A stretch of 64,000 nucleotides of DNA from Alphaproteobacteria bacterium (lineage in GTDB: Bacteria > Pseudomonadota > Alphaproteobacteria > MPNO01 > UBA830): contig OZ219791.1 in the NCBI GenBank assembly GCA_964291215.2, positions 1,728,001 to 1,792,000 of the forward strand, written 5' to 3'. The number at the start of each line of letters is the position of its first letter. Within the stretch, counting starts at the first letter, position 1. Positions 1 to 64,000 of this stretch are shown piece by piece. A model generated the notes under the pieces. It saw only the letters and a program-made list of their open reading frames with translations. It had not been told where the DNA came from and did not search any database. The position numbers and the translations under genes were made by a program.

Positions 1-1
1 C

Positions 2-208
2 CAGCGCGTCGAGACGCGGTACTGGGAGGGTGTACTGAAGAAGGCGGTCGAGGAGCACCATCGCGAAACGCAGTCGGTGTTTGCCGAACGCATGCTCAAT
101 CACTGGAATACCGAGATCGACAGCTTCTGGCAGGTCGTTCCCGTCGAGATGATCGACCGCTACGAGAATCCGATTGCCGCGGCAACCGAGGCCGAAAGCC
201 GCGCCTGA
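2..208 (+). CDS. gltB: Glutamate synthase large subunit, C-terminal fragment (runs off window start)
   Basis: Manual translation of frame 2: QRVETRYWEGVLKKAVEEHHRETQSVFAERMLNHWNTEIDSFWQVVPVEM...*, matching the characteristic alphaproteobacterial GltB C-terminus. Confidence 0.8.
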   Translation, partial: QRVETRYWEGVLKKAVEEHHRETQSVFAERMLNHWNTEIDSFWQVVPVEMIDRYENPIAAATEAESRA

Positions 209-252
209 CGGGTGCCTGCGGCGCGATCGCGCCGCAGGCACCGTGTTGCGGC

Positions 253-1311
253 TCAGGCGCTGCCGTTGGCCTGTTCGCGAAACAGCCCGAGTTTCTGCTG
301 GACCGGCTGATCGGTGAAGCTGAACAGGAAGGCGTCGTCGTCGGACTCGTGGCTGTGCGGATACCATGCCGGCACCACGAACGTGTCCTTGGCCTTCCAG
401 TCGAACATGCGGTCTCCGATGCGGGTGCGTCCCGACCCCTCGGCGACCGAATACACCCATGCCGCCGTGGTCTGGTAGACCTCGCCCTGGAATCCCGCGG
501 GCAGCTTCTGCATATGGGTGCCAATCGTCGGCATCACCGGGCCGCCGCTAACGGGATTGATGTATTCCAGCTTGAAGCCGTGGCGCGGATCGGGGTCTCC
601 GGAACGGGACAGGTTTTCGAGGGCCTCGCGGGTCTTGACGTAGGGATAGTGGAAGACGGGCGAGTTCTGGGTATCGAACTTTGCTCCGATCGGCAGCATG
701 TTGGCGCCGTAGCGGAACATGTTGTCGCCGGATGGCCGTCCCTGCGGAAATTCCGGTTCCGGGTAGGGCTGCGCGAATACCGGCCCGAGATAGCGGACCA
801 GCGGGATGTCGAGCCCGTCGAGCCAGACCACCGGCACGTCGCCCGTATGCCCGTGATCGTGCCATTGCCAGGACGGCGTAAGGATGAGGTCGCCGACCTC
901 CATGTAGGCCTTCTCGCCATCGATCGCGGTGTAGGCGCCGGTGCCCTCGACGATGAATCTCAGCGCCGCCGGGGAATGGCGGTGCGCGGGCGCGATTTCG
1001 CCCGGCATGATGAGCTGTAACCCCGCGTAAAGCGCCTCGGTGATGCAGGAGCGGCCCTCGAGCGTCGGGTTTTCAAGGACCATGACGCGGCGTTCGGCTT
1101 CCGCTGCGGAAATGATGTCCGCCGATTCCATGATGTATGGCCGGCACTCCTCGTAATCCCACTTGTGTGGCGTCGCCTCCGTCACCGGCTCTTCCGCTAG
1201 CAGGGTGTGCAGGACCTCCCACAGCGGCGTCATGTTCCGGGTCGCCATCCGCGCGTAGAAATCGGCGCGGCTGTTGGTTAGCTCTGGCTTTTCGTGCAGG
1301 GCTCTGTCCAT
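253..1311 (-). CDS. gtdA: Gentisate 1,2-dioxygenase (bicupin)
   Basis: Motifs AERRVMVLENP, LYAGLQLIMPGEIAPAHRHSPAALRF, WHDHGH, WLDGLDIP, YINPVSGG; start at MDRALH with upstream GGAGG. Confidence 0.9.
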   Translation of the reverse strand: MDRALHEKPELTNSRADFYARMATRNMTPLWEVLHTLLAEEPVTEATPHKWDYEECRPYIMESADIISAAEAERRVMVLENPTLEGRSCITEALYAGLQLIMPGEIAPAHRHSPAALRFIVEGTGAYTAIDGEKAYMEVGDLILTPSWQWHDHGHTGDVPVVWLDGLDIPLVRYLGPVFAQPYPEPEFPQGRPSGDNMFRYGANMLPIGAKFDTQNSPVFHYPYVKTREALENLSRSGDPDPRHGFKLEYINPVSGGPVMPTIGTHMQKLPAGFQGEVYQTTAAWVYSVAEGSGRTRIGDRMFDWKAKDTFVVPAWYPHSHESDDDAFLFSFTDQPVQQKLGLFREQANGSA

Positions 1312-1636
1312 GGTCCGTCCTCCTTGCGGGGCTGGAAATCTGCCAAGGTTCGTTGATGCCCGGCAAGTGCGGGCACCGCGACTCGCCGGGCGGGCAGGAT
1401 AACACCCGGCGCCGTCACTGTCATCTTTGCTGCGGGCCGGAGCAGGACCATTCTGTTGTCGCGATCGGCGGCGGACAACCGTGTCAGAGTGGCCGTTCAT
1501 GAAGTTGGTGGCACCGTCTCAAGGTCGGAACCGACATATCGACAACGAAATCCGCCCCCGAATGGACCTCCAGATCTGCCTACAACGCCCCCTCGTCGGA
1601 CGGAACCGGACAAAAGAAGAGCCCTGCGGGCCGGAG

Positions 1637-1829
1637 CACGGCGATTCCACGCTGCTAATCCGGCGACGACTGGCGAGATTTTTTCAGTTTGCGTCGCGCT
1701 GCAATCGTTCCGCCAAGGCTTGATGGAGCCTTCTCGGCATGAAAATTGCGATCAAGGAGGCGATCTGTGATGACGCGAGCCCCAACGCATTCGGATTTCG
1801 CGTCTCCGAATTAGCATAGGATCGTCGTG
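1637..1829. mobile_element. 193-bp MITE with ISAs1-type ends, copy 1
   Basis: Imperfect terminal IRs CACGGCGATTCCAC...GGATCGTCGTG; 9-bp TSD GGGCCGGAG at 1628-1636 and 1830-1838; inverted near-identical copies at 17965 and 29751. Confidence 0.85.
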
Positions 1830-1896
1830 GGGCCGGAGAGCGGATCTTGTCGCGCCGAGGGCAATCCGGCAGGCCGCCATTCGTTCGGGACCGCTG

Positions 1897-2868
1897 TCAG
1901 GTTCCGTGGTAGGAACGGTACCATTCCACGAATCTGGGGATGCCGGATTCGAGCGTCGTGACCGGCTTGAAACCGAGATCCCGTCTGGTCTCCCCGATGT
2001 CCGCATGGGTTTCGCCGACCTCGCCGGGCTGCATCGGCTCCATGATTATCTCGGTCTTCTTTCCGAGTTCCGTCTCGATTAGCCCGATCAGGCGGTCCAG
2101 CGGCTCCGGCCGGCTGTTGCCGATATTGTACAGCCGGTGCGGCGCCTCTGCCGGGGGCGGATTGTCCAGCGCCGCCAGCACACCCGTGACGATGTCGTCG
2201 ATGAAGGTGAAGTCGCGCCGCATGTCGCCGCGGTTGAAAACCCTGATCGGTCGTCCGGCCGCGATCGCATCGGTAAACATGTAGACCGCCATGTCGGGCC
2301 GGCCCCACGGGCCATAGACGGTGAAGAAGCGGAGCCCGGTCTGGGGCAGGCCGTAGAGATGGCTGTAGCAGTGGCTCATCTGTTCGCAGGCGAGCTTGGT
2401 TGCTCCGTAGAGAGACAGGGGCCGTCCTGTTCTGTCCGCGACCGAGAAGGGCCGCCGGGAGGTGTCTCCATAGACCGAGCTCGATGAAGCATAGACGAGG
2501 TGTTCGAGCCCTTTCCGGCGGCGGCAGTATTCGAGAATCTCGACATGGCCGGCCAGATTGGCGTCGACGTAGTCAAAGGGGTGGTCGATCGAATGGCGCA
2601 CGCCCGGCTGCGCCGCGAGATGGACCACGTGCCGGATATCCGCAGCGCCGTCGAGCGCGGCCGTGAGCGTGCCGCGGTCGGCGAGATCAATCCTGTGAAA
2701 GGTGAACCCGTCACGACCCTCGAGGCGGTTGAGCCGGGCCTGTTTCAGGCGGGTGCTGTAATAGCCGCTGACATTGTCGATGCCGACCACGCGCTCGCCG
2801 CGGTCGAGCAGACGAAGCGCCGTATCGCAGCCGATGAAGCCGACAACTCCGGTAACAAGGACCGTCAC
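1897..2868 (-). CDS. NAD-dependent epimerase/dehydratase (UDP-glucuronate 4-epimerase-like)
   Basis: GVVGFIG Rossmann motif, HLAAQPGVR, YASSSSVYG, YGATK, RFFTVYGPWGRPDMA. Confidence 0.9.
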   Translation of the reverse strand: MTVLVTGVVGFIGCDTALRLLDRGERVVGIDNVSGYYSTRLKQARLNRLEGRDGFTFHRIDLADRGTLTAALDGAADIRHVVHLAAQPGVRHSIDHPFDYVDANLAGHVEILEYCRRRKGLEHLVYASSSSVYGDTSRRPFSVADRTGRPLSLYGATKLACEQMSHCYSHLYGLPQTGLRFFTVYGPWGRPDMAVYMFTDAIAAGRPIRVFNRGDMRRDFTFIDDIVTGVLAALDNPPPAEAPHRLYNIGNSRPEPLDRLIGLIETELGKKTEIIMEPMQPGEVGETHADIGETRRDLGFKPVTTLESGIPRFVEWYRSYHGT

Positions 2869-2943
2869 GTCAGCACGGTGCCGTTGGCGGCGGGCAGGCG
2901 GACCATGTACCGATCAGCGGCAACGCGTCCGCCGCCGACAGGC

Positions 2944-4011
2944 CTAGCCTGCCGTTTCGGCGAATGCCGGCATGATCTTTTCGCCGAAGAGCCTGACGGA
3001 GCGTTCGGCATCCTCGAAGGCCATGTCGTTGAAGTTCACCTGCAGCGAGGCATCGTCGAATCCGCCGACGCTGTCGTCGTATTCGCGGATGCAGTCGATC
3101 AGCTGCTCGGGCGTTCCGACCCACGCCGCGTTCTTCTCCACCTGGCTCTCGAAGGTCTCGCGGCTGAGAGCGCTGATCATCCTGTCATAGCCCTTGTAGG
3201 CGTCCGACTGCGTGCCGTCGACCCAGGCGCTGGCCGCGTCGACGAGCGATTTCAGGTAGCGGTTGAGCGGATCGCGTGCGACCCGCACGGCTTCCTCCTC
3301 CGTCTCCGCGCAATACATGTGGAATGCCAGCATGACGCGGCTCTGTCCGGGGTGTCCGGCGGACTTCCACGCCTCGCGGTAGATTCCGATCAGTTCGGCC
3401 ATCTGTGCGCCGCCGATGGGAATCGCCATGATGCGGTTGCCTACCCGTCCGGCCTTTTCGAACGATTCGGGCGTCGTGAACGCTGCCGTCCAGAACGGCG
3501 GGCGCGGCTTGGTCGTCGGACGCGGCAGCGAGGTCACGTTTCTGAAACTGTGGAAGCGTCCCTCGTGCGAGACGTTCTCGCCGGTAAGCAGCAATCCTAC
3601 CTGCTCCATGCCCTCGTCGAACCGCGCCACGCTCTCGTCGAGATCCACACCGAAGCGTTCATACTCATGCGGCAGGAACGCGCGCGCGAAACCGATCTCG
3701 GTACGGCCGCCGGAGATCGCGTCCAGCATGCCGACCTCGCCGGCCAGCTTGAGTGGATTGTTGAACACCGGGAGGATCGCACCGGTGACAATGCGTGACT
3801 TCGCGGTCCGTTGCGAGAGCGCGCTCAGGAACACGATCGGGTTGGGGCTGTATCCGCCATAGGGATGGAAGTAGTGCTCCACTGTGCGCATGTGCGTGTA
3901 GCCGTAGGTATCGGCGTATTCCGCCAGCCGCAGGCATTCGTCGAAATACTGCTGTCCAGACTTCTGGTCCGGCCCCACATCGGGGAAGAACTGCATCCCG
4001 AATTCCATCAT
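2944..4011 (-). CDS. LLM-class (luciferase-like) flavin-dependent oxidoreductase
   Basis: EHYFHPYGGYSPNP, PLKLAGEVGMLDAISGGRTEIGFAR, VGTPEQL, SVRLFGEKIMPAF. Confidence 0.9.
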   Translation of the reverse strand: MMEFGMQFFPDVGPDQKSGQQYFDECLRLAEYADTYGYTHMRTVEHYFHPYGGYSPNPIVFLSALSQRTAKSRIVTGAILPVFNNPLKLAGEVGMLDAISGGRTEIGFARAFLPHEYERFGVDLDESVARFDEGMEQVGLLLTGENVSHEGRFHSFRNVTSLPRPTTKPRPPFWTAAFTTPESFEKAGRVGNRIMAIPIGGAQMAELIGIYREAWKSAGHPGQSRVMLAFHMYCAETEEEAVRVARDPLNRYLKSLVDAASAWVDGTQSDAYKGYDRMISALSRETFESQVEKNAAWVGTPEQLIDCIREYDDSVGGFDDASLQVNFNDMAFEDAERSVRLFGEKIMPAFAETAG

Positions 4012-4077
4012 TTCCCCCTTCCTTGTCCAACCTGCCGGTCACGGCATCACCACGAAGGTACTTTACGGCACAAATTA

Positions 4078-4091
4078 TTCCGTGTACAGAA
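4078..4091. promoter_or_regulatory. Possible MarR operator in the divergent promoter
   Basis: Imperfect palindrome TTCCGTGTACAGAA in the AT-rich gap between the divergent LLM and MarR genes. Confidence 0.3.
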
Positions 4092-4131
4092 CATTTTTCG
4101 CATCCCTTTCGCAAGCCGGCAGGCCGTAGCC

Positions 4132-4596
4132 ATGAAGTCCGACGAGCTGACCGAGCGGGTCCGCCGCTATTCCCTGAGCAATGCGCCGGGGCATCTGCTT
4201 CGGCGATGCCAGCAGCGCGCGATCGACCTGTTCGTCGATGAGGTTGGCGAGGACGGGCCGACGCCGCGCCAGTTCGCGATCCTGCTGAGCGTGTTCCAGA
4301 ACCGGGGCGTGAGCCAGACCGACCTCGTTCACGCAACCGGCATCGATCGCAGCACGCTCGCCGAGATTCTCCGGCGTCTTGTCGATCGCGGGCAGATCGC
4401 GAGGGCACGGACCAAGAAGGACCAGAGGGCCAACGCCGTGGAGATCACGTCCGAGGGCGAAGCCATTCTGTTCTCCGCTTTCGAGGCCATGGAGCGGGCT
4501 CAGGCGCGGATTCTCGAAGGCCTCGATTCGGACGACCGCAAGCGGGCGATGGTCGTGCTCGCGCAGCTCGCCGGCGACGGCGGGCCGCCGTTATGA
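4132..4596 (+). CDS. MarR family transcriptional regulator
   Basis: PGHLLRRCQQ, TPRQFAIL, SQTDLVHATGIDRSTLAEILRRL, DQRAN wing motif. Confidence 0.9.
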   Translation: MKSDELTERVRRYSLSNAPGHLLRRCQQRAIDLFVDEVGEDGPTPRQFAILLSVFQNRGVSQTDLVHATGIDRSTLAEILRRLVDRGQIARARTKKDQRANAVEITSEGEAILFSAFEAMERAQARILEGLDSDDRKRAMVVLAQLAGDGGPPL

Positions 4597-4689
4597 AACG
4601 CCGGCACCGGACCGGTTCGCCAGGTGTCTGCCGCCGCCTGGACCCCCGAGGCCGGACCCATCACTGAACCGATACCCGGGAGAAAGAAT

Positions 4690-5313
4690 ATGCTTCAGCT
4701 CCACACCGCTCCGACATCGAACGGCCTGCGGCCCAGAATCATGCTCGAGGAGTGCGGGCTCGAATACGCCCTGCATGTCGTTGATCTGCAGGCCGGAGAG
4801 CACAAAAAGCCCGAATTCCTCGCCCTCAACCCGCTCGGACTTGTGCCCGTCCTCATCAGCCCCGAAGGTCCGGACGGCAGGGAACTGGTGATGACGCAAT
4901 CCATGAACATGCTGATCGGCCTCTCCTACCTGTCCGGCAAGTTCCTGCCCAAGGAGATCGAGATGGATCCCCTGTTCTGGCGCGATTTCTGGGGGATTGG
5001 CACCGATCTCAACGGCACGTTGATGGCGGCCCTCACGATCGGACGCGAAGCCGAGCCGCACTTGCCGACGATGGACATGTTCGGGCGGCGCCTCAACGAG
5101 TATCTCAAGGTCTGGAACCGGCAGTTCGCGGAGCGGCGCTACTGTGCGGGAGACGAGGTCACCATCGCGGATTTTGCGCTCTATCCGATCATGCTCCGAT
5201 GTCGGGCGGTGGTGCCGCAATATGCGGAAGGCTGTCCCGATATCGATCGCTGGTTCGACGAGATGAGCGCCCGCGAGGGCGTCCGGAAGGCGCTCGATTT
5301 CAGCGGCGCATAG
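4690..5313 (+). CDS. Glutathione S-transferase family protein
   Basis: TSNGLRPRIMLEECGL, PEFLALNPLGLVPVL, GDEVTIADFALYP. Confidence 0.9.
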   Translation: MLQLHTAPTSNGLRPRIMLEECGLEYALHVVDLQAGEHKKPEFLALNPLGLVPVLISPEGPDGRELVMTQSMNMLIGLSYLSGKFLPKEIEMDPLFWRDFWGIGTDLNGTLMAALTIGREAEPHLPTMDMFGRRLNEYLKVWNRQFAERRYCAGDEVTIADFALYPIMLRCRAVVPQYAEGCPDIDRWFDEMSAREGVRKALDFSGA

Positions 5314-5699
5314 CCGGTCATCGCAGGCACGCAGGCGACAGCACGAGCCCGGATGTTTCGCCGGTGCCGCGCATTCCGTGGCATGAGGCGAGCCCGGACG
5401 GCGTGTTGAGAGCGTGGTGAACCGTGAAGCGATTGCGCCGTCCTTTTACCGGCATCCCGGCATTGCAGTCCATCCGATCCGCTTTCCCCTTCCGCCCGGA
5501 TATTCTGACGAAGAACCGCTGCTGGCCAAGGCAGGTCTCCACGCGTGCGGATGAATTCCGGGAGGACCGTTTTTTCGCTGCGCGACCTCGGCCGCTTGCC
5601 CGGCGGGCGAGGCGCCAGTATCCGCTCCGGTCGCAAATCGACCTCGAAGCCGGTAGACTCCGACCGAGTGCGTCTTCGACCAGTGACAGGAACCGCAAC

Positions 5700-6620
5700 A
5701 TGAAAATAGCCATCCCCGATCTCATCTCGAACTCGTACTTTCCTGCCCAGGCGGCCGTTGAACTCGGTTTCTTCGAAAAGGAAGGGGTAGAGGCCAGCTA
5801 CGAGCTTATCTACCCCGTCGCCGCCTGCTACGAGGCGCTGCGGGACGGCCATGCCGACTATGTTGCGGGATCGGCGCATTCGACCCTTGCTGCCTTTCCC
5901 GAATGGCGGGGAGGGAAACTCCTGTGCGCCCTGTCGCAGGGGATGTACTGGTTCCTTGTGGTGCGTGCCGATCTCGACGTGACGCCGGGCGACGCCCCGG
6001 CTCTTAAGGGGTTGCGGATCGGCGCGGCGCCTTGGGTCGATGTGGGGCTCGCGCGCATGCTGAGGGAACTCGGCCTCGATACCGAGAAGGATGTCGAGAT
6101 CGGGCCGGTTCCCGGAGCGTCGGGCGGCGGAATCTCGTTCGGCGTGACCGCAGCGAAGGCGCTTGAGGCAGGGCAGATCGATGCCTTCTGGGCCAACGGC
6201 ATGGGCACCGAGGTCGCGGTGACCCGCGGCGTCGGGACCGTCATGTTCGCTCCCCGGCACGGCCTTGGACCGAAGCCGGCCTTCAACTACACCCAACCCT
6301 CGCTGGTCACCACCGAGGCGCGGATCGAGAGCGAGCCCGACGAGGTCGCGGCCGCGGTCCGCGCGATCGTCAGGGTGCAGGCGGCGTTGAAGGAGGATGC
6401 CGGACTCGCGACGGTGGTCGGCCGCAAGACCTTCCCCGAGACCGAGGCGGAACTGATCGCGCAGGTCGTCGAGCGCGATTTCCCGTACTACGATCCGTCG
6501 ATCTCGGAGGATTTCGTCGACGGCATGAACGCATTCGCGCGCGACATGGGGCTCCTCCATGGCTCTCCGTTCTACGACGATGTCGTCGCGACGCAGTTCC
6601 GCGACCAGTGGGCCGCATGA
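5700..6620 (+). CDS. SsuA/NMT1/THI5-like substrate-binding protein
   Basis: YFPAQAAVELGFFEKEGVE, LKGLRIG, ALEAGQIDAF; no signal peptide or cognate permease evident. Confidence 0.8.
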   Translation: MKIAIPDLISNSYFPAQAAVELGFFEKEGVEASYELIYPVAACYEALRDGHADYVAGSAHSTLAAFPEWRGGKLLCALSQGMYWFLVVRADLDVTPGDAPALKGLRIGAAPWVDVGLARMLRELGLDTEKDVEIGPVPGASGGGISFGVTAAKALEAGQIDAFWANGMGTEVAVTRGVGTVMFAPRHGLGPKPAFNYTQPSLVTTEARIESEPDEVAAAVRAIVRVQAALKEDAGLATVVGRKTFPETEAELIAQVVERDFPYYDPSISEDFVDGMNAFARDMGLLHGSPFYDDVVATQFRDQWAA

Positions 6621-6627
6621 CGCCGAT

Positions 6628-7572
6628 TCAGCCGGCGCGGCCCGGGTCCCGGGCTGGAGGCGGGGCGGCTTCGCGGTAGGGGCGCGAGACCATGAACACG
6701 CCGGCAAGGACCAAGATCGTGCCGGAGGCGTGATAGGCGAAAAGCTGTTCGCCGAAGAACGCCATGCCGAACATCGGGCCGAAGACCGGATGCAGGCACA
6801 TGAAGGCCGAGGCCCGGTTGGGTCCGATCCCGAGCGTGCCGCTGTTCCAGCACGCCCAGGCCGCGATGGTGCTGAACAGGGCGACATAGGCGAGGCTGCA
6901 GAAGGCGAGCCCGGTCCACGCAATGCTGTCGCCAAGGCGGATTTCGACCGCGTAGGCGGGCGCGAGCCACAGCATGCCGCCGGCCGAAAGCACCACGAGA
7001 ATCGTCCAGGGCGAGACCGGGGCGGCGGCGCGCTTTAGCAGCACCATGTAGAGTGCCCAGCACACCACGGCGCCGAGCATGAAGAGGTCGCCCCATCGCG
7101 GCTCCAGTTCAAGCAGCGACGCGGCATCCGCGTGCGTCACCACCAGCGCGATGCCGGCAAAGCAGGCGAGGATGCCCAGCGCCTGCCAGCGATTGATGAG
7201 GTCGCGCAGGATCATCCACGAAAACAGCACTGCCGCCACCGGAACGCCGGCATTGATGAGTGCTGCGTTGATCACGGTGGTGTGAAGGATCGAGAAATAC
7301 ACCAGCGTGTTGTCGGCGACGAACAGCGCGCACAGGACCGCAAACGTGACGGGTCGGCGGCGTACGGCCGGCCAGTCCCGCTTCAGGTGCGGGACGACGA
7401 AAGGCAGGACGATCGCGGCCGCGTGGCGCCAGAATGACAACGCGACCGGCGGGGCGTCGAGGTTCGCCCAGCGCCCGACCACGAAATTGCCGCTCCAGCA
7501 CAGGATGGCGAAGCTCAGCAGCGCATAGGGGCTGAAAACGACCCGCCGGACGGCCGCCGCCACCGGAACCAT
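6628..7572 (-). CDS. DMT/EamA family transporter
   Basis: Multiple hydrophobic segments, WSGNFVVGR, GDLFMLGA, IGPNRASAF. Confidence 0.85.
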   Translation of the reverse strand: MVPVAAAVRRVVFSPYALLSFAILCWSGNFVVGRWANLDAPPVALSFWRHAAAIVLPFVVPHLKRDWPAVRRRPVTFAVLCALFVADNTLVYFSILHTTVINAALINAGVPVAAVLFSWMILRDLINRWQALGILACFAGIALVVTHADAASLLELEPRWGDLFMLGAVVCWALYMVLLKRAAAPVSPWTILVVLSAGGMLWLAPAYAVEIRLGDSIAWTGLAFCSLAYVALFSTIAAWACWNSGTLGIGPNRASAFMCLHPVFGPMFGMAFFGEQLFAYHASGTILVLAGVFMVSRPYREAAPPPARDPGRAG

Positions 7573-7591
7573 CCGCGTCCGTGACCGGGTC

Positions 7592-9028
7592 TCAGCGGTA
7601 CTTCGCGGGCAGGTGCTTGCCGAATTTCTCGCGGATTCTCGCGTCGAGCTCGGCCGACGAACGCGCGACCACGGGGAACGTGTCCTTGCGGGCGAACGGC
7701 CTGCAGGCGTCGATCACGACCCGCGAATTGCGGCGGTCGGTATCGTCGTCATAGCACATCGGATCGAGATGGGTGCTCCAGCACCCGTTGATGATGTCGG
7801 TGTCGTCGCGCGGGTCGTAGCGCGTGCACATCGCCCAGACGACCTCGTTCATGTTCGCGGGATCGATGTCGTCGTCGACGACCACGGTCCAGCGGTTCGC
7901 GTAGGCGCCGCCATGGCACTGCGACGCGACGAGGCCGGCTTGCTTGGAGTGCCCGCCGTACATTTGCCGGATCGATACCGTGAGCCACATGCGGCTGCCG
8001 CCGGCCTCGTGGGCGTACACGTCCTTGACCTCGGGGATGCCGGCGGCCTCGAGCTGGTTCCAGACCGCGGCGGCGCGGTACGCGCCCATGTAGTAGGTAT
8101 TGTCGTTGGGCGGCATGCCGGGAATGGCGCCGGTGACGATCGGATTGTCGCGGTGCATCAGGGTCTCGATGCGGATGACCGGCTCGGGGCGCTGGCCTCC
8201 GGCATAGTAGCCGGTCCATTCGCCGAGCGGCCCTTCCATGCGCTCGTCACCGGGGGCGATGAAGCCCTCGAACGCGATCTCGCCGCCGGCCGGGACCGGG
8301 AGTCCGGTCTTCGGCATGTTGATGACCTCGACAGGCTCGCCGAGCATGCCGCCGACCACGTCGAACTCGTTCTTGCCGTAAGGAATCTCGAATCCCGCGA
8401 TCATGTACATCAGCGGGTGCACCCCGGCGACGACCGCGACCGGGCAAGGCTCGCCGCGCGCATGGTGTTTCTCCATGATCAGGCGGCCATGCTTGCCCGG
8501 AGACATCATCACGGTGGCTATGCGCGGCTCATGGCTCTGGATCCGGTAGGTGCCGTAATTCACCCAGCCCGAATCCGGATCGCGCATCACCACCATGCAG
8601 CCGGTGCCAATATAGTCGCCGCCGTCATGTTCGTGCCATTTGGGGGCAGGAATGGAACGGATATTGACGGCCTCGCCCTCGATGACGTTCTCGACCAGCG
8701 GACCGCCATTGACCTCGACCGGCGGGTGGTTGGGCGCGTCACCGAGATAGTGGCGCCACCAGGCGATCAGGTCGGCTTCGGAGGCCTCGGGAGGCAGGCC
8801 GAGAGCGATCGCGCAGCGCGGCCGGGACATGATTATGTTTGCTAGCACCCGGTGGCCGCCGGGAAAGCCCGGCACGTCGTCGAACAGCAGGGCCGGGTTG
8901 CCGAGATCGCGCATGTGGATGTCGACGAGCCCGCCGATGTCCTCCTCCGCGCCGGCGCCCGAAATTCGCTTGAGTTCCCCGATGCCATCGATCTCGTCGA
9001 CGAAGTTGCGCAGGTCCTTGTTCGCCAA
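7592..9028 (-). CDS. UbiD family (prFMN-dependent) decarboxylase
   Basis: DLRNFV start, DGGDYIGT, NYGTYRIQ, EGPLGEWTGYY, VVDDDIDP, VVWAMCTR. Confidence 0.92.
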   Translation of the reverse strand: MANKDLRNFVDEIDGIGELKRISGAGAEEDIGGLVDIHMRDLGNPALLFDDVPGFPGGHRVLANIIMSRPRCAIALGLPPEASEADLIAWWRHYLGDAPNHPPVEVNGGPLVENVIEGEAVNIRSIPAPKWHEHDGGDYIGTGCMVVMRDPDSGWVNYGTYRIQSHEPRIATVMMSPGKHGRLIMEKHHARGEPCPVAVVAGVHPLMYMIAGFEIPYGKNEFDVVGGMLGEPVEVINMPKTGLPVPAGGEIAFEGFIAPGDERMEGPLGEWTGYYAGGQRPEPVIRIETLMHRDNPIVTGAIPGMPPNDNTYYMGAYRAAAVWNQLEAAGIPEVKDVYAHEAGGSRMWLTVSIRQMYGGHSKQAGLVASQCHGGAYANRWTVVVDDDIDPANMNEVVWAMCTRYDPRDDTDIINGCWSTHLDPMCYDDDTDRRNSRVVIDACRPFARKDTFPVVARSSAELDARIREKFGKHLPAKYR

Positions 9029-9079
9029 GACTCTCTCCCCTGTTCGTGGTTCGTTCGCCGGTCCGCGCTGGACGGCGCG

Positions 9080-9931
9080 CTACTGCAGCGCCGTATCTGT
9101 GATCGTGTAGCGGCGCAGCAGCCGATCCTCGTCCCTCGGAAAATCCGTGCGGGCGTGGTTGAGGCACCGGTTGTCCCAGATCAGGACATCTCCAATCGCC
9201 CACTTGTGAGCATAGACGAATTCCGGGCTTTCGGCATGGTCGAACAGCCGCGCGAGGAGCGCGTCGCTCTCGGCGCGGTCCATCCCGATCACGTAGCGCG
9301 TCATCAGGCGGTTGAGGTACAGCGCCTTTCGCCCCGACCCGGGGTGAGCCCGGACCAAATCGTGGGTTGCCGAAGAGCTGTTGGGATCGTTCGCGTCCGT
9401 GGTCTCGTCGCGGAAGGTATCGTCATAGCCGTACATGTTGCGCACCCGGAGGCCCGCTATCCGGTCCCTGGTCTCCTTGTCGAGTGCCTCGTAGGCGGCT
9501 GCAAGATTGGCGAACAGCGTATCGCCGCCGCGTGACGGAATGCGGACGGCATGGAGAGAGGTCGCCATGTAGGGCACGTCGCGGTGGGCGCCGTCCGAAT
9601 GAAACTGCATCTCGCCGTCGGGCAGCGAGCCGATCGGCTTGCCGTTCCTGCGGATGTTGCTGACCAGCATGATGCCGCGCTTGCGGACTTCATCGCTGCG
9701 CGCGCCCGAGCGCACGCGGTAGCCGGTGTCGACGGGACCGAACACGGCCACGAATCGCGCATGTTCGGATGCGGTGACTTGCTGGTTGCGAACGCACAGA
9801 ACGGCATGGCGTGCGAACGCCTCGCGGAGGCGTTCCGCGGTCCGGTCATCAATGGCCTGGCGCAGATCCAGGCCGTGCACGGCTGCGCCGACGACGGGGC
9901 TGAGCGGAGAAATGTCCAGCGCGGCAGTCAT
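9080..9931 (-). CDS. TauD/TfdA family 2-oxoglutarate dioxygenase
   Basis: HxD (FHSDG), GGDTLFAN, WDNRCLNHAR. Confidence 0.92.
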   Translation of the reverse strand: MTAALDISPLSPVVGAAVHGLDLRQAIDDRTAERLREAFARHAVLCVRNQQVTASEHARFVAVFGPVDTGYRVRSGARSDEVRKRGIMLVSNIRRNGKPIGSLPDGEMQFHSDGAHRDVPYMATSLHAVRIPSRGGDTLFANLAAAYEALDKETRDRIAGLRVRNMYGYDDTFRDETTDANDPNSSSATHDLVRAHPGSGRKALYLNRLMTRYVIGMDRAESDALLARLFDHAESPEFVYAHKWAIGDVLIWDNRCLNHARTDFPRDEDRLLRRYTITDTALQ

Positions 9932-10047
9932 CGGTTCCTCCCCGGGGGCAATATCTCCTATTATGCGCCGCACGATGCCGCGAATGTCAAGGTTGCGGCG
10001 CGCCGGGCGCCGCTTCCGGCGGCCTGCGACGAGGAGAGAACGGCCGG

Positions 10048-11040
10048 ATGACGGAATACAGATTGCTGAACTATGCCGGCGCGGCGGGCGAGCCGCGGCC
10101 CGGAATTCTGGTCGATGGTTTGGTCATCGACCTTGCCGATGCCGGCGTTGCCGGCTCGACCCTGGACATGCTCGGGGGCTGGGAGTCCGCGAGCGGCGCC
10201 CTGCAACGGGTGGCCGACGGGGCCTCGTCCTCCGCCTCTTGCCCGCTGGCCGACGTGCGGCTGCTTGCGCCGGTGCTCTTCCCGTCAGCGATCTACTGTG
10301 CGGCGGCCAACTATGTCGATCACCAGAAGGAGATGTCGGGCGGCAAGATGCTCGACAAGGACGCCACCCACCCGTACTTCTTTCTCAAGGCCGGTCCGCA
10401 CTGCGTCATCGGCCCCGGCGCCGAGATTCGCCTGCCGCGGGTTTCAGACTTTATCGATTGGGAGGCAGAGCTTGCCGTGGTGATCGGCAAGCCGGCGCGC
10501 AACGTAAGTGCGGCCGATGCGCTCGACCATGTCGCCGGCTACACGATTCTCAACGACCTTTCGGCCCGGGACATGCGGCCCCGGGGGCGCAGCTTCAATG
10601 TCTACTGGTTCGCGCAGAAGAATTTCGACGGCTCGGCACCGATGGGGCCGTGGATCACGCCGGCTTCCCGGGTCGCCGATCCCCACGACATCGATATCCG
10701 GCTGTGGGTGAACGACGAACTGAAGCAGGATTCGAACACGGAGCACCTGTTCTTCAACATCAGCGAGCAGATCGAATATATCAGCGCGCGAATGACCATG
10801 CGCCCGGGCGACGTGATTGCTACCGGAACGCCGTCCGGGGTCGGCGCGCCGTATGGCGGCCGGCTCCGTGCCGGCGATACGGTTTCGATCGAACTGTCGG
10901 GCCTCGGCAGGCTGGAGAACCCGGTCGTCGACGAACAGGCGGGCCGTACGCCGATACCGGGTGCGGATGGCGCGCGCCCGCCGACGGATCCGTGCGCTCT
11001 GGCCTCTATTCCACTGCGGCGCTGCGGTCGGAGTAGTTGA
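10048..11040 (+). CDS. Fumarylacetoacetate hydrolase family protein
   Basis: DWEAELAVVIG, GYTILNDLSARD, KNFDGSAPMGP, PGDVIATGTPSGVG. Confidence 0.9.
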   Translation: MTEYRLLNYAGAAGEPRPGILVDGLVIDLADAGVAGSTLDMLGGWESASGALQRVADGASSSASCPLADVRLLAPVLFPSAIYCAAANYVDHQKEMSGGKMLDKDATHPYFFLKAGPHCVIGPGAEIRLPRVSDFIDWEAELAVVIGKPARNVSAADALDHVAGYTILNDLSARDMRPRGRSFNVYWFAQKNFDGSAPMGPWITPASRVADPHDIDIRLWVNDELKQDSNTEHLFFNISEQIEYISARMTMRPGDVIATGTPSGVGAPYGGRLRAGDTVSIELSGLGRLENPVVDEQAGRTPIPGADGARPPTDPCALASIPLRRCGRSS

Positions 11041-11380
11041 GGGTGACCGTGAAACTTCCTTCGTTCAGCAGCCAGTTCCAGATCTCGAACTCGCGCAGCC
11101 CGGCGGCGTGCAAGGGGTCACCCATTGCGATTTCGCGGGCGTGTTCGAAGGATTTGGCGCGGACGATGATCATGCCGGTGCGCGGCTTGCCCTCTTCCTC
11201 GGCCTCCATCGGCCCGGCGGCGAACAGGATTCCCTGCTTTTCAAGCTCGACCTGGCGTTCAAGATGTTTCGGCAACAGATTCCTGATTTTTTCCTGCGGC
11301 GCACAGGCGCGAGTGAAGATGACGTAGAGATCCATGCCGAGCATGTCCTTGGTGAGCGGCGACGCCGGGGCTACCACCAT
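11006..11380 (-). CDS. YciI family protein
   Basis: HLERQ..LFAAGP, GMIIVRAKSFEHAREIAMGDPLHAAGLR. Confidence 0.8.
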   Translation of the reverse strand: MVVAPASPLTKDMLGMDLYVIFTRACAPQEKIRNLLPKHLERQVELEKQGILFAAGPMEAEEEGKPRTGMIIVRAKSFEHAREIAMGDPLHAAGLREFEIWNWLLNEGSFTVTLNYSDRSAAVE

Positions 11381-11459
11381 GTCTGAACTCCCTTGGTATT
11401 TTGGCCATTGTCGCGGATAATGGCCGCGGTCCGACCGGAATCAAGCGCACAGGATTGCC

Positions 11460-11762
11460 ATGAGCCTCTACGCCGTCCAGAAACTGATCTACCAGCTCAA
11501 CCGCGACCCCGGGTTTCGCGCCCGGTTTGCGGCAGACCGCGATGCGCTGCTCGAAGATTTCGACCTCTCTGCGGTGGAGACGGAGGCAATCTGCAAGCCG
11601 GACATCGGCCTTCTCTATGTTCTGGGCGTCAACGGCCAGCTCCTCATGCACTATGCCGCGATGGTGGGGTTCGAATGGGAGGAGTACCTGCAGGCCATGC
11701 GCGACGGCGTTGCCGAGCATGGCCCGGTGCGGGCAGGCACCTACGCCATGGTGGGAGACTGA
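11460..11762 (+). CDS. LigA-like small subunit of aromatic ring-opening dioxygenase
   Basis: 100 aa, RARFAADRDALLEDFDLS..E..AI..DIGLLYVLGVN, directly upstream of LigB-like gene. Confidence 0.8.
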   Translation: MSLYAVQKLIYQLNRDPGFRARFAADRDALLEDFDLSAVETEAICKPDIGLLYVLGVNGQLLMHYAAMVGFEWEEYLQAMRDGVAEHGPVRAGTYAMVGD

Positions 11763-11765
11763 ACC

Positions 11766-12587
11766 ATGCCCCTCGTCTTCGCCGGCGTGTGCAGCCATGC
11801 CCCCGGAATAACCGGCCGTTCCGAGCGGGCTGATCCCGGAGTCCGCGACCGCCTCTACGACAATTTCGACCGCATGCGCCGCGCGATCGAGGAGTCGGGC
11901 GCCGAGGCCATCGTCGTCGTCGGGGCCGAGCATTTCGCCAATTTCTTCATGAACAACATGCCGGCCTTCTGCATGGGCATGGCCGACCGCTACGAAGGGC
12001 CGATCGAGGACGAGGAATGGCTTGGCATCGATCATGCCGACATTCCGGGAAACCCGGATCTTTCACGGCGCCTCATCGAGCGTGTCATGGAAGATGTCGA
12101 TGTCGCCTATGCCGAGGAATGGAAGTTCGATCACGGGATCATGGTTCCGCTTCACTTCGTAACTCCGCGCTACGACCTTCCCGTCATTCCCGTGAACGTC
12201 AACTGCCAAGGTCCGCCGCTGACGCCGCTGCACCGTGCCTGGGAATTTGGCAAGGCTCTGCGATCGGCCTGCGACGCGGCGCCCGAGCGCATCGCTGTCA
12301 TCGGCACCGGCGGGATTTCGCACTGGCCGGCAACCCCCGATTCGGGACGGATCAACGAGAAATGGGACCGCGAGTTTCTCGATCATCTGATCAACAACCG
12401 GCGGGACAGGCTTCTGGCCTACACCGACGGGGATGTCTATCGCGAGGCCGGGCAGGGCGGGTTCGAGATCCGGACCTTCATTGCGGTGGCCGGCGCTACC
12501 GACGGCGCTACCGGCGAGCTGTGGTTTTATGCGCCGATTCCGATCTTCGCGGTGGGCTGCACCGTTGCCGTTTTGGGGGTAAGCTGA
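11766..12587 (+). CDS. Class III extradiol dioxygenase (LigB/MhpB/CarBb family)
   Basis: SHAPG, EHFANFF, DHGIMVPL, GTGGISHWP, GGFEIRTF. Confidence 0.9.
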   Translation: MPLVFAGVCSHAPGITGRSERADPGVRDRLYDNFDRMRRAIEESGAEAIVVVGAEHFANFFMNNMPAFCMGMADRYEGPIEDEEWLGIDHADIPGNPDLSRRLIERVMEDVDVAYAEEWKFDHGIMVPLHFVTPRYDLPVIPVNVNCQGPPLTPLHRAWEFGKALRSACDAAPERIAVIGTGGISHWPATPDSGRINEKWDREFLDHLINNRRDRLLAYTDGDVYREAGQGGFEIRTFIAVAGATDGATGELWFYAPIPIFAVGCTVAVLGVS

Positions 12588-12588
12588 A

Positions 12589-13689
12589 TTGGACCAGCGA
12601 ACCAGACCGCCCTTCCGGGCGGACCATGTCGGCAGCTTTCTGAGGCCGCGGGACCTTGTCGTGGCGCGCGAACGGGTGTGGGCCGGCGATCTTCCGGCCG
12701 CGGACGCGCGGGCGATCGAGGACGCCTGTGTTCGCGACGTGGTCGCGATGCAGGAAGAGCTTGGCTTTTCGGCGGTAACCGACGGCGAATTCAGACGTGA
12801 TTACTGGCATCTCGATTTCTTGTGGGGCATGGGCGGTGTCACCCGCTGGGATGCGCAACGGCTCCCCAACTTCTCCAACGACAAGCAGCCGCCGACGGCG
12901 CGGGTCGAGGCGAAGGTGTCCAATCCCGGCGGCGTATTCACGAATATGTACCGGTTTGTCCACGGGATCACGTCGCGGGTGGGCAAGCAGACCATACCGG
13001 GTCCGGCAATGATTCATTTGCGGGCCGGCCGAGAGGCCGTCGACCCGGATGCCTATCCGGAGATGGACGACTTCTGGAGTGACTGGGTGGCAGTCTACCG
13101 CGCCGAGGTCGCTGCGCTCTATGAGGCGGGGTGCCGCTATCTCCAGATCGACGACGTGAGTTTCGCCTATCTGTGCGACGACAAGATGCGCGCGGCGTTT
13201 CGCGAGCGCGGGGACGACCCCGACCGTCTCGCCGGATTCTATGCCCGGCTTATCAATGAAGCGGTTGGTGAGCGCCCCGTCGACATGGCGGTTACCGTCC
13301 ATACCTGTCGCGGCAATTTCCAGTCGAGTTGGATGGCCGAAGGCGGTTATGAACCGGTTGCAGAGACCGTTTTCAGCAGCCTTGCAGTTGACGGCATATT
13401 CATGGAGTTTGACAGCGAACGGGCCGGTGGTTTCGAACCCCTGCGCTTTCTTTCCGAAGGGCAGGTCGCGGTTCTCGGCCTGATCACGACCAAGACTCCC
13501 GCACTGGAAGCAAAGGACGATGTGAAGCGCCGGATAGAGCAGGCGTCGCAATTCGTGCCGATCGAGAATCTCTGCCTGAGTCCGCAATGCGGGTTCGCGA
13601 GCACCCATCACGGCAATGCCGTGACGATGGACGATCAGAAACGTAAACTGTCCCTCGTCGTCGAGACGGCGAGCGAAGTGTGGGGATAA
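12589..13689 (+). CDS. Cobalamin-independent methionine synthase II-like (single-barrel MetE/YxjH family)
   Basis: RADHVGSFLRP, TDGEFRR, Zn ligands HTCRGN, EFD, SPQCGFAS. Confidence 0.9.
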   Translation: MDQRTRPPFRADHVGSFLRPRDLVVARERVWAGDLPAADARAIEDACVRDVVAMQEELGFSAVTDGEFRRDYWHLDFLWGMGGVTRWDAQRLPNFSNDKQPPTARVEAKVSNPGGVFTNMYRFVHGITSRVGKQTIPGPAMIHLRAGREAVDPDAYPEMDDFWSDWVAVYRAEVAALYEAGCRYLQIDDVSFAYLCDDKMRAAFRERGDDPDRLAGFYARLINEAVGERPVDMAVTVHTCRGNFQSSWMAEGGYEPVAETVFSSLAVDGIFMEFDSERAGGFEPLRFLSEGQVAVLGLITTKTPALEAKDDVKRRIEQASQFVPIENLCLSPQCGFASTHHGNAVTMDDQKRKLSLVVETASEVWG

Positions 13690-13856
13690 ACGTCAGGAGG
13701 CCCTTGCAAAATTCTCGCATCGGCTGAATGAAACACAATATAGAGCCTGATGCGAATCGCGGCCTCCATATATGGAACGCTTGTGGCCCACATCCGACTT
13801 TTGCAAGATGCTCGTCAGCATTTACGGCGCGGGGTTGCTGGCAACCGTATCGGTTA

Positions 13857-14717
13857 TCACGCGACCTCGTCGATCACGCTATTGCCGAGAACGCCGATCC
13901 CTGAAACCTCAACCTCGATCCTGTCGCCCGGAATCATCCAGCGGGGAGGATCGAACCGCACACCGGCCCCTGTTGGCGTTCCGGTCGAAATGATGTCGCC
14001 ACGCTGCAGCGTCATGAAGGTCGAGATGTAGCTGATCAGATAGGAAAAATCGAAAATCAGGCGCGCGGTCGTATCTTCCTGGCGCACCTCGCCATTGACG
14101 CGGGTCTGGAGGTGAAGGTCGTCATACCCGTCGAATTCGTCGGCGGTCACCATCCACGGGCCAATTGCGCCGGAGCGATCGAAGTTCTTGCCTTGGGTAA
14201 CATTGAACTTGGCGTGGCGGGTCCAGTCCCGGACCGTGCCTTCGTTCAGGCACGTCAGCGCGCCAATATGGGCGAGCGCCTTCTCGCGAGGAATCCGTCG
14301 TCCTCCTTCGCCAAGGATGATCGCTATCTCGCCTTCGTAATCCAGCTTGTCAGATTCCAGCGGCCGCACAAGCGGCGTGTCATGTCCGACGAAGGAGTCA
14401 TGCGTTCTGAAAAACAGGCCGGGATAGGTCGAGGGATCCGAATTGTCCTTGTACTCCTCATTGCGGTCACGGTAGTTGATGCCGACACAAAGGATTCGCG
14501 CAGCCGGCGCGACGGGAATCAGGAGCGTCACGTCATCCAGCGCGTGACGGGCGCTGCTGCCCGCGACGATCTCTTCCGCTTCGGTTCTTCGCTCTGGATC
14601 GAACAGGTCGTCGAGCTCTTGAACGCCTTCGATCCGTCCAGCGAGATCAACGATTCCGTCCTCTTTCACGGCGCCAAAGGATGTCCTGCCGTCAGCTTCA
14701 TAGGCTGCGATCTTCAT
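13857..14717 (-). CDS. Fumarylacetoacetate hydrolase family protein (second paralog)
   Basis: CVGINY, LDYEGEIA, NEGTVRDW, GKNFDRSGAIGPW, GDIISTGTPTGAG. Confidence 0.9.
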   Translation of the reverse strand: MKIAAYEADGRTSFGAVKEDGIVDLAGRIEGVQELDDLFDPERRTEAEEIVAGSSARHALDDVTLLIPVAPAARILCVGINYRDRNEEYKDNSDPSTYPGLFFRTHDSFVGHDTPLVRPLESDKLDYEGEIAIILGEGGRRIPREKALAHIGALTCLNEGTVRDWTRHAKFNVTQGKNFDRSGAIGPWMVTADEFDGYDDLHLQTRVNGEVRQEDTTARLIFDFSYLISYISTFMTLQRGDIISTGTPTGAGVRFDPPRWMIPGDRIEVEVSGIGVLGNSVIDEVA

Positions 14718-14907
14718 GTCTTTCCGTCCTGTAGTCTTGTCGGTTGGGCTGGGTAGACGAGTTGCCGGCGAGCTTGGCTGGGCAGTTCAGTATAATCCAT
14801 TCCGTCACTCCTGTAAGGCCAGCCGGGCTAGCGGATTATCGACATCATGCCTGACCACTTGGTGTCGAGCGTCGATGGCTCGGGCTGACGCCGCACCGAG
14901 GCGGTCG

Positions 14908-16320
14908 TCAGGCGGGTTTCGTATCGGTCAGGGGCGGCCTGGCGGGGTTTACCGCGACGACTTTCTCGGCCTGCATTCCCTCGATCCAGCGGCCCAGGCT
15001 GCGGTGGTCGCAGACCAGGTCCGTCCCGGTTTCCGAAGGCATCGATCCGGGTGGGAAGGCGGTGTGGTTGTTGATCAGTACGCTACGCGCCGCAAGGGCG
15101 TCAGCAATCTCGATAGCGGTGCCGATGTCCCGGGCCAGAACGGCTGCCCGCTCCGCCGGCGGACCGTCGACGCGCGTCAGCATGTCATCAGGCTTGAACC
15201 ACGGAATGACGCACACCGCGGGACCGGACGCCATTTCCATCAGCAGCCGGGATCGTGGCGGAGGGTTGAAAATGACGGTCGGAGCGTAGAGCGTATCGGT
15301 GAACTTCTGGCCTCCGGTGAGCAGCTGACCGCCGCCGTCGACGGCCTCTTGCACCAGTTCGCTGATGCGGTCCGCGGCGGCCGGCCGGATGAGCGGGCCG
15401 ATCTCGGTGTCTTTCCGGGCCGGGTCGCCGATGCGGATGCCGGAAGCCTTCATTGCCAGCTGGGTGGCGAGACGCGTGGCGATGCGCGTGTGCGCGTAGA
15501 TCCTTTGAATCGAGCCATGCATCTGCCCGGCATGCCGGAAACACCCGCGCAGCAGTATCTCGCGTGCCTCGTAGACATCAATATCGCCGGCCACGACCGA
15601 CGGAACTCCGGCTCCCCGTTTCGCCGCATCGGGCCCGGTAGAGCCTCCGCGCGCCGCGCGCGGAGGAAGAACTGCAAGCGGATTCCGGGCGAGTTGGGCG
15701 GCCGCCTCGTTATCGTCGGTTATGACCGTCTGGATCCAGTTTTCCGGCAAACCTGCCTCTACTAGGATTTCTGCAAAGGCGATGCAGGATAGCGGCGTAT
15801 CCGGCGCCGGCAGCATTATCGCCGGACACCCGGCAGCGATCGCCGCCGCGGCCTGGCGGACGATGGATCCGAGCGGATCGCGAAAACAGCCTTGGGCGAC
15901 AACCACCCCGGCGGGCACCGTGCTTGTCGCAACGATATGTGTGTCGTCGCCGGCGAGCGCCGCTGCGGGACCGCTCCGGTCCGAGGGGGACAGGGCAGCA
16001 GCCGCGCATGTGCGAACGTGATCGATCGCGAGGCGGACCTCGGCCAGAGCCTCCCGGTATGGCTTGCCGCTTTCCCGCGTGATGCATGCTGAGAGTTCCG
16101 CAAGCTGGGACTCCAAGAGCCTCGCGGCATGTTCGAGAATCCCGAACCGCCGTTCCCGCGCCAGCCGCCGGCTGCGGTTCCGGTAGAGGTCGGCCGCCAG
16201 GAAGAGCGCTTGATCGGCGTCGACCGCACTCTGGCGGGCGAGCGTGCCTATGGTCGACTGGTCGAAGGGATTCTTGACGATGAGCGGGATGTTAGGGGAA
16301 TGGGCAGCGGCTTCGAGCAT
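14908..16320 (-). CDS. Aldehyde dehydrogenase-like protein with degenerate active site
   Basis: ALDH scaffold (ESGKP, AAGCP, GDP..TEIGPLI, YAPTV) but GQMH replaces GQxC, and the FTGS/ELGG region is unrecognisable. Confidence 0.7.
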   Translation of the reverse strand: MLEAAAHSPNIPLIVKNPFDQSTIGTLARQSAVDADQALFLAADLYRNRSRRLARERRFGILEHAARLLESQLAELSACITRESGKPYREALAEVRLAIDHVRTCAAAALSPSDRSGPAAALAGDDTHIVATSTVPAGVVVAQGCFRDPLGSIVRQAAAAIAAGCPAIMLPAPDTPLSCIAFAEILVEAGLPENWIQTVITDDNEAAAQLARNPLAVLPPRAARGGSTGPDAAKRGAGVPSVVAGDIDVYEAREILLRGCFRHAGQMHGSIQRIYAHTRIATRLATQLAMKASGIRIGDPARKDTEIGPLIRPAAADRISELVQEAVDGGGQLLTGGQKFTDTLYAPTVIFNPPPRSRLLMEMASGPAVCVIPWFKPDDMLTRVDGPPAERAAVLARDIGTAIEIADALAARSVLINNHTAFPPGSMPSETGTDLVCDHRSLGRWIEGMQAEKVVAVNPARPPLTDTKPA

Positions 16321-16694
16321 CGGTTCGGCAAGGAGTATTCGGGATTCGGGTTGGTTGATGATGACAATAGTGCGGTAATGCCGGTGGTCCACCGTTGCTG
16401 CTGCGGACAGGTTCCGGACGGTACTGACCGACCGTTGCTACATTGTGACGGCCAATCAGCGGCGCTGCAATCGGTCCCTGAACTCGATCGGATCCGATCG
16501 GGGCAAGGGGCGATGTGCGGGTCCTGAGCCCGGAAGCGCCGGCGATGCAGACAGACGGCGGGTGCTACTGGTCCGCTATCTGTTGAGTTCCGAGCGGCGA
16601 ATGGGCAAGTTTTACCCGCGCAACACGGCCTCACCCGGCGGGACTGTTTGACGGTTCACGGCCCGGGGTCGGGCTCGACACGGATGGTGCGGCC

Positions 16695-17156
16695 ATGAAA
16701 CTTCCGGATGACGCATTCACGGTAACGAGAGAGATTCGCTTCTCCGAGTCGGATCCGGCCGGAATAGTTTTCTTTGCAGAGTTCTTCCGCATGTTCAACG
16801 ACCTGTTCGAAGACTGGCTGGTCAAGCGCCTCGGCATAGACTTTGCCCGTCAGTTCCGGGTTGAGGAGCGCATGTTTCCGCTGATGCATGTGTCGGCCGA
16901 TTTCAAGGAAGGACGGATGATGGGTCAGTCCATCAGTCTCACTCTTCTCCTTACACGGCTCGGACGTTCGTCTATAGCCTATGACATTATCGGCCACGAC
17001 GAGGGGCGTGAAGTGTTGCGAGGATCATTCGTGAATTGCGTAGCGTCGAAGAAGACGATGAAGTCCATCGAAATCCCTCCGGAAATCCGGATTCCGATGG
17101 AAGCCTATCTCGAAACCTGCGGCAGCTGGTCCGGAGACTCCGGCAATTCGTCATGA
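16695..17156 (+). CDS. 4HBT/YbgC-like acyl-CoA thioesterase
   Basis: IRFSESDPAGIVFF hot-dog motif. Confidence 0.85.
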   Translation: MKLPDDAFTVTREIRFSESDPAGIVFFAEFFRMFNDLFEDWLVKRLGIDFARQFRVEERMFPLMHVSADFKEGRMMGQSISLTLLLTRLGRSSIAYDIIGHDEGREVLRGSFVNCVASKKTMKSIEIPPEIRIPMEAYLETCGSWSGDSGNSS

Positions 17157-17496
17157 AGCGTGTGCAGATGTTGTGGATTTAGCTGGATCAATACTCTCTT
17201 CGGCGACGACCCGCCGGTTGCGCGCGGTCTGCGGGCGGATGGCAGGTTCTGGAGATATCGGACCGGTCTCGGCGCCGGATTGCGCACTGCTGTGGTGTCG
17301 AACACTGCTGGCGTCACATCCGCTGCAATGTCCCTGTGATGCCATGCGTTACGAAGACATCGTCCCGTGCCGTCGTCTGGCATAATTCTGCTGCCCGATA
17401 TCGGGTTCATGCCTTGAAAGGGTCTCGAAGCATGCGCCTTTACAGATGTTGGCGTTGCGTGAGATCCAGCCGGTTGAGCGATTGTGGGCTACGCCA

Positions 17497-17964
17497 TGAG
17501 GCTCTGGGCGGTATCCGATGTTCATCTCGCGCATTCCTGGAATCGGGGAGCTTTCGAAGTCTGTCCGTCATATTCCCACGACTGGCTCATTCTGGCCGGC
17601 GACATCGTCGACGGATATCACCGGTTCGATTGGTGTCTCGATTCGCTGAAGAGGAAGTTCGGACAGCTCGTACGGGGGCGACTGGAGCGCATGGCTGAGA
17701 CTCTTTGGCCACGCGCAACAATCCGCCGCCCATGGCCGGACCAGCGGTTCGCCGTCATGCACCCGAGGCCGAATGGATTAACATCCACGTCCGGATCTGC
17801 GCGGGGGGAGGGGGGCAGCAGTGCGCATTCCTACCGTAACGGCTAGGCCGGGCGGCGCCGACAAACCACGCGGTGCGGCGCTTTACGAAAAGCTTGTCGC
17901 GATTGCCTGCGATCACGGCGTTATCACGCCCGAGGACCACTACCTGAAATTCCCGCATCCCTCC
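17497..17964 (+). pseudogene. Metallophosphoesterase pseudogene, interrupted by intron remnant and truncated by MITE
   Basis: MRLWAVSDVH...DWLILAGDI, resuming at ~17841 (RGAALYEKLVAIAC..GVITPED); GNH motif missing. Confidence 0.65.
17672..17840 (+). mobile_element. Group II intron 3' remnant (maturase C-terminus, domains V-VI)
   Basis: Peptide ...WPDQRFAVMHPR followed by GCCGAATGGATTAACATCCACGTCCGGATCTG-GCGGGGGG (D5-like) and ...GCATTCCTACCGTAAC (D6, AY end). Confidence 0.7.
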
Positions 17965-18152
17965 CACGACGATCCCATGCTAATTCAGAGACGCGAAATC
18001 CGAATGCGTTGGGGCTCATCACAGATCACCTCTTTGATCGCAATTTTCGTGCCAAGAAGGCCCCATCAAGCCTTGGCGGCACGATTGCAGCGCGACGCAA
18101 ACTGAGAAAATCTCGCCAGTCGTCGCCGGATTAGCAGCGTGGGATCACCGTG
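17965..18152. mobile_element. ISAs1-type MITE, copy 2 (inverted, small internal deletion)
   Basis: Reverse complement of 1637-1829; no TSD. Confidence 0.85.
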
Positions 18153-18761
18153 GGGAAAGTCCTGGGGTTACGATCAGTGCAACTACCAGCCGTGCGGCAG
18201 CCACTTCCTGCGCGAACCGACTTTTGTCGTCGAGTCTAACCGCTTGCGTTGGCGTGGCTGATGGAGGAGCTGCTGCGCAAGGTCTGCCACAAGGTCAACC
18301 CGATCGCATCCAAGACCCTGGACGAGGCTGACTGTCGGGTTGTACGCAAACGGTACCGCACGATCCTGACCCAGGACGTCAGGGAACTGCCCGAAATCCC
18401 GCTACGCCCGAAAGGAACAGGGGGGCGCGTCGCGAGGCCCGACGCGCACAACCTGCACAAACGCCTCGAGAACCACAGGAAGTTCGTCCTGCGCTTTATG
18501 AAAGGCCCCGATGTCAGCTTCAACAACAATACCGGAGAACAGAAGATCCGAATGGTAAAGGTCAAGATCAAGGTGTCTGGATGCTTCCGCACCATGCTCC
18601 ACGCAACCGCCTGGTGCCGGAGCTCAAGCTATTTGAGCTCCATGGCGACACTCCGCTATAATCCTCTCGTCGTAATTCAGATCGCGCTCGCCCGAAAGGC
18701 CGTAGACATGATCAAGTTGCACGACGACCAATCGGACTCTAAAATAGGGGCGAGTAGTTGC
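18153..18761 (+). pseudogene. IS66-family transposase 3' remnant with right end
   Basis: VSFNNNTGEQKIRMVKVKIKVSGCFRT; end GGGCGAGTAGTTGC; homologous to 60163-61695. Confidence 0.8.
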
Positions 18762-18831
18762 AGTCGCCCATGAGTATCTTGACACATCGGGTTCTTCCAC
18801 AACAATCTGAAGGGTAGAATCGAGCCAAGAT

Positions 18832-19878
18832 ATGGATATCCCTCCAGCAATCGTCGTTAGTTCCGGACGCTGCGGTTCGACCATGCTGTCCGACATTTTG
18901 AACTCGCATCCGGATATTCTCAGCATATCCGAATTGTTCATCCTGCAGGGCCGCGCCCTGTTCCACTATCGGCGCCTGACCGGTAACGAGATGTGGAGAA
19001 TCATTAGTAAGCAGTCAAGGGCGCAGCGTCGGCAACTCGACAGCCACTCTGAAGCTCTCTTATACCCGGTAGGCACCCCGCGTGGCCGCTATGCCGGCGC
19101 GAGTATACCTCCCATTTCGTGGGTTACGCTTCCGCACATCACCGACCGGCCCGACGAGCTGCTCGATGAACTTGAGCCGGTGATTCGCTCGCAGCCGCGT
19201 CAGTATGCGGCCGATCATTATCGAGCGATGTTTTCCTGGCTACGTCGGAAGTTCGACCGAAAGGTCTGGGTGGAACGCTCGGGCGGGGCCGGGATGTATG
19301 CGCCCAGATTAGCGACAATGTTTCCCGAGGCGAAGTTCATCCACCTCTACCGCGACGGGCGCGACACCGCCATGTCGATGAAGAATCATCCCGTGTTCCG
19401 CGAAGCCATGCGCTACATCGTGACCATGAGGAAGTATGGCGTGGATGCGTTGACGCCGATGACAGGGGTCTCGGGACATGCGTTTCGAGACTGGGCGATG
19501 CTGCGCACGCAACTCCTTATCTATGTCATCTTTCTGTTCAGCAGAACCAAAGACCGGGAATTCACCCTTCCCGAATTCGGGAAATTCTGGTCGGACATAG
19601 TGGAGCTGGCGGATCGGTTTCTCGACACGCTTCCGCCGGATAGGGTTCTGCGTGTGCGGTTCGAGGACATGCAGAACGAACCGGGGAGGGAGATTGCGCG
19701 CTTGGCGCGGTTTCTCGACCCGTCTCTCGAAGATCCGGAATGGGTGAAGGAGGCGGCCCGGATTCCCCGCCCGACACGCTCGAAGCTGAGAGACCTCAAT
19801 CCTACCGAGCGCGTCGCCTTGACCGAAGCATGTCGGCCGAGCCTTGATCGCCTCGGCTATGAATTGGGGGAAACATGA
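18832..19878 (+). CDS. PAPS-dependent sulfotransferase 1
   Basis: 5'PSB loop SSGRCGSTMLSDILNSHP, WVERSG, 3'PB HLYRDGRDTAMS, VRFED; stop overlaps next start (ATGA). Confidence 0.88.
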   Translation: MDIPPAIVVSSGRCGSTMLSDILNSHPDILSISELFILQGRALFHYRRLTGNEMWRIISKQSRAQRRQLDSHSEALLYPVGTPRGRYAGASIPPISWVTLPHITDRPDELLDELEPVIRSQPRQYAADHYRAMFSWLRRKFDRKVWVERSGGAGMYAPRLATMFPEAKFIHLYRDGRDTAMSMKNHPVFREAMRYIVTMRKYGVDALTPMTGVSGHAFRDWAMLRTQLLIYVIFLFSRTKDREFTLPEFGKFWSDIVELADRFLDTLPPDRVLRVRFEDMQNEPGREIARLARFLDPSLEDPEWVKEAARIPRPTRSKLRDLNPTERVALTEACRPSLDRLGYELGET

Positions 19879-22340
19879 ATCCATCACGTGCAGCCGGGAC
19901 CGGCCTGATAGGCGCACTCCCGTTTTCGGTCACGCTGCTGCTTGTGCCACTGGTGATAGCCATGGCACTGGACTTGTTGCCCGACTTCATTCCATGGGTT
20001 GTTCCATGGGTTATCTTGCCGCTTGTGCCCTACATCAAGATTCTAGAAATGTTATGCAAGAGCGATGTTCCGAATCTGGATCGTAATACGCCAGAGTCTA
20101 AGGTGTTCTGGCATATCGCTATCCTCGTTTTGTGGGCCGTACTTTATCCCTTGTTGGTGATCTTCATACTTTGGGCCGTATGCAACATACCGACCTTGTT
20201 GCTCTACGAACGTTTTGTTCTGGTTGTGTTTTGCGGAATGCTCGGGAGGCTCATCACTATAACATCGCACGACCTGATTCACAGGCCAACAGCATGGATG
20301 CGATGGTTGGCGGCATTCACGATGGGCGCAATCGCCATGCCGCACATGCACACGGAGCATGTCTACATGCACCATGCGGATGTCGCAACGCCGCGTGATA
20401 GGGAGTCCGCACGATTGGGGCAAAGCTATTATAGCTACTTTCTTACTGTACTTCCCTACGTCTATACGGAAGCCATTCGCGTCCAGCATCGCCGGTTGGC
20501 CCGTCGCGGTCTATCGTTCTGGCACAAGTCTAATCCGGTCTGGCTGTGGGCCGCCTTGTGGATCGGCTGGCCTGCTCTGGCGCTTGCTATCGGAGGATGG
20601 GCAGGGCTCGCAGCTTGGGTGTTTATTGTTCTGTTCGCAGCCTGGGGGATCAGAGCCGTCGACTACATACAACATTACGGTTTGCAACGTATTTTGAAGC
20701 CGAATGGCAAGTACGAACGGATCCAGCCGCATCATTCCTGGAATCACTCCAGTCCGTCGAACTATCTGTATTTTTCCATACAGCGGCACTCGGATCATCA
20801 CGACAAACCCACCAAGCCGTATCCACTGCTTCACGGCCTTCCCGAGGGCAAGGCTCCGAGCCTTCCGTCGCACTACGGTTCGATGATGACGTTGCTTCTC
20901 TTTCCATCGGTCTGGTTCAGGAAAATGAACCCGCTTGTCGAAGAGTGGCGCCGCAAATTCTATCCTGATATCAAGGATTGGCGGGCACTCTCCAGCGAGG
21001 CTTACCGTCACCGACCCGACTCGCTCCCCTTGATTTCGGAGATCATTCAGAGCGCACCTTGTCTGGCAAGATACATGGAATCCTGTTATCCGCTCATCGA
21101 CAGCTTAACTGGCCGCCAGTTTCAGCAGATTACCGTTCCCGACAACATCGGCATGGATCCTCACGAGTTGCTCCTTGCCCAGAGGGGTTTGTTGCGGCTC
21201 CATTACGGTCATGAGTTCGGTTACAGAGAAATGATCGAGGACATGGAACTTTCGGAAACGGACATGGCTGATGAAATCGCCGAAAAAGCGCAAATCTGGT
21301 GCAATGACCAAGCTTTCCAGATCGGCGTAAGGATGATGCAGGGGCACATCCTAGGGCAGGATGCCGGCCGGCCGCTCTCCAACATGGCCGACGCGGCGGT
21401 TACTCTGCTGGCGCGGGCCGTTCTCGACGAGTTTGTTGCCCGGCGAGGCCCGGTTCCCGGCAAGGGCGTTGCTTTTGTGGCCCTTGGTCTGTTTGGCGAA
21501 CGCCGAATAACGTTCGAGTCGGAAGTTGAGATCATTGCTTTGGCGGATGGCGCATCGGATATCGAAGGGAACGGTTTTCTCGTAGAGGATCATGCCGGCG
21601 AGTTTTGTCGTAGATTCAACAAGGTCGCAGCGCAGTGGTCGACCAACAACATGCTCGTCAAGTCCGCCCATATGCGGCCCCCGGGAAGTGGAAGGCAAAA
21701 TGTTACCGGCGCGCTTGAGCGTTTTGCTAAGGGTAGTGGGAAGCCGGATGGGGAGTATTTGCGGGAATTGGCGTCGGCAAGGGTTGTGTGCGTGGCCGGT
21801 GATCGCGCAGATGAGTTCGCTGAACAGTTCGAGGAAACTAGGCGCTCCCTTCTCCTCCGGCAATCTCCGTCGGCCGCCGATGTTCTTCACCCTGTGCCCG
21901 ACGAGGAAGGCGAGCGGTTACTCCCTGAGATTTTGGAAGGACCGGGCGGTCTGAGCGATCTCCAACGGGCTGTGCTCGTGTTGCGTCTGCGCTATGGCGA
22001 GAGTTATCCGGACATGACAGATGAGGTTGGCCCTGCAGCTGTCCTGAAAAAGGCCGGAGAACACGGAATTCTCGCATCGCAGGTTGCAGAGGATCTTGCC
22101 GAGGCAGCTGACTTTCTACTGGGCTTGGAATGTGTCCTGTCACTGGTGAACGGCGGTCAGAACGATGAGGCGTATAGGGAGGACGGGGTGAAGGCTGCCA
22201 TGGCCCGGGCCTGCGATGCCGGCGACTTTGAAGAGGTCGTTGCCAAAGCGAAGACGGCGGCCGCCTGCATCGCTGCATGTCCGGTTGCGGTTCTCGGGCC
22301 CGATGCAGGGGGGGGGCAGCTGATGACCTGCCCCCGTTGA
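19875..22340 (+). CDS. AlkB-type membrane di-iron hydroxylase/desaturase fused to degenerate GlnE adenylyltransferase-like domain
   Basis: TM helices and His boxes HDLIH, EHVYMHH, DYIQHYGL, QRHSDHH; C-half follows GlnE (AFQIGV, LSNMADAAV, VALGLFG..SEVEII, ARVV, GGLSDL); last codons read into an IS3 end. Confidence 0.8.
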   Translation: MNPSRAAGTGLIGALPFSVTLLLVPLVIAMALDLLPDFIPWVVPWVILPLVPYIKILEMLCKSDVPNLDRNTPESKVFWHIAILVLWAVLYPLLVIFILWAVCNIPTLLLYERFVLVVFCGMLGRLITITSHDLIHRPTAWMRWLAAFTMGAIAMPHMHTEHVYMHHADVATPRDRESARLGQSYYSYFLTVLPYVYTEAIRVQHRRLARRGLSFWHKSNPVWLWAALWIGWPALALAIGGWAGLAAWVFIVLFAAWGIRAVDYIQHYGLQRILKPNGKYERIQPHHSWNHSSPSNYLYFSIQRHSDHHDKPTKPYPLLHGLPEGKAPSLPSHYGSMMTLLLFPSVWFRKMNPLVEEWRRKFYPDIKDWRALSSEAYRHRPDSLPLISEIIQSAPCLARYMESCYPLIDSLTGRQFQQITVPDNIGMDPHELLLAQRGLLRLHYGHEFGYREMIEDMELSETDMADEIAEKAQIWCNDQAFQIGVRMMQGHILGQDAGRPLSNMADAAVTLLARAVLDEFVARRGPVPGKGVAFVALGLFGERRITFESEVEIIALADGASDIEGNGFLVEDHAGEFCRRFNKVAAQWSTNNMLVKSAHMRPPGSGRQNVTGALERFAKGSGKPDGEYLRELASARVVCVAGDRADEFAEQFEETRRSLLLRQSPSAADVLHPVPDEEGERLLPEILEGPGGLSDLQRAVLVLRLRYGESYPDMTDEVGPAAVLKKAGEHGILASQVAEDLAEAADFLLGLECVLSLVNGGQNDEAYREDGVKAAMARACDAGDFEEVVAKAKTAAACIAACPVAVLGPDAGGGQLMTCPR

Positions 22341-22563
22341 CTGGTCCAGTCGGAATGTTAGTGCATTGACGATTTCTCCGCCAGCTTGGCGTGACGACTG
22401 TCTCGGGTGCCGGCGGCTGGTATCTCAAGCTGCCATTTGGCCGTATGGCGTTGTAGTGGCGCCGCCATGCTTCAATGAGGATCCGGGCCTCGTTCAAGGC
22501 TGTAGAAGATCTCCCCGTCGAAGAACTCGTCGCGGAGGCGGGCGTTGAAGCTTGTAGCCGTTT
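22324..22563 (-). pseudogene. IS3-family remnant (integrase core C-terminus and right end)
   Basis: FNARLRDE..GEIFYSLNEARILIEAWRRHYNAIRP; terminus TGACCTGCCCCC. Confidence 0.8.
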
Positions 22564-22680
22564 CCCACTTCCAGTCTGAAGTGCAACATCCGGCTCTCAT
22601 CGCAGTGAGGGCGTAGCCCGAACGGAGATGAGGGCCGGACGTTGCACAAATTTTTCCCCTCTGCCCTGCTCGATTCCGCC

Positions 22681-23801
22681 TAGTGTCTTGTCATTCGTCA
22701 AATGTCGTATAAAGGCGTTTGAGTTTCACGCGGGCATCGTCGGTGGTGAACTGCCAATCCACCTTGGCCTGGATGCGGTCGCCTGCCAAGCGGCAACTTC
22801 CCGGCGTAGCACCTCGATGCGGCGGTTCAGGCGGATCATGACGTTGAGTTCCACCACGTTCAGCCAACTGCCATGCTTGGGGGTGTAGACGAACTCGAAG
22901 CGGTCCCACAGGGCCTTGGCCTCGTCCGGCGGGTAGGCCTCGTAGAGGGCGCCGGGGAGTGTTGAGATTGTCCATCACTAGGGTGATGGTGGTGGCATCT
23001 TGGTAGCGCCCGGCGATGTCGGCCAGGAACTGCGCCCAATCGATCTTGCGCTCGGTTACCTTGGTCATGCGCTTGCCGGCCAGGGGTTCCGTGAAGACGT
23101 TGCAGGTACCGCAACGTCGATACTCGTAGTCGTTACGCGCTGGCTGTCCCGGCGCCATGGCGATCGGTTGCCGTGTCTCGCCGGTCGGGGCGTTTCGTCC
23201 ATGCAGACCACGGGGAAAGCGGCGGGACGGCGATAGACATCGAGTACCTTCGCTGCGGCGAAGTCGGCGTTCCCTTGAGGAGGAATCACCCACCCGCTGC
23301 CATGGCTTGAGGCAGTTTTTTTTAGAACACGCCGCACCGTCTCGTGTGACACGGTGTAACCAAGCTCGACAACGCGGTCGGCCAGCAGCCGCAACGACCA
23401 TTGCGCGTAACCCTCAGGCGGTTCACCACAACTCAGGGCCACCAAGCGCGCCTCGAAGACGCCGTCGGCTTTTCGCATGTAGGTAGGACGGCGCCGGCCA
23501 CCCAATGCCGCCTCCAACCCCTCTTCAACGAAACGCTTTTTCACCCGGTCTACTTTGCGCATGCTGATGCGCAGAATCTCAGCAATGACCTTCCCGGTCA
23601 TCTGGCATTCATTGAACGCGCCCTCGTCGCAGTTAAGCAGGGCGTTGATTACCTTTTGCGACAGGTGCGAGCCCTTGATCTCCGAAAGTTCTGCCCGTTC
23701 GTCCAGGGTCACCACGTAGCGTTTCATACTCCGACCTCCATCCCGAATGGACGGACAGTCTAGCACCAAATGTACGACATATCATTGCTGACATAACACT
23801 A
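22681..23801 (-). mobile_element. IS630-family element, copy A (frameshifted)
   Basis: TA duplication in CTAG; ends GTGTTATGTCAGC / TGACAAGACAC; WSLRLLA, SHETVRR, VCMDE, DYEYRRCGT, LVMDNLNT motifs. Confidence 0.9.
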
Positions 23802-23844
23802 GGAACAGCTTCAGTTCCTTCAACATCGAGCTTATGCAACGCCT

Positions 23845-26292
23845 TTGGACGAAGGGCCGCTTCGCGGCCATGGGTGCTTGTGATCGGGTTCTGTGCTGAG
23901 TGATCGACGCGAGTGGTTGTGTCGAGATCGGCGCCCTGATGTTTCGATGAGCTGAGCGGAGCTTCACACTTCCTGGTCTCCCGACTGTTCGGGGGGACAA
24001 TCAACCAGGGAGTGAGAGATGAAGGCAAAGGAAGTTTCGCCTCTTCGCCAGAAGACGGTCGAGACGATGAAGGGTCTGTCGCACGCAGGAGAACTATCTG
24101 CGTGAGATTGCGCTGTTCGACCGCCATACCGGGCATCAGCTGGAGAGCCAGACGAGCGAGGAGATCAGTGCCTGGATCCTGGAGCGGATTGACCGTGGTC
24201 TGGCGCCGCGCACGACCAATGTCACGGTGACGGCGATCCGCCTGTTCTATGGCAACGTTCTCGGCCAGCCCGAGAAGGTCGAGCATCTACACTGTCGTCG
24301 GGTTCCCGACCGCCTGCCGCGGACGATCGCGGAAGGGGATGTCGAGCACCTGATCCAGGGGATCACCGACGTACGCACGGCAACCGTTGTCGCCTACGGC
24401 GCTGCGTTGCGCATCTCGGAAGTGGTATCGCTACAGGTCACGGACATCCGCCGCGAGGAAGGTCTCCTGCACATCCGCGAGGGCAAGGGCCACCACGAGC
24501 GCATGGCCTACCTGCCCGGCGCCGTGCTCAAGGAACTGGAGCGTTACTGGAACTGGCCACGCCCTCGAAGCTGGCTCTTCTACCGCCACACACCCGATGA
24601 GCCGATCACCGTGAAAGGGCTGCGGGCCGCCTTCCGGATGGCCTGCGACCAAGTCGGCCTTGATCGCGGGGTCACCTTTCACTGTCTGCGGCACGCGGCC
24701 GCAACACATCTCCTCGAAAGAGGTGCGCCGCAGAGTGTCGTGCAGGACGTCCTGGGACACAAGTCCTCGGAGACAACACGGGTCTATGCCCGCACCACGG
24801 GCATGATGTTCCGCAACCACCCGGTGGAGAGGTTCCTGGCCGCCCCTTGACCCTTCCCACCCCCGGCGTGGCGGACATCATTCGCCACGCCCGGCTTCCG
24901 CGTCACCCACGCGGGACGGCTGGACGCGCTCTCGAGCGAGGTGCTTGACCGCATCGCATCCTGCCGCACGGCGGAACTCGGCGGTCACCTCTACCAGTGC
25001 ACCCGCGCTTCCATGTCGCCTGGCACTCACCGTCACTGCCCCCAGGGCGCCGCGGCGCAGGCGGCGCGGCAGGCGGCCCATGTCCTGCCCTACTTCCACA
25101 TCGTCTTCACCCTGCCCAGGCCCATCGCACAGATCGCCTTCCAGAACCGAAAGACCGTGTTCGACATCCTGTTCCATTGTACCTCCGACACCATCAAGAC
25201 CATCAGCGCCGATCCCCGACGCTTCGCCGCTCACGTCGGCGGCACCGCCGTGCTCCACACCTGGAACCAGAAGATGGAGTGGCATCCCCACATCCACTGC
25301 CTCGTTCCCAACGGCGGCTTCGATATCAACTCCGGAGCGTGGAAGGCGGGGTCCCCCCACTTCTTCGCTCCGGTCCGCGTCCTCGCATCCTTCTTCCGCA
25401 ACCGCTTCCTCGAGAAACTGGCCGAGCTCTCCTTCCACGGCTCCATCGCCCACCTCGCCGACCGCAAGGCCTTCGAGAAGGTGCTGCAGGAAGCACGCAC
25501 GATCGCCTGGAACGTCTACGCGGCCCTTCAACGGACCCGAGGCCGTCATCCGATACCTCTCCCGATACACCCTCGCCATCTCCGACGCCCGCATCATCGC
25601 CTTCGACGGCGCAACCGTCACCATGCGTCACCGCAAGCCCGTCACCAAGCCCGCCGAGAAGCCCACCTACGGCGCCATGCAACTCTCTACTGACGCCTTC
25701 ATCAGACGCTTCCTCCTCCATCGCCTGCCCAAGGGACTGCACCGCATCCGACACTTCGGCATCCTCGCCAACGGATGCCGAGCCAGGACCCTCGACGCCG
25801 TGCGCTCGCTCACCAGCGCCCAGACCAACACCACCGACGACGACACCGGCGTCAAGGTCTGCGCCCACTGCGGCGCACCCTTGCGGCTCGTTCTCGACTT
25901 CGGACGCAAGAGCCTCTCCCCCGAAAAACGCGCCCTTCTCGACGCCCTGATACGCCAACGCGGGCCTCCAACACCACAGCCGCCGCCATGACAGCACCGA
26001 CATCATTCCAGCACAAACGGGGGCCCTACCGCCGCGCGGCTCTGCGTCCTCATGACGTCAGACTGTTGTCCACGGCCCTGCAGAACCCCATGCCAGAGTG
26101 CCCATCCGCGTCCCGCAGGCTCGACAGCCCTCGTCGTGGCCCGAACATCACGGACCGACAGCGGACAACACGCCCCCTCGAGCGTCCGTAAACAACACCT
26201 CCTTCACACTTTCTGCATGCTGACACCGAGGCGGCGCGGCCTTCGTCCAAACCCGCTTAGTGACGGCGCTCCGGCCGTCACTAACCAGAATC
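23845..26292 (+). mobile_element. Tyrosine integrase plus IS91-like (Y2) transposase unit, degenerate
   Basis: Integrase ~24019-24850 (LRISE, HCLRH, LGH, TTRVY); transposase ~24860-25991 (YFHIVFTLP, LHTW..WHPHIHCLV, YLSRY, RIRHFG); CTTCGTCCAAA end motif. Confidence 0.8.
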
Positions 26293-26365
26293 TTGTCGGC
26301 TTCAAGCCACTATTTTGCCGTCGCGCGGCATTGGACTTGGACCGGTGTGGACCGGTTTTTGGACC

Positions 26366-27593
26366 GGTACTGTAACTTGATGTCTGGAAATTTGTCTGAG
26401 GTTTGCGCTTTGAGGCGTTTCACTGGGGGGGCTAGCCCCCCAGTGAAACGCGGCGCCATCGTGCTATCCCATGGAGCTGTAAACCTTCATGGAGGAAGCG
26501 AATGGACCTGCGACACACTACGACGATTGAGGCTGTTTTGGAACATCTGATCGCAAACGGAGCAACGGATCTGGGACGGGTCTTTGGCCAGCTCTTCGAG
26601 CTTGCGATGCAAATCGAGCGCGAGCAGTACTTGAAAGCGGGCCACCGGACGCCGGAGCGACAGGGCTATGCCAACGGCTACAAGCGGATCGACACCCCCA
26701 CTGTTGCCGTTCAGGTGCCAAAGACGGCCGGTCACGGGGACGACCCCCCCAGTCGCTTGAACGCGGCCAGCGATCTTCTCGCGCCGTAGCCGAGATGTAC
26801 ATCAAGGGTGTTTCCACACGGCAGGATGTAATGCGCGAGTTCGGGAGCCTGTCCTCTTCTCAGGGGGCCACCAGGTTGCTCGATGAAGAACTCGCCGCGC
26901 AACCGGCCCCTGATGAAATACCTGGATGCGCGCTACGAAAAAGCCCGCCATGACGGCGTTGTGCGCGATGTTGCAGTGCTCTCGGCCATCGGAATAGGGG
27001 CTGCAGGCACGTTCTGGGGCTCTCTGTGGCGCTCTCCGAGGCCGAGGTCCATTGGAGAGCCTTCCTGGAAAGCTTGCTAGCCCTGCATGGTACGACCTTC
27101 ATCGTCCGGATGACCATGCTGGGCTGAAAGCGGCACGACGCGCGGTGCTGGGCGCGGCGACGTGGCAGCGCTGCCAGTTCCACCTGGCGCAAAACGCCGT
27201 GCACCGAACAACGACATCAGGAAACGTATTGGAAAACAGCTCAGAGCCACGCCTCCTCACTCCAAACCGCCGAGGCTGAACTAGGCGCCCTCGTGGCCAG
27301 CGACAAGCATCCAGGCTTCCTGGCTGGAAAAGAATGCGGGGCTCGCTGTCTTCACCTTGCCCGATGCTCACCACAAACGTATGCGAACCTCGAACGGCAT
27401 CGAGCGACCGATCCAGCAAGAACTCAAGCGGCGCACCTCCAAAGTCAGGGTCTTTCCAAACCTCGCCTCGTTGGAGCGCCTCTCAACCGCGGTCCTCATC
27501 GACGAAAAATGGGAAACCGAAACCAAGGCATACATCAAATGGGAACAGCTCGATCAGCTTCACGACAATTTCCAGACATCAGGTTGCGTAATC
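26366..27593 (+). mobile_element. IS256-family element, degenerate
   Basis: IRs GGTACTGTAACTTGATGTCTGGAAATT / AATTTCCAGACATCAGGTTGCGTAATC; MYIKGVST, LDARYEK, WQRCQFH, RTSNGIER..ELKRRT. Confidence 0.85.
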
Positions 27594-27620
27594 CTGAGAT
27601 CTGCGGTCCAGTTTCCTTCG

Positions 27621-28577
27621 CTATTCGCCTTCACTCGTACTGTCGCCGGCAGTCAGGCCTTCAAATGCTTCCAACAAGTCCAGATGCCGTCGCGGAAAAT
27701 GCACAAAGAGTTCGCCCTCGTAGCCCAGCTCATCCTTCTGGAGATTGAAAGTACCCCGCTCTTCACGCATCTTGTAAAACTTGACCGATATTTTCCTGCA
27801 CTCCAAAGCCGTCATGATCGTGTACTTGGCCGACTCTTTACACTTCATCCCGAAGATGACTTCTTCCAGTTCCAGGGGCGAACCCTCAGCCCCCCGACGC
27901 CCGATCAGTCGCCACTCCCGTTCGTAAGACCAACTCTCCGCCTTTCTCAGCATCACAGCTGCTTCGACCGTTGTGCGGGCTTCATCATCTCCATCCAGCA
28001 TCGCGCTCACCTCGCTCGCCTTGACCAGCCGAGATCGATCGTACGCTACTCTATGAACATCCCCTGTAACCCGCTCTGGTACTGAATAGCCTAGGAAAAT
28101 CCCGCGATGCTGGTCGCCATAGTGGCTCCACATCAGCGGGCAGTCGTCCCGCTCTGCGAACGAAACAATGCCCTTCTCGTATCGCTGAAGCAGTTCCAGC
28201 TCGATGCGATACGTTAACGTCGCTTCGATATCGAATCCCTCGTCCATCTCGCTGTATTCGATCTTATCCCTAAGCTCATCGGCCTGGCCGCGACTGCGCT
28301 TCTCGATCAGATCCGTCGTCTTGGGCTCCTTAAGCCTCATAGCATCAGCTGCCGCACACATTTCTTTAGCGATGCGTTGTTTGGTCAGCATCCGCAGAAT
28401 CCTTCCGAGCTCACCAACATCGACATCGTTGTCAAGCGAAGGCTGGGTATCCAGCGGATCGTTGAACGTGCGCGGGTCGGCAAAGTAAAGCCGGTCTCCC
28501 ACGACCATGTCCAAAGTCCGGGCAGTCAAGTCACGATACTTGTACAGCCGCGTGGGCAATCTCTTATCTCTTTCCAT
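27621..28577 (-). CDS. DUF2971-like protein
   Basis: LYKYR, FNDPLD, LMWSHYGDQHRG, K..SWSYEREWR, EVIFG signature. Confidence 0.8.
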   Translation of the reverse strand: MERDKRLPTRLYKYRDLTARTLDMVVGDRLYFADPRTFNDPLDTQPSLDNDVDVGELGRILRMLTKQRIAKEMCAAADAMRLKEPKTTDLIEKRSRGQADELRDKIEYSEMDEGFDIEATLTYRIELELLQRYEKGIVSFAERDDCPLMWSHYGDQHRGIFLGYSVPERVTGDVHRVAYDRSRLVKASEVSAMLDGDDEARTTVEAAVMLRKAESWSYEREWRLIGRRGAEGSPLELEEVIFGMKCKESAKYTIMTALECRKISVKFYKMREERGTFNLQKDELGYEGELFVHFPRRHLDLLEAFEGLTAGDSTSEGE

Positions 28578-28757
28578 GTTCCCCTGTCCGCTTCCGGATA
28601 CGATCGCTCCTTGGGTCCCGGATCGCATTACGCCAGCGTTGCTACAACTCCCATGCGAAACGGTGCAGACCGGGCACGCTTCGGTCTTCCAGGCTGGGTG
28701 CAAGTCCGGTATGGCTATCGTAACCATTTGATTTATTATGAGTTTGCCTTTGTTTCG

Positions 28758-29400
28758 GGTTCCCGATCACGGAGTTTGGTAACAATCGGGGGTTGGAGGG
28801 CCGGCATTTGTCACGGTTGCACGATGGCGGGGGCTGCGGGACCGCTCCGCCCCGCCAGAGGCGGGTAGGATGTTGTGTGCACATCAACCTCGGGAGCGGT
28901 CCCATGCCAATGTCGCAGCCTGCGCAGTCTTCGTTCATCGATCTGTCGGGCTTGGCGGCTCGGGTTCTTGAGACGCTGACGGGGTTGGCGGCCGTGTGCT
29001 GTGCGCCGCTTGCTTCGGAGCCCTGTCCGGCGGCGTTCGAGGAGGTGGAGCGGCGAGTTCGGGAGAGCGTGAACGTGCTGGGCTGCGCGGTGCTGGGGTC
29101 GTGGATCGAGCGCCTTGACGACGGGGCGGGTCGAGCGGGCCGGGCAGCGACGGTTCCGTGTGGCGGCGACGCCGAAGACGATCATGAGCGCGCTCGGCCC
29201 GGTGACCTACGGGCGCGCTATCGCCACGGCGTGGGCGGCCTCTCGTTCGTGCCGGTGGACGAGAGCCTGGGACTGGTGAACGACTGGCTGACGCGCCCGG
29301 CTGCGCGGCTCGGGTTGATGATGATGGGCCACGGCACGGCCAGGGAAGCGGAAGAGTTCTTCTCGGAGATGGGCGCCATGACACCGTCCGCGCCCTCATC
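28758..29400 (+). pseudogene. ISKra4-like transposase 5' remnant
   Basis: KTIMSALGPVTY.RARYR, FVPVDESLGL, frameshifted. Confidence 0.55.
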
Positions 29401-29544
29401 AAGTCCGGACGCTTCGACTGCGCATGGGCAACCATCATGGCCGATGCCGATACCCCGGCCAACGACAACAACTGCCCTGGCTACGCCGCCAGACGCGCCG
29501 CATGAGCCCCATCAGCCGACCGATCCCGGCATCGCCATGTCAAA

Positions 29545-29750
29545 CTCACGCCCTCCGATCATCATATCGTTGCCGGAACTGCCATCCAGTGTTTCGTTTT
29601 CGGAATCTCCATAGAAAACGGAGTAATTCCGGCAACTGACGCCGTCGAGATCATCCGGGTCGATCTGCGACTTCCGCACTCCTTTCAGATGGACCGAACC
29701 GTCCTTATAGCCAATGGTCACGCCGTTGTCACCGTCGACGAATTCCAGGT
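29545..29750 (-). pseudogene. RTX/hemolysin-type Ca-binding protein fragment
   Basis: GDSENETLDGSSGNDMMIGG nonapeptide-like repeat, bounded by MITE. Confidence 0.45.
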
Positions 29751-29943
29751 CACGACGATCCCATGCTAATTCAGAGACGCGAAATCCGAATGCGTTGGGG
29801 CTCGGGTCATCACAGATCGCCTCCTTGATCGCAATTTTCGTGCCAAGAAGGTCCCATCGAGCCTTGGCGGCACGATTGCAGCGCGACGCAAACTGAGAAA
29901 ATCTTGCCAGTCGTAGCCGGATTAGCAGCGTGGGATCACCGTG
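29751..29943. mobile_element. ISAs1-type MITE, copy 3
   Basis: 193 bp, reverse complement of 1637-1829; no TSD. Confidence 0.85.
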
Positions 29944-30199
29944 GCACTCAGCTTGATGGCCGTTGACATGCTGAGGCGCGTAGCCTACCTCCGGCCACTT
30001 CAAGCTTGCGTCCCTTGGTCAGGTTGGGGCGAGTGGTTGCGGCCTTTTGAATTGGAATGACGATGTCCCATGCTTCGCTTTCGGACCGCGCAAATGTGGC
30101 AGGTGGCTATCGTATCCGCGGTGTTGCGAGGCCGTGGCGGTAGGCGTTCAATGCGTGGTGGCGCGGCCTCGGGTTTGCCGGCTGAGTGGGTAGAACGTC

Positions 30200-31220
30200 T
30201 TGACGACCCGCAGCGACATGCCCGAATGTTTCGATTCTGAGTCGATAGGAAAGCTCGAAACCGTTGATGTCGGCAGCAGTACGGCCGGGGATGAAGGCCG
30301 TGTGCGCGAGATCGTCGGCCAATACGCTGCCCATATCATCTGGACGGTCAGCAAGCCGTTGCTGCCGAAGCGGCACTATCTCTTGATTTTGCTAATATCC
30401 CCGCGGTTGCGCAGATCACCGAGATCGTTTATCGGATCGATTCAAGTACGCGGGAGCATATGGTCGCAAGGACTCTGGGTCCCGAAGAAACCGGCTATTG
30501 CAAGTTGTCGCTTGATCGACCTGTTGAGATGGCTGTTGCCACCGACGGCAGAGCGAGAGTGTCCCGTCTTGCCGACCGACTTACCGGCGAGGAAGCCAGC
30601 ATAGGCACCATTGATTTCGCGTTCCGCAGTGTGGCCAGTGTCGTCCGACAGAAGTTGAAGGTTAACAAGGCGACGAGGTCGCGCGCGCTCAAGCATCGCC
30701 CCTGCGTGTTATGGATGACCGACTCATCCGGGGCAGGGAAATCGGCTATCGCCGACCGTGTGGAACAGAAGCTTCATGCGAGAGGCCGGCGCACATATCC
30801 CCTGGACGGGGACAATGTCCGGCTCGGGCTCAACAGGGAACTCGGCTTCACCGGCGCGACCGGGTCGAGAATATCCGTCGCGTGGCCGAGGTCGCGAAGC
30901 TGATGGCCGATGCAGGCCAAATTAGTGCCCGCACGGAAATGACCGTTTCCTTCATCTCTCCGTTCAGGTCGGAACGCAGCATGGCGCGCGATTCGGTAGA
31001 GAAAGGCGAGTTCCTGGAGATATTCGTCGACGCGCCGATTGCGGTCTGTGAGGTGTGCAACCCGAAGGGTCTCTACGCCAAAATGCACAGAGGCGAAATC
31101 ATGAACTTCACCGGGATCAATTCTCCTTACGAACCGCCGAACGCTCCCGAACTGCGGGTCGATACGACGACGATGATGGTGGACCTCGCCACGGACCCAG
31201 TCGGTCGATTGCTGGATTGA
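30200..31220 (+). pseudogene. cysNC: CysN C-terminus / APS kinase pseudogene
   Basis: [24 protein letters not shown] (altered P-loop), [44 protein letters not shown] across frameshifts. Confidence 0.85.
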
Positions 31221-31295
31221 TGTCAGGATATCCTCTGCAGTACACTGGGCGCACCCCTTGCTCGCCGGTTGTTATGGCAGGCGAAGGGCCGCAAG

Positions 31296-32360
31296 ATGAC
31301 TAGGAGGCATTCGATGACCGGCGATAAATTGCACTGTCCACCGGTGATCGTTCTCAATTCCGGCCGTTGCGGGTCGACGATGTTGTCCACCATGTTGAAT
31401 CTGCATCCGGGTATTCTCAGTATTTCCGAGTTCTTCACGCTTCACAGCACTGCCCTATTCAGTCGATGGCGCATGACCGGAAACGGAATGTGGCATGTTC
31501 TTACCCATCAGCCGCAATTGGTTCGCTATCTTCTGAAAGAAGACTACGATGAGCTGCTGTATCCATTCAAAGATCCTGACTCGCGGTTTGGACGAAAGAC
31601 TGTCCCTCCGATTTTGTGCGTGACACTTCCTCACTTGACAAATGAATATGAAGCACTTTTCGATGAACTGGAATCGGTTGTGCGAAATTTCCCACGCCAA
31701 TCTCCTGCAAACCACTGTCGCAGTCTTTTTGATTGGTTATGTCAGAGATTCGACCGACGGGTCTGGGTGGAACGCTCGGGCGGGTCTTCCATGTATGCAT
31801 CAAGGCTCATATACAGGTTCCCGGAAGCCAAGGTGATCAACATGCATCGGGATGGACGGGATGTTGCGCTATCCATGTTTCAGCATCATCCATTTAGAGG
31901 GATTGCACCCTACATCATCGCGCTCCAGAAGCGAAGATACGATCCCTTTAGAGTTGAAGCGAAACGTGATGAATTCTGGGATTCCATGGCGCTGCGCCTG
32001 CAACCGTTGAAGTACCTGTTGCGATTCCCGATTCCGATGTCCGCTGACCGGTTGGAGATTACGCACTTCGGTGCCATATGGAGCTCGATGGTAGAAGCGG
32101 CTCAGGACTTCATCCAGCACTTGCCGTCCGAGCAAGTTCTGGATGTGCGATTTGAAGATTTGCAGCAAAATGCGGAGCAGGAGCTGCGTCGTATAATCCG
32201 ATTTGTTTCTTGCGACCTGGAAAACGAGGACTGGGTGCGGAACGCAGCTTGGATACCGAAGCCGTCCCGGTCCAAGTTTGCGCGGCTCGATCCGCAGGAG
32301 CGGGCCGCATTGACAGAGGCCTGCCGGCCGGGGCTGGAGCAGCTCGGCTACGCCGTGTAG
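31296..32360 (+). CDS. PAPS-dependent sulfotransferase 2 (paralog of 18832-19878)
   Basis: NSGRCGSTMLSTMLNLHP, WVERSG, HRDGRDVALS, VRFEDL, same C-terminal ALTEACRP.L..LGY. Confidence 0.88.
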   Translation: MTRRHSMTGDKLHCPPVIVLNSGRCGSTMLSTMLNLHPGILSISEFFTLHSTALFSRWRMTGNGMWHVLTHQPQLVRYLLKEDYDELLYPFKDPDSRFGRKTVPPILCVTLPHLTNEYEALFDELESVVRNFPRQSPANHCRSLFDWLCQRFDRRVWVERSGGSSMYASRLIYRFPEAKVINMHRDGRDVALSMFQHHPFRGIAPYIIALQKRRYDPFRVEAKRDEFWDSMALRLQPLKYLLRFPIPMSADRLEITHFGAIWSSMVEAAQDFIQHLPSEQVLDVRFEDLQQNAEQELRRIIRFVSCDLENEDWVRNAAWIPKPSRSKFARLDPQERAALTEACRPGLEQLGYAV

Positions 32361-32486
32361 AGCGTGGCGCAGCAACGGCAGAACCGGAGCGCGGAACGGG
32401 AGTCCGATGTCGACGGACCGGCGATGCCAAAAAACCGGCACTTATGTGGACGAAGGAAGCCAGGAGTCCGCAACCGGAGCAGTCGG

Positions 32487-33914
32487 ATGACCAACCGCAC
32501 GACGCCGTCGTGTCCGGCCGGGGTCTCCACGGCGCGGAACGCGGCGGATGGCGTCTACACGACCGATCCGATCGGGCGCCACCTGCTCCGCATGGCTGCC
32601 CCCGCTTCGACGGCTTTGCTGTTCATCTTCCTTGCCGATCTGGTGACCCTTTTCTATGTCTCTCTGTTGCGCGACGAGCGATTGATCGCTGCTGTCGGAC
32701 TCGCGCGATTTATCGAGTATCTCGTTATTGCTATCGGGCTTGCCTTCGCGTCTGCGGCGACCGTGCAGGTCAGCCAGTCGCTCGGTGCAGGCGACAAGGC
32801 GCTGGCCGCGCGACAAGCAACCTCATGCTTGGTCGTCAGCCTAGTGGTTCTGTGCGCTGCCGTCGGGTTGGTGCAGGTTTTTCGCGGCGCGGCTCTTGCC
32901 TCTTTCGTGGAGCTCGGCGCGGTTTTTGACGCTGCAGACCTCTATCTGGAGATCGCTCTGTATTCCGTACCTCTAGCAGCGGTGAGCTTGGCGATGGGCG
33001 CGATATTGCGCGGCGCTGGTGAGGTGCGCCGGTCCGTGGTGGTGACTGTTTCGGGCAGCCTAGCGGCTCTGGTGGTCAGCCCTGCACTGATTTTCTGGGC
33101 CGGGCTGGGCCTGGAGGGAGCCGCTTGGGCGTTGCTTGCGGACCGCGCGATCAGCGCGGCACTCGGCATCGGGTTCGTCATCCGCAAGTGCCGCCTGCTG
33201 AAGCTTCCCGACGTTTTCGAGACGGTGCGCGATGCCAGGGCCGTTCTGGCAATCGCGGGACCAGCCGTCCTGTCGGAACTCGCGACGCCTGCAATTTGGT
33301 TGCTGACAACTTGGTGGGTCGCGGCGTTCGGAGACAGCGCCCTTGCCGCATGGGCTCTGCTCGCTCGGCTCACTCTGATGGCCGGGTGCGGGATTATGGC
33401 ACTGAGCATCGCGCTCAACCCGGTTCTGGGGCAGAACTACGGCGCTGGCAACACTGCCCGGACCGCCGCCAGTCTTCGCACCGCGGTGATGTTCTCCGTC
33501 TGCTACGTCATTGCCGTCTGGGCGCTGTTCGTGTTGACATCCGGTCAGATCTCCCGAATGTTCGATCTGACGGCGGAAGCGTCGGGCATAGTGCATATTT
33601 ATGTCCTGTACGGTTTCGCCGCCATGATCCCGGCAAGCATGGGGGCGCTCTGCAGGCCGGTATTCTACCATTTCAGACGTTCCTTCTGGACGACAGCTTT
33701 GGATTGGATGGCAAACGCCCTGTCGCTGCTGGCGTTGATCCTGCTTGTGGGAATGCCGGACGGGGAGCCGGTAGTTTTCGCGCTTGGCGCGGCGGCGGCG
33801 GTGTGCGCCGTGCCGATCGGCAAAGCTCTCGCCGGTTCTCTTTCGCTCGGGCTTGCTTGGCGCCTTGTTGCGCAAATGCGAGCCCCGGAACCATCACCGA
33901 AGGATGCGCCATGA
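32487..33914 (+). CDS. MATE family efflux transporter
   Basis: VSQSLGAGD, AILRGAG, GLEGAAWA, GQNYGAGN; many TM segments; start uncertain. Confidence 0.85.
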   Translation: MTNRTTPSCPAGVSTARNAADGVYTTDPIGRHLLRMAAPASTALLFIFLADLVTLFYVSLLRDERLIAAVGLARFIEYLVIAIGLAFASAATVQVSQSLGAGDKALAARQATSCLVVSLVVLCAAVGLVQVFRGAALASFVELGAVFDAADLYLEIALYSVPLAAVSLAMGAILRGAGEVRRSVVVTVSGSLAALVVSPALIFWAGLGLEGAAWALLADRAISAALGIGFVIRKCRLLKLPDVFETVRDARAVLAIAGPAVLSELATPAIWLLTTWWVAAFGDSALAAWALLARLTLMAGCGIMALSIALNPVLGQNYGAGNTARTAASLRTAVMFSVCYVIAVWALFVLTSGQISRMFDLTAEASGIVHIYVLYGFAAMIPASMGALCRPVFYHFRRSFWTTALDWMANALSLLALILLVGMPDGEPVVFALGAAAAVCAVPIGKALAGSLSLGLAWRLVAQMRAPEPSPKDAP

Positions 33915-36337
33915 GACGGAGGACGAGACTGTGGATGACTTTACCGGCGGCGTTCGTCGTCGCGGTCCTCCTCGCAGGCGCAGCGAGCTGGCTCTGGCTG
34001 CGCACATCGCTGCCGCGGATCGACGGTGAGATCCGGCTTCCGGGCCTCCAGCAACGGGGAGAAGTGATCTACGATGTCAACGGCATTCCCCATATTCGGG
34101 CAGCGACGGTTAACGATGCCTATTTCCTTCTCGGATACGTGCATGCGCGCGACCGGATGTTCCAGATGGACTTCGCGCGCCGAATCGGCAGCGGAACACT
34201 CTCGGAAGTCGTCGGCGAACGAACGCTTTCCATAGACCGCATGGCGCGAACGCTCGGGACAGCGCGGAGCGCGGAGCAGATACTCTCTCGTCTGCCGGAG
34301 GATGCGGTCGGGGTTCTGAATGCCTATTCCGCCGGCATCAATGCCTGGCTGACAACGCGGTCTGGAGCGCTACCGCCCGAATTCGTCTTGCTCGGTTACG
34401 AACCGGAACCGTGGCGGCCGAAGGATTCGCTGGCGCGGAGCGGCGTCAAACTAGCCAACCTGGTCTGGGAGTGGGAGAATGAAGCCCTTCGCGGCGCGCT
34501 TGCAGCAAAGTTGTCTCCCGAACAACTCTCTGATCTTTTCCCCGAGGACATTGATGGCGCCTTGGCCAGCGCCGGTCGTGCCCGAACGATGGCGGGACAC
34601 GCGCCCCTTGCCACCCAGTGGAGTTCACTGTGGAGGGCCATGTCTGGTGGCTCGCAATCGGAGTTGCAGGCGTCCAATGCGTGGGCGGTAGCGGGCGGTT
34701 GGACGGCAAGCGGCCTCCCTGTACTGGCCAGCGATCCCCATCTCGCGCTGACATCGCCAGGACTCTGGTATCTCGCGCGCATGGAAGCGCCGGGACTCAG
34801 TCTGGCGGGTGCAACGGTTCCAGGAGGACCGGTTTTCGTTCTGGGCCACAACGGCACCATTGCGTGGGGCGTGACCAATGCAGGCAGCGATTTTCAGGAT
34901 TTCTTCATAGAGCGAATAAGCGAAGGCGAGCCGGAGCGGTACGACGCGCCTGGCGGGTCACGCCCGTTCGACGTGCGGACCGAGAGCATTGCCGTGAAGG
35001 GACAGGAACCCGTGGAATTGGTCGTCCGGGAAACGCGCCACGGCCCGGTGGTTTCTGACCTCGCGCCCGACTTCGCCGACCTCAATGGGCATTATCCCGG
35101 AAAGCGGGACCATGTCATCGCATTCTCCTCCACGCTCCTGCGCGACGACGACATGACCATTCTCGCCTTTCTCAGGCTGAACCGGGCGCGCAACTGGTCG
35201 GGGTTCACGACCGCTCTAGAGAGTTTCCACTCTCCTCATGTCAGCATTACCTATGCCGATATAGTTGGGAATATCGGTTCCCTGTCGCCGGGGCGGATTC
35301 CGATACGAAACGCCGGTGATGGCTGGCTCCCCTCCACCGGCTGGACCGGCGAAGGGGACTGGTCCGGGTTCGTGCCGTACGATGCCCTTCCGCGCGCCTT
35401 CAACCCGCCGTCGGGCCTCATCGTGCACGCCAATCAACGCATCGTCCCTACCGACCATCCGTGGTTCCTCGCCCGCCATTGGCCGCCGCCATACCGGGCA
35501 GAGCGGATCAAGACGCACGTTGAGCAGGTCGTACCGCGCACGGTTGCAACGGAAACGGCGCTGCAGCACGACGAGTTCTCCGGTGCCGCGGCTGACCTCA
35601 TCCCCCTGTTGCTGACGCTCGCCGAACCCGACCGGATGGACGAAAAGGCGAAACGCGCATTGTCCCTGATTCGTGGCTGGGACTTCCGTATGGTGCGCGC
35701 ATCGGCGACGCCGCTGATATTTGCGGCCTGGCTTGCGGAAGTAAACCGCGGTCTCTACGCCGACGAGCTCGGCGACCTCTTCCAGCCCTTCTACGGCCTC
35801 CGGCCGGGCACGGTTGTCCACATGCTGACGAGCCGTCGGGCATGGTGCGACGATGTGACGACGACCGCTGTCGAAACCTGCGGTCAGACCGTCACTGTTG
35901 CTCTCTCACGTGCTATCGACGATCTGGCGCGCCGCTATGGAGACGATATGAAGGACTGGCGTTGGGGTGAGGCGCACCGGGCCGTATTCGACCATATCCT
36001 GCTTGGCCGCATTCCGGTCCTGAAGCGGTTGGCGAACGTCAGCATAGAGACGGGAGGCGGCAGCTTCACTGTCAATCGCGGGCGGCACAACATCGCCAAT
36101 GAAGAGGCGCCCTTCGCCGCCAACCACGGCTCCGGCTATCGCGCGGTTTACGATCTGTCTGATCTCTCGAACTCTGTGTTCTCCGTCGGAACCGGTGCCA
36201 GCGGGAATTTCCTGTCCTGGCGCTACGACAACACGACCCGCCGGTGGCGGGACGGCGATTACGTGCGCATTCCTCGAACCCGCGCCGAGGCCCTGCATGC
36301 GGCGACAGGGGTGCTGACGCTCCTGCCAGAGCAGTAG
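33911..36337 (+). CDS. Penicillin/AHL acylase family Ntn hydrolase
   Basis: N-terminal anchor, GIPHI, GYVHARDRMFQMD, catalytic SNAW, SDPHL, WGVTN, ETRHGP, WRWGEAH; ATGA overlap with MATE. Confidence 0.92.
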   Translation: MRRRTRLWMTLPAAFVVAVLLAGAASWLWLRTSLPRIDGEIRLPGLQQRGEVIYDVNGIPHIRAATVNDAYFLLGYVHARDRMFQMDFARRIGSGTLSEVVGERTLSIDRMARTLGTARSAEQILSRLPEDAVGVLNAYSAGINAWLTTRSGALPPEFVLLGYEPEPWRPKDSLARSGVKLANLVWEWENEALRGALAAKLSPEQLSDLFPEDIDGALASAGRARTMAGHAPLATQWSSLWRAMSGGSQSELQASNAWAVAGGWTASGLPVLASDPHLALTSPGLWYLARMEAPGLSLAGATVPGGPVFVLGHNGTIAWGVTNAGSDFQDFFIERISEGEPERYDAPGGSRPFDVRTESIAVKGQEPVELVVRETRHGPVVSDLAPDFADLNGHYPGKRDHVIAFSSTLLRDDDMTILAFLRLNRARNWSGFTTALESFHSPHVSITYADIVGNIGSLSPGRIPIRNAGDGWLPSTGWTGEGDWSGFVPYDALPRAFNPPSGLIVHANQRIVPTDHPWFLARHWPPPYRAERIKTHVEQVVPRTVATETALQHDEFSGAAADLIPLLLTLAEPDRMDEKAKRALSLIRGWDFRMVRASATPLIFAAWLAEVNRGLYADELGDLFQPFYGLRPGTVVHMLTSRRAWCDDVTTTAVETCGQTVTVALSRAIDDLARRYGDDMKDWRWGEAHRAVFDHILLGRIPVLKRLANVSIETGGGSFTVNRGRHNIANEEAPFAANHGSGYRAVYDLSDLSNSVFSVGTGASGNFLSWRYDNTTRRWRDGDYVRIPRTRAEALHAATGVLTLLPEQ

Positions 36338-36509
36338 AGCCCTTGCCCGGCGCCGTCCGCGGTGTGCCAGTGCAATACGCTCGAACCCAAGCCCCCCTCT
36401 CTGCAGGGCTCTAGCATTGAGCGTCTGCACACTATCTGATGCGGATTCCGTCGGTTCTGTTCGAATTGTTTGGGTGAGTAGATATGTAGGGTTACAAGAT
36501 GCTAGTTAC

Positions 36510-38895
36510 TCTCGTCGAACATCACAGAAAATGCGGAAACTCGATATACTGAATAGATGGGTTGTAAGCGTTCGTTCATGCGGTGATGACGATCTGCGCT
36601 GAGATTTGTTTTGGTGATTCGGAGAAGGGGGCCGGTAAACTTTTTTGGCGGTGCCATCAGGTCGTGCATGGTCATGTGCATCGAGGATTTCGTGTCATCA
36701 TCGGGTGCGGACGCCGCTGGCGACGTGCCGCAGTCGTCGTGTCGTGATTCGGCCACCTGGAAGTCTCTGTACGATCGCGGGCGTATTCGAGCCGAGGCGG
36801 CGGAGGGTCGCTGTGAGGAGCTGCGCTTGCAGGAGGTGGAGGGGCGCAGCCGCGCGAATTCCCTGAAGGCGATTTTCGAGAGCAATCGCGAGAAGCTGTC
36901 AGCTGCCCGTGCGGAGGTCAGGGAAGTTCGGCGGACGGCGAAGCAGTCTACTTGCGCTGAAGCAGGAGGTTGCGCGTCCGGGCGGGCTTCTTGTCGAGGC
37001 CGGCGTTGATGCGCGGAAGCGGTCGACGGTGGTGTCGCTGCGCATGGAGAATGCCGGCCTGAAGACCGCGATGAAGGTTCTGAAGGGTCGGGGCGGAGAA
37101 CGACAAGCTTCGTTCGAACAGGTCGTACGGGCGCAAGAGTGAGAAGAGGCAGCGGGCGCCATCGAAGCGCGGCCAGCAGTGCGGCACTCCTGGCCGCGGC
37201 CGGCGCTCGAGGAGGTGGAGGAGCGGCTGAAGGTGGCGGAGGACGCCTGCTCGTGCTGCGTTGCCAACGGTTCGCGCCAGGATCATCGAGATCAAAAGCG
37301 GCGGATTGTCCGCCGGGGCTGTGACTGCCCCGGTTCACCGGTGGCGGCTGTTTCCCGGCACCGCATTCGGGTGTGGACGCATGTGCTGCACGAGCGCGTG
37401 CATGCGGCCCTTGCGCCGCGTCCAGGGGCTTTCGCCGGGAACGCTGGCCAGCGAGCCGGATGCTGCCCCTGTTCGAGCCGCTTCGGGACGCGATCCTCGC
37501 GCACCGGGGTCTGCGCCATGCCGATGCATCCGGGCCCTGAGGAAGGTCCGGAAGTCGCGCCTGGCTCCGGACATCGGTCAGCCGTGACGCGGTCTCTTCC
37601 ACCCCTTGCGCAGCGCCGAGGTCGCGGCGAAGCTGTTCGCGGACGCCCCCATGTATCCGGTCTGCGGCCGCTACGGCGCCTGCAAGAAGCTGGCGCGCTT
37701 GTGGCCCTTCATCATCCTGTGCTGTTGCCGGGCGCATTGTCGGCGCGACTTTCCGGACTGCACCGGCCGCAGCTGGAGGGGTGGGAATGGATCGATCGCG
37801 GAGATCTGCCGCCTGAACACGGCTCGACTGCCTTGCTTCCGGCGGCGTTCGAGGCCGCGCAGGCGGCGCCGGAGACTGCGGTCGCTGTTTGCGGAAGCGC
37901 CGAGGCTTCCGAAAGCGGCGCCGGAAGGCAGGCCGCTGCGCTCAACCATCGCGTGTTCGTCGACCATGGACAACAATTTCGGGGAAAGGGCTGTCAGGGG
38001 CCCGGCCAACGGGCGGAAGCCCGGCTTCGGTTCCGACAGCATGGACGGCTGTCATGTACACGGCACGGTCGCGAGGAGCGGCCTCGACGTTCTGCGCTGG
38101 CGCCTGCGCGGAGAACGGCGGCCCGGCGATCTGTCGCCCTGGTTGCCGTGAGCCCGGAGAGGCGGCGGAGATTCGCGGCGCCGCCGTGAGGTCGAGGGCG
38201 CGACTTCATGGTTGCGCAGTGCTGCGACGATCACGGAGCGGACCCCATCGCCCGCGCCTTCTGCCGCCGCCAGCCCCGAAGCTGATCATGTCGGACACCG
38301 CCGCCCCGAAGACCCTCGACGAGCTCCGCCCGCCGACTTCCGAGTCGTGGGCACCCGGGAAGGTCGGTTGTGGAACGAGTTCGTCGCCCGCTGACACTTC
38401 CTCGGATACACGCGCCTGGCGGCGCTGCAGATGCGCTACGCGGTCCATGACCGGAACGGCGAGCCGCTGCTTCTCGACCGCCGCATGGACCGCGCGCTGC
38501 AACACCGCGCCCGCGCCCTGCGAAACCCTGGTCGAGGTCCCGCGCCGCGGCGTCTGCCGGCCGCGTCGAAACAACCCGCGGCCGCTACGACCGACATGAC
38601 AGAAGCCGAAGAAGGACATCTGGCCCGCTCCGCAAGGACTGGAAGCGGACCCTCAGACCCCTGCAACCGGCACAGGATGGCGCTCAGCTCCTCCTCCGCA
38701 GCGCCGGGACAAAACCGCAACCAATGCGGAAAACACGGCATCGCGCCAGTGCCCCTCACCGCGTATCCCGGCGCACGAAACCGCTCCGGGTGACGCTGGA
38801 ACTCCCTGACAAAAGCCCGTCAAACGGACGAAAACAACAACACCTCACCCCACGAACGAACGCTTACGATGGATTTATGAGTGTCCGGTTGAAAG
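36510..38895 (+). mobile_element. Right-end remnant of IS4-family element interrupted by IS66
   Basis: 36510-36563 plus 38876-38895 match 46765-46837, ending GTGTCCGGTTGAAAG. Confidence 0.7.
36564..38867 (+). mobile_element. IS66-family element, degenerate, carrying a DUF4338-like remnant
   Basis: IRs GTAAGCGTTCGTTC / GAACGAACGCTTAC; 8-bp TSD GATGGGTT/GATGGATT; CRAHCRRDF, MDNNFGERAVRGP; GRLWNEFVAR.HFLGY..QMRYAV at ~38350-38460. Confidence 0.85.
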
Positions 38896-39017
38896 GACTG
38901 TCGTTATCCGTTGAAGACATTCTCAAACGGTCTAGCAGGAAGGACCGTCGAACAGCGCACACGCTTCAATGGCGTTTGCCAAATCTTCTTGCGTCCTTCG
39001 AGGCTGGACTTTCTGCC

Positions 39018-42000
39018 CTATTCATGCCTGCCGTCGGCGATCATCACCATCGCCGGCAGAAGGAATAGGATGAATATGCCTGCCAGCACGAGCCCGCCTA
39101 GCATGCTGGCGACGAACGGCACCAGGAAGAGCAGGGCATCGCTGCGCTCGTAGAGCAGAGGCGAGAGGCCGAGCACCGTTGTCAGGCTGGTGAGCAGCAC
39201 GGCGCGGAAACGGTGGCGCGTAGCGGCTGCCGCGGCGGCAATCGCCGGCAGGGCGTCGTTCTCCCGGCGGATGATGTTGTAGCGGTCGAGCAGCACCAGC
39301 GCATCGTTTACGACGACGCCCGAGACGGCCACGATCCCGAAGATTGACATGAAGTTGAAGTCCCAGCCGAGTATCCAGTGCATCAGCACGGCGCCAGCGA
39401 AGGCGGCCGGGATTCCGGCCGCAGCGACCAGCGGCTTCCAATAGCTGCGCAGGAACGCCGCCATGACTGCATACATGGCGATCAGCGCAAGGGGTGCCAG
39501 CGTGGCTAGCGTTTGCAGCACCCGCCTTTCGTTTCGTGCTCCGCCGTCCCGTTCCACGGCTATTCCAGGATGCGCGGCGCGCAGCTCCTGCACGATGCCG
39601 TCTTCGATCAGCCGGCGGGCTTGGATCGGCGTGATGACCGCCGCGTCGGCTCTCGCCTCGACGAAGACCGCCGGCTTGCCGTCGATCCGCGTCAGCTTGG
39701 CCAGTTCCTGTTTTTCGGTAAGCGTGGCTACCAAGAAGAGCGGAATCTCGCCGCCGCCGGGGCGCTCAATGCGCATCCCGGCGAGTTCCTTCAGGCTCCG
39801 GCGGCGTTCGGCGGGATATCTGACAACGACCTCGATTTCCTCGCGGCCACGCTGGATGCGCTGCGCTTCAGCGCCATGAAGCCGGGCGCGCAATTGCGCT
39901 CCCAGCAGCGCCGGTGAAAGCCCGGCCGCCTTGCCGGCCTGTGTCAATTCTATATCGAGCTGCCGCTTGCCGGGCGAGAGATTGTCGTAAACACCGTACA
40001 CACCGGGTATCGCAGCGAGCGCCGAGCGCAGTTTCTGCGCGGCCCCCTGCAACAGCTCCCGATCATTATGTCGGATCGAATAGGCCAAGTTCGGCCTGAT
40101 CTTGCCTCGGGTCAACACATATTCCACATGTTCCAGACTCGAAACATCCCCGATACGGGCCCGCCATGCGCGCTCCACTTCGCCGGGCGCCGCTTCGCGG
40201 ACGGGACGGCGGTAAAGGTGCGCCTTGACCGTCGCCACATGTTCGCCCCTGACCGCGTCATCCCTGGGCCAGGTGGGCAGGATATTCCCGACAACCATGC
40301 TGACAGACTTGATTGCTGACCCTCCCAGATCATTGTTCACACCTTTGGCCGCATCCCTGAAGCGCTCGGCGGCGGCAAGCGTGGCCTCGAACGGCGATCC
40401 GGCAGGCAGGCGTAACTCCGCTTGGATCGAGTTGCTGATGTCCGTCCTCTCCTCCGCAAACAGGACCCGTACCTCGTGGTAGCGTACAAGCAGCACTGCA
40501 CAGACAACGACGAGGATCCCGATTCCAACCGCCATCCAGACATGACGCACCGACCAAGAAACGGTTGCAGCCACCACGCTGTCGCGGACATTGTCGAGCC
40601 AGCCGCGCACCCCGCCTTGCCAACCGCTCAGTGGCGGTGCGCTCCAAGGTTTGTCATGCGCCAGGTGCGCCGGCAGGATGAGGAACGCCTCCACCAGCGA
40701 TATGGCGAGCACGAACAGCGCTACATAGGGAATCATGCGCATGATCTGCCATCCGCCCTCGGTGACGAACAGCAAGGGGACCAGCGCGATCAGCGTCGTG
40801 GCTGCGCCGACGACCAGCGGCCCGACCACAGCTCTCGCGCCCGAAATCGCCGCGGCCAGCGCCGAGCCGGCCCGAGCCCGTTCCGTGGCGATGCTCTCCC
40901 CGACGACAACGGCATCATCCACCACAATGCCGATCATCAGGAAGAACGCGAACAGGGTGCCCATATTCAGCGTCAGGCCGGCCGGAGCGAAAAAGATAAG
41001 CGACCCGATAAAGGCGAGCGGAATGCCGAAAGTCGTCCAGAACGCCACCCGGAGGTCGAACACTGCGACCAAGCAGATGAACACCAGCGCCGCTCCGATC
41101 GCGGAATTGGCAAAGATTCGTGTCAACCGCTCGACGGTCGCCTCGACCTTGTCGTCCCAGATACCGACCGAAACGTGCGCGGGCGGGCTATAACCGCCAA
41201 GGAATTCCACGACAGCGTTCCTCATCTCCTTGGTCGATTGCTTGCCGGTCGCGGTTATCCGCAGGAATACTGCCGGTACGCCGGCCGTTTCCGTCAGAAC
41301 ATTTTCATCGACGAAACCGTCGCGAATTCTGGCGACATCGCCGAGCGTTACCACCGTTCCGTCGAGCCGTGTAATGAGCGGTATATCCTTGAACTCTGCA
41401 CTATGCTCCCGCTTCGCGACCACCTGCAGTACAACGCCGCCTGCGTCGGTCCGCAGCTCTCCGAAGGTCAGGTTGAGAGAATCCCGACTGATTGCCTGCC
41501 TGATGTCGTCTATCTTGAGCCGGTGTCGTCGCAACTCCTCTTCGCTTAGTTCTATAGTGATCTCCCGGTCCCGCGTGCCTTCCATCCTTATGTGGGACAC
41601 GGTCGGCAGGGCCAGCAACGCGTCGCGCAAGCTTTCCGCTGCAAGCCGAAGCTGGTTTTCGGTCACCGCACCGGAAGACACCGCGATAGTTACGACATCG
41701 TTTCTCCACCGGACCAGCTTGATTTCCGGCGGTTCGGCGTTTGGCGGCGGAAAATTCTCTAAGGCGTCGATCGCACGCGTGACGTCGTTCAGCACCGTTG
41801 TGTTGTCGGCAAAGACTTCAAGTTCGACATCAATCAGACCGGTGCCTTCCTGCGCGGTGCTTACGACCCGGCTGACGCCGGATATGCCGATAATCGCTTC
41901 CTCGACCCGGCGGTTTATGTCCTCCTGCACTTCTGTTGGCGAGGCGCCGGGCACTGGAATCATGACGGAGACGCGCCGCAGGTCGAACTCCGGGAGGTCC

Positions 42001-42149
42001 TGGACTGCGAGCCGCGAACCGGCGATTGCGCCGGCGACGATCAGGAAGACCATCAGCAGGTTTGCGGCGACGGGGTTTGCCGCAAACCAGGCGATCGGAC
42101 CCCGCTGCACAGGCGTTCCGGTCCCGCCTCCATCGTCCACGTTACTCAT
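39018..42149 (-). CDS. RND efflux transporter permease (AcrB/AcrD/AcrF family)
   Basis: NPVAANLLM, GIVVDDAVVVGE, GVVVNDALVL, RFRAVLLTSLTT. Confidence 0.93.
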   Translation of the reverse strand: MSNVDDGGGTGTPVQRGPIAWFAANPVAANLLMVFLIVAGAIAGSRLAVQDLPEFDLRRVSVMIPVPGASPTEVQEDINRRVEEAIIGISGVSRVVSTAQEGTGLIDVELEVFADNTTVLNDVTRAIDALENFPPPNAEPPEIKLVRWRNDVVTIAVSSGAVTENQLRLAAESLRDALLALPTVSHIRMEGTRDREITIELSEEELRRHRLKIDDIRQAISRDSLNLTFGELRTDAGGVVLQVVAKREHSAEFKDIPLITRLDGTVVTLGDVARIRDGFVDENVLTETAGVPAVFLRITATGKQSTKEMRNAVVEFLGGYSPPAHVSVGIWDDKVEATVERLTRIFANSAIGAALVFICLVAVFDLRVAFWTTFGIPLAFIGSLIFFAPAGLTLNMGTLFAFFLMIGIVVDDAVVVGESIATERARAGSALAAAISGARAVVGPLVVGAATTLIALVPLLFVTEGGWQIMRMIPYVALFVLAISLVEAFLILPAHLAHDKPWSAPPLSGWQGGVRGWLDNVRDSVVAATVSWSVRHVWMAVGIGILVVVCAVLLVRYHEVRVLFAEERTDISNSIQAELRLPAGSPFEATLAAAERFRDAAKGVNNDLGGSAIKSVSMVVGNILPTWPRDDAVRGEHVATVKAHLYRRPVREAAPGEVERAWRARIGDVSSLEHVEYVLTRGKIRPNLAYSIRHNDRELLQGAAQKLRSALAAIPGVYGVYDNLSPGKRQLDIELTQAGKAAGLSPALLGAQLRARLHGAEAQRIQRGREEIEVVVRYPAERRRSLKELAGMRIERPGGGEIPLFLVATLTEKQELAKLTRIDGKPAVFVEARADAAVITPIQARRLIEDGIVQELRAAHPGIAVERDGGARNERRVLQTLATLAPLALIAMYAVMAAFLRSYWKPLVAAAGIPAAFAGAVLMHWILGWDFNFMSIFGIVAVSGVVVNDALVLLDRYNIIRRENDALPAIAAAAAATRHRFRAVLLTSLTTVLGLSPLLYERSDALLFLVPFVASMLGGLVLAGIFILFLLPAMVMIADGRHE

Positions 42150-42159
42150 GCGCCGTCCC

Positions 42160-43278
42160 CTATGCCCGCGGTTTCGCGACGGTTACGGCAAGGCCCTCGC
42201 GGGCTGCCGGCAATGTGCCGACAACGACGCCGTCGCCCGCGTCGAAGGCCTCCACTACCCATCCGCCGTCGATTCGGCCCAGCCCTCGCGGTTTGATCGA
42301 GTTCAGCACGCCGCCCCTGATAACCCAGACACGGTCGTTCGCCTGTGCGGCGGCTTCGGGCAGCACATAGACATTCCGATGCACCGGGCCCTCAATGGAG
42401 ATTTCGGCGAAGGTGTGGGGCAGCGGTCGGCGCGCGATCGGCAGGTCGTCCGAAAACTTCAGGAAAACCGATGCAAGCCGGCTTGTCGGCGCCACGACCG
42501 GGGAAACCCCCGCGACATTCGCCCGGTAGACCCCCGTCCTGGTGTGGACCATGGCGGACCGTCCGGCGATAGGCGAGAGATGCCTCAGGTCCCGTTGTTC
42601 GATGGGAGCGGTCGCGCGAATGGCTTCGGGCCGATAAACCACGCCTAGCACCGCAGCCTCGCCGACCTTTTCTGCCGGTCCTGCAAGTTCGCCGACCTCG
42701 ACGCTCGAAGAGATCACACGGGCATCGAAGGGAAGGGAAATCTTCGTCCTGCGAAGTTGCAATTCTGCCAGTCGCAGTGCCACGAGCGCCTGTTCCAGCT
42801 TCAGGGCCGTGCCCGCCGTATTTTCGTTCCGGGCCTCCTGCGCGCTTATTTCGTGTTCAAGACCCGCAACCTCCAATCGGGCCTGTTCGACTTTGAGCTC
42901 ATATTCTTCGGGATCGATCCTGATAAAGACTTCATCTTCCGCTATCGATCCGCCGGGCGCGAAGTTCGGCGAGACCCAGACAACGCGCCCGACGACTTCA
43001 GACATGACGGTTGCCCGCTCCTTCAGCACGACAGAGCCGGTCAGACGGAGGGTAAGCGCCCGTTCGGTCAATTCCGGTCGAACGATGTTGACGATCGGTC
43101 TTCTTTCCTCAGTCGCCAGCGCCGACCGGTCAACACGCTCAACCCGTTCCGGCGCCCGGGCGAGATAGAGCGCGACGGCGACCGCGCTGAGAATGACGGC
43201 AAGTTGCAGATAGCCGAGCCATTTCGGCCCGGCGGGCCCTGCTGTGTTCTGCGGCATCGTCTTTATCCAGATTCGCAT
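42160..43278 (-). CDS. RND periplasmic adaptor (membrane fusion protein)
   Basis: N-terminal TM, EVVGRV..G, coiled coil, ISLPFDA; upstream of permease. Confidence 0.88.
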   Translation of the reverse strand: MRIWIKTMPQNTAGPAGPKWLGYLQLAVILSAVAVALYLARAPERVERVDRSALATEERRPIVNIVRPELTERALTLRLTGSVVLKERATVMSEVVGRVVWVSPNFAPGGSIAEDEVFIRIDPEEYELKVEQARLEVAGLEHEISAQEARNENTAGTALKLEQALVALRLAELQLRRTKISLPFDARVISSSVEVGELAGPAEKVGEAAVLGVVYRPEAIRATAPIEQRDLRHLSPIAGRSAMVHTRTGVYRANVAGVSPVVAPTSRLASVFLKFSDDLPIARRPLPHTFAEISIEGPVHRNVYVLPEAAAQANDRVWVIRGGVLNSIKPRGLGRIDGGWVVEAFDAGDGVVVGTLPAAREGLAVTVAKPRA

Positions 43279-44717
43279 CGCGTCGAGTTTAAGATACCGA
43301 AAGAGCCACCCAACTTCAACCGCACCTAAGTTGCAAAAATGAGGCAGGTACGTTGTGCGTTTTCGGAGCCGTATGAGGTGGCGTGGCGGTACTATGAGGC
43401 TGTATCCGCCTAGCCTGCCCGGCGCCCGCCCGGGCAGGTGCCATGGCCATCATGTTCGTCAGGGATAGGCGACGCGCAGAACGGTTTCGACGAGCCGAAG
43501 AACCGATGGGTTTGGTGCGTCTTCACCACGCGCGACTTGAAGCGCTGCCGGCACATGGCCCGGCCTGCCCATCGGATACATCTCCCGCTCAACTCGCTGA
43601 TTTGTTCGCGCTATCGTGGCGCGCATGGATGGCCTTGTTTCGATTCCGAGTGCGCTTTCCTCGGCGGAAGGTATGAAGAAGCTATTGCGGATTTTGGCGC
43701 AGCCGGAAGTCTCACGGGCCGAAAGCGGATACCTGAGTTGCGGTAATGACGGGCCGCCCGGCGCGGAGATCACCTGGGACGGCCAGGCCGCACTGTCGTT
43801 CACTGCGTGGATACTTGGCCACAGTGTTGATGCCGGTGGGGACGACAGCGCCGTGCGGAAACACATCAGCTAGTGTTGTGTCCCGCAAATACGAGCAGAT
43901 AACCTTTCAAGCTTGTCGAGGATCGAATCTGCGGTTGCGACCCATACGAAAGGGGATTTATTGTGGTGTGGGATGAAGTGTTCAATCGTTCTGATGAGTT
44001 GAGGAACACTGTCGAACGACCCGCGCTTGTTGGCTGATGAGACCGAACCAGCGTTCCTGAGCCAGGAGGTGGAAGTGGAGATGGTAACGCGGTCGTTTGG
44101 CGACCGGACCTTGGGATGCTTGTGGGTGGCGTAGTTGTCCAGGACAAGATGGATATCGAGCTCGGCTCACGGTCAATCAGCCGCAGGAAGGCGAGAAACT
44201 CCTAGTGTCGATGCCGCCTGGAGCATCACCCGTCGCCACGTCCAGAGCAGCAAACAATGTCGTGGTTCCGTGCCGGATGTAGTCATAGCCTTCGACATAG
44301 CCCATGGGCTGGAGCGCCTGGCTCTTCTCGTCCACGCACAAGACCACGTCTGGAGGGTCAGGCCCGTGCCGAACCTTCTCGACGAAAAACGGATCGCTGG
44401 AGAGCTTGAAGGTGTCGCTCGAGTGTGGCTTGATCCCGAACAGGGCAAACCAGCGCTGCACGGTACTTTTCGACACGGCTTCGGCCATCCGTCGCACACT
44501 CCAGGCACCCGCATGGCTTTTGCTGCAGGGTCCGGTTGATCAGCTTCGCGACCTTACCATTAGGTGCGGGGTCGTCCCGGGCGCAACTCGCAGCCCCTCA
44601 AGACCACGCTCCAGGAATTGTCACCGCCATTTGCCCACTGCCGACAGCGAAACGTTGAGCTGCCGAATTGGTCTGTCCCCGGGCGCAGCACGATGCGTGC
44701 ACGCCAAGGCGTGGGGC

Positions 44718-46837
44718 CTTTCAACCGGACATGCTTAACTCGTTGTTCATGAGGCCGTACATGATGGCCCATGAGGATCGGCTTTCGACATCTGTCCGCG
44801 ACGACGGTTGACTGGGCGGCGTCGGCTGCCGAGGGCAGCACCCGCTCGTCCCTGGCGCGGGGATTGTGCGAGCGCGAGGGGTGGCGCAACGCGAAGGGAG
44901 AGCTGTGCCTTGCCTCGGCACGCGCGGGTCTGCCTGATCTTGCTGCGTCGCTCGACCTCGTCCTTCCTGCGCCCAGACCTCATGCCTTCGACACCCTTGA
45001 GCGGGACTATCCCGACCGAGCACTGGCCGGTACCCTGGAGGACCTTGGAGAGGTCACCGTAGAGCCGGTCGGCGAGGACAAGCGCCCGTTCGATGATGGC
45101 GACTTGGCATCCCGAGGCGTGTGCACCCGGGGCCCGTGTGAGCTATTGGATCACCTCGTCGCGCCTCGGCGGCTTGGTGTTCGGTGCGGCGAGTTGGCAC
45201 CAGAAGGCGCGCGACGACTTCTGGTCCCAGGGAGCCCGTGTCCTCGGCGAGATCGTCAACAACGATCGCTTTCTGATTCTTCCGTCGGTACATGTGCAGG
45301 AGTTGGCCTCCCATGCCTTGGCCTGCCGGCGTCTGGCTGCGGACTGAGAAGTACGGAGTGAGGCCGGTTCTGGCGTACACGTATGTGGGTCCCGAGCACA
45401 GCGGCGTGAGCTACCGGGCGGCGGGCTGGGAGCGCTGTGAGGAGACGATCTCCCGGGGCCACGGGCCCGGGCGTGCAGCGCGCGGTGTGGATGAAGCCCC
45501 TGGCGCGCCGTGCTGTGCCGGGAGCGTGTCTTGGGCCAGGCGGCGCCCCTGGTCGGTGATGACCGCTGGGCGATGCGGGAGTACGCCCGCAGCCGCCACA
45601 GTGACGTGCGCATCCGCGAGCGCCTGATCACCATGGGCGTGGAACGATCGTCCCGGAGAGATCCTGCCGACGATCTTCCCCGGCGAGGCGGAGCAGAAGG
45701 CGGCCCTGTTGTCGAATCCGAGGGTGATCATATCCTCGAGGGGCACCAGGAAGCGATGGTGGAACGCTGCCGTTCGCAGCGCCTGATCCTTGCCATCCAA
45801 GACACGACGTTCTTGAATTACAATGGCTTGGAGGCGGGTCTTGTCGACATCGGCGGCTCGGGCACCCCGGGCATGGCGGTCCATGCCGGGGTTGCCTTCA
45901 GCGAAGGCGGCTCATCCCTCGGCCTGTTCCATCTCGACGCCGACTTCCGTCTCAAGCCAGAAGAAGGACGAGGCGGACGACAAGGAGAGCCGGCGGATAC
46001 GACAAGGAACTGGCCTGTCCTTCGACAAGGGTGCTGGTGATCTGTGACCGTGAAGGCGACATCTGGGACCTGCTGGCCCGGAGCACAGTGCACGAGTGCT
46101 GGTGCGTGTCAGGCCACGGCGCCCACCGCAACGGGCGCATGCCGGGACCTTTGGGACTACATGGCCGATGAGCCGTGCATCGCAACGAAGCTGATCAACA
46201 TCGAAGCCTGCGGAGGGCCGCGTTGCCGCAAGGAGCGCAAGGGCCTCGAAGTCCGCGCGGCAAGGGTCGACCCGCCGGACAAGAAGCCTCAGGTAACGCC
46301 GCCGCTCTCCATGATGGCGAGTCACGGAACCCGCCCCACCGCCAGATCCTCTCGACTGGATGCTGCTCACCACCGAATGCGACGTCACCACAGCCGATGC
46401 TCTCAAGACCGTCTCCTTCTACGAGAGGCGATGGTGGATCGAAGAGTACTTCAAGGCCTTGAAGGTCGGCACACGGATCGAAGACCGGCCAGGCTGACGA
46501 TCTGAGGAAGTGCCTGGCCTTCGACGCCATCACCGCATGCCGCGTCATGAGCGTCTCGCACGCCCGACACCCCGGCCCGTCACATCGTCCACCGCGACGA
46601 GATCACGGTCCTTGCCCTCCACAAGACCGGCCGACAGCACACGCCGCGTGGACCTCCCGAACCGACCAGCCTTCGCCGTCGCACGCGGGCTTCATTTCCA
46701 GAAAACGCCAACCCTTGCCGGGGACCGAGAAACTCTGGCAGGGATACAAACTCCTTCTCAACTTCGTCGAACATCACCGAAAGATGCGGAAACTCGATAT
46801 GCTGAAATAAATGGCTTCAACAGTGTCCGGTTGAAAG
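44718..46837 (+). mobile_element. IS4-family (IS50/Tn5-like) element with N-terminal DUF4338 domain, degenerate
   Basis: IRs CTTTCAACCGGACA / TGTCCGGTTGAAAG; 9-bp TSD GCGTGGGGC; NNDRFLILP, SYRAAGW; LAIQDTT.LNY, YERRWWIEEYFKALK. Confidence 0.88.
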
Positions 46838-46977
46838 GCGTGGGGCATTGAGGTGGAGCGGGAGAGAGCGGTCAGGTGTTCATGTTGCTCATCGGTGAGC
46901 ACCAGAGGGGGAAGTTGGCGGCCGCGGGGCATCTCGCAAGGTCTCCTGTTACGAGTGAGACCGAGAATATATCACAC

Positions 46978-48176
46978 CCCCACTTCCAGTCTGAAGTGCA
47001 ACACCCGGCCCTCATCGCAGTGAGGGCGTAGCCCGAACGGAGATGAGGGCCGGGTGTTGCGCAAATTTTTCCCCTCTGCCCCTCTCGATTCCGCCTGGGA
47101 ATAGCTTCAGTTCCTTCAACATCGAGCTTATGCAACGCCTTTGTCGGCTTCAAGCCACTATTCCGCCGTCGCGCGGCATGGACCCTGCTGCACGTTGCGG
47201 CTTTGGAACGCAGATGGTCAGGGCGGTTTCACTTCAAGATTACCTCCGTCGGCGATCCCAGGACTTTCCGAGTGTTGAGCCGCACCTTCTGAACATCTTC
47301 GTTGCATGTCGCGCGAAAGTCCGTGCCCTTCGGGAAGTACTCCCGCACCAGGCCGTTGGTGTGCTCATTCAAGCCGCGCTCCCAAGAATGGAAAGGCGAA
47401 GAAGAAATCTGCGTCAAGTGCGACACGCCTGTGGTCTGCGAACTCCTTGCCGTTGTGATTGTGTGGACCAATAGCGCACCAGAGCCGAGCAGGCGGATCA
47501 TACCGACCGTGTCTTTCTGTCCACCCAGCAAGGTGTATTTCGTGGCACGAGCGACACGACAGCTCCACTGTGAGCTTTGCCGATGATGGCTCCCAGTCGC
47601 CGACCCGTTCCTTTGCCTCCGCAGGGCGCTCGGAAATGTCCACCCGGCCGGAATAGCATCCGCCCTTCCAGTTCGGCTTCTTGCCGCGCCGCCGAAGCTT
47701 CTTCCACAAGACGCCCCCGGCTCTCCGATCTTCATGAATGCGATCATAGATCCGTTGCCGACCCACTGGGCGGCCCTCCAGTCGAAAACGGCCGCTGATC
47801 TGCTCGGGGCCCTCCCGCAGCTTTTTCTGAGCCTCAACCCGAGGCGTCAACCGCCAGGAAACAGACGAGGCGGCCCTGCGTTTCTGCCATCCTTTGCGCC
47901 TGCTTGTGACGGTAACCCCGTCCCCCGGTGTTGCGCTTGATCTCCCGGAAAATTGTTGATCGGCCCAGCTGCCGAGCAATCGCACCTTGTGAAAGACCGC
48001 TTTTCTGCCTCAATCTGGCATCGCTCTTCGTAGGTGACGGTAGCCTTTGGACATGAACAAGCTCCCTCCATCTTGTACAGGAACTTTCGCCGCTGCTGGA
48101 CAGCTCCGCAACATCATGCGTCTAAAAACACATGGCCACAGCCCATCATGTGTTGCACTTCACTATGGAACGGGGG
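46978..48176 (-). mobile_element. IS30-family element, degenerate
   Basis: IRs CCCCACTTCCAGTCTGAAGTGCAACA / TGTTGCACTTCACTATGGAACGGGGG; TSD CAC; SWERGLNEHTNGLVREYFPKGTDF. Confidence 0.88.
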
Positions 48177-48214
48177 CACTTATTTGCGGGACGCTACACT
48201 AGCCAGACAATCAT

Positions 48215-51200
48215 CACGGCGATCCCACGCTAGGTTTGTTGGAAGGGTCGGTTTTGCTTGTTCAGGATGATTCGCATTTTCGCTGGCTTTTTGTGAAGCG
48301 GCGTAGTATCCGTTGTCGTGGGGGCAGCGGATTTTTTTGAGACGACTCCGGAGGGTTTTGAGCTCCGGGATGTGGTTGTGCGCCTTGCGCGGCCTGATGT
48401 CGCTGGAATCGTGTCGTTGACCGTCATCCTTGGTTTCAAGCAGTTTGCCGGTCGAGGTCTGCGTGTTCACCTGGCGCGGGCGGTGGATTGGCACTGCAGG
48501 CTGGCAGACGGGCGCCCTCAGCTGCGCACCCGTTGGATTGGCTGGCGCCGCGAGGAACAGTTCAGGCGGTTGCCGGGAACAACACGAGGTTTGTTGTTCT
48601 TGGTGGTCGTTTCCGGGCCTTGCCTCGTTTGCGTTGTCGCGGATGGTGCGGCGGCGACTGGGAGGCTGCCGTTGCTTGTTGCGGAGTCGTTTGTCTTGCC
48701 GACGAAGTTCAGCGGCACCATGTACAAGGCGGCGAACTGGGAGTGCGTTGGCAGGAGCTATGCGCGCGCCAGCGGGCGCTATACCGACCGGGGAGGCGAA
48801 GGATCCTTACGTGTTTCCGCTGCGTCGCGACGCGGGATCGTTCGCCGCTTCCTGTGGCGTGGGAGTTGCGGGCGCCGCTGGTCGGCGCAGGAGTTGCGCT
48901 CGATTTATCAGCGGCGCTTTCCGGCGTGCGCAGGGGCACCGCATCGCCTCGGTGCTGTGCGTGATGGCGCGGCTTGCGAACCGGCGCGGCGGCGCACTAC
49001 GACGCAGAAGGAGCTGGAGCAGCGTGGAAGAACAGGGACAAGCCGGTCTCCACCGTGCACCGGGTGCTGCAGAACACCGACCCGGGATGGATCGAGGATG
49101 CGGCGCGCAGCCGCAGGTCGGCAACGCGGTCGACGGCAAGCGCACCGGCGAGGATCATTACGAGACGGTCTCGCTGGCCGGTATTCGATCCTCAACTGTC
49201 ACGACGGGGAGATCGCTGCCGTCCACGCCGCGACGGCCGTCTGCTCATCCTCGACGCGCTCCACACCACCCGCGAGGCTGATCGTCGAGACCCATCGCGC
49301 GGACTGATGGTCAAGGGCAACGCACCTTCGAGAGCATCAACTGGAAGACCGCGAGCGCTACAGCGAAAAGCCCGCGCATGGCCGCCAGCGCATCATCTTC
49401 ACCCCGCTGGCGAAGATGATCAACTAGCAGATCTTCCGCGTCACCCGGCGCGTCGAATTCAGGAAATCCGGAAAACCGAACACGCCATATGACCAGGTTT
49501 TGTCCCCTTGATGATGAAATCATCCACAGCAGTTGGGGGCGGGAAAATGTGGATCTGTGGGAAAGCTATGGTTGCAGAGAGATTCCGCTCCCCTGAGCGA
49601 ACACGCACAGGGGAGCAAACGATCTCCGCGGAGGTTGCCGTTTTGACCTTGACAGAGCCGCGACCGAGTGTGGCAACCTCCCTTGACGTTCCTCGCTGGA
49701 TGCTTGGGTTTGAACCCGTATCATCGTAAGGCGAGGAGCAAGGGACGATGGTCAAGATAGTAGCAGGGGTCAGCAAGGCCAGTCTGGACATCTGGCGCAT
49801 TGTTTTGCGAACGACGCCACGGGCAAGTGGCTTCGCGGCCTCGGGGTGAGCCGGGTGGTAATGGAGGCGACAGGCCGCTATCACCGCAAGGTTCACCAGT
49901 GTCTTCATGACCGGGGCTTCGAGGTTATTCTCGTCAACCCGTTGCGGGCTTCGCCGAGGCGATGGGCCATCTGGCCAAAACCGACCGCGTCGACGCGTTG
50001 ATGTTGGCCAAGATCGGCTGGGCGATCTCGAGCCTGTGGCTCCGCCTTCCTCAAGAGCTTGGAGGATCTCTTGGTGCCGCGCTTGTCGACGCCAAGCAGG
50101 TGGCAGATGAGGTAGATGGCGAAGGCGAGACCGTCACAAGGGCCTCAGCGGCCGATCTCGATGACCGCATTGCCGGCGCGGCGATCAAAGCGGTGATCGC
50201 CGGTGATCCCGAGCAGAGGTACGCCATCCTGACCTCGATCCGGTGACCGCCGCGGCCCTTCTTTGCTGGATGCCCGAACTCGGCAGCGTCGGCAGCCTTG
50301 ATCGGGGTGGCGCCAACGACCACGGTGCTCGGCACATCCGTGGCGGGCGCCGAAGGCCACGTGATCTCCTGTTCATGGCCGCAACCGGCACGCTTCAACG
50401 CGGACCTGGTGCGCCACAAGGCCCACAAAGTCGCTATTGTCGCCGTGATGCGCAAGCTCTGGCGAACACCTTGCTGCGACAGCAGCGTTGCCTGAAGCAC
50501 CGGTGAGTGAGCGAAGGAGACACGGCCCTGCCGAGAGCGCGATCGGGACTGTATCGACAGTCTCCCTCTACGACACGACTTGGGGAGAATGTCTGCAGAT
50601 CATCGTCGAGGTCGACATCAAGGAGATCGAACCGCCGCGCGCCTTGTGGACGGGACACCTGGAACCCGGACGGTCACGTGCCCGGGGACGGCAAGGTAGC
50701 CGCGTTCACGTGACCAATGGACGGCAACCCGCCGCCGGGACCACAAGCTTCATGTCGCCTCGCTCGCAGAGCAAATCCCACACCGCTTGTGGACAACCAC
50801 AGAAAACATCACCACAGACACCCGCAAAAACCTTGCCAAGAAACATGGATGCTCGGTCAAGCGCGCCTCGCCGCAACAGCTGCTCGCATGGAATCGCGGA
50901 CACCGGGTAGTCGAGAGCCACCATCATGTCCGCGATGCCACCTTCCGCGAAGACGACTCCATGCTCCGAACGCGCCCGCAAACAACGCGATCACCCTCGC
51001 AATCATCATCCGCAACAAACGCAAGCTGCGCAAACCCTTCAACAGCTTCGTCGACACCACTATGCCGACAAGCGCAAGCAAGTCCTGCACGCAATCACAA
51101 GACCAGGCTGACCGCGCCTCTCTCCCCGACAGAAACTGCAAGCTTTCGAGCCCGGCAACCAAGGCCTCTCGCTCGCCCCGGATACGCCGACCAATCGCGC

Positions 51201-51313
51201 CCCGCGCCGTAACAGCGCGTCAGCAAATCTCAAAATCGCAGCCTCGAACGCGTCGACCCGCGCCGCGATCAGGACTCCGATCACATCACATCAACAAGCA
51301 TGGGATCACCTTG
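48215..51313 (+). mobile_element. ISAs1-family element with DUF4338 domain and nested IS110, copy A
   Basis: IRs CACGGCGATCCCA / TGGGATCACCTTG; 9-bp TSD GACAATCAT; GTMYKAANW, AVDGK, LDALHT, VKGN, RGH..ES.H..RDATFRED. Confidence 0.88.
49488..50845 (+). mobile_element. IS110/IS1111-family element, degenerate (copy A); ends approximate
   Basis: ORF remnant ~49748-50495: MEATGRYHR, AKTDRVDA, LTSI, KVAIVAVMRKL; interrupts the ISAs1 reading frame. Confidence 0.75.
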
Positions 51314-51825
51314 GACAATCATGCTTCTGCACAAGGACACTTGGCTGACTCGCACCGACAACGGCCCGGCGAGGCGAGCCAAGCCTCAACAACATTGCGC
51401 TCCGCGGTGATCTTCGCCAACCGCCGCGAGGCTATCGACTCCCTGACCCGGCCCCGTCAGGAATCGAAAACGAGTTATTCGGGTCGGAAACGCTGCCCGT
51501 GTTGGCATGCGGGCGGCCCCGAAGCCACGGAATCCAGCCAGAACATGCCGAATTTGGCCTCCGTTTTTTTCAACCTCCCGAAAGATCAGTTGCGGAATGG
51601 GGTAGTCCTGCTACACCGTCACACTGCGCTGGACAAGACGGAGCATATGCATAACGAAACATCATTCGGCCGGAATCCCGGCCCCTGTGCCTGATGTTAC
51701 CACTAATGGCCCAACTTGCCGCATAGAACTGCGACGGAGTGGTACCTGCGGCCCATTTCGCCTATTGTGTCGCGTGCACGGCCGTCACGCTGATTGGCCG
51801 CAACTTCGGGGAAGCCAGCGCTCTA

Positions 51826-53211
51826 ATGGTTGTCGAAGTGCATAGCGACGGTTCTTCGGTGCTTCCGCCTCCGGACGAGGGGACGGCCGTGGCGCCTGCG
51901 CACCCGGCCGGCAGGGGCGGCCCGTCCCGTGCGCCCGGACGTATCGTGCCCCTGTTGTTCAAGGCGGCCGTCCCGCTGGTCGTGCTTGGCGGTGCCGTCA
52001 CGGTCTATCAGTACATGCTTACGACGAAGCCGCCTGTCGTCCGCAAGCCGGTGGCGGAAAAGGTTTTCTTCGTCGATACCGTGACGGCGCGGAAAAGCGC
52101 GGTCACGCCGCAGCTGGTGCTCTACGGCACCATCGTCGCCCGGCGGCAGGTCGATCTGCGCCCCCTGGTCTCTGGTCGGGTCGTTCGCGTTGCCGAGACA
52201 TTTGCCGACGGTGGCATCGTGCGCAAGGACGACCTGTTGGTCGAGATTGATTCGTTCGACTACCGGATCGCGGTGACTGAAGGCAAGGCCCGGCTCGCCG
52301 AGGCCCGGGCCCGCCTGACCGAGATTGAGGCTGATTTGAAGGGTGAGAAGGCCCTGATTGAGCAGGAGCGGGCACAGACCGTGTTGCGCCGGCGTGACCT
52401 TGTCCGGCGCCAGTCTTTGCTCGACCGCGGCGCCGGCACCGAGAAACTTCTTGACGACGCTAAGCTGGCATTGAACAGCCAGCAGCAAAGGTTGGACGAG
52501 CGGGTCCGTCGGGCCGCGATCTTGGAAGCGCGTCTCGCCCAGCAGCAGGCCGTGATCGCACGGGCGGAATGGGCACTCACCCGCGCCGAGAGAAACTTGC
52601 GCGATACCCGCCTGCTGGCGCCGTTCGACGGCTTCCTGGGCGACATTTCCACCGGGATCGGCAAGAAGGTCGGCGGCAATGACAAAATCGCCCGCCTGAC
52701 TGACGCCGGCAGTTTCGAAGCGGAATTCCAGGTCAGTGACGCTCAGTACGGCCGTCTCGTCCGCGAAGGCGGGGTGATAGGCCGGCCAGTCTCCGTCGTC
52801 TGGCGGACCGGCGGGCAGAGCTTCGCCTTTCCGGCGGCCATCGCCCGGGTCTCAGACCTGGTGTCGAGCACGAGCGGCGGCGTGAACCTGTTCGCCCGGC
52901 TGCGGGCTACCGACACGTCGACACTGCTGCGGCCGGGTCTGTTCGTCGAGATCGAAATGGTGGACACGACCTACCGGGACGTCTACCGGCTGCCGGACGA
53001 CGCCCTGCACGAGGATCGCTTCGTCTATGTCGTGGACGGCGGCCAGCGTTTGGTCCGCCGCGAAGTGACTGTAGCGGGCCGCGTTGGCAACGATATCCTG
53101 ATGCGCGGGCCTGTTGCGGACGGCGAGCGGATCGTGGCGCGCATCTTTCCCGAAATCGGCCATGGCCTGAAGGTGGACGTTCCGACCGGGTCCGTCCAGA
53201 ACCACCGCTAG
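51826..53211 (+). CDS. RND periplasmic adaptor (membrane fusion protein)
   Basis: TM anchor, VSGRVV, long coiled coil, LLAPFDG, LRPGLFV. Confidence 0.9.
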   Translation: MVVEVHSDGSSVLPPPDEGTAVAPAHPAGRGGPSRAPGRIVPLLFKAAVPLVVLGGAVTVYQYMLTTKPPVVRKPVAEKVFFVDTVTARKSAVTPQLVLYGTIVARRQVDLRPLVSGRVVRVAETFADGGIVRKDDLLVEIDSFDYRIAVTEGKARLAEARARLTEIEADLKGEKALIEQERAQTVLRRRDLVRRQSLLDRGAGTEKLLDDAKLALNSQQQRLDERVRRAAILEARLAQQQAVIARAEWALTRAERNLRDTRLLAPFDGFLGDISTGIGKKVGGNDKIARLTDAGSFEAEFQVSDAQYGRLVREGGVIGRPVSVVWRTGGQSFAFPAAIARVSDLVSSTSGGVNLFARLRATDTSTLLRPGLFVEIEMVDTTYRDVYRLPDDALHEDRFVYVVDGGQRLVRREVTVAGRVGNDILMRGPVADGERIVARIFPEIGHGLKVDVPTGSVQNHR

Positions 53212-53221
53212 CGCAGCTGCC

Positions 53222-56200
53222 GTGACGCCGCCGCAAGACCGCCCGGCCATGCCTGCCCCCCGACGCCCCACTGTCGGCTTCGGCCCGAGCAAGATGCACA
53301 GCAAGCGCGATTCGATCGGCCTGTTCGCGCGTCACCGAACGGCGGCGAACCTGCTCATGGTGCTCATGCTCGTCGCCGGGGCATTCGGCCTGAACCGGAT
53401 GACCACCCAGTTCTTTCCCGATTTCGGTATCGATATGGTACTGGTGACCGTTGTCTGGCCCGGTGCCAGCGCTGGCGATGTCGACGGCAGCATCGTCCAG
53501 GCCGTCGAGCGGGAAGTCCGCTTCATCGACAGTGTGAAGGCGGTGAAATCCTCGGCGTTCGAAGGGCGGGCGCTGATTACGGTGGAGTTCGAGGCGGGTT
53601 CGGACATGCAGAGCGCGCTCGCGAATGTCGAAACCGCCGTTGGCCAGGTGACCACCCTCCCGCAGGATGCCGAGACCCCGACGGTTCGGCGGATCGTCCG
53701 ATACGATACGTTGTCGCGTATCCTAGTGTCCGGGCCGTATTCGGAATCGGCCCTCAAGGTATACGCCAAGCAGATTCGCGACGGTCTGCTCCGGCGGGGA
53801 ATCGACAAAATCGACCTCGGCGGAGGGCGCGACGAGGAGATTCTGGTTGAAATCAAGCCGGAAACACTGCGCCGCATGAACCTGACTCTGAATGAAGTTG
53901 CGCAGAAAATCCACCAGGTCACGCAGGACGTTCCGTCCGGCGATGTCGCGGGCCGGGCGGAACGCCAACTGCGCAGCGTCGGTGACGTCAAATCGGCTCG
54001 GGAACTCGGCAGGATCGAGATCAAGTCGTTTGCCAGCGGCGAGAAAATCTGGCTGCGCGATATTGCGACAGTGCGCGAGACCTTCGACAGAAACGGAAAA
54101 ACCTACTGGCGGGGCGGCAACCGCGCAATCGAACTGCATGCCAAACGCGCGCCTGCCGACGATGCCCTGATCCTGGCGGACGAGGTCGACAAGTATCTTG
54201 CAGAAGTTGGTCCGACCTTGCCGCAGAATCTGAAACTGGAGCAGTTCGACGTTCAGGCGGACCTGGTGCGCAGCCGCATCAACCTGCTGCTCGAGAACGG
54301 TGCGACCGGACTGCTCATTGTCCTGGTCGTGCTGTTCCTGTTCCTGAACGGCTGGGTGGCGTTCTGGGTGGCCGCCGGCATCCCGATCTCGCTGGCCGCG
54401 ACGATGCTGGTGATGTGGGTGTCCGGCCAGTCCGTGAACATGGTCAGCCTGTTCAGCATTATCATGGCGATCGGCATTATCGTCGACGACGCCATTGTCG
54501 TCGGCGAGCATTCCGAAGCGCTGCACCGGCAGGGCTACGATAATGCGTTGGCGGCCGAAGTCGGCGCCCGGCGCATGGCGATGCCGGTATTCTGTGCGGC
54601 GCTGACAACGATCGCGGCATTTCTGCCGCTGCTGCTGATAACCGATGTCATCGGCTCGATCATCCGGACCATTCCGCTTGTGGTGATCGCCGTGATCGTC
54701 GCCAGCTTGATCGAGTGCTTCCTAGTACTGCCTGGCCATATGCGCCATGCGCTGGCGATCACAGAACGCCGTCGCGGCCGCCTGAGGCGCTGGTTCGCGC
54801 CGCTGTTCGGCATTCCTCTCGTCTGGCTCTGGCCCGTGATCCCCCCGGTTCTCGCTCTCCGCCTGCTCATCCGAATCCTGATGGTGTTCAAGCGCGGGTT
54901 CGGTCGCGCGTTCGATTTTTTCCGCGACCGGATTTTCTTCCCGCTCGTTCGCCTCACGATACGCTGGCGCTATACGACTGTCGCACTTGCGCTTGCCGCC
55001 TTGATCGGTGCGGCATCTATCGTCGCAGGCGGGCGCGTAAGCTTCGTTTTCTTCGCCAATCCGGAGCTGGACAATATTTTCGCCACCGCAGAGTTTTCCG
55101 CCGGGACGCCGCGGGAGCGCACCCGTGCCATGGTCGAAGAGATGGAACAGGCCATGCGTGCCACGGAACAGGATCTGACCGGCGACAAGAACGGCCTGGT
55201 CCGCTTTAGCCACCGCGTGATCGGCTTTCCCATCGGTACCCGGTCGGCCGCCGAATCGCCGATCCAGGGCGGCCATGTCGGCAGCTTGTTCGTGCAGCTC
55301 GTTCCAGCCGACCAGCGTACGATCCAGGCGGACCGGTTCATTGCGGCTTGGAAACAACGGATCCGCAACATGCCCGGTCTGCGACAGCTGAATATCGAGT
55401 CGGCGACCGGCGGGCCGCCGGGCCGGGATGTCGATGTCCGCCTGACCGGCGCGTCGACCATCGAGTTGAAGAAGGCGGCTGAGGAACTGAAGCTCGTTCT
55501 CAAGACGATCCCGGGCGTCCTGACGATGGAAGACAATCTGCCCTACGGCAAGATCGAAACGATCCTTGAGCTGACCCCGCGCGGCCGGGCGCTCGGCTTC
55601 ACGACGGAAAACGTCGGCCGCCAAGTCCGCAACACCTTCGAAGGCGCAATCGCCAAACGGTTTGCGCGCGGCGACGAGGAGGTCGTCGTCCGGGTGCGCT
55701 TCCCAAAAGACCGGCTGACCTCCGAAGCGCTGCACAACCTGCATCTTCGCGCACCCAATGGCAGTTTCGTGCCGCTGGGCGCGGTCGTCAGCATTCGGGA
55801 GAAACAGGGCTTCGCCCGGATCAAGAGCGAGGACGGGCTGCGTGAGGTCGCGGTGACGGCGGATCTGAATACCCGCGTGATGACGACCCAGCAGGCAGTC
55901 GCCGAAATGAGAAAGTCCGGACTGGACGACATCGCCCGGAAGTACGGCGTCGACTACCGCTTTGAAGGGCGCGACAAGGAACAGAGGCGCATCTTCAAGG
56001 ACGCACAGATCGGCGCCGGCATCGGCCTCGCCCTGGTCTTCATCATCCTCTCCTGGGTGTTTGCCGGCTATCTGCGGCCGCTTGTCGTCATGTCGGTCAT
56101 CCCGATGGGTTTCATCGGCGCGGTGCTGGGCCATTACCTGATGGGCTTCGACTTGAGCAGCCTCAGCATCATCGGGCTGATCGGCCTGTCGGGCATCGTG

Positions 56201-56539
56201 GTCAACAATTCGATCATCCTGGTCATGGTGGTAAAGGAGCGGATGGAGGCTGGCGAACCGGCCTACGAGGCTATCGCCAACGGTTCGCGCGACAGGCTGC
56301 GCGCCATCATCCTGACCACGGCGACGACCGTCGGCGGTCTGACCCCCCTCCTGTTCGAGACCGACCTCCAGGCGCAGTTCCTGATCCCGATGGCGATTAC
56401 CCTAGTCTTCGGTCTTATGGTCGCGACCTTTCTGGTCCTGTTCGTCGTGCCGTCTCTGATCGCCATCCAGGTCGATTTCGAGCGCCTTTTCCTGGGCCGC
56501 GACGCGCCCGTCGCCGACGTGCCGACACCCGCCGAATGA
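53222..56539 (+). CDS. RND efflux transporter permease (AcrB/AcrD/AcrF family)
   Basis: AANLLM, GIIVDDAIVVGE, GIVVNNSIIL, RLRAIILTTATT; start uncertain. Confidence 0.93.
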   Translation: MTPPQDRPAMPAPRRPTVGFGPSKMHSKRDSIGLFARHRTAANLLMVLMLVAGAFGLNRMTTQFFPDFGIDMVLVTVVWPGASAGDVDGSIVQAVEREVRFIDSVKAVKSSAFEGRALITVEFEAGSDMQSALANVETAVGQVTTLPQDAETPTVRRIVRYDTLSRILVSGPYSESALKVYAKQIRDGLLRRGIDKIDLGGGRDEEILVEIKPETLRRMNLTLNEVAQKIHQVTQDVPSGDVAGRAERQLRSVGDVKSARELGRIEIKSFASGEKIWLRDIATVRETFDRNGKTYWRGGNRAIELHAKRAPADDALILADEVDKYLAEVGPTLPQNLKLEQFDVQADLVRSRINLLLENGATGLLIVLVVLFLFLNGWVAFWVAAGIPISLAATMLVMWVSGQSVNMVSLFSIIMAIGIIVDDAIVVGEHSEALHRQGYDNALAAEVGARRMAMPVFCAALTTIAAFLPLLLITDVIGSIIRTIPLVVIAVIVASLIECFLVLPGHMRHALAITERRRGRLRRWFAPLFGIPLVWLWPVIPPVLALRLLIRILMVFKRGFGRAFDFFRDRIFFPLVRLTIRWRYTTVALALAALIGAASIVAGGRVSFVFFANPELDNIFATAEFSAGTPRERTRAMVEEMEQAMRATEQDLTGDKNGLVRFSHRVIGFPIGTRSAAESPIQGGHVGSLFVQLVPADQRTIQADRFIAAWKQRIRNMPGLRQLNIESATGGPPGRDVDVRLTGASTIELKKAAEELKLVLKTIPGVLTMEDNLPYGKIETILELTPRGRALGFTTENVGRQVRNTFEGAIAKRFARGDEEVVVRVRFPKDRLTSEALHNLHLRAPNGSFVPLGAVVSIREKQGFARIKSEDGLREVAVTADLNTRVMTTQQAVAEMRKSGLDDIARKYGVDYRFEGRDKEQRRIFKDAQIGAGIGLALVFIILSWVFAGYLRPLVVMSVIPMGFIGAVLGHYLMGFDLSSLSIIGLIGLSGIVVNNSIILVMVVKERMEAGEPAYEAIANGSRDRLRAIILTTATTVGGLTPLLFETDLQAQFLIPMAITLVFGLMVATFLVLFVVPSLIAIQVDFERLFLGRDAPVADVPTPAE

Positions 56540-56716
56540 AGGCCTTCGAGGCCATCCTCTCCGACCTATCAATCTAGCGAGGCTTCGTCTCGGACCGACG
56601 AGAGGTCTGCGGACTCCGTTCGCTGTTCTGCTCTGGGCAGTGATTCGCCTGATTGTTGTCGTTGGGCGTTGGTAGCAATGTACCATGTGGGGAACTGACC
56701 GAACGAGATCTTGACG

Positions 56717-57691
56717 ATGACTATAAGGCGGAGCGCCGGTGAGGTTGTTTGCGAGCACGTCACGCTGGAGCTTGAATGTCTCGACAGGCTGTTTCTCAAC
56801 GGCTACGTGCCGATGCTTCAGACGCCGGGTGGCGTGGCCCACTTGTCGGAATGTTCGCGGCATGCCGGTTGCCGTCTTCGGCTCTGATGGCGTCGATGAC
56901 GCGGGCCTTTGTCGCGGTGCTCGAGCGGTTTGTGAGGGGCGGAGGGGGTCGATCTGATCACGTTCGGGCGAGGCTGGCACAAGGACGACCGGATGTTGAA
57001 GCACCTTCGGGACTGGTACGGCAGGGAAGGCGTTTTCTATATCGGTAAGGCTCGGGAGGGCACCCGGGTGCTGCGCACCGAGCGTTGCACCGATCCGCAG
57101 ACGGGCCGCTCGGAGCGGTCACAGGGCTCGGGCACGGCGATGGTGAACCTACTATCTTTACGCCATCGACGATGAGTTCGGCCCTTTCTTCATCAAGTTC
57201 TGTTTCTGTTTCCTCTACAACGCCAAGCTGTGCCTGAACGGCGACGAATAGGTGAAGCGGCAGTTGGCGAAGCGAGGCATCCCGTTCGAGTCTCTAGACA
57301 ACGGCATCCTGAGCTGAGCCCGGCCCGAGCTGACGCAGGAGATTGCTGGCGAGATGACGGCCGAACGCATCGGCGCCTTGTTTCGCAAGCGGCTGGCGCG
57401 CCTGCGGCACACGTTCACGCTCAAGGCATCCATTATGAGCTGTCGATCCTGCAGGTCGAGTGCGCGCTGACCCAAGTCTTCGACCGCCCGCTTCACGGCC
57501 GCCTGTTCTTCGAGAAGGTGATGCGCGACAATCTCGATCTTGGCCGTTTTGACAACGTGCAGTTGATTTTTTGAGTGTTTCGTCTCCAAACGCATGCTAA
57601 CGCGGTACCGCACCCGCGTCATTGCCGACGGCGTTACGTCGTCGCTGCACATCGGTTATAAGCGTTCGCGCATCAAGCAGTACCATAAGGG
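56717..57691 (+). pseudogene. Unclassified (ISNCY-like) transposase remnant, resumes briefly at 63497-63525
   Basis: HVTLELECLDRLFLNGYVPMLQTPGG, FGPFFIKFC..FLYNAKLCLNG, QVECALTQVFDRP, KQYHK|..ALRTE split by ISAs1 copy B. Confidence 0.6.
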
Positions 57692-60162
57692 CCACGGTGA
57701 TCCCACGCCAGGTTTGTTGGAAGGGTCGGTTTCGCTTGTTCAGGATGATTCGCATTTTCGCCGATTTTTTGTGAAGCGGCGTAGTATCCGTTGTCGTGGA
57801 GGCAGCGGATTTTTTGAGACGACTCTGGAGGGTTTTGCGCTCCGGGATGTGGTTGTGCGCCTTGCGCGGCCTGATGTCGCTGGAATCGTGCGGTTGACGG
57901 TATCCTGGTTTCAAGCAGTTTGCCGGTCGAGGTCTGCGTGTTCACCTGGCGCGGGCGGTGGATTGGCGCTGCGGGCTGGCAGACGGGCGCCCTCGGCTGC
58001 GGGACCGTTGGATTGGCTGGCGCCGCGAGGAACAGTTCAGGCGACCACCAGGAACAACACGAGGTTTGTTGTTCCTGGTGGTCGCCGAGTGTTTCCGGGC
58101 CTCGTTTGCGTTGTCGCGGATGGTGCGGCGGCGGCCGGGAGGCTGGCGTTGCTTGTTGCGGAGTCGTTTGTCTCGCCGACGAAGTTCAGCAGCACCATGT
58201 ACAAGGCGGCGAACCGGGAGTGTGTTGGCAGGAGCCATGCGCGCGCCAGCGGGCGCCATAGCGACCGGCACGGGGAGGCGAAGGATCCTTACGTGTTTCC
58301 GCTGCGTCGTGACGCGGGATCGTTCGCCGCTTCCTGCGGCGTGGGAGTTGCGGGCGCCGCTGGTCGGCGCAGGAGTTGCGCTCGATTTATCAGCGGCGCT
58401 TTCCGGCGCGGGGCACCGCATCGCCTCGGTGCTGTGCGTGATTTTGCTGGCGTGGCTTGCGAACCGGCGTGGTTGCGGCGGCGCACTACGCGATGACGCA
58501 GAAGGAGCTGGAGCAGCGTGGAAGAACAGGGACAAGCCGGTCTCCACCGTGCACCGGGTGCTGCAGAACACCGACCCGGGATGGATCGAGGATGCGGCGC
58601 GCAGCCGCAGGTCGGCAACGCGGTCGACGGCAAGCGCGGCCGCACCGGCGAGGATCATTACGAGACAGTCTCGCTGGCACGGGACCGGTATGCCGGTTTC
58701 GATCCTCAACTATCACGACGGGGAGATCGCTGCCGTCCACGCCGCGACGGCACCGGTTGCTGGCCGTCTGCTCACCCTCGACGCGCTCCACACCACCCGC
58801 GCAGCTGATCGTCGAGACCCATCGCGCGGACTGATGGTCAAGGACAACGCATCTTCGAGAGCATCAACTGGAAGACCGCGAGCACGGGACGCTACAGCGA
58901 AAAGCCCGCGCATGGCCGCCAGCGCACCATCGAGGTCTTCACCCCGCTGGCGAAGATGATCAACTAGTCAAGCAGATCTTCCGCGTCACCCGGCGCGTCG
59001 AATTCAGGAAATCCGGAAAACCGAACACGCCATGACCTTATATGACTAGTGTTATGTCAGCAATGATATGTCGTACATTTGGTGCTAGACTGTCCGTCCA
59101 TTCGGGATGGAGGTCGGAGTATGAAACGCTACGTGGTGACCCTGGACGAACGGGCAGAACTTTCGGAGATCACGACCAAGGGCTCGCATCTGTCGCAAAA
59201 GGTAATCAACGCCCTGCTCAACTGCGACGAGGGCGCGTTCAATGAATGCCAGATGACCGGGAAGGTCATTGCCGAGATTCTGCGCATCAGCATGCGCAAA
59301 GTAGATCGGGTGAAAAAGCGTTTCGTTGAAGAGGGGCTGGAGGCGGCATTGGGTGGCCGGCAAGGACGCCGTCCTACCTACATGCGAAAAGCCGACGGCG
59401 CCTTCGAGGCGCGTGGCCCTGAGTTGTGGTGAACCGCCTGAGGGTTACGCGCAATGGTCGTTGCGGCTGCTGGCCGACCGCGTTGTTGAGCTTGGTTACG
59501 CCGTGTCACACGAGACGGTGCGGCGTGTGCTAAAAAAACTGCCTCAAGCCATGGCAGCGGGTGGGTGATTCCTCCTCAAGGGAACGCCGACTTCGCCGCA
59601 GCGAAGGTGCTCGATGTCTATCGCCGCCCCGCCGCTTTCCCCGTGGTCTGCATGGACGAAACGCCCCGACCGGCGAGACACGGCAACCGATCGCCATGGC
59701 GCCGGGACGGGCGTAACGACTACGAGTATCGACGTTGCGGTACCTGCAACGTCTTCACGGAACCCCTGGCCGGCAAGCGCATGACCAAGGTAACCGAGCG
59801 CAAGATCGACTGGGCGCAGTTCCTGGCCGACATCGCCGGGCGCTACCAAGATGCCATCACCATCACCCTGGTGATGGACAATCTCAACACTCCCCGGCGC
59901 CCTCTACGAGGCCTACCCGCCGGACGAGGCCAAGGCCCTGTGGGACCGCTTCGAGTTCGTCTACACCCCCAAGCATGGCAGTTGGCTGAACGTGGTGGAA
60001 CTCAACGTCATGATCCGCCTGAACCGCCGCATCGACTGCATCGAGGTGCTACGCCGGGAAGTTGCCGCTTGGCAGGCGACCGCATCCAGGCCAAGGTGGA
60101 TTGGCAGTTCACCACCGACGATGCCCGCGTGAAACTCAAACGCCTTTATTCGATATTTTACG

Positions 60163-61695
60163 GTAACTGCTCACCCCCTGGTTCCGGCTTGATGTCGGGG
60201 TAGAGTAACGAACGGGTTTTCGTGGAGATTTGACACTGCATGCCGATTCGCTTAGTGGTGGTCATCGAGAACGACGGGGACCGCCAGTGGGCTACTTTGG
60301 ATCGAAGGCGACGAGCGGGCTGTGCCAGCTGCTTCCGGGGCTCCAGCCCCCGCATGATCTGTATGTGGAAACGCATCTCGGAGGCGGCGCGCTGATGAAG
60401 CGCAAGGCCGGGTGATGGCGACGGTCAACGCAGCGTCGCTGCGCGAGGAGTTCGAAGCGGCCAAGACCGCGGCGCTGCCGGCAAGGTGGCGGAAGAGGCC
60501 GTGATCCGCGTCTTCGTCATCCTGCTCGACATCCTCATCGTCGTCCTTCTGGAGAAGACCACGCACGAGCCGGAACTCCGGTCTGCCGCCGTCACAGACG
60601 GACAAGAGCGTGCCGGGAGCAACGGCCCGAAGCCGAACCGGCAGATGGGCGACAACCTGCGCAAGACCATCGTCGAGGAGACGGTCGCGGCCTGCGACGC
60701 CTGCGGCGCCGACGGCCCCGTCGATCGGGAGCGCCGCACGACATCGTGTTCGAGGTCGTCGAGCGCCGCGCCGAGATCAAGGAATGCCCGAAGTGCAAGG
60801 CCCGGGGCCGGTTCCCCGACAACATCCCGTGCAGTACGGCATCGGCATCCAAGCCCTCGTCATCAACCTGCTGGTCGCCCAAATGCTGTCCCTGCGCCGT
60901 GCCGTTGCGTTCGTGCAGGCGATCTCCGGCATCAAGCTCTCCGAGGCCTCGGCTATGCTTTCACGATGCGTCATGGGAGGAGGCCGCCGTGGCGCACCTC
61001 CTGCAACGCCCGGCCCTGCATGTCGATGAGACCGGCTTTCGGATCAACAGTAAGTGGCTTCATGTCGTGGGACCCTGACGTGCAAGTTCCCGCACCGCAA
61101 GCGCGGCCGGGAGGCAAGAGATCGGCCCGTGTTACAAGGGCGTCCTGGGCCTCGTACATGGGCCAGTGTAGCCACCAGCTGTGCGGCAGCCACCTGCTGC
61201 GCGAACTGACCTTTGTCGTCGAGGCTACCGCGCGACTGATGAAGAGCCTGCTCCGCGAGGTCTGCCACAAGGTCAACAAGAGCGCATCCAAAACCCTGAA
61301 CGACGCCGGGCGCAAGCGCTACCGCACCATCCTCACGCAGGGCGCCAGGGAACTGCCCGACATCCCGCCGCCGCCGAAAGGAAAACGCATAGCAAACGCG
61401 CACAACCTGCACGAACGTCTCGTGAAACACGAAAACCTGCGCTTCACAGACGACCCCAACGTCAGCTTCACCAACAATGCCGGAGAACAGAAGATCAGGA
61501 TGGCAAAGGTCAAGGTGTCCGGATGCTTCCGCTCCACGCAAAAGCATGGTGCCGGAGCTCAAGCTACCTCACCTCCATGGCGGCACTCGGCTACAACCCA
61601 CTCGTCGCCACCCAGATCGCCCTCGACGGAAAAGCCGCAGACATCATCAACGAGCACTATGGCCAATCAGAACCCAACAAGGGGTGAGTAGATAC
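60163..61695 (+). mobile_element. IS66-family element, degenerate, with DNA methyltransferase fragment
   Basis: Ends GTAACTGCTCACC / GGTGAGTAGATAC; exact 8-bp TSD ATTTTACG; LHVDETG, QLCGSHLLREL, FTNNAGEQKIRM. Confidence 0.9.
60287..60415 (+). pseudogene. Dam/D12-class N6-adenine methyltransferase N-terminal fragment
   Basis: GYFGSK...PPHDLYVETHLGGGA resembles motifs X and I. Confidence 0.6.
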
Positions 61696-63555
61696 ATTTT
61701 ACGAATGACAAGACACTAGGTTTTGTCCCCTTGATGATGAAATCATCCACAGCAGTTGGGGGCGGGAAAATGTGGGTAACCCCGACTGTGGGAGAGCATC
61801 CGGTTTATGGTTGCAGAGAGATTTCGCTCCCCTGAGCGAACACGCACAGGGGATCAAACGATCTCCGCGGAGGTTGCCGTTTCGACCTTGACAGAGCCGC
61901 GTCCGAGTTTGGCAACCTCCCTTGACGTCCCTCGCTGGATGCCTGGGTTTGAACCCATCGTAAGGCGAGGAGCAAGGGACGATGGTCAAGGTAGTAGCAG
62001 GGGTCAGCCAGTCTGGACATCTGGCGCATTGTTTTGCGAACGACGCCACGAGCTGGCGGGCAGGCGGCCTCGGGGTGAGCCGGGTGGTGGGCGACAGGCC
62101 GCTATCACCGCAAGGTTCACCAGTGTCTTCATGACCGGGGCTTCGAGGTTATTCTCGTCAACCCGTTGCGGGCGCTTCGCCGAGGCGATGGGCCAACCGC
62201 GTCGACGCCAAGATCGGCTGGGCGATCTTGAGCCTGTGGCTCCGCCTTCCTCAAGAGCCTGGAGGATCTCTTGGTGCCGCGCTTGTCGACGCCAAGCAGG
62301 TGGCAGATGAGGTGGATGGCGAGACCGTCACAAGGGCCTCGGCGGCCGATCTCGATGATTGCATTGCCGGCGCGGCGATCAAAGCGGTGATCACCGGTGA
62401 TCCCGAGCAGAGGTACGCCATCCTGACCTCGATCCGGTGACCGCCGCGGCCCTTCTTTGCTGGATGCCCGAACTCGGCAGCGTCGGCAGCCTTGATCGGG
62501 GTGGCGCCAACGACTACGGTGCTCGGCACATCCGTGGCGGGCGCCGAAGGCCACGCGATCTCCTGGCCGCAACCGGCACGCTTCAACGCGGACCTGGTGT
62601 GCCTCAAGACTGCCGGCAAGCAAGGTCGCGATTGTCGCCGTGATGCGCAAGCTCTGGCGAACACCTTGCTGCGACAGCAGCGTTGCCTGAAGCACCGGTG
62701 AGTGAGCGAAGGAGAGACGGCCCTCACCCCTGCCGAGAGCGCGACCGGGACTGTCTCGACAGTCTCCCTCTACGACACGACTTGGGGAGAATGTCTGCAG
62801 ATCATCGTCGAGGCCGACATCGAGGAGATCGAACCGCCTTGGGACACCTGGAACCCGGACGGTCACGTTACCATGCCCGGGGACGGCAAGGTAGCCGCGT
62901 TCACGTGACCAATGGACGGCAACCCGCCGCCGGGACCACAAGCTTCATGTCGCCTCGCTCGCAGAGCAAACCCCACACCGCTTGTGGACAACCACAGAAA
63001 ACATCACCACAGACACCCGCAAAAAACCTTGCCAAGAAACATGGATGCTCGGTCGAACACGCCTCGCCGCAACAGTTGCTCGCATGGGATCGCGGACACC
63101 GGGTGGTCGAGAGCCATCACCACATATCCACCTTCCGCGAAGACGACCCCATGCTCCGAACGCGCCCGCAAACAACGCGATCACCCTCGCAATCATCATC
63201 CACAACAAGCGCAAGCTGCGCAAACCCTTCAACAGCTTCCCACCATGCCGACAAGCGCAAGCAGGTCCTGCACGCAATCACAAGACCAGGCTGACCGCGC
63301 CTCTCTCCCCGGCAGAAACCGCAAGCTTTCGAGCCCGGCAACCAAGGCCTCTCGCTCGCCCCGGATACGCCGACCAATCGCGCCCCGCGCCGCAACAGCG
63401 CGTCAGCAAATCTCAAAATCGCAGCCTCGAACGCGTCGACCCGCGCCGCGATCAGGACTCCGATCACATCACATCAACAAGCATGGGATCACCTTGCCAT
63501 AAGGGGGGCGCTCTGCGCACCGAGTAGTCGGCGGCGACTTAAAACGCCGCCGACA

Positions 63556-63940
63556 GCCGTGGCCGCTCCTGCTGGGTTACTGACCCCGCTTATTCCTCGT
63601 GCTTTCCTTCTTCTGCTTCTCGCTCTTCGACCCGAAGCGTGCCTTTGCATATTTGGCACGGATCCCGCGCAGCTTCGCTGCCTCGGCCTCCAGTTCAGCG
63701 TTCCTGCTCTTCAGGGAGGCCACCTCCTATTCCAGCGCCTCCGCCCCGGCCTTGTTTTTTTACCCCGGGCCTCCTTCAGTTCTTGCTTCAGCTGCTTCGC
63801 CGTCACCTCCGCACGGGCTGCCTCGAGATAGTGCTCCAGCGCCTTCGCCCGGATCCGCTCGGCCTCATCGAGCGCACATCAGCGGCGCCGCTACTCCCAC
63901 CTCGACACGTGTCATCGCTGGAAAGGGGGGCTGGCAGGCA
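63556..63940 (-). pseudogene. IS66-like transposase N-terminal fragment
   Basis: Coiled-coil ELEAEAAKLR followed by FGSKSEKQ. Confidence 0.45.
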
Positions 63941-64000
63941 CTAGTAGTCCACCGGCATTGTATTGATGGTTTTTGGTGGGTAGTATTCCTGTGTCGGCAT

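Follow-up and report, generated by a model that had tools for sequence, protein, structure and literature searches.

The window, the whole 64,000-nucleotide stretch that was analysed, comes from an alphaproteobacterium of the UBA830 lineage (assembly GCA_964291215.2, contig OZ219791.1). Its 821-codon ORF P0001 joins an AlkB-type di-iron enzyme to a pseudo-enzyme module derived from the adenylyltransferase GlnE (Table 1). The ATG of P0001 overlaps the TGA of a sulfotransferase ORF, ST1, as the preliminary description had noted, and the same overlap is seen at two related loci, L002 and L004. ST1 has short motifs at residues 12 and 174, which we take to be of the PAPS type. It has only weak matches to solved structures (CurM-type and tyrosyl sulfotransferases; E at least 0.001), so that no substrate can be deduced. 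An intact CysN/APS-kinase gene lies about 10 kb beyond the end of the window. The host's sulfotransferase cluster is split by IS elements across about 57 kb and may be decaying.

Table 1. Features of the fusion gene and its surroundings (positions in the window)
Feature	Position	Strand	Basis or remark
IS66 transposase remnant	18249..18773	+	directly upstream of ST1
Sulfotransferase ST1 (Sulfotransfer_3)	18832..19878	+	348 aa; stop overlaps fusion start
AlkB-type di-iron enzyme + GlnE-derived pseudo-enzyme module (P0001)	19875..22340	+	821 aa
AlkB half, residues 1-372	19875..20990	+	sequence match; Foldseek 8f6t E 3e-13
AlkB-half His motifs	20268-20282, 20355-20375, 20661-20681, 20781-20801	+	Gln replaces iron-proximal Glu in the third
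GlnE regulatory-domain tail + lineage-specific insert	20991..21344	+	most constrained module part
Lineage-specific insert, about residues 414-450	21114-21224	+	alignments, conservation
Nucleotidyltransferase (NT)-fold domain	21345..21860	+	catalytic motifs lost (21486-21530, 21669-21683)
C-terminal GlnE helical bundle	21912..22274	+	Pfam GlnD_UR_UTase
Broken CysN/APS-kinase remnant	30388..31220	+	sulfotransferase cluster
Second sulfotransferase, ST2	31269..32360	+	48% identical to ST1
MATE exporter	32487..33914	+	sulfotransferase cluster
Penicillin-amidase-family acylase	33911..36337	+	sulfotransferase cluster
First membrane-fusion protein + RND pump pair	39018..43278	-	
Second membrane-fusion protein + RND pump pair	51739..56539	+	

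The AlkB plus GlnE architecture proposed earlier is borne out by domain models, structure prediction and alignment. Pfam places FA_desaturase at residues 115-337 (E 3e-26), a weak GlnE match at 464-564 (E 0.006) and GlnD_UR_UTase at 682-782, and the top NCBIfam match is the GlnE model PRK14108 (458-797, far under its cut-off). Foldseek pairs the AlphaFold model (pLDDT 83, pTM 0.80) with FtAlkB (8f6t) and with two GlnE domains, 3k7d and 1v4a. Residues 377-809 align with the host's intact GlnE at 29% identity (E 2e-40). Only the last 440 or so residues align, and the match lies below all NCBIfam cut-offs; alignment, fold and tree together confirm homology to the adenylylation domain.

The fusion is neither an assembly artefact nor confined to one assembly, as had been considered. 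A whole fusion ORF is present in 75 of 80 related GTDB loci that were fetched, from six named phyla, and gap-free contigs across the AlkB/GlnE junction come from two of four public runs (one study). The fusion occurs in many bacteria, which probably dwell in sponges. No AlkB-GlnE or RND-GlnE fusion was described in the literature searched, the scope of which did not extend to the original paper on the srp sponge RiPP/proteusin cluster, reportedly Nguyen et al. (2021) in JACS.

All four His motifs attributed to the N-terminal half are present (residues 132-136, 161-167, 263-269 and 303-309) with all nine iron-binding histidines, and the His boxes are intact in 75-76 of 76 locus fusions. The predicted fold matches 8f6t and, with E 2e-10, 8sbb. 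AlkB has a conserved iron-proximal Glu before the HYG histidine (E271/E281 of FtAlkB) (PMC10113152, PMC10110569). This position is Gln266 in P0001 and Gln in 76/76 locus fusions and 67/71 database fusions; it is Glu in all 77 stand-alone AlkB-type relatives from metagenome loci. Some fusions in srp context, such as that at L144, retain the Glu. The AlkB half is very probably an active oxygenase or desaturase, and the Gln means that its chemistry may be desaturation, or weaker than that of AlkB. As stated for the window, no rubredoxin was found, and there is none in the entire host genome, which is 99% complete. Rubredoxin is absent from 34 of 48 fusion-bearing genomes and present in the other 14. 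That its absence is peculiar to the fusion is not supported, since the motif is also rare beside stand-alone relatives (2/80 loci). AlkB variants with an altered iron site, mostly in hosts that lack rubredoxin, are of interest for di-iron mechanism and for biocatalysis.

The related loci fall largely into one biosynthetic setting. YcaO is encoded at 68 of the 80, which are srp-type proteusin clusters, and directly downstream of the fusion in 57. The precursors end in LCCCW in 38 of 48 cases, and LCCCW is the SrpE core; in the portions of the srp descriptions drawn on here, the fusion gene is assigned no function (PMC10858898, PMC10286304, PMC9426513, PMC11832590). These loci often also carry NHLP ABC transporters and a halogenase. 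YcaO is followed by a gene whose product has an ABBA prenyltransferase fold by fold search, the only search that matched; a PDB sequence search gave no match. The host's own YcaO cluster lies on the other contig and holds no fusion, and a homologue of the host gene that we take to be azoline-dehydrogenase-like occurs at just one of the 80 loci. Among the biosynthetic clusters of sponge microbiomes, srp is one of the most widespread, and a conserved, unassigned enzyme is pinpointed in it here.

A link of homologues to sulfotransferases, which the preliminary description proposed to check, holds only for the window's subclade: sulfotransferases are present at every fetched locus of it, usually with PAPS-supply and exporter genes. 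They occur at 6 of the 80 GTDB loci, all in this subclade, and in addition at L105. It does not hold for the 68 YcaO-bearing loci, none of which has one, which rules out obligate coupling across the family and means that the module is not tied to sulfation. Some fusions (L089, L106) lie outside both cluster types.

It is conceivable, if improbable, that the AlkB half functions not as a hydroxylase but as a desaturase or oxidase, acting in thiazoline oxidation or prenyl desaturation in srp clusters and in acyl desaturation independent of sulfation here. The change from Glu to Gln at the iron site would suit such an enzyme, given that water fills that place in the desaturase SCD1 (PMC10110569), but overall sequence and fold are AlkB-type, and the Glu is retained by some fusions in the same srp context. 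The rarity of the azoline-dehydrogenase-like homologue at the loci also favours this alternative. Sulfotransferases, however, require a hydroxyl acceptor.

In the GlnE-derived half, GKLGSRE of the host GlnE has become GLFGERR, SDLD has become SEVE and DMRLRP has become HMRPP, as previously read. The catalytic DxD..D triad, scored as G-X11-DxD plus a third Asp, is intact in none of 224 fusion sequences compared with 15 of 16 GlnEs. We regard the module as very probably non-catalytic. The neutral decay that had been envisaged is ruled out by its dN/dS of 0.26, which indicates purifying selection. By part, over 28 non-overlapping pairs, dN/dS is 0.14 in AlkB, 0.14 in the regulatory tail with the insert, 0.29 in the NT domain and 0.30 in the C-terminal bundle. 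The bundle is missing from 7 of the 80 loci; the regulatory tail and insert are never lost among the whole fusion ORFs examined. Conservation in the module centres on the insert, away from the nucleotide site, and it is probable that the module has a function beyond folding.

A second carrier, not foreseen in the preliminary description, is the AcrB-type RND pump, to which the same dead module is fused in 88 clusters. Dead modules form one clade (99) nested in insert-bearing GlnEs (100), also with the insert columns removed. As judged from sequence, this tree shows a single origin of the dead modules inside the insert-bearing alphaproteobacterial GlnEs. Apparent intermediates still exist in the form of full-length GlnE paralogues whose adenylylation site has decayed. 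A search for further long fusion partners of the module gave just five GlnE-annotated proteins amid many chance candidates; crowded in this way, it leaves room for other carriers. A core enzyme of nitrogen regulation has been reused, stripped of catalysis, as a part of two membrane proteins that are unrelated to each other.

The module might be a sensor of nitrogen status that retains binding to PII, glutamine or glutamine synthetase and toggles the oxygenase or pump according to nitrogen supply, although we think this unlikely. Part of the regulatory domain and all of the adenylylation fold survive in the module, but it lacks the regulatory domain's first half, and the residues common to the AlkB- and RND-fusion classes cluster in or beside the insert, which canonical GlnEs do not have. 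PII binds and steers GlnE (PMC12409994) and is present in 22/22 genomes searched; it is, however, near-universal (13/14 control genomes), so that its presence is little informative. An ammonium transporter gene adjoins one insert-bearing GlnE (L112). When the module was modelled in complex with the GlnB trimer of the host, the prediction scored 0.14, against a mark of 0.32, and counts neither way.

Equally doubtful is a passenger role, in which the module was joined on by chance, was carried along as the srp and sulfotransferase clusters spread, and is constrained just by folding or by stabilising the membrane protein. The enzyme half evolves at about half the rate of the module's NT and C-terminal parts, a dN/dS near 0.3 in the NT domain could come from folding constraint alone, and the C-terminal bundle can be lost; the regulatory tail and insert, in contrast, are as constrained as the enzyme. 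RND genes adjoin the AlkB fusion in 11 of 81 rows, an easy rearrangement route to a second fusion, but the module has been kept on two unrelated carriers and in six phyla. One close pair of RND fusions, the only one of 28 in which the dN/dS of the RND module is not near saturation, has dN 0.118 against dS 0.50, which also tells against a passenger. A newly acquired catalysis in the module, through an active site rebuilt as in some pseudokinases, is very improbable: the NT fold is predicted confidently and SelO is a precedent (PMC12409994), but the former catalytic positions vary within both fusion classes and have no common replacement residues.

The reading that we favour, with a probability of about one half, gives P0001 a tailoring role, the hydroxylation of a small molecule at its hydrophobic tail, and makes the module a docking or regulatory part that catalyses nothing. 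Weighing against it are the Gln at the iron site, the lack of rubredoxin in the host and in most fusion-bearing genomes, the NT-domain dN/dS that folding alone could explain, the loss of the C-terminal bundle at some loci, the splitting of the host's cluster and the fusions outside both cluster types. P0001 would hydroxylate the alkyl or isoprenoid tail, ST1 would sulfate the product with PAPS from the CysN/APS-kinase genes of the cluster, and the MATE or RND pumps would export it. The substrate is probably imported or membrane-derived, given that the recurring neighbours included no recognisable PKS, NRPS or terpene-synthase gene. The preliminary description envisaged hydroxylation and then sulfation of a lipid or alkyl chain; by analogy with Cyp128/Stf3, this is the likeliest role in this genome, where we think it somewhat favoured, and it is not general, as 68 of the 80 loci bear YcaO without a sulfotransferase. 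The sulfotransferase cluster may give bacteria a way to hydroxylate, conjugate and export a compound, or it may supply sulfated lipids. In the larger srp clade, the fusion would oxidise a prenyl group that the neighbouring prenyltransferase-fold protein had attached to the LCCCW peptide; prenylation followed by oxidation is a testable role for this pair. The module would act through its regulatory-domain tail and insert, and may bind a partner or ligand common to the RND fusions and the insert-bearing GlnEs.

A broader proposal is more speculative. The module may be a portable pseudo-enzyme tag that arose from a paralogous insert-bearing GlnE with an already decaying adenylylation site and became attached to an oxygenase and to an RND pump. 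Through it a cytoplasmic signal, either nitrogen status or a STAS/phosphatase partner switch, could govern how secondary metabolites are modified and exported, or physically link the two steps, in sponge symbionts of many phyla. In srp clusters this would amount to a new RiPP-tailoring reaction, the membrane di-iron oxidation of a prenylated peptide.

With Fontimonas thermophila AlkB and AlkB-AlkG (PDB 8sbb, 8f6t) P0001 shares fold, His motifs and histidines (E 5e-44 by sequence), and its nearest stand-alone relatives are AlkB-type proteins with the same FYP..W tail. It differs in the usual Gln for the iron-proximal Glu, in a C-terminal partner that is a 430-aa GlnE-derived module instead of rubredoxin, and in a biosynthetic or conjugation context instead of alkane catabolism. 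The module is collinear with GlnE (E. coli 3k7d, 1v4a; PRK14108) in regulatory tail, NT fold and helical bundle, but has no N-terminal deadenylylase domain, only half of the regulatory domain and no catalytic triad, carries an insert of roughly 25 residues and is attached to membrane proteins. The main clade of the family has YcaO and an LCCCW NHLP precursor at the locus, as in the srp cluster, whereas the window's gene belongs to a separate subclade with neither nearby. The precedent for a hydroxylase with a sulfotransferase is the sulfomenaquinone pathway, in which Cyp128 and Stf3, likewise encoded in an operon, act in sequence on an isoprenoid lipid (PMC7404182). The hydroxylase there is a haem P450 and here a membrane di-iron enzyme; the likeness is drawn as an analogy only.

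The gene under study encodes an 821-residue protein (see table) whose residues 1-372 are AlkB-like, with Fontimonas thermophila AlkB (FtAlkB) as the best solved relative (E 5e-44). All four of the AlkB histidine motifs were found. The host's own GlnE, which is intact, can be aligned to residues 377-809 at 29% identity (E 2e-40), and this alignment bears out the losses of GlnE motifs listed in the preliminary description. The predicted AlphaFold structure, built with 59 homologues (pLDDT 83, pTM 0.80), shows structural matches to FtAlkB and to the two GlnE domains of E. coli. That the fusion might lack read support had been raised; gapless contigs cross the AlkB/GlnE junction in two of four public runs, all from one study. 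The GC3 of the gene is 0.63 vs. 0.85-0.87 in two host genes.

Features of the window and of related loci
Feature	Position	Remarks
AlkB-GlnE fusion ORF	window 19875-22340 (+)	821 aa
Sulfotransfer_3 gene	window 18832-19878	stop overlaps fusion start
DUF2971 gene	window 27621-28727	
Dense IS/integrase debris	window 22340-31200, 36400-39000, 43300-51700, 56600-64000	mostly broken; IS66, IS91-type with integrase, others
Aromatic-catabolism island	window 256-16392	cupin, luciferase-like monooxygenase, MarR, GST, UbiD, TauD, FAA hydrolases, LigAB dioxygenase, aldehyde dehydrogenase
Host NHLP cluster	L084:10320-17697 (G000:C1, another host contig)	two YcaO, dehydrogenase-like gene, Ser/Thr/Cys-rich precursors, ABC transporters
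Insert-bearing GlnE paralogues	L001:3471-6578, L093, L109-L113	

A protein search with the fusion returned 68 matches, mostly full-length fusions of 30-85% identity, and one ESM Atlas cluster, of 108 members and named automatically, has the AlkB-GlnE architecture. A scan of 28 of the 64 parts of the GTDB collection retained the best 80 of 587 relatives; gene calling recovered the whole ORF in 75 of these loci, and it was cut, split or uncalled in the other five. The 80 loci fall in six named phyla, 61 of them in Pseudomonadota. When 6 of 64 parts of a general metagenome collection were scanned, one of the best 80 loci carried the fusion. Within the host's order, 78 genomes were covered and the fusion was seen in no more than two genera, a patchiness that suggests gene transfer. 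Since three titles among the best 80 GTDB loci name sponges or Pori- taxa, and a sponge proteusin (srp) cluster surrounds many fusions, the carriers appear to be sponge symbionts; the habitat of the present host lies outside this basis. In one locus (L056) AlkB, module and YcaO share a single 1571-aa frame, a candidate triple fusion or a lost stop.

The GlnE-derived module starts in the second half of the GlnE regulatory domain and carries an insert (about residues 414-450) that canonical GlnE lacks. Not one of the 224 fusions compared has an intact DxD..D triad; they comprise 67 locus sequences, 69 protein-database sequences that in part repeat those genes, and the 88 RND efflux pumps discussed below. 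Among GlnEs the triad is intact in 15 of 16. One alternative is that this dead module is a passive passenger. Its dN/dS was 0.26 (Nei-Gojobori, 28 non-overlapping pairs from 67 genes, whole-gene dS 0.08-1.3), and within the module the regulatory tail with its insert came to 0.14, the NT domain to 0.29 and the C-terminal bundle to 0.30; the AlkB half gave 0.14. Seven of the best 80 GTDB loci have lost the C-terminal bundle and retained the insert, and residues common to the AlkB and RND fusions concentrate at 395-497.

Of the 76 locus fusions, the window's among them, 75-76 retain all the histidine motifs. Excerpts of two structural papers describe an FtAlkB Glu that ligates or adjoins one iron (PMC10113152, PMC10110569). 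This residue is Gln in 76/76 locus fusions and 67/71 database fusions, vs. Glu in 58/80 stand-alone matches and 77/77 stand-alone relatives from metagenome loci; a few fusions, L144 among them, retain Glu. Desaturase chemistry in the AlkB half is an alternative to hydroxylation. The fusions group together as a single clade (support 98) in a FastTree built from 119 AlkB halves, and their sister group consists of stand-alone AlkBs that share their C-terminal tail. Rubredoxin was not found in the host genome and is present in 14 of 48 fusion-bearing genomes. The absence of an adjacent rubredoxin gene is not special to the fusion, because its motifs are rare beside stand-alone relatives too (2/80 loci).

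Neighbors were counted within 8 kb in the best 80 GTDB loci; the flanks were cut, so the counts are lower bounds. YcaO was present in at least 68 loci, directly downstream of the fusion in at least 57, together with a conserved 372-aa gene (at least 57), an NHLP-leader gene (at least 55), NHLP ABC transporters (at least 54) and a halogenase (at least 26). LCCCW stands at the C-terminal end of 38 of 48 short precursors; portions of two reports give this as the SrpE core of the sponge cluster (PMC10858898, PMC10286304), and a third lists the remaining srp genes as of unknown function (PMC11832590). The 372-aa protein (L017:12689-13807 and homologues), which follows YcaO and has no Pfam match, is predicted to adopt an ABBA aromatic prenyltransferase fold (pLDDT 92); all PDB matches listed were prenyltransferases (best E 5e-6, TM about 0.4-0.55). 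This modeled fold suggests that the LCCCW proteusin is prenylated. A 433-aa gene upstream of the fusion (L017:6585-7886 and homologues) combines an NHLP leader-like N-terminus with a weakly squalene-cyclase-like domain.

The window gene sits in a separate subclade (support 100). The coupling of fusion and sulfotransferase first proposed holds there, in 6/6 fetched GTDB loci (L002-L006, L037) and in L105, but not across the family, where 68/80 loci have the YcaO context. None of these seven loci has YcaO; most also carry acylase, MATE, RND-pair and CysN/APS-kinase genes, and L006 a P450. Two such clusters adjoin a ferritin-like, acyl-ACP-desaturase-like gene (L004:16736-17635, L037:5557-6369). 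The host does have the cluster genes, which IS elements have dispersed over the stretch between 18.8 kb and about 12 kb beyond the window end; the debris and the DUF2971 gene split the cluster. The host's own YcaO cluster lacks the fusion; in some genomes the two cluster types occur together.

When all cluster representatives were searched with a profile, the module also turned up at the C-terminal end of AcrB-type RND pumps, which stands as a separate finding. A follow-up search gave 88 module-bearing RND clusters above 1200 aa, mostly ~1520 aa (P0215, P0220-P0307); those named are from Gammaproteobacteria. In eight fetched loci (L094-L101) they follow a gene for a membrane-fusion protein or for a second RND pump and belong to the same RND family as the pumps flanking the window's cluster.

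The insert is present in some alphaproteobacterial GlnEs. It marks the only GlnE type in the host genus, and a second copy alongside canonical GlnE in about 7 of 50 other genomes. In four of these additional copies (L109-L112) the deadenylylase motif survives and the adenylylation motif has decayed; by these motifs they are possibly one-way enzymes. The dead modules form one clade (99) in two trees, a quick IQ-TREE run on 63 rows after thinning and a FastTree of 66 rows without insert columns and six long-branch rows, with AlkB (95-97) and RND (100) subclades. In the latter they nest within insert-bearing GlnEs (100, one insert-less member) and adjoin the decayed copies (93). Long-branch attraction may account for this grouping. 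STAS, SpoIIE-phosphatase or anti-sigma-kinase genes occur near 5/7 fetched insert-GlnE loci. Two canonical glnE frames are open for >2000 codons (L086:1271-7948, L087:849-7007); their extra N-terminal part appears to be antisense to a neighboring gene.

In the literature listings searched, neither an AlkB-GlnE nor an RND-GlnE fusion is described; the first srp report (Nguyen et al., 2021), with its supplement, lay outside that search and very probably lists the AlkB fusion gene under an annotation of some kind. The main text of PMC9426513 does not contain GlnE, adenylyl or monooxygenase as words, and no relevant passage was found in the supplement text of PMC10858898. The protein is rated as of the AlkB kind, filed neither as an alkane hydroxylase nor as GlnE. 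Its newest element is the portable pseudo-enzyme module.

This module cannot be peptide-, sulfation- or even oxygenase-specific. Because constraint centers on the insert, a binding or regulatory role through the insert surface seems likely. A rival reading would make it a nitrogen sensor; one insert-bearing GlnE paralogue adjoins an IS-split ammonium transporter. The fusion's neighbors are a prenyltransferase-fold gene in srp clusters vs. sulfotransferases and acylase in the window's subclade. Since the genes of both contexts make or use a hydrophobic tail, the simplest common role for the enzyme would be oxidation of that tail. In the host, hydroxylation would be followed by sulfation and export, serving either detoxification or production. 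Such a sequence would resemble Cyp128/Stf3, in which, according to the portion of PMC7404182 consulted, hydroxylation likewise precedes sulfation.

Follow-up and report, generated by a model that had tools for sequence, protein, structure and literature searches.

To our knowledge, the control of insertion sequences (IS) in bacteria is thought to be a matter of selection, regulation, and loss, not of mutagenesis that senses homology. The closest described systems lie in part elsewhere. Fungal RIP, in the portion of the literature drawn on here (PMC12543289), introduces new C-to-T changes in CpA context by means of cytosine methyltransferases in premeiotic cells, and deletion-biased nonallelic conversion in flies and primates copies the shorter allele more often, at about 3.4:1 in the part of that account that we cite (PMC3280953). 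For bacteria, the cited passages describe MMR whose efficient repair of loops ends at about 4 nt (PMC2504288) and a nuclease, CoiA, that cuts single-strand/double-strand junctions with a loose preference for GATC (PMC13663708, on the D-loop nucleases CoiA/YraN).

The window considered here, meaning the whole stretch of 64,000 nucleotides analyzed, comes from the genome of an uncultured alphaproteobacterium (G000); about 30% of that genome is repeats. An initial annotation reported that transposon interiors in it are riddled with short deletions. These deletions are real, and odder than that annotation described. The broad size range expected of nonallelic conversion was not found, as only deletions of 5 to 8 bp reach high frequency.

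Results

All eight strings quoted as examples of deletions sit where the initial annotation had placed them, and the three in-window pairs of copies, aligning at 90 to 96%, do have gaps in both directions. Relative to family consensus, full-length IS copies in the window carry 10 to 37 deletions each, mostly of 5 to 7 bp (Table 1). Target duplications were perfect in the two elements checked, the IS66-type copy at 60163..61695 and the element at 57693..63496. Decay of essentially every IS family had also been claimed; copies in the window are indeed deletion-laden, but some families elsewhere in the genome are intact.

Table 1. Mobile elements and controls in the window, with deletions counted against family consensus unless stated otherwise
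Feature	Position	Strand	Observations
IS630-type copy (DDE_3)	22680..23803	-	14 deletions, 12 of 5-7 bp; 35 full-length copies genome-wide
IS91-type element, integrase and Y2 transposase (internal control)	23847..26336	+	Nearest relatives 85-87% identical; lacks one 6-bp piece, relatives lack about 20 pieces of 5-9 bp
IS256-type copy (label from sequence reading)	26366..27594	+	17 deletions, 14 of 5-7 bp; 51 full-length copies
194-bp MITE	29751..29944	+	Further copies at 1637-1829 and 17965-18153
Single-copy cysNC remnant (control)	30308..31214	+	Three frame pieces; no 5-7 bp loss in protein alignment to paralogue (48-61% identity, low resolution)
Second element, presumably IS66-like	36564..38867	+	14 deletions, 9 of 5-7 bp; 10 full copies
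Low-copy remnant, presumably IS630-like	43870..44750	-	Lacks 14 pieces of 5-18 bp versus paralogue
Element taken to be IS4-like	44760..46840	+	4-25 losses versus relatives, mostly 5-7 bp
Copy taken to be IS30-like	46978..48177	-	10 deletions, 9 of 5-7 bp; 42 full copies
Element taken to be ISAs1-like, with nested IS110-like element	48215..51314	+	Nested part about 49487-50856; 26, 30, and 4 deletions in the three parts of the whole
Mobile remnant (control)	56650..57690	+	No 5-8 bp loss versus its nearest relative (83% identical)
Second ISAs1-like element	57693..63496	+	9-bp target duplication; three nested elements inside
IS630-type copy	59046..60162	+	14 deletions, 12 of 5-7 bp; tail at 61696-61714, past IS66 insertion
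IS66-type copy	60163..61695	+	8-bp target duplication; 21 deletions, 20 of 5-7 bp; 121 full copies
Copy presumed to be IS110-like	61715..63052	+	37 deletions, 27 of 5-8 bp; 49 full copies

Artifacts were checked for in assembled short-read contigs from three runs of one study, one run being possibly the source sample. Intact and deleted alleles of IS630 and IS256 sites are both present in contigs of all three runs. A contig from run X2 matches 43928-44521 with 0 differences, spanning eight losses of 5 to 18 bp relative to a paralogue, contigs from runs X1 and X2 match 29917-30830 in the cysNC region with 0 to 1 differences, and a 7-bp deletion is seen at 56660 in run X3. Contigs of this kind do not allow high-copy elements to be phased, and there the assignment of alleles to copies is that of the assembly.

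Dependence of the damage on repeats was supported. Across 743 windows of sequence, the load of polarized 5- to 8-bp losses rises five-fold with the number of close siblings, from 2.6 per kb with none to 13.2 per kb with 30 or more. Per substitution, indels of this size number 0.048, 0.067, 0.106, 0.189, 0.220, and 0.272 with 1, 2-3, 4-9, 10-29, 30-59, and 60 or more other copies at 2 to 5% divergence. Two points count against our main reading: losses of 1 to 4 bp also double with sibling number, and low-copy repeats may be partly under selection. DNA without close copies agrees with repeat dependence, since the cysNC remnant is nearly spared, as are the IS91-like copy and the element at 56650-57690, both of them lone copies, and in 27 broken single-copy genes the deletions are about 40-fold sparser (8 losses of 5 to 8 bp in 33.6 kb). 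The 92 full copies of the MITE hold just two sites of 5 to 8 bp, deleted in 3 and 11 copies, so short repeats are largely spared.

A genome-wide deletion input exists, at a low level: single-copy DNA carries the same deletions at a low rate, 87 versus 17 when compared with the sister genome G001. Host genes, which had been described as intact, are open but not untouched, with six-base losses numbering 15 on the G000 side and 1 on the G001 side of 332 intact single-copy ORFs (318 kb).

Sharing was overlooked in the initial annotation: most copies of a family have the same deletion in common. Deletions reach at least 20% of copies at 177 of 233 sites of 5 to 8 bp versus 9 of 86 sites of 1 to 4 bp (odds ratio 27, p 3e-27), a gap because of which selection for gene inactivation cannot explain the spectrum. 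At 94 low-microhomology sites, 3190 of 3251 deleted copies have the modal length, versus 32% for independent draws; same-length deletions have an identical breakpoint in 360 of 365 cases, and a second length allele occurs at 8 of 170 sites. The deleted allele is favored over the intact one, with polarity taken from intact copies in G001 and a further congener, G002. Just 7 of 48 clean singleton deletions are of 5 to 8 bp, which, with the few losses in broken single-copy genes, indicates that de novo input is small.

Paralogues have the same deletion in common despite their substitution history, and deletions cross SNP haplotypes 1 to 12 bp away. Of 10 deletion-SNP pairs 1 to 5 bp apart, 6 show each of the four combinations two or more times, compared with 6% of 52 SNP-SNP pairs, which speaks against flanking markers moving along in a conversion tract; that the test comprises only 10 pairs counts against our main reading. 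In a young family of 14 copies, the 11 closest pairs differ by 1 to 4 SNPs but 4 to 10 deletions, incompatibility is 0.52 for deletion pairs (0.49 when shuffled) and 0.38 for SNP pairs (0.52 when shuffled), and deletions move between sister copies while SNP haplotypes persist over 1.5 kb. In older families SNPs are also shuffled over tens of bases (r2 0.12-0.19 at 8-30 bp), and diversity within 5 bp is 0.018 on deleted versus 0.042 on intact alleles; this shuffling and the halved flank diversity therefore point to some ordinary co-conversion. Also counting against our main reading, no fully intact copy was found among the full-length sets (minimum load 1 to 14), and deletion load does not track private SNPs.

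Element ends are spared by this class of short deletion alone. The deleted fraction per kb is 1.8 over the outermost 50 bp and 17 further inside, while substitutions are more diverse at ends than in interiors (34 versus 14 per kb).

The lengths do not form the reported smear from 3 to 15 bp. Instead, common sites, those deleted in at least 20% of copies, are locked chiefly to 5 to 7 bp: from 1 to 14 bp the counts are 7, 1, 0, 1, 41, 66, 38, 8, 0, 1, 4, 6, 1, and 3, with 153 of the 181 at 5 to 8 bp, and the gaps of 10 to 14 bp look like two adjacent events. Flanking microhomology is enriched, as claimed, yet not required. Among 1049 distinct 5- to 8-bp sites, 508 have at least 2 bp of it (about 200 expected) and 269 have none (546 expected at random). 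One deletion end favors the motif S^RYC on either strand (held-out p 4e-30), a preference that holds under codon-phase-matched controls at every size. Ordinary MMEJ or slippage, which had been suggested, fits poorly with a quarter of sites free of microhomology, a locked size, and a one-ended motif. Counting against our main reading, the motif score does not predict site frequency (rho 0.05, 190 sites), and single-copy deletions show the motif weakly (p 0.15 over the whole set, p 0.014 in the 40 sites with low microhomology).

Deletion size and motif are common to G000 and G002 and absent from G001, G003, and G004; the trait thus occurs in one of four relatives checked and two of five congeners overall. 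In G002, a separate assembly, loads per copy are graded from about 1 to 30, and S^RYC predicts its sites (96 sites, p 2e-19). Indels of this kind number 0 per 422 substitutions in G003 and 2 per 796 in G004. MutS and MutL show no distinctive shared substitution, and those of G003 and G004 are the same.

Repair loss, also proposed, finds no support, as MutS, MutL, RecA, UvrABCD, RecFOJQG, and RuvABC are present without stops, and so are ExoVII, RNase HI/HII, and PolA. Ku was found in 0 of 5 genomes, and a search for Argonaute found no Piwi-domain gene. The suggested analogy to RIP stands insofar as damage depends on a similar copy, but there is no dinucleotide-specific C-to-T hypermutation: C>T makes up 55% of 873 singleton SNPs, with context rates of 0.04-0.17 and CpA not favored. 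Bacteria also have no meiosis. One C5 methylase lies in a restriction-type locus.

Several candidates were rejected. The best match of 112 CRISPR spacers to the elements is 17 bp, and for EndoMS/NucS cutting, G000 has no NucS and 57 deleted pieces hold no excess of SNPs. Type IB topoisomerase leaves 2- to 5-bp deletions, typically with RNase HII loss; no TopIB was found here, and rnhB is intact. Members of the CoiA family were not found in the genus, nor DprA, ComM, and YraN in G000 by tblastn, and no responsible enzyme emerged from 13 tests of families or proteins across the genus or from 59 queries from E. coli.

Discussion

We consider it rather probable that one putative nuclease makes losses of 5 to 7 bases, favoring S^RYC, rarely and anywhere, and that one-way copying between close homologues follows. 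The original deletions would likely be template free and could fall anywhere in the genome; an intact copy would then likely pair with a close homologue already lacking the piece and receive the deletion one way. In the paired strands, the intact strand may loop out 5 to 7 bases, and the loop may be excised, or the broken ends may be held in place with the shorter copy as a splint, before religation. Loop removal and religation would therefore transfer only the deletion, and loops of 1 to 4 bases would be handled by the intact MutS/MutL instead. Each family would be a pool of deletions that new copies acquire site by site, leaving transposase genes dead. Against this reading, one-way bias alone would fix sites, and the intermediate frequencies need the proposed influx of intact copies, with transposition of near-intact copies perhaps preventing fixation. 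Only tentatively do we suggest that a dedicated, patchily inherited defense enzyme recognizes paired repeats and clips 5 to 7 bases at the motif, with damaged copies as heritable memory, which would make it an analogue of RIP that works by deletion in prokaryotes, as well as a naturally occurring DNA editor guided by a template.

It is unlikely that breaks initiate the bias, such that a break at the motif is rarely end-joined with loss of 5 to 7 bp, later RecA repair uses an ectopic copy without the site, and the resistant allele spreads like a homing allele in short tracts. This would account for the motif and size of the losses, for their dependence on copy number, and for the sparing of edges. 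The genome also has RecA, RecFO, RuvABC, and RecG, sequence flanking deleted alleles is less diverse, and private SNPs per copy per kb are fewer in interiors than at ends (1.35 versus 3.9). However, deletions cross nearby SNP haplotypes and move between sister copies whose haplotypes persist, deletions of 1 to 4 bp do not spread, and the motif, with a score of >2 at 18% of random positions, is too loose for site resistance.

We give little credence to a process without any special enzyme, in which ordinary small deletions form loops of at least 5 nt that escape MutS in ectopic conversion under a general shorter-allele bias. The lower cut-off at 5 fits the MutS limit as given in the cited part of PMC2504288, MutS and MutL are intact, and the cited passages describe comparable biases in paralogue conversion in flies and primates (PMC3280953) and in transformation (PMC4774983). 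Such a process leaves unexplained the upper limit on size (8 sites of 8 bp but none of 9 bp), the one-ended motif, and the trait's absence from G003 and G004 despite the same MutS/MutL, and neither DprA nor ComM was found. Recurrent hotspots fixed by sequence, producing the same deletions independently in each copy without a template while selection hides them elsewhere, also seem improbable. They would agree with the enrichment of motif and microhomology, the decoupling of deletions from SNPs, the occasional second length allele, and the G000-specific leak into host DNA, but dead DNA without close siblings (the IS91-like copy, the cysNC remnant, 56650-57690, and the 27 broken genes) is nearly spared, load scales with siblings, and each site has one length even without microhomology. 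Scrambling of indel alleles among repeat copies by assembly or polishing, conceivable because high-copy elements are beyond phasing by short-read contigs and because indel-only polishing with multi-mapped reads could, by our reasoning, decouple indels from SNPs, is very improbable given both alleles in three short-read runs, an exactly matched low-copy element, loads that vary more than random mixing would give (in four families the variance is about 3 times binomial), and the separate G002 assembly with its graded loads and same motif. At most it would alter which copy carries which allele, leaving size, motif, and polarity untouched.

A process that grows stronger as copies multiply, keeps to a fixed ruler and motif, and occurs in two of five congeners suggests a putative nuclease and offers a direct comparative route to it. 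If our favored reading of rare nuclease cuts and one-way copying is true, it would explain the stability of a genome with so many repeats and add a new bacterial mutational signature, one that leaks two-residue deletions into host proteins. If template guided, the activity could serve as a scarless short-deletion tool, and if defensive, any multiplying element would disable itself. This would likely be an undescribed bacterial way of wrecking repeated mobile DNA.

Each known system is similar in part. In the cited parts of their sources, Wolbachia IS fossils are likewise mostly dead copies in a repeat-rich bacterium, decaying by ordinary substitutions and deletions with no size lock described (PMC3205602), and bacterial pseudogenes accumulate short deletions with microhomology at about 40% of sites and Ku mostly absent (Danneels et al. 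2018, PMC6054270). Those pseudogenes are single copy, with power-law sizes and an excess at multiples of three, whereas here almost no deletions measure 3 or 9 bp and copies have events in common. The shorter-allele bias of transformation, as excerpted, also purges mobile DNA by recombination asymmetry (Croucher et al. 2016, PMC4774983), and the GATC preference reported for CoiA is reminiscent of the G002 motif; unlike here, that bias and CoiA/YraN act between cells, on whole elements. In the cited part of PMC2504288, heteroduplex loops beyond about 4 nt fall outside efficient bacterial MMR and loop-directed removal exists, but large-loop repair there concerns tens to hundreds of bases, with no noted sequence preference and no upper limit near 8 nt. 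RIP, as described in its cited portion, similarly inactivates mobile elements through damage that depends on a similar copy, repeat length, and identity; the damage here instead consists of deletions, for the most part one deletion used again and again, and single-copy DNA is also affected at a low level. Deletion-biased nonallelic conversion also makes paralogues lose sequence cooperatively, but in the cited account it is eukaryotic and stronger for long indels in primates, with no size window or motif described. The process in this genus is bacterial, locked at 5 to 7 bp, anchored to a motif, seemingly for the most part free of flanking co-conversion, and patchily distributed.

Shared deletions in repeats

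The erosion of repeats described here is real, size-locked, motif-anchored, and copy-number-dependent, and it occurs in two congeners. The source genome (G000; 6.15 Mb, two contigs, 64% GC) has a RecA with best matches of 71 to 81%, mostly to alphaproteobacterial records, and repeated 20-mers make up about 28 to 33% of its sequence. A dozen mobile elements, several nested, lie in the window; Pfam is the source of the names IS630, IS66, and IS91, and the remaining elements carry the IS family names we take them to have from our own reading. The initial annotation described IS interiors full of short deletions; all of its quoted example strings were located where it had placed them, and gaps in both directions were seen in in-window copy pairs.

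The possibility of an assembly artifact was checked against Logan contigs from three short-read runs (X1 to X3) of one study. Intact and deleted alleles were both present in run contigs at five IS630 and IS256 sites, and one run contig was identical to a low-copy element across eight losses of 5 to 18 bp; per-copy alleles of high-copy elements are those of the assembly only. X1 and X2 contigs showed 0 to 2 differences from single-copy stretches, and X3 carried its own 7-bp loss at 56660. Host genes of the window had ~87% identical homologues at higher depth in X1 to X3, indicating that a related organism co-occurs.

Events were called on full-length copies of nine families (10 to 121 copies each) against the family consensus. 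In families of at least 25 copies, deletion sites found in at least 20% of copies numbered 7, 1, 0, 1, 41, 66, 38, 8, 0, 1, 4, 6, 1, and 3 for sizes of 1 to 14 bp (n = 181), and clean singleton deletions numbered 33, 2, 2, 1, 2, 5, 0, 0, 0, and 1 from 1 bp upward (n = 48). The 20% level was reached by 177 of 233 sites of 5 to 8 bp versus 9 of 86 sites of 1 to 4 bp; among SNPs, polarized by majority only, 873 of 1561 were singletons. Selection for transposase inactivation was rejected as the cause because frameshifts of 1 to 4 bp are equally lethal to transposase, yet are not common. Each site has essentially two states. Of the 3251 deleted copies at 94 sites with 0 to 1 bp of microhomology, 3190 had the modal length, where independent draws would give 32%; this argues for one origin followed by copying. 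That the events are deletions follows from 5- to 8-bp segments missing in IS-like pieces (43 kb), 3 in the nearest sister genome (G001) versus 56 in G000, and from an IS630 relative in a further congener (G004) that is 1200 bp long with an open frame, compared with a G000 median of 1108 bp.

Dependence on copy number

Repeats in G000 were analyzed by k-mers and sampled windows (1103 of 1103 low-copy and 500 of 3198 high-copy). At 2 to 5% divergence, 5- to 8-bp indels per substitution were at 0.048 where one other copy existed and climbed to 0.272 where there were at least 60 (106 to 150 windows per copy-number class, except two classes with 55 and 84), and 1- to 4-bp indels stayed at 0.03 to 0.08. 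Polarized 5- to 8-bp losses per kb over 743 windows were 2.6, 3.0, 3.8, 5.6, 9.8, and 13.2 for 0, 1, 2 to 3, 4 to 9, 10 to 29, and 30 or more siblings (copies closer than 5%); those of 1 to 4 bp went from 3.0 to 6.5 between the extremes. The IS91-like copy in the window, whose relatives lie at 87% or below, lacks one 6-bp piece, and those relatives lack about 20. No 5- to 8-bp loss was found at the available resolution in the cysNC remnant or the 56650-57690 element. IS ends and a 194-bp MITE (92 copies) are spared, as would fit pairing that needs homology on both sides. Between a DUF2971 gene region and its duplicate, which are 95% identical, there are zero indels.

Such losses also reach single-copy DNA. 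G000 and G001 were aligned over 486 kb of single-copy DNA (92.6% identity) in 97 blocks, drawn from 690 kb of a G001 genome of roughly 5 Mb. Comparison of these two genomes alone showed 87 stretches of 5 to 8 bp missing from G000 and 17 missing from G001 (p 2e-12). Intact genes had 15 six-base losses in G000 versus 1 in G001. Eight such losses fell in 33.6 kb of 27 broken genes, or 0.24 per kb, versus about 10 to 13 per kb in window IS630 and IS66 copies, the ages being unmatched.

Motif and strand

Across 1049 distinct sites (234, 467, 272, and 76 of size 5, 6, 7, and 8), of which 269 had no microhomology, one deletion end favored S^RYC (C/G, then G/A, T/C, C) and the other showed no preference. 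A profile from half of the low-microhomology sites split the remaining half from controls (p 4e-30, with sites not fully independent owing to related subfamilies). At every deletion size the motif profile also outscored controls matched for codon phase (787 sites), which removes codon phase as its source. A search of 167 sites in coding orientation gave nothing convincing; the motif emerged with 1049 sites on both strands. It occurs on either strand, with 72 on the coding strand versus 49; this, together with reverse transcriptases that are also intact in trait-negative G001, disfavors an RNA-templated origin. Reverse transcriptase matches in G000 numbered 19, nearly all short fragments and many multicopy; full-length ones exist in G001. 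Deletions showed no leading/lagging-strand effect (odds ratio 1.00) and no clear effect of physical proximity.

Distribution among relatives

The second trait-positive genome, G002 (78 to 81% nucleotide identity to G000 around recA), had indels of five (799), six (1076), and seven (96) bases, almost all losses versus intact copies, counted in 171 non-independent pairs at 23 loci picked around IS66 matches. The G000 motif profile is predictive of the G002 sites as well (p 2e-19). Taken without orientation, these sites have T at 0.55 in the second position and A at 0.45 in the first, a preference consistent with lost pieces starting ATC when orientation is set by that motif. Two other congeners, both with small families, had 0 such indels per 422 substitutions (G003, 21 pairs) and 2 per 796 (G004, 29 pairs), where at least 20 and at least 40 would be expected from the G000 low-copy rate. 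The trait is also absent from G001. Four genomes (G025, G029, G035, and G036) were left out of scoring, their copies being too few or too young. This patchy distribution suggests gene gain or loss.

Candidate genes

Repair loss, raised as a possibility in the initial annotation, is not supported: MutS and MutL are intact with their motifs, and no distinctive MutS/MutL substitution is common to G000 and G002. RecA, UvrABCD, RecFOJQG, RuvABC, ExoVII, RNase HI/HII, PolA, DnaQ, and DinB are likewise present, without stops, in G000. The mutS stop-free frame of G002 (L106) spans 2138 codons versus 924 to 981 in the other four genomes. Argonaute and Ku had also been raised; Piwi was not found in G000, the one genome searched, and the Ku candidate was dropped, none being found there.

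The trait fits none of the nucleases that were tested as candidates. TopIB, NucS, extra TopIA, Y1 HUH transposase, RecD2, DEDD exonucleases, CoiA, endonuclease VII, Mrr, and UvdE were either not in G000 or did not match the G000 and G002 pattern, and an HNH protein is present in G001 too and carries a stop in G000. Escherichia coli Nfi, RusA, SmrA, RecET, YraN, DprA, Vsr, RayT, SbcD, SbcB, Ung, MutH, RecC, and RmuC gave no tblastn match, a search that may miss distant homologues. Candidate accessory genes common to both trait-positive genomes, with 552 kb of G002's 6.1 Mb screened, are ArdC, Sir2-HerA, MrfA-like, and SNF2. Neither of two G000 CRISPR arrays has a spacer against deletion-bearing elements, and no cas gene was among ORFs scanned in the 14 kb upstream of the 97-repeat array. 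Several integrative elements (L266 to L270, L272, and L273; 2 to 4 copies each) carry TrwC relaxases, RadC, extra ssb, tyrosine integrase triplets, strawberry-notch helicases, and restriction-type genes. IS630 inserts at CTAG within the IS30-like end region, whose empty site is seen in run contigs; a G-run/C-run hairpin around CTAG in IS256-type copies likewise receives insertions.

Locations of features in the window and in the two trait-positive genomes
Feature	Location	Remark
Host genes with homologues in X1 to X3	window 19748-20530, 31337-31913, 32759-33405	
DUF2971 gene region	window 27600-28790	duplicate at G000:C2:249325
IS30-like end region, IS630 target	window 22564-22681 + 23799-23847, 46978-47143	
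CRISPR array, 97 repeats	G000:C1:574170-581300	IS256-type remnant adjoining
Cas9, Cas1, Cas2, and 17-repeat array	G000:C2:2063981-2068437 (L264:5981-10434)	Cas9 intact, 1046 aa
Sir2-HerA pair	G002 L371:2-2929; G000:C2:423781-426344	about 30% identity
1708-aa open frame	G000:C2:2751787-2756913 (L262:6787-11910)	RecQ-like DEAD helicase joined to UvrD-like helicase

Mechanism and known systems

We favor a nuclease whose motif is loose and whose ruler is 5 to 7 nt, with deletion transfer between paired copies. De novo deletion would be rare, and pairing of copies would let the same nuclease efficiently pass on a deletion already present in one of them; loops of up to four bases would go to MutS (PMC2504288). 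Linkage at 1 to 5 bp was weaker for the 10 deletion-SNP pairs (r2 0.22) than for the 52 SNP-SNP pairs (r2 0.60). One young family (14 copies, 2 kb, 52 SNP sites) carries 13 to 22 deletions per copy; its 11 closest pairs are 1 to 4 SNPs apart but 4 to 10 deletions apart. Both observations would fit copying of a deletion without its flanks. The main rival is break-initiated conversion. Clipping alone has two findings against it: in old families SNPs too are reshuffled within tens of bases, and flank diversity of deleted alleles is half that of intact alleles.

If copying ran one way and nothing else acted, sites would become fixed; under the favored nuclease model near-intact copies would therefore have to transpose and replenish intact alleles. 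Minimum deletion loads of 1 to 6 in most families and a load variance above binomial fit such an influx, but deletion load does not track private SNPs, which counts against it.

In the literature searched, with subscription journals largely outside, we found no description of size-locked deletions common to bacterial IS copies. The RIP-like silencing proposed in the initial annotation survives as repeat targeting, as losses scale with siblings and low-relative controls are nearly spared; the logic resembles that of RIP (PMC12543289), but RIP's type of mutation is not seen here. Deletion-biased paralogue conversion, as described in PMC3280953, works similarly, but its broad size range differs from the narrow one in these repeats.
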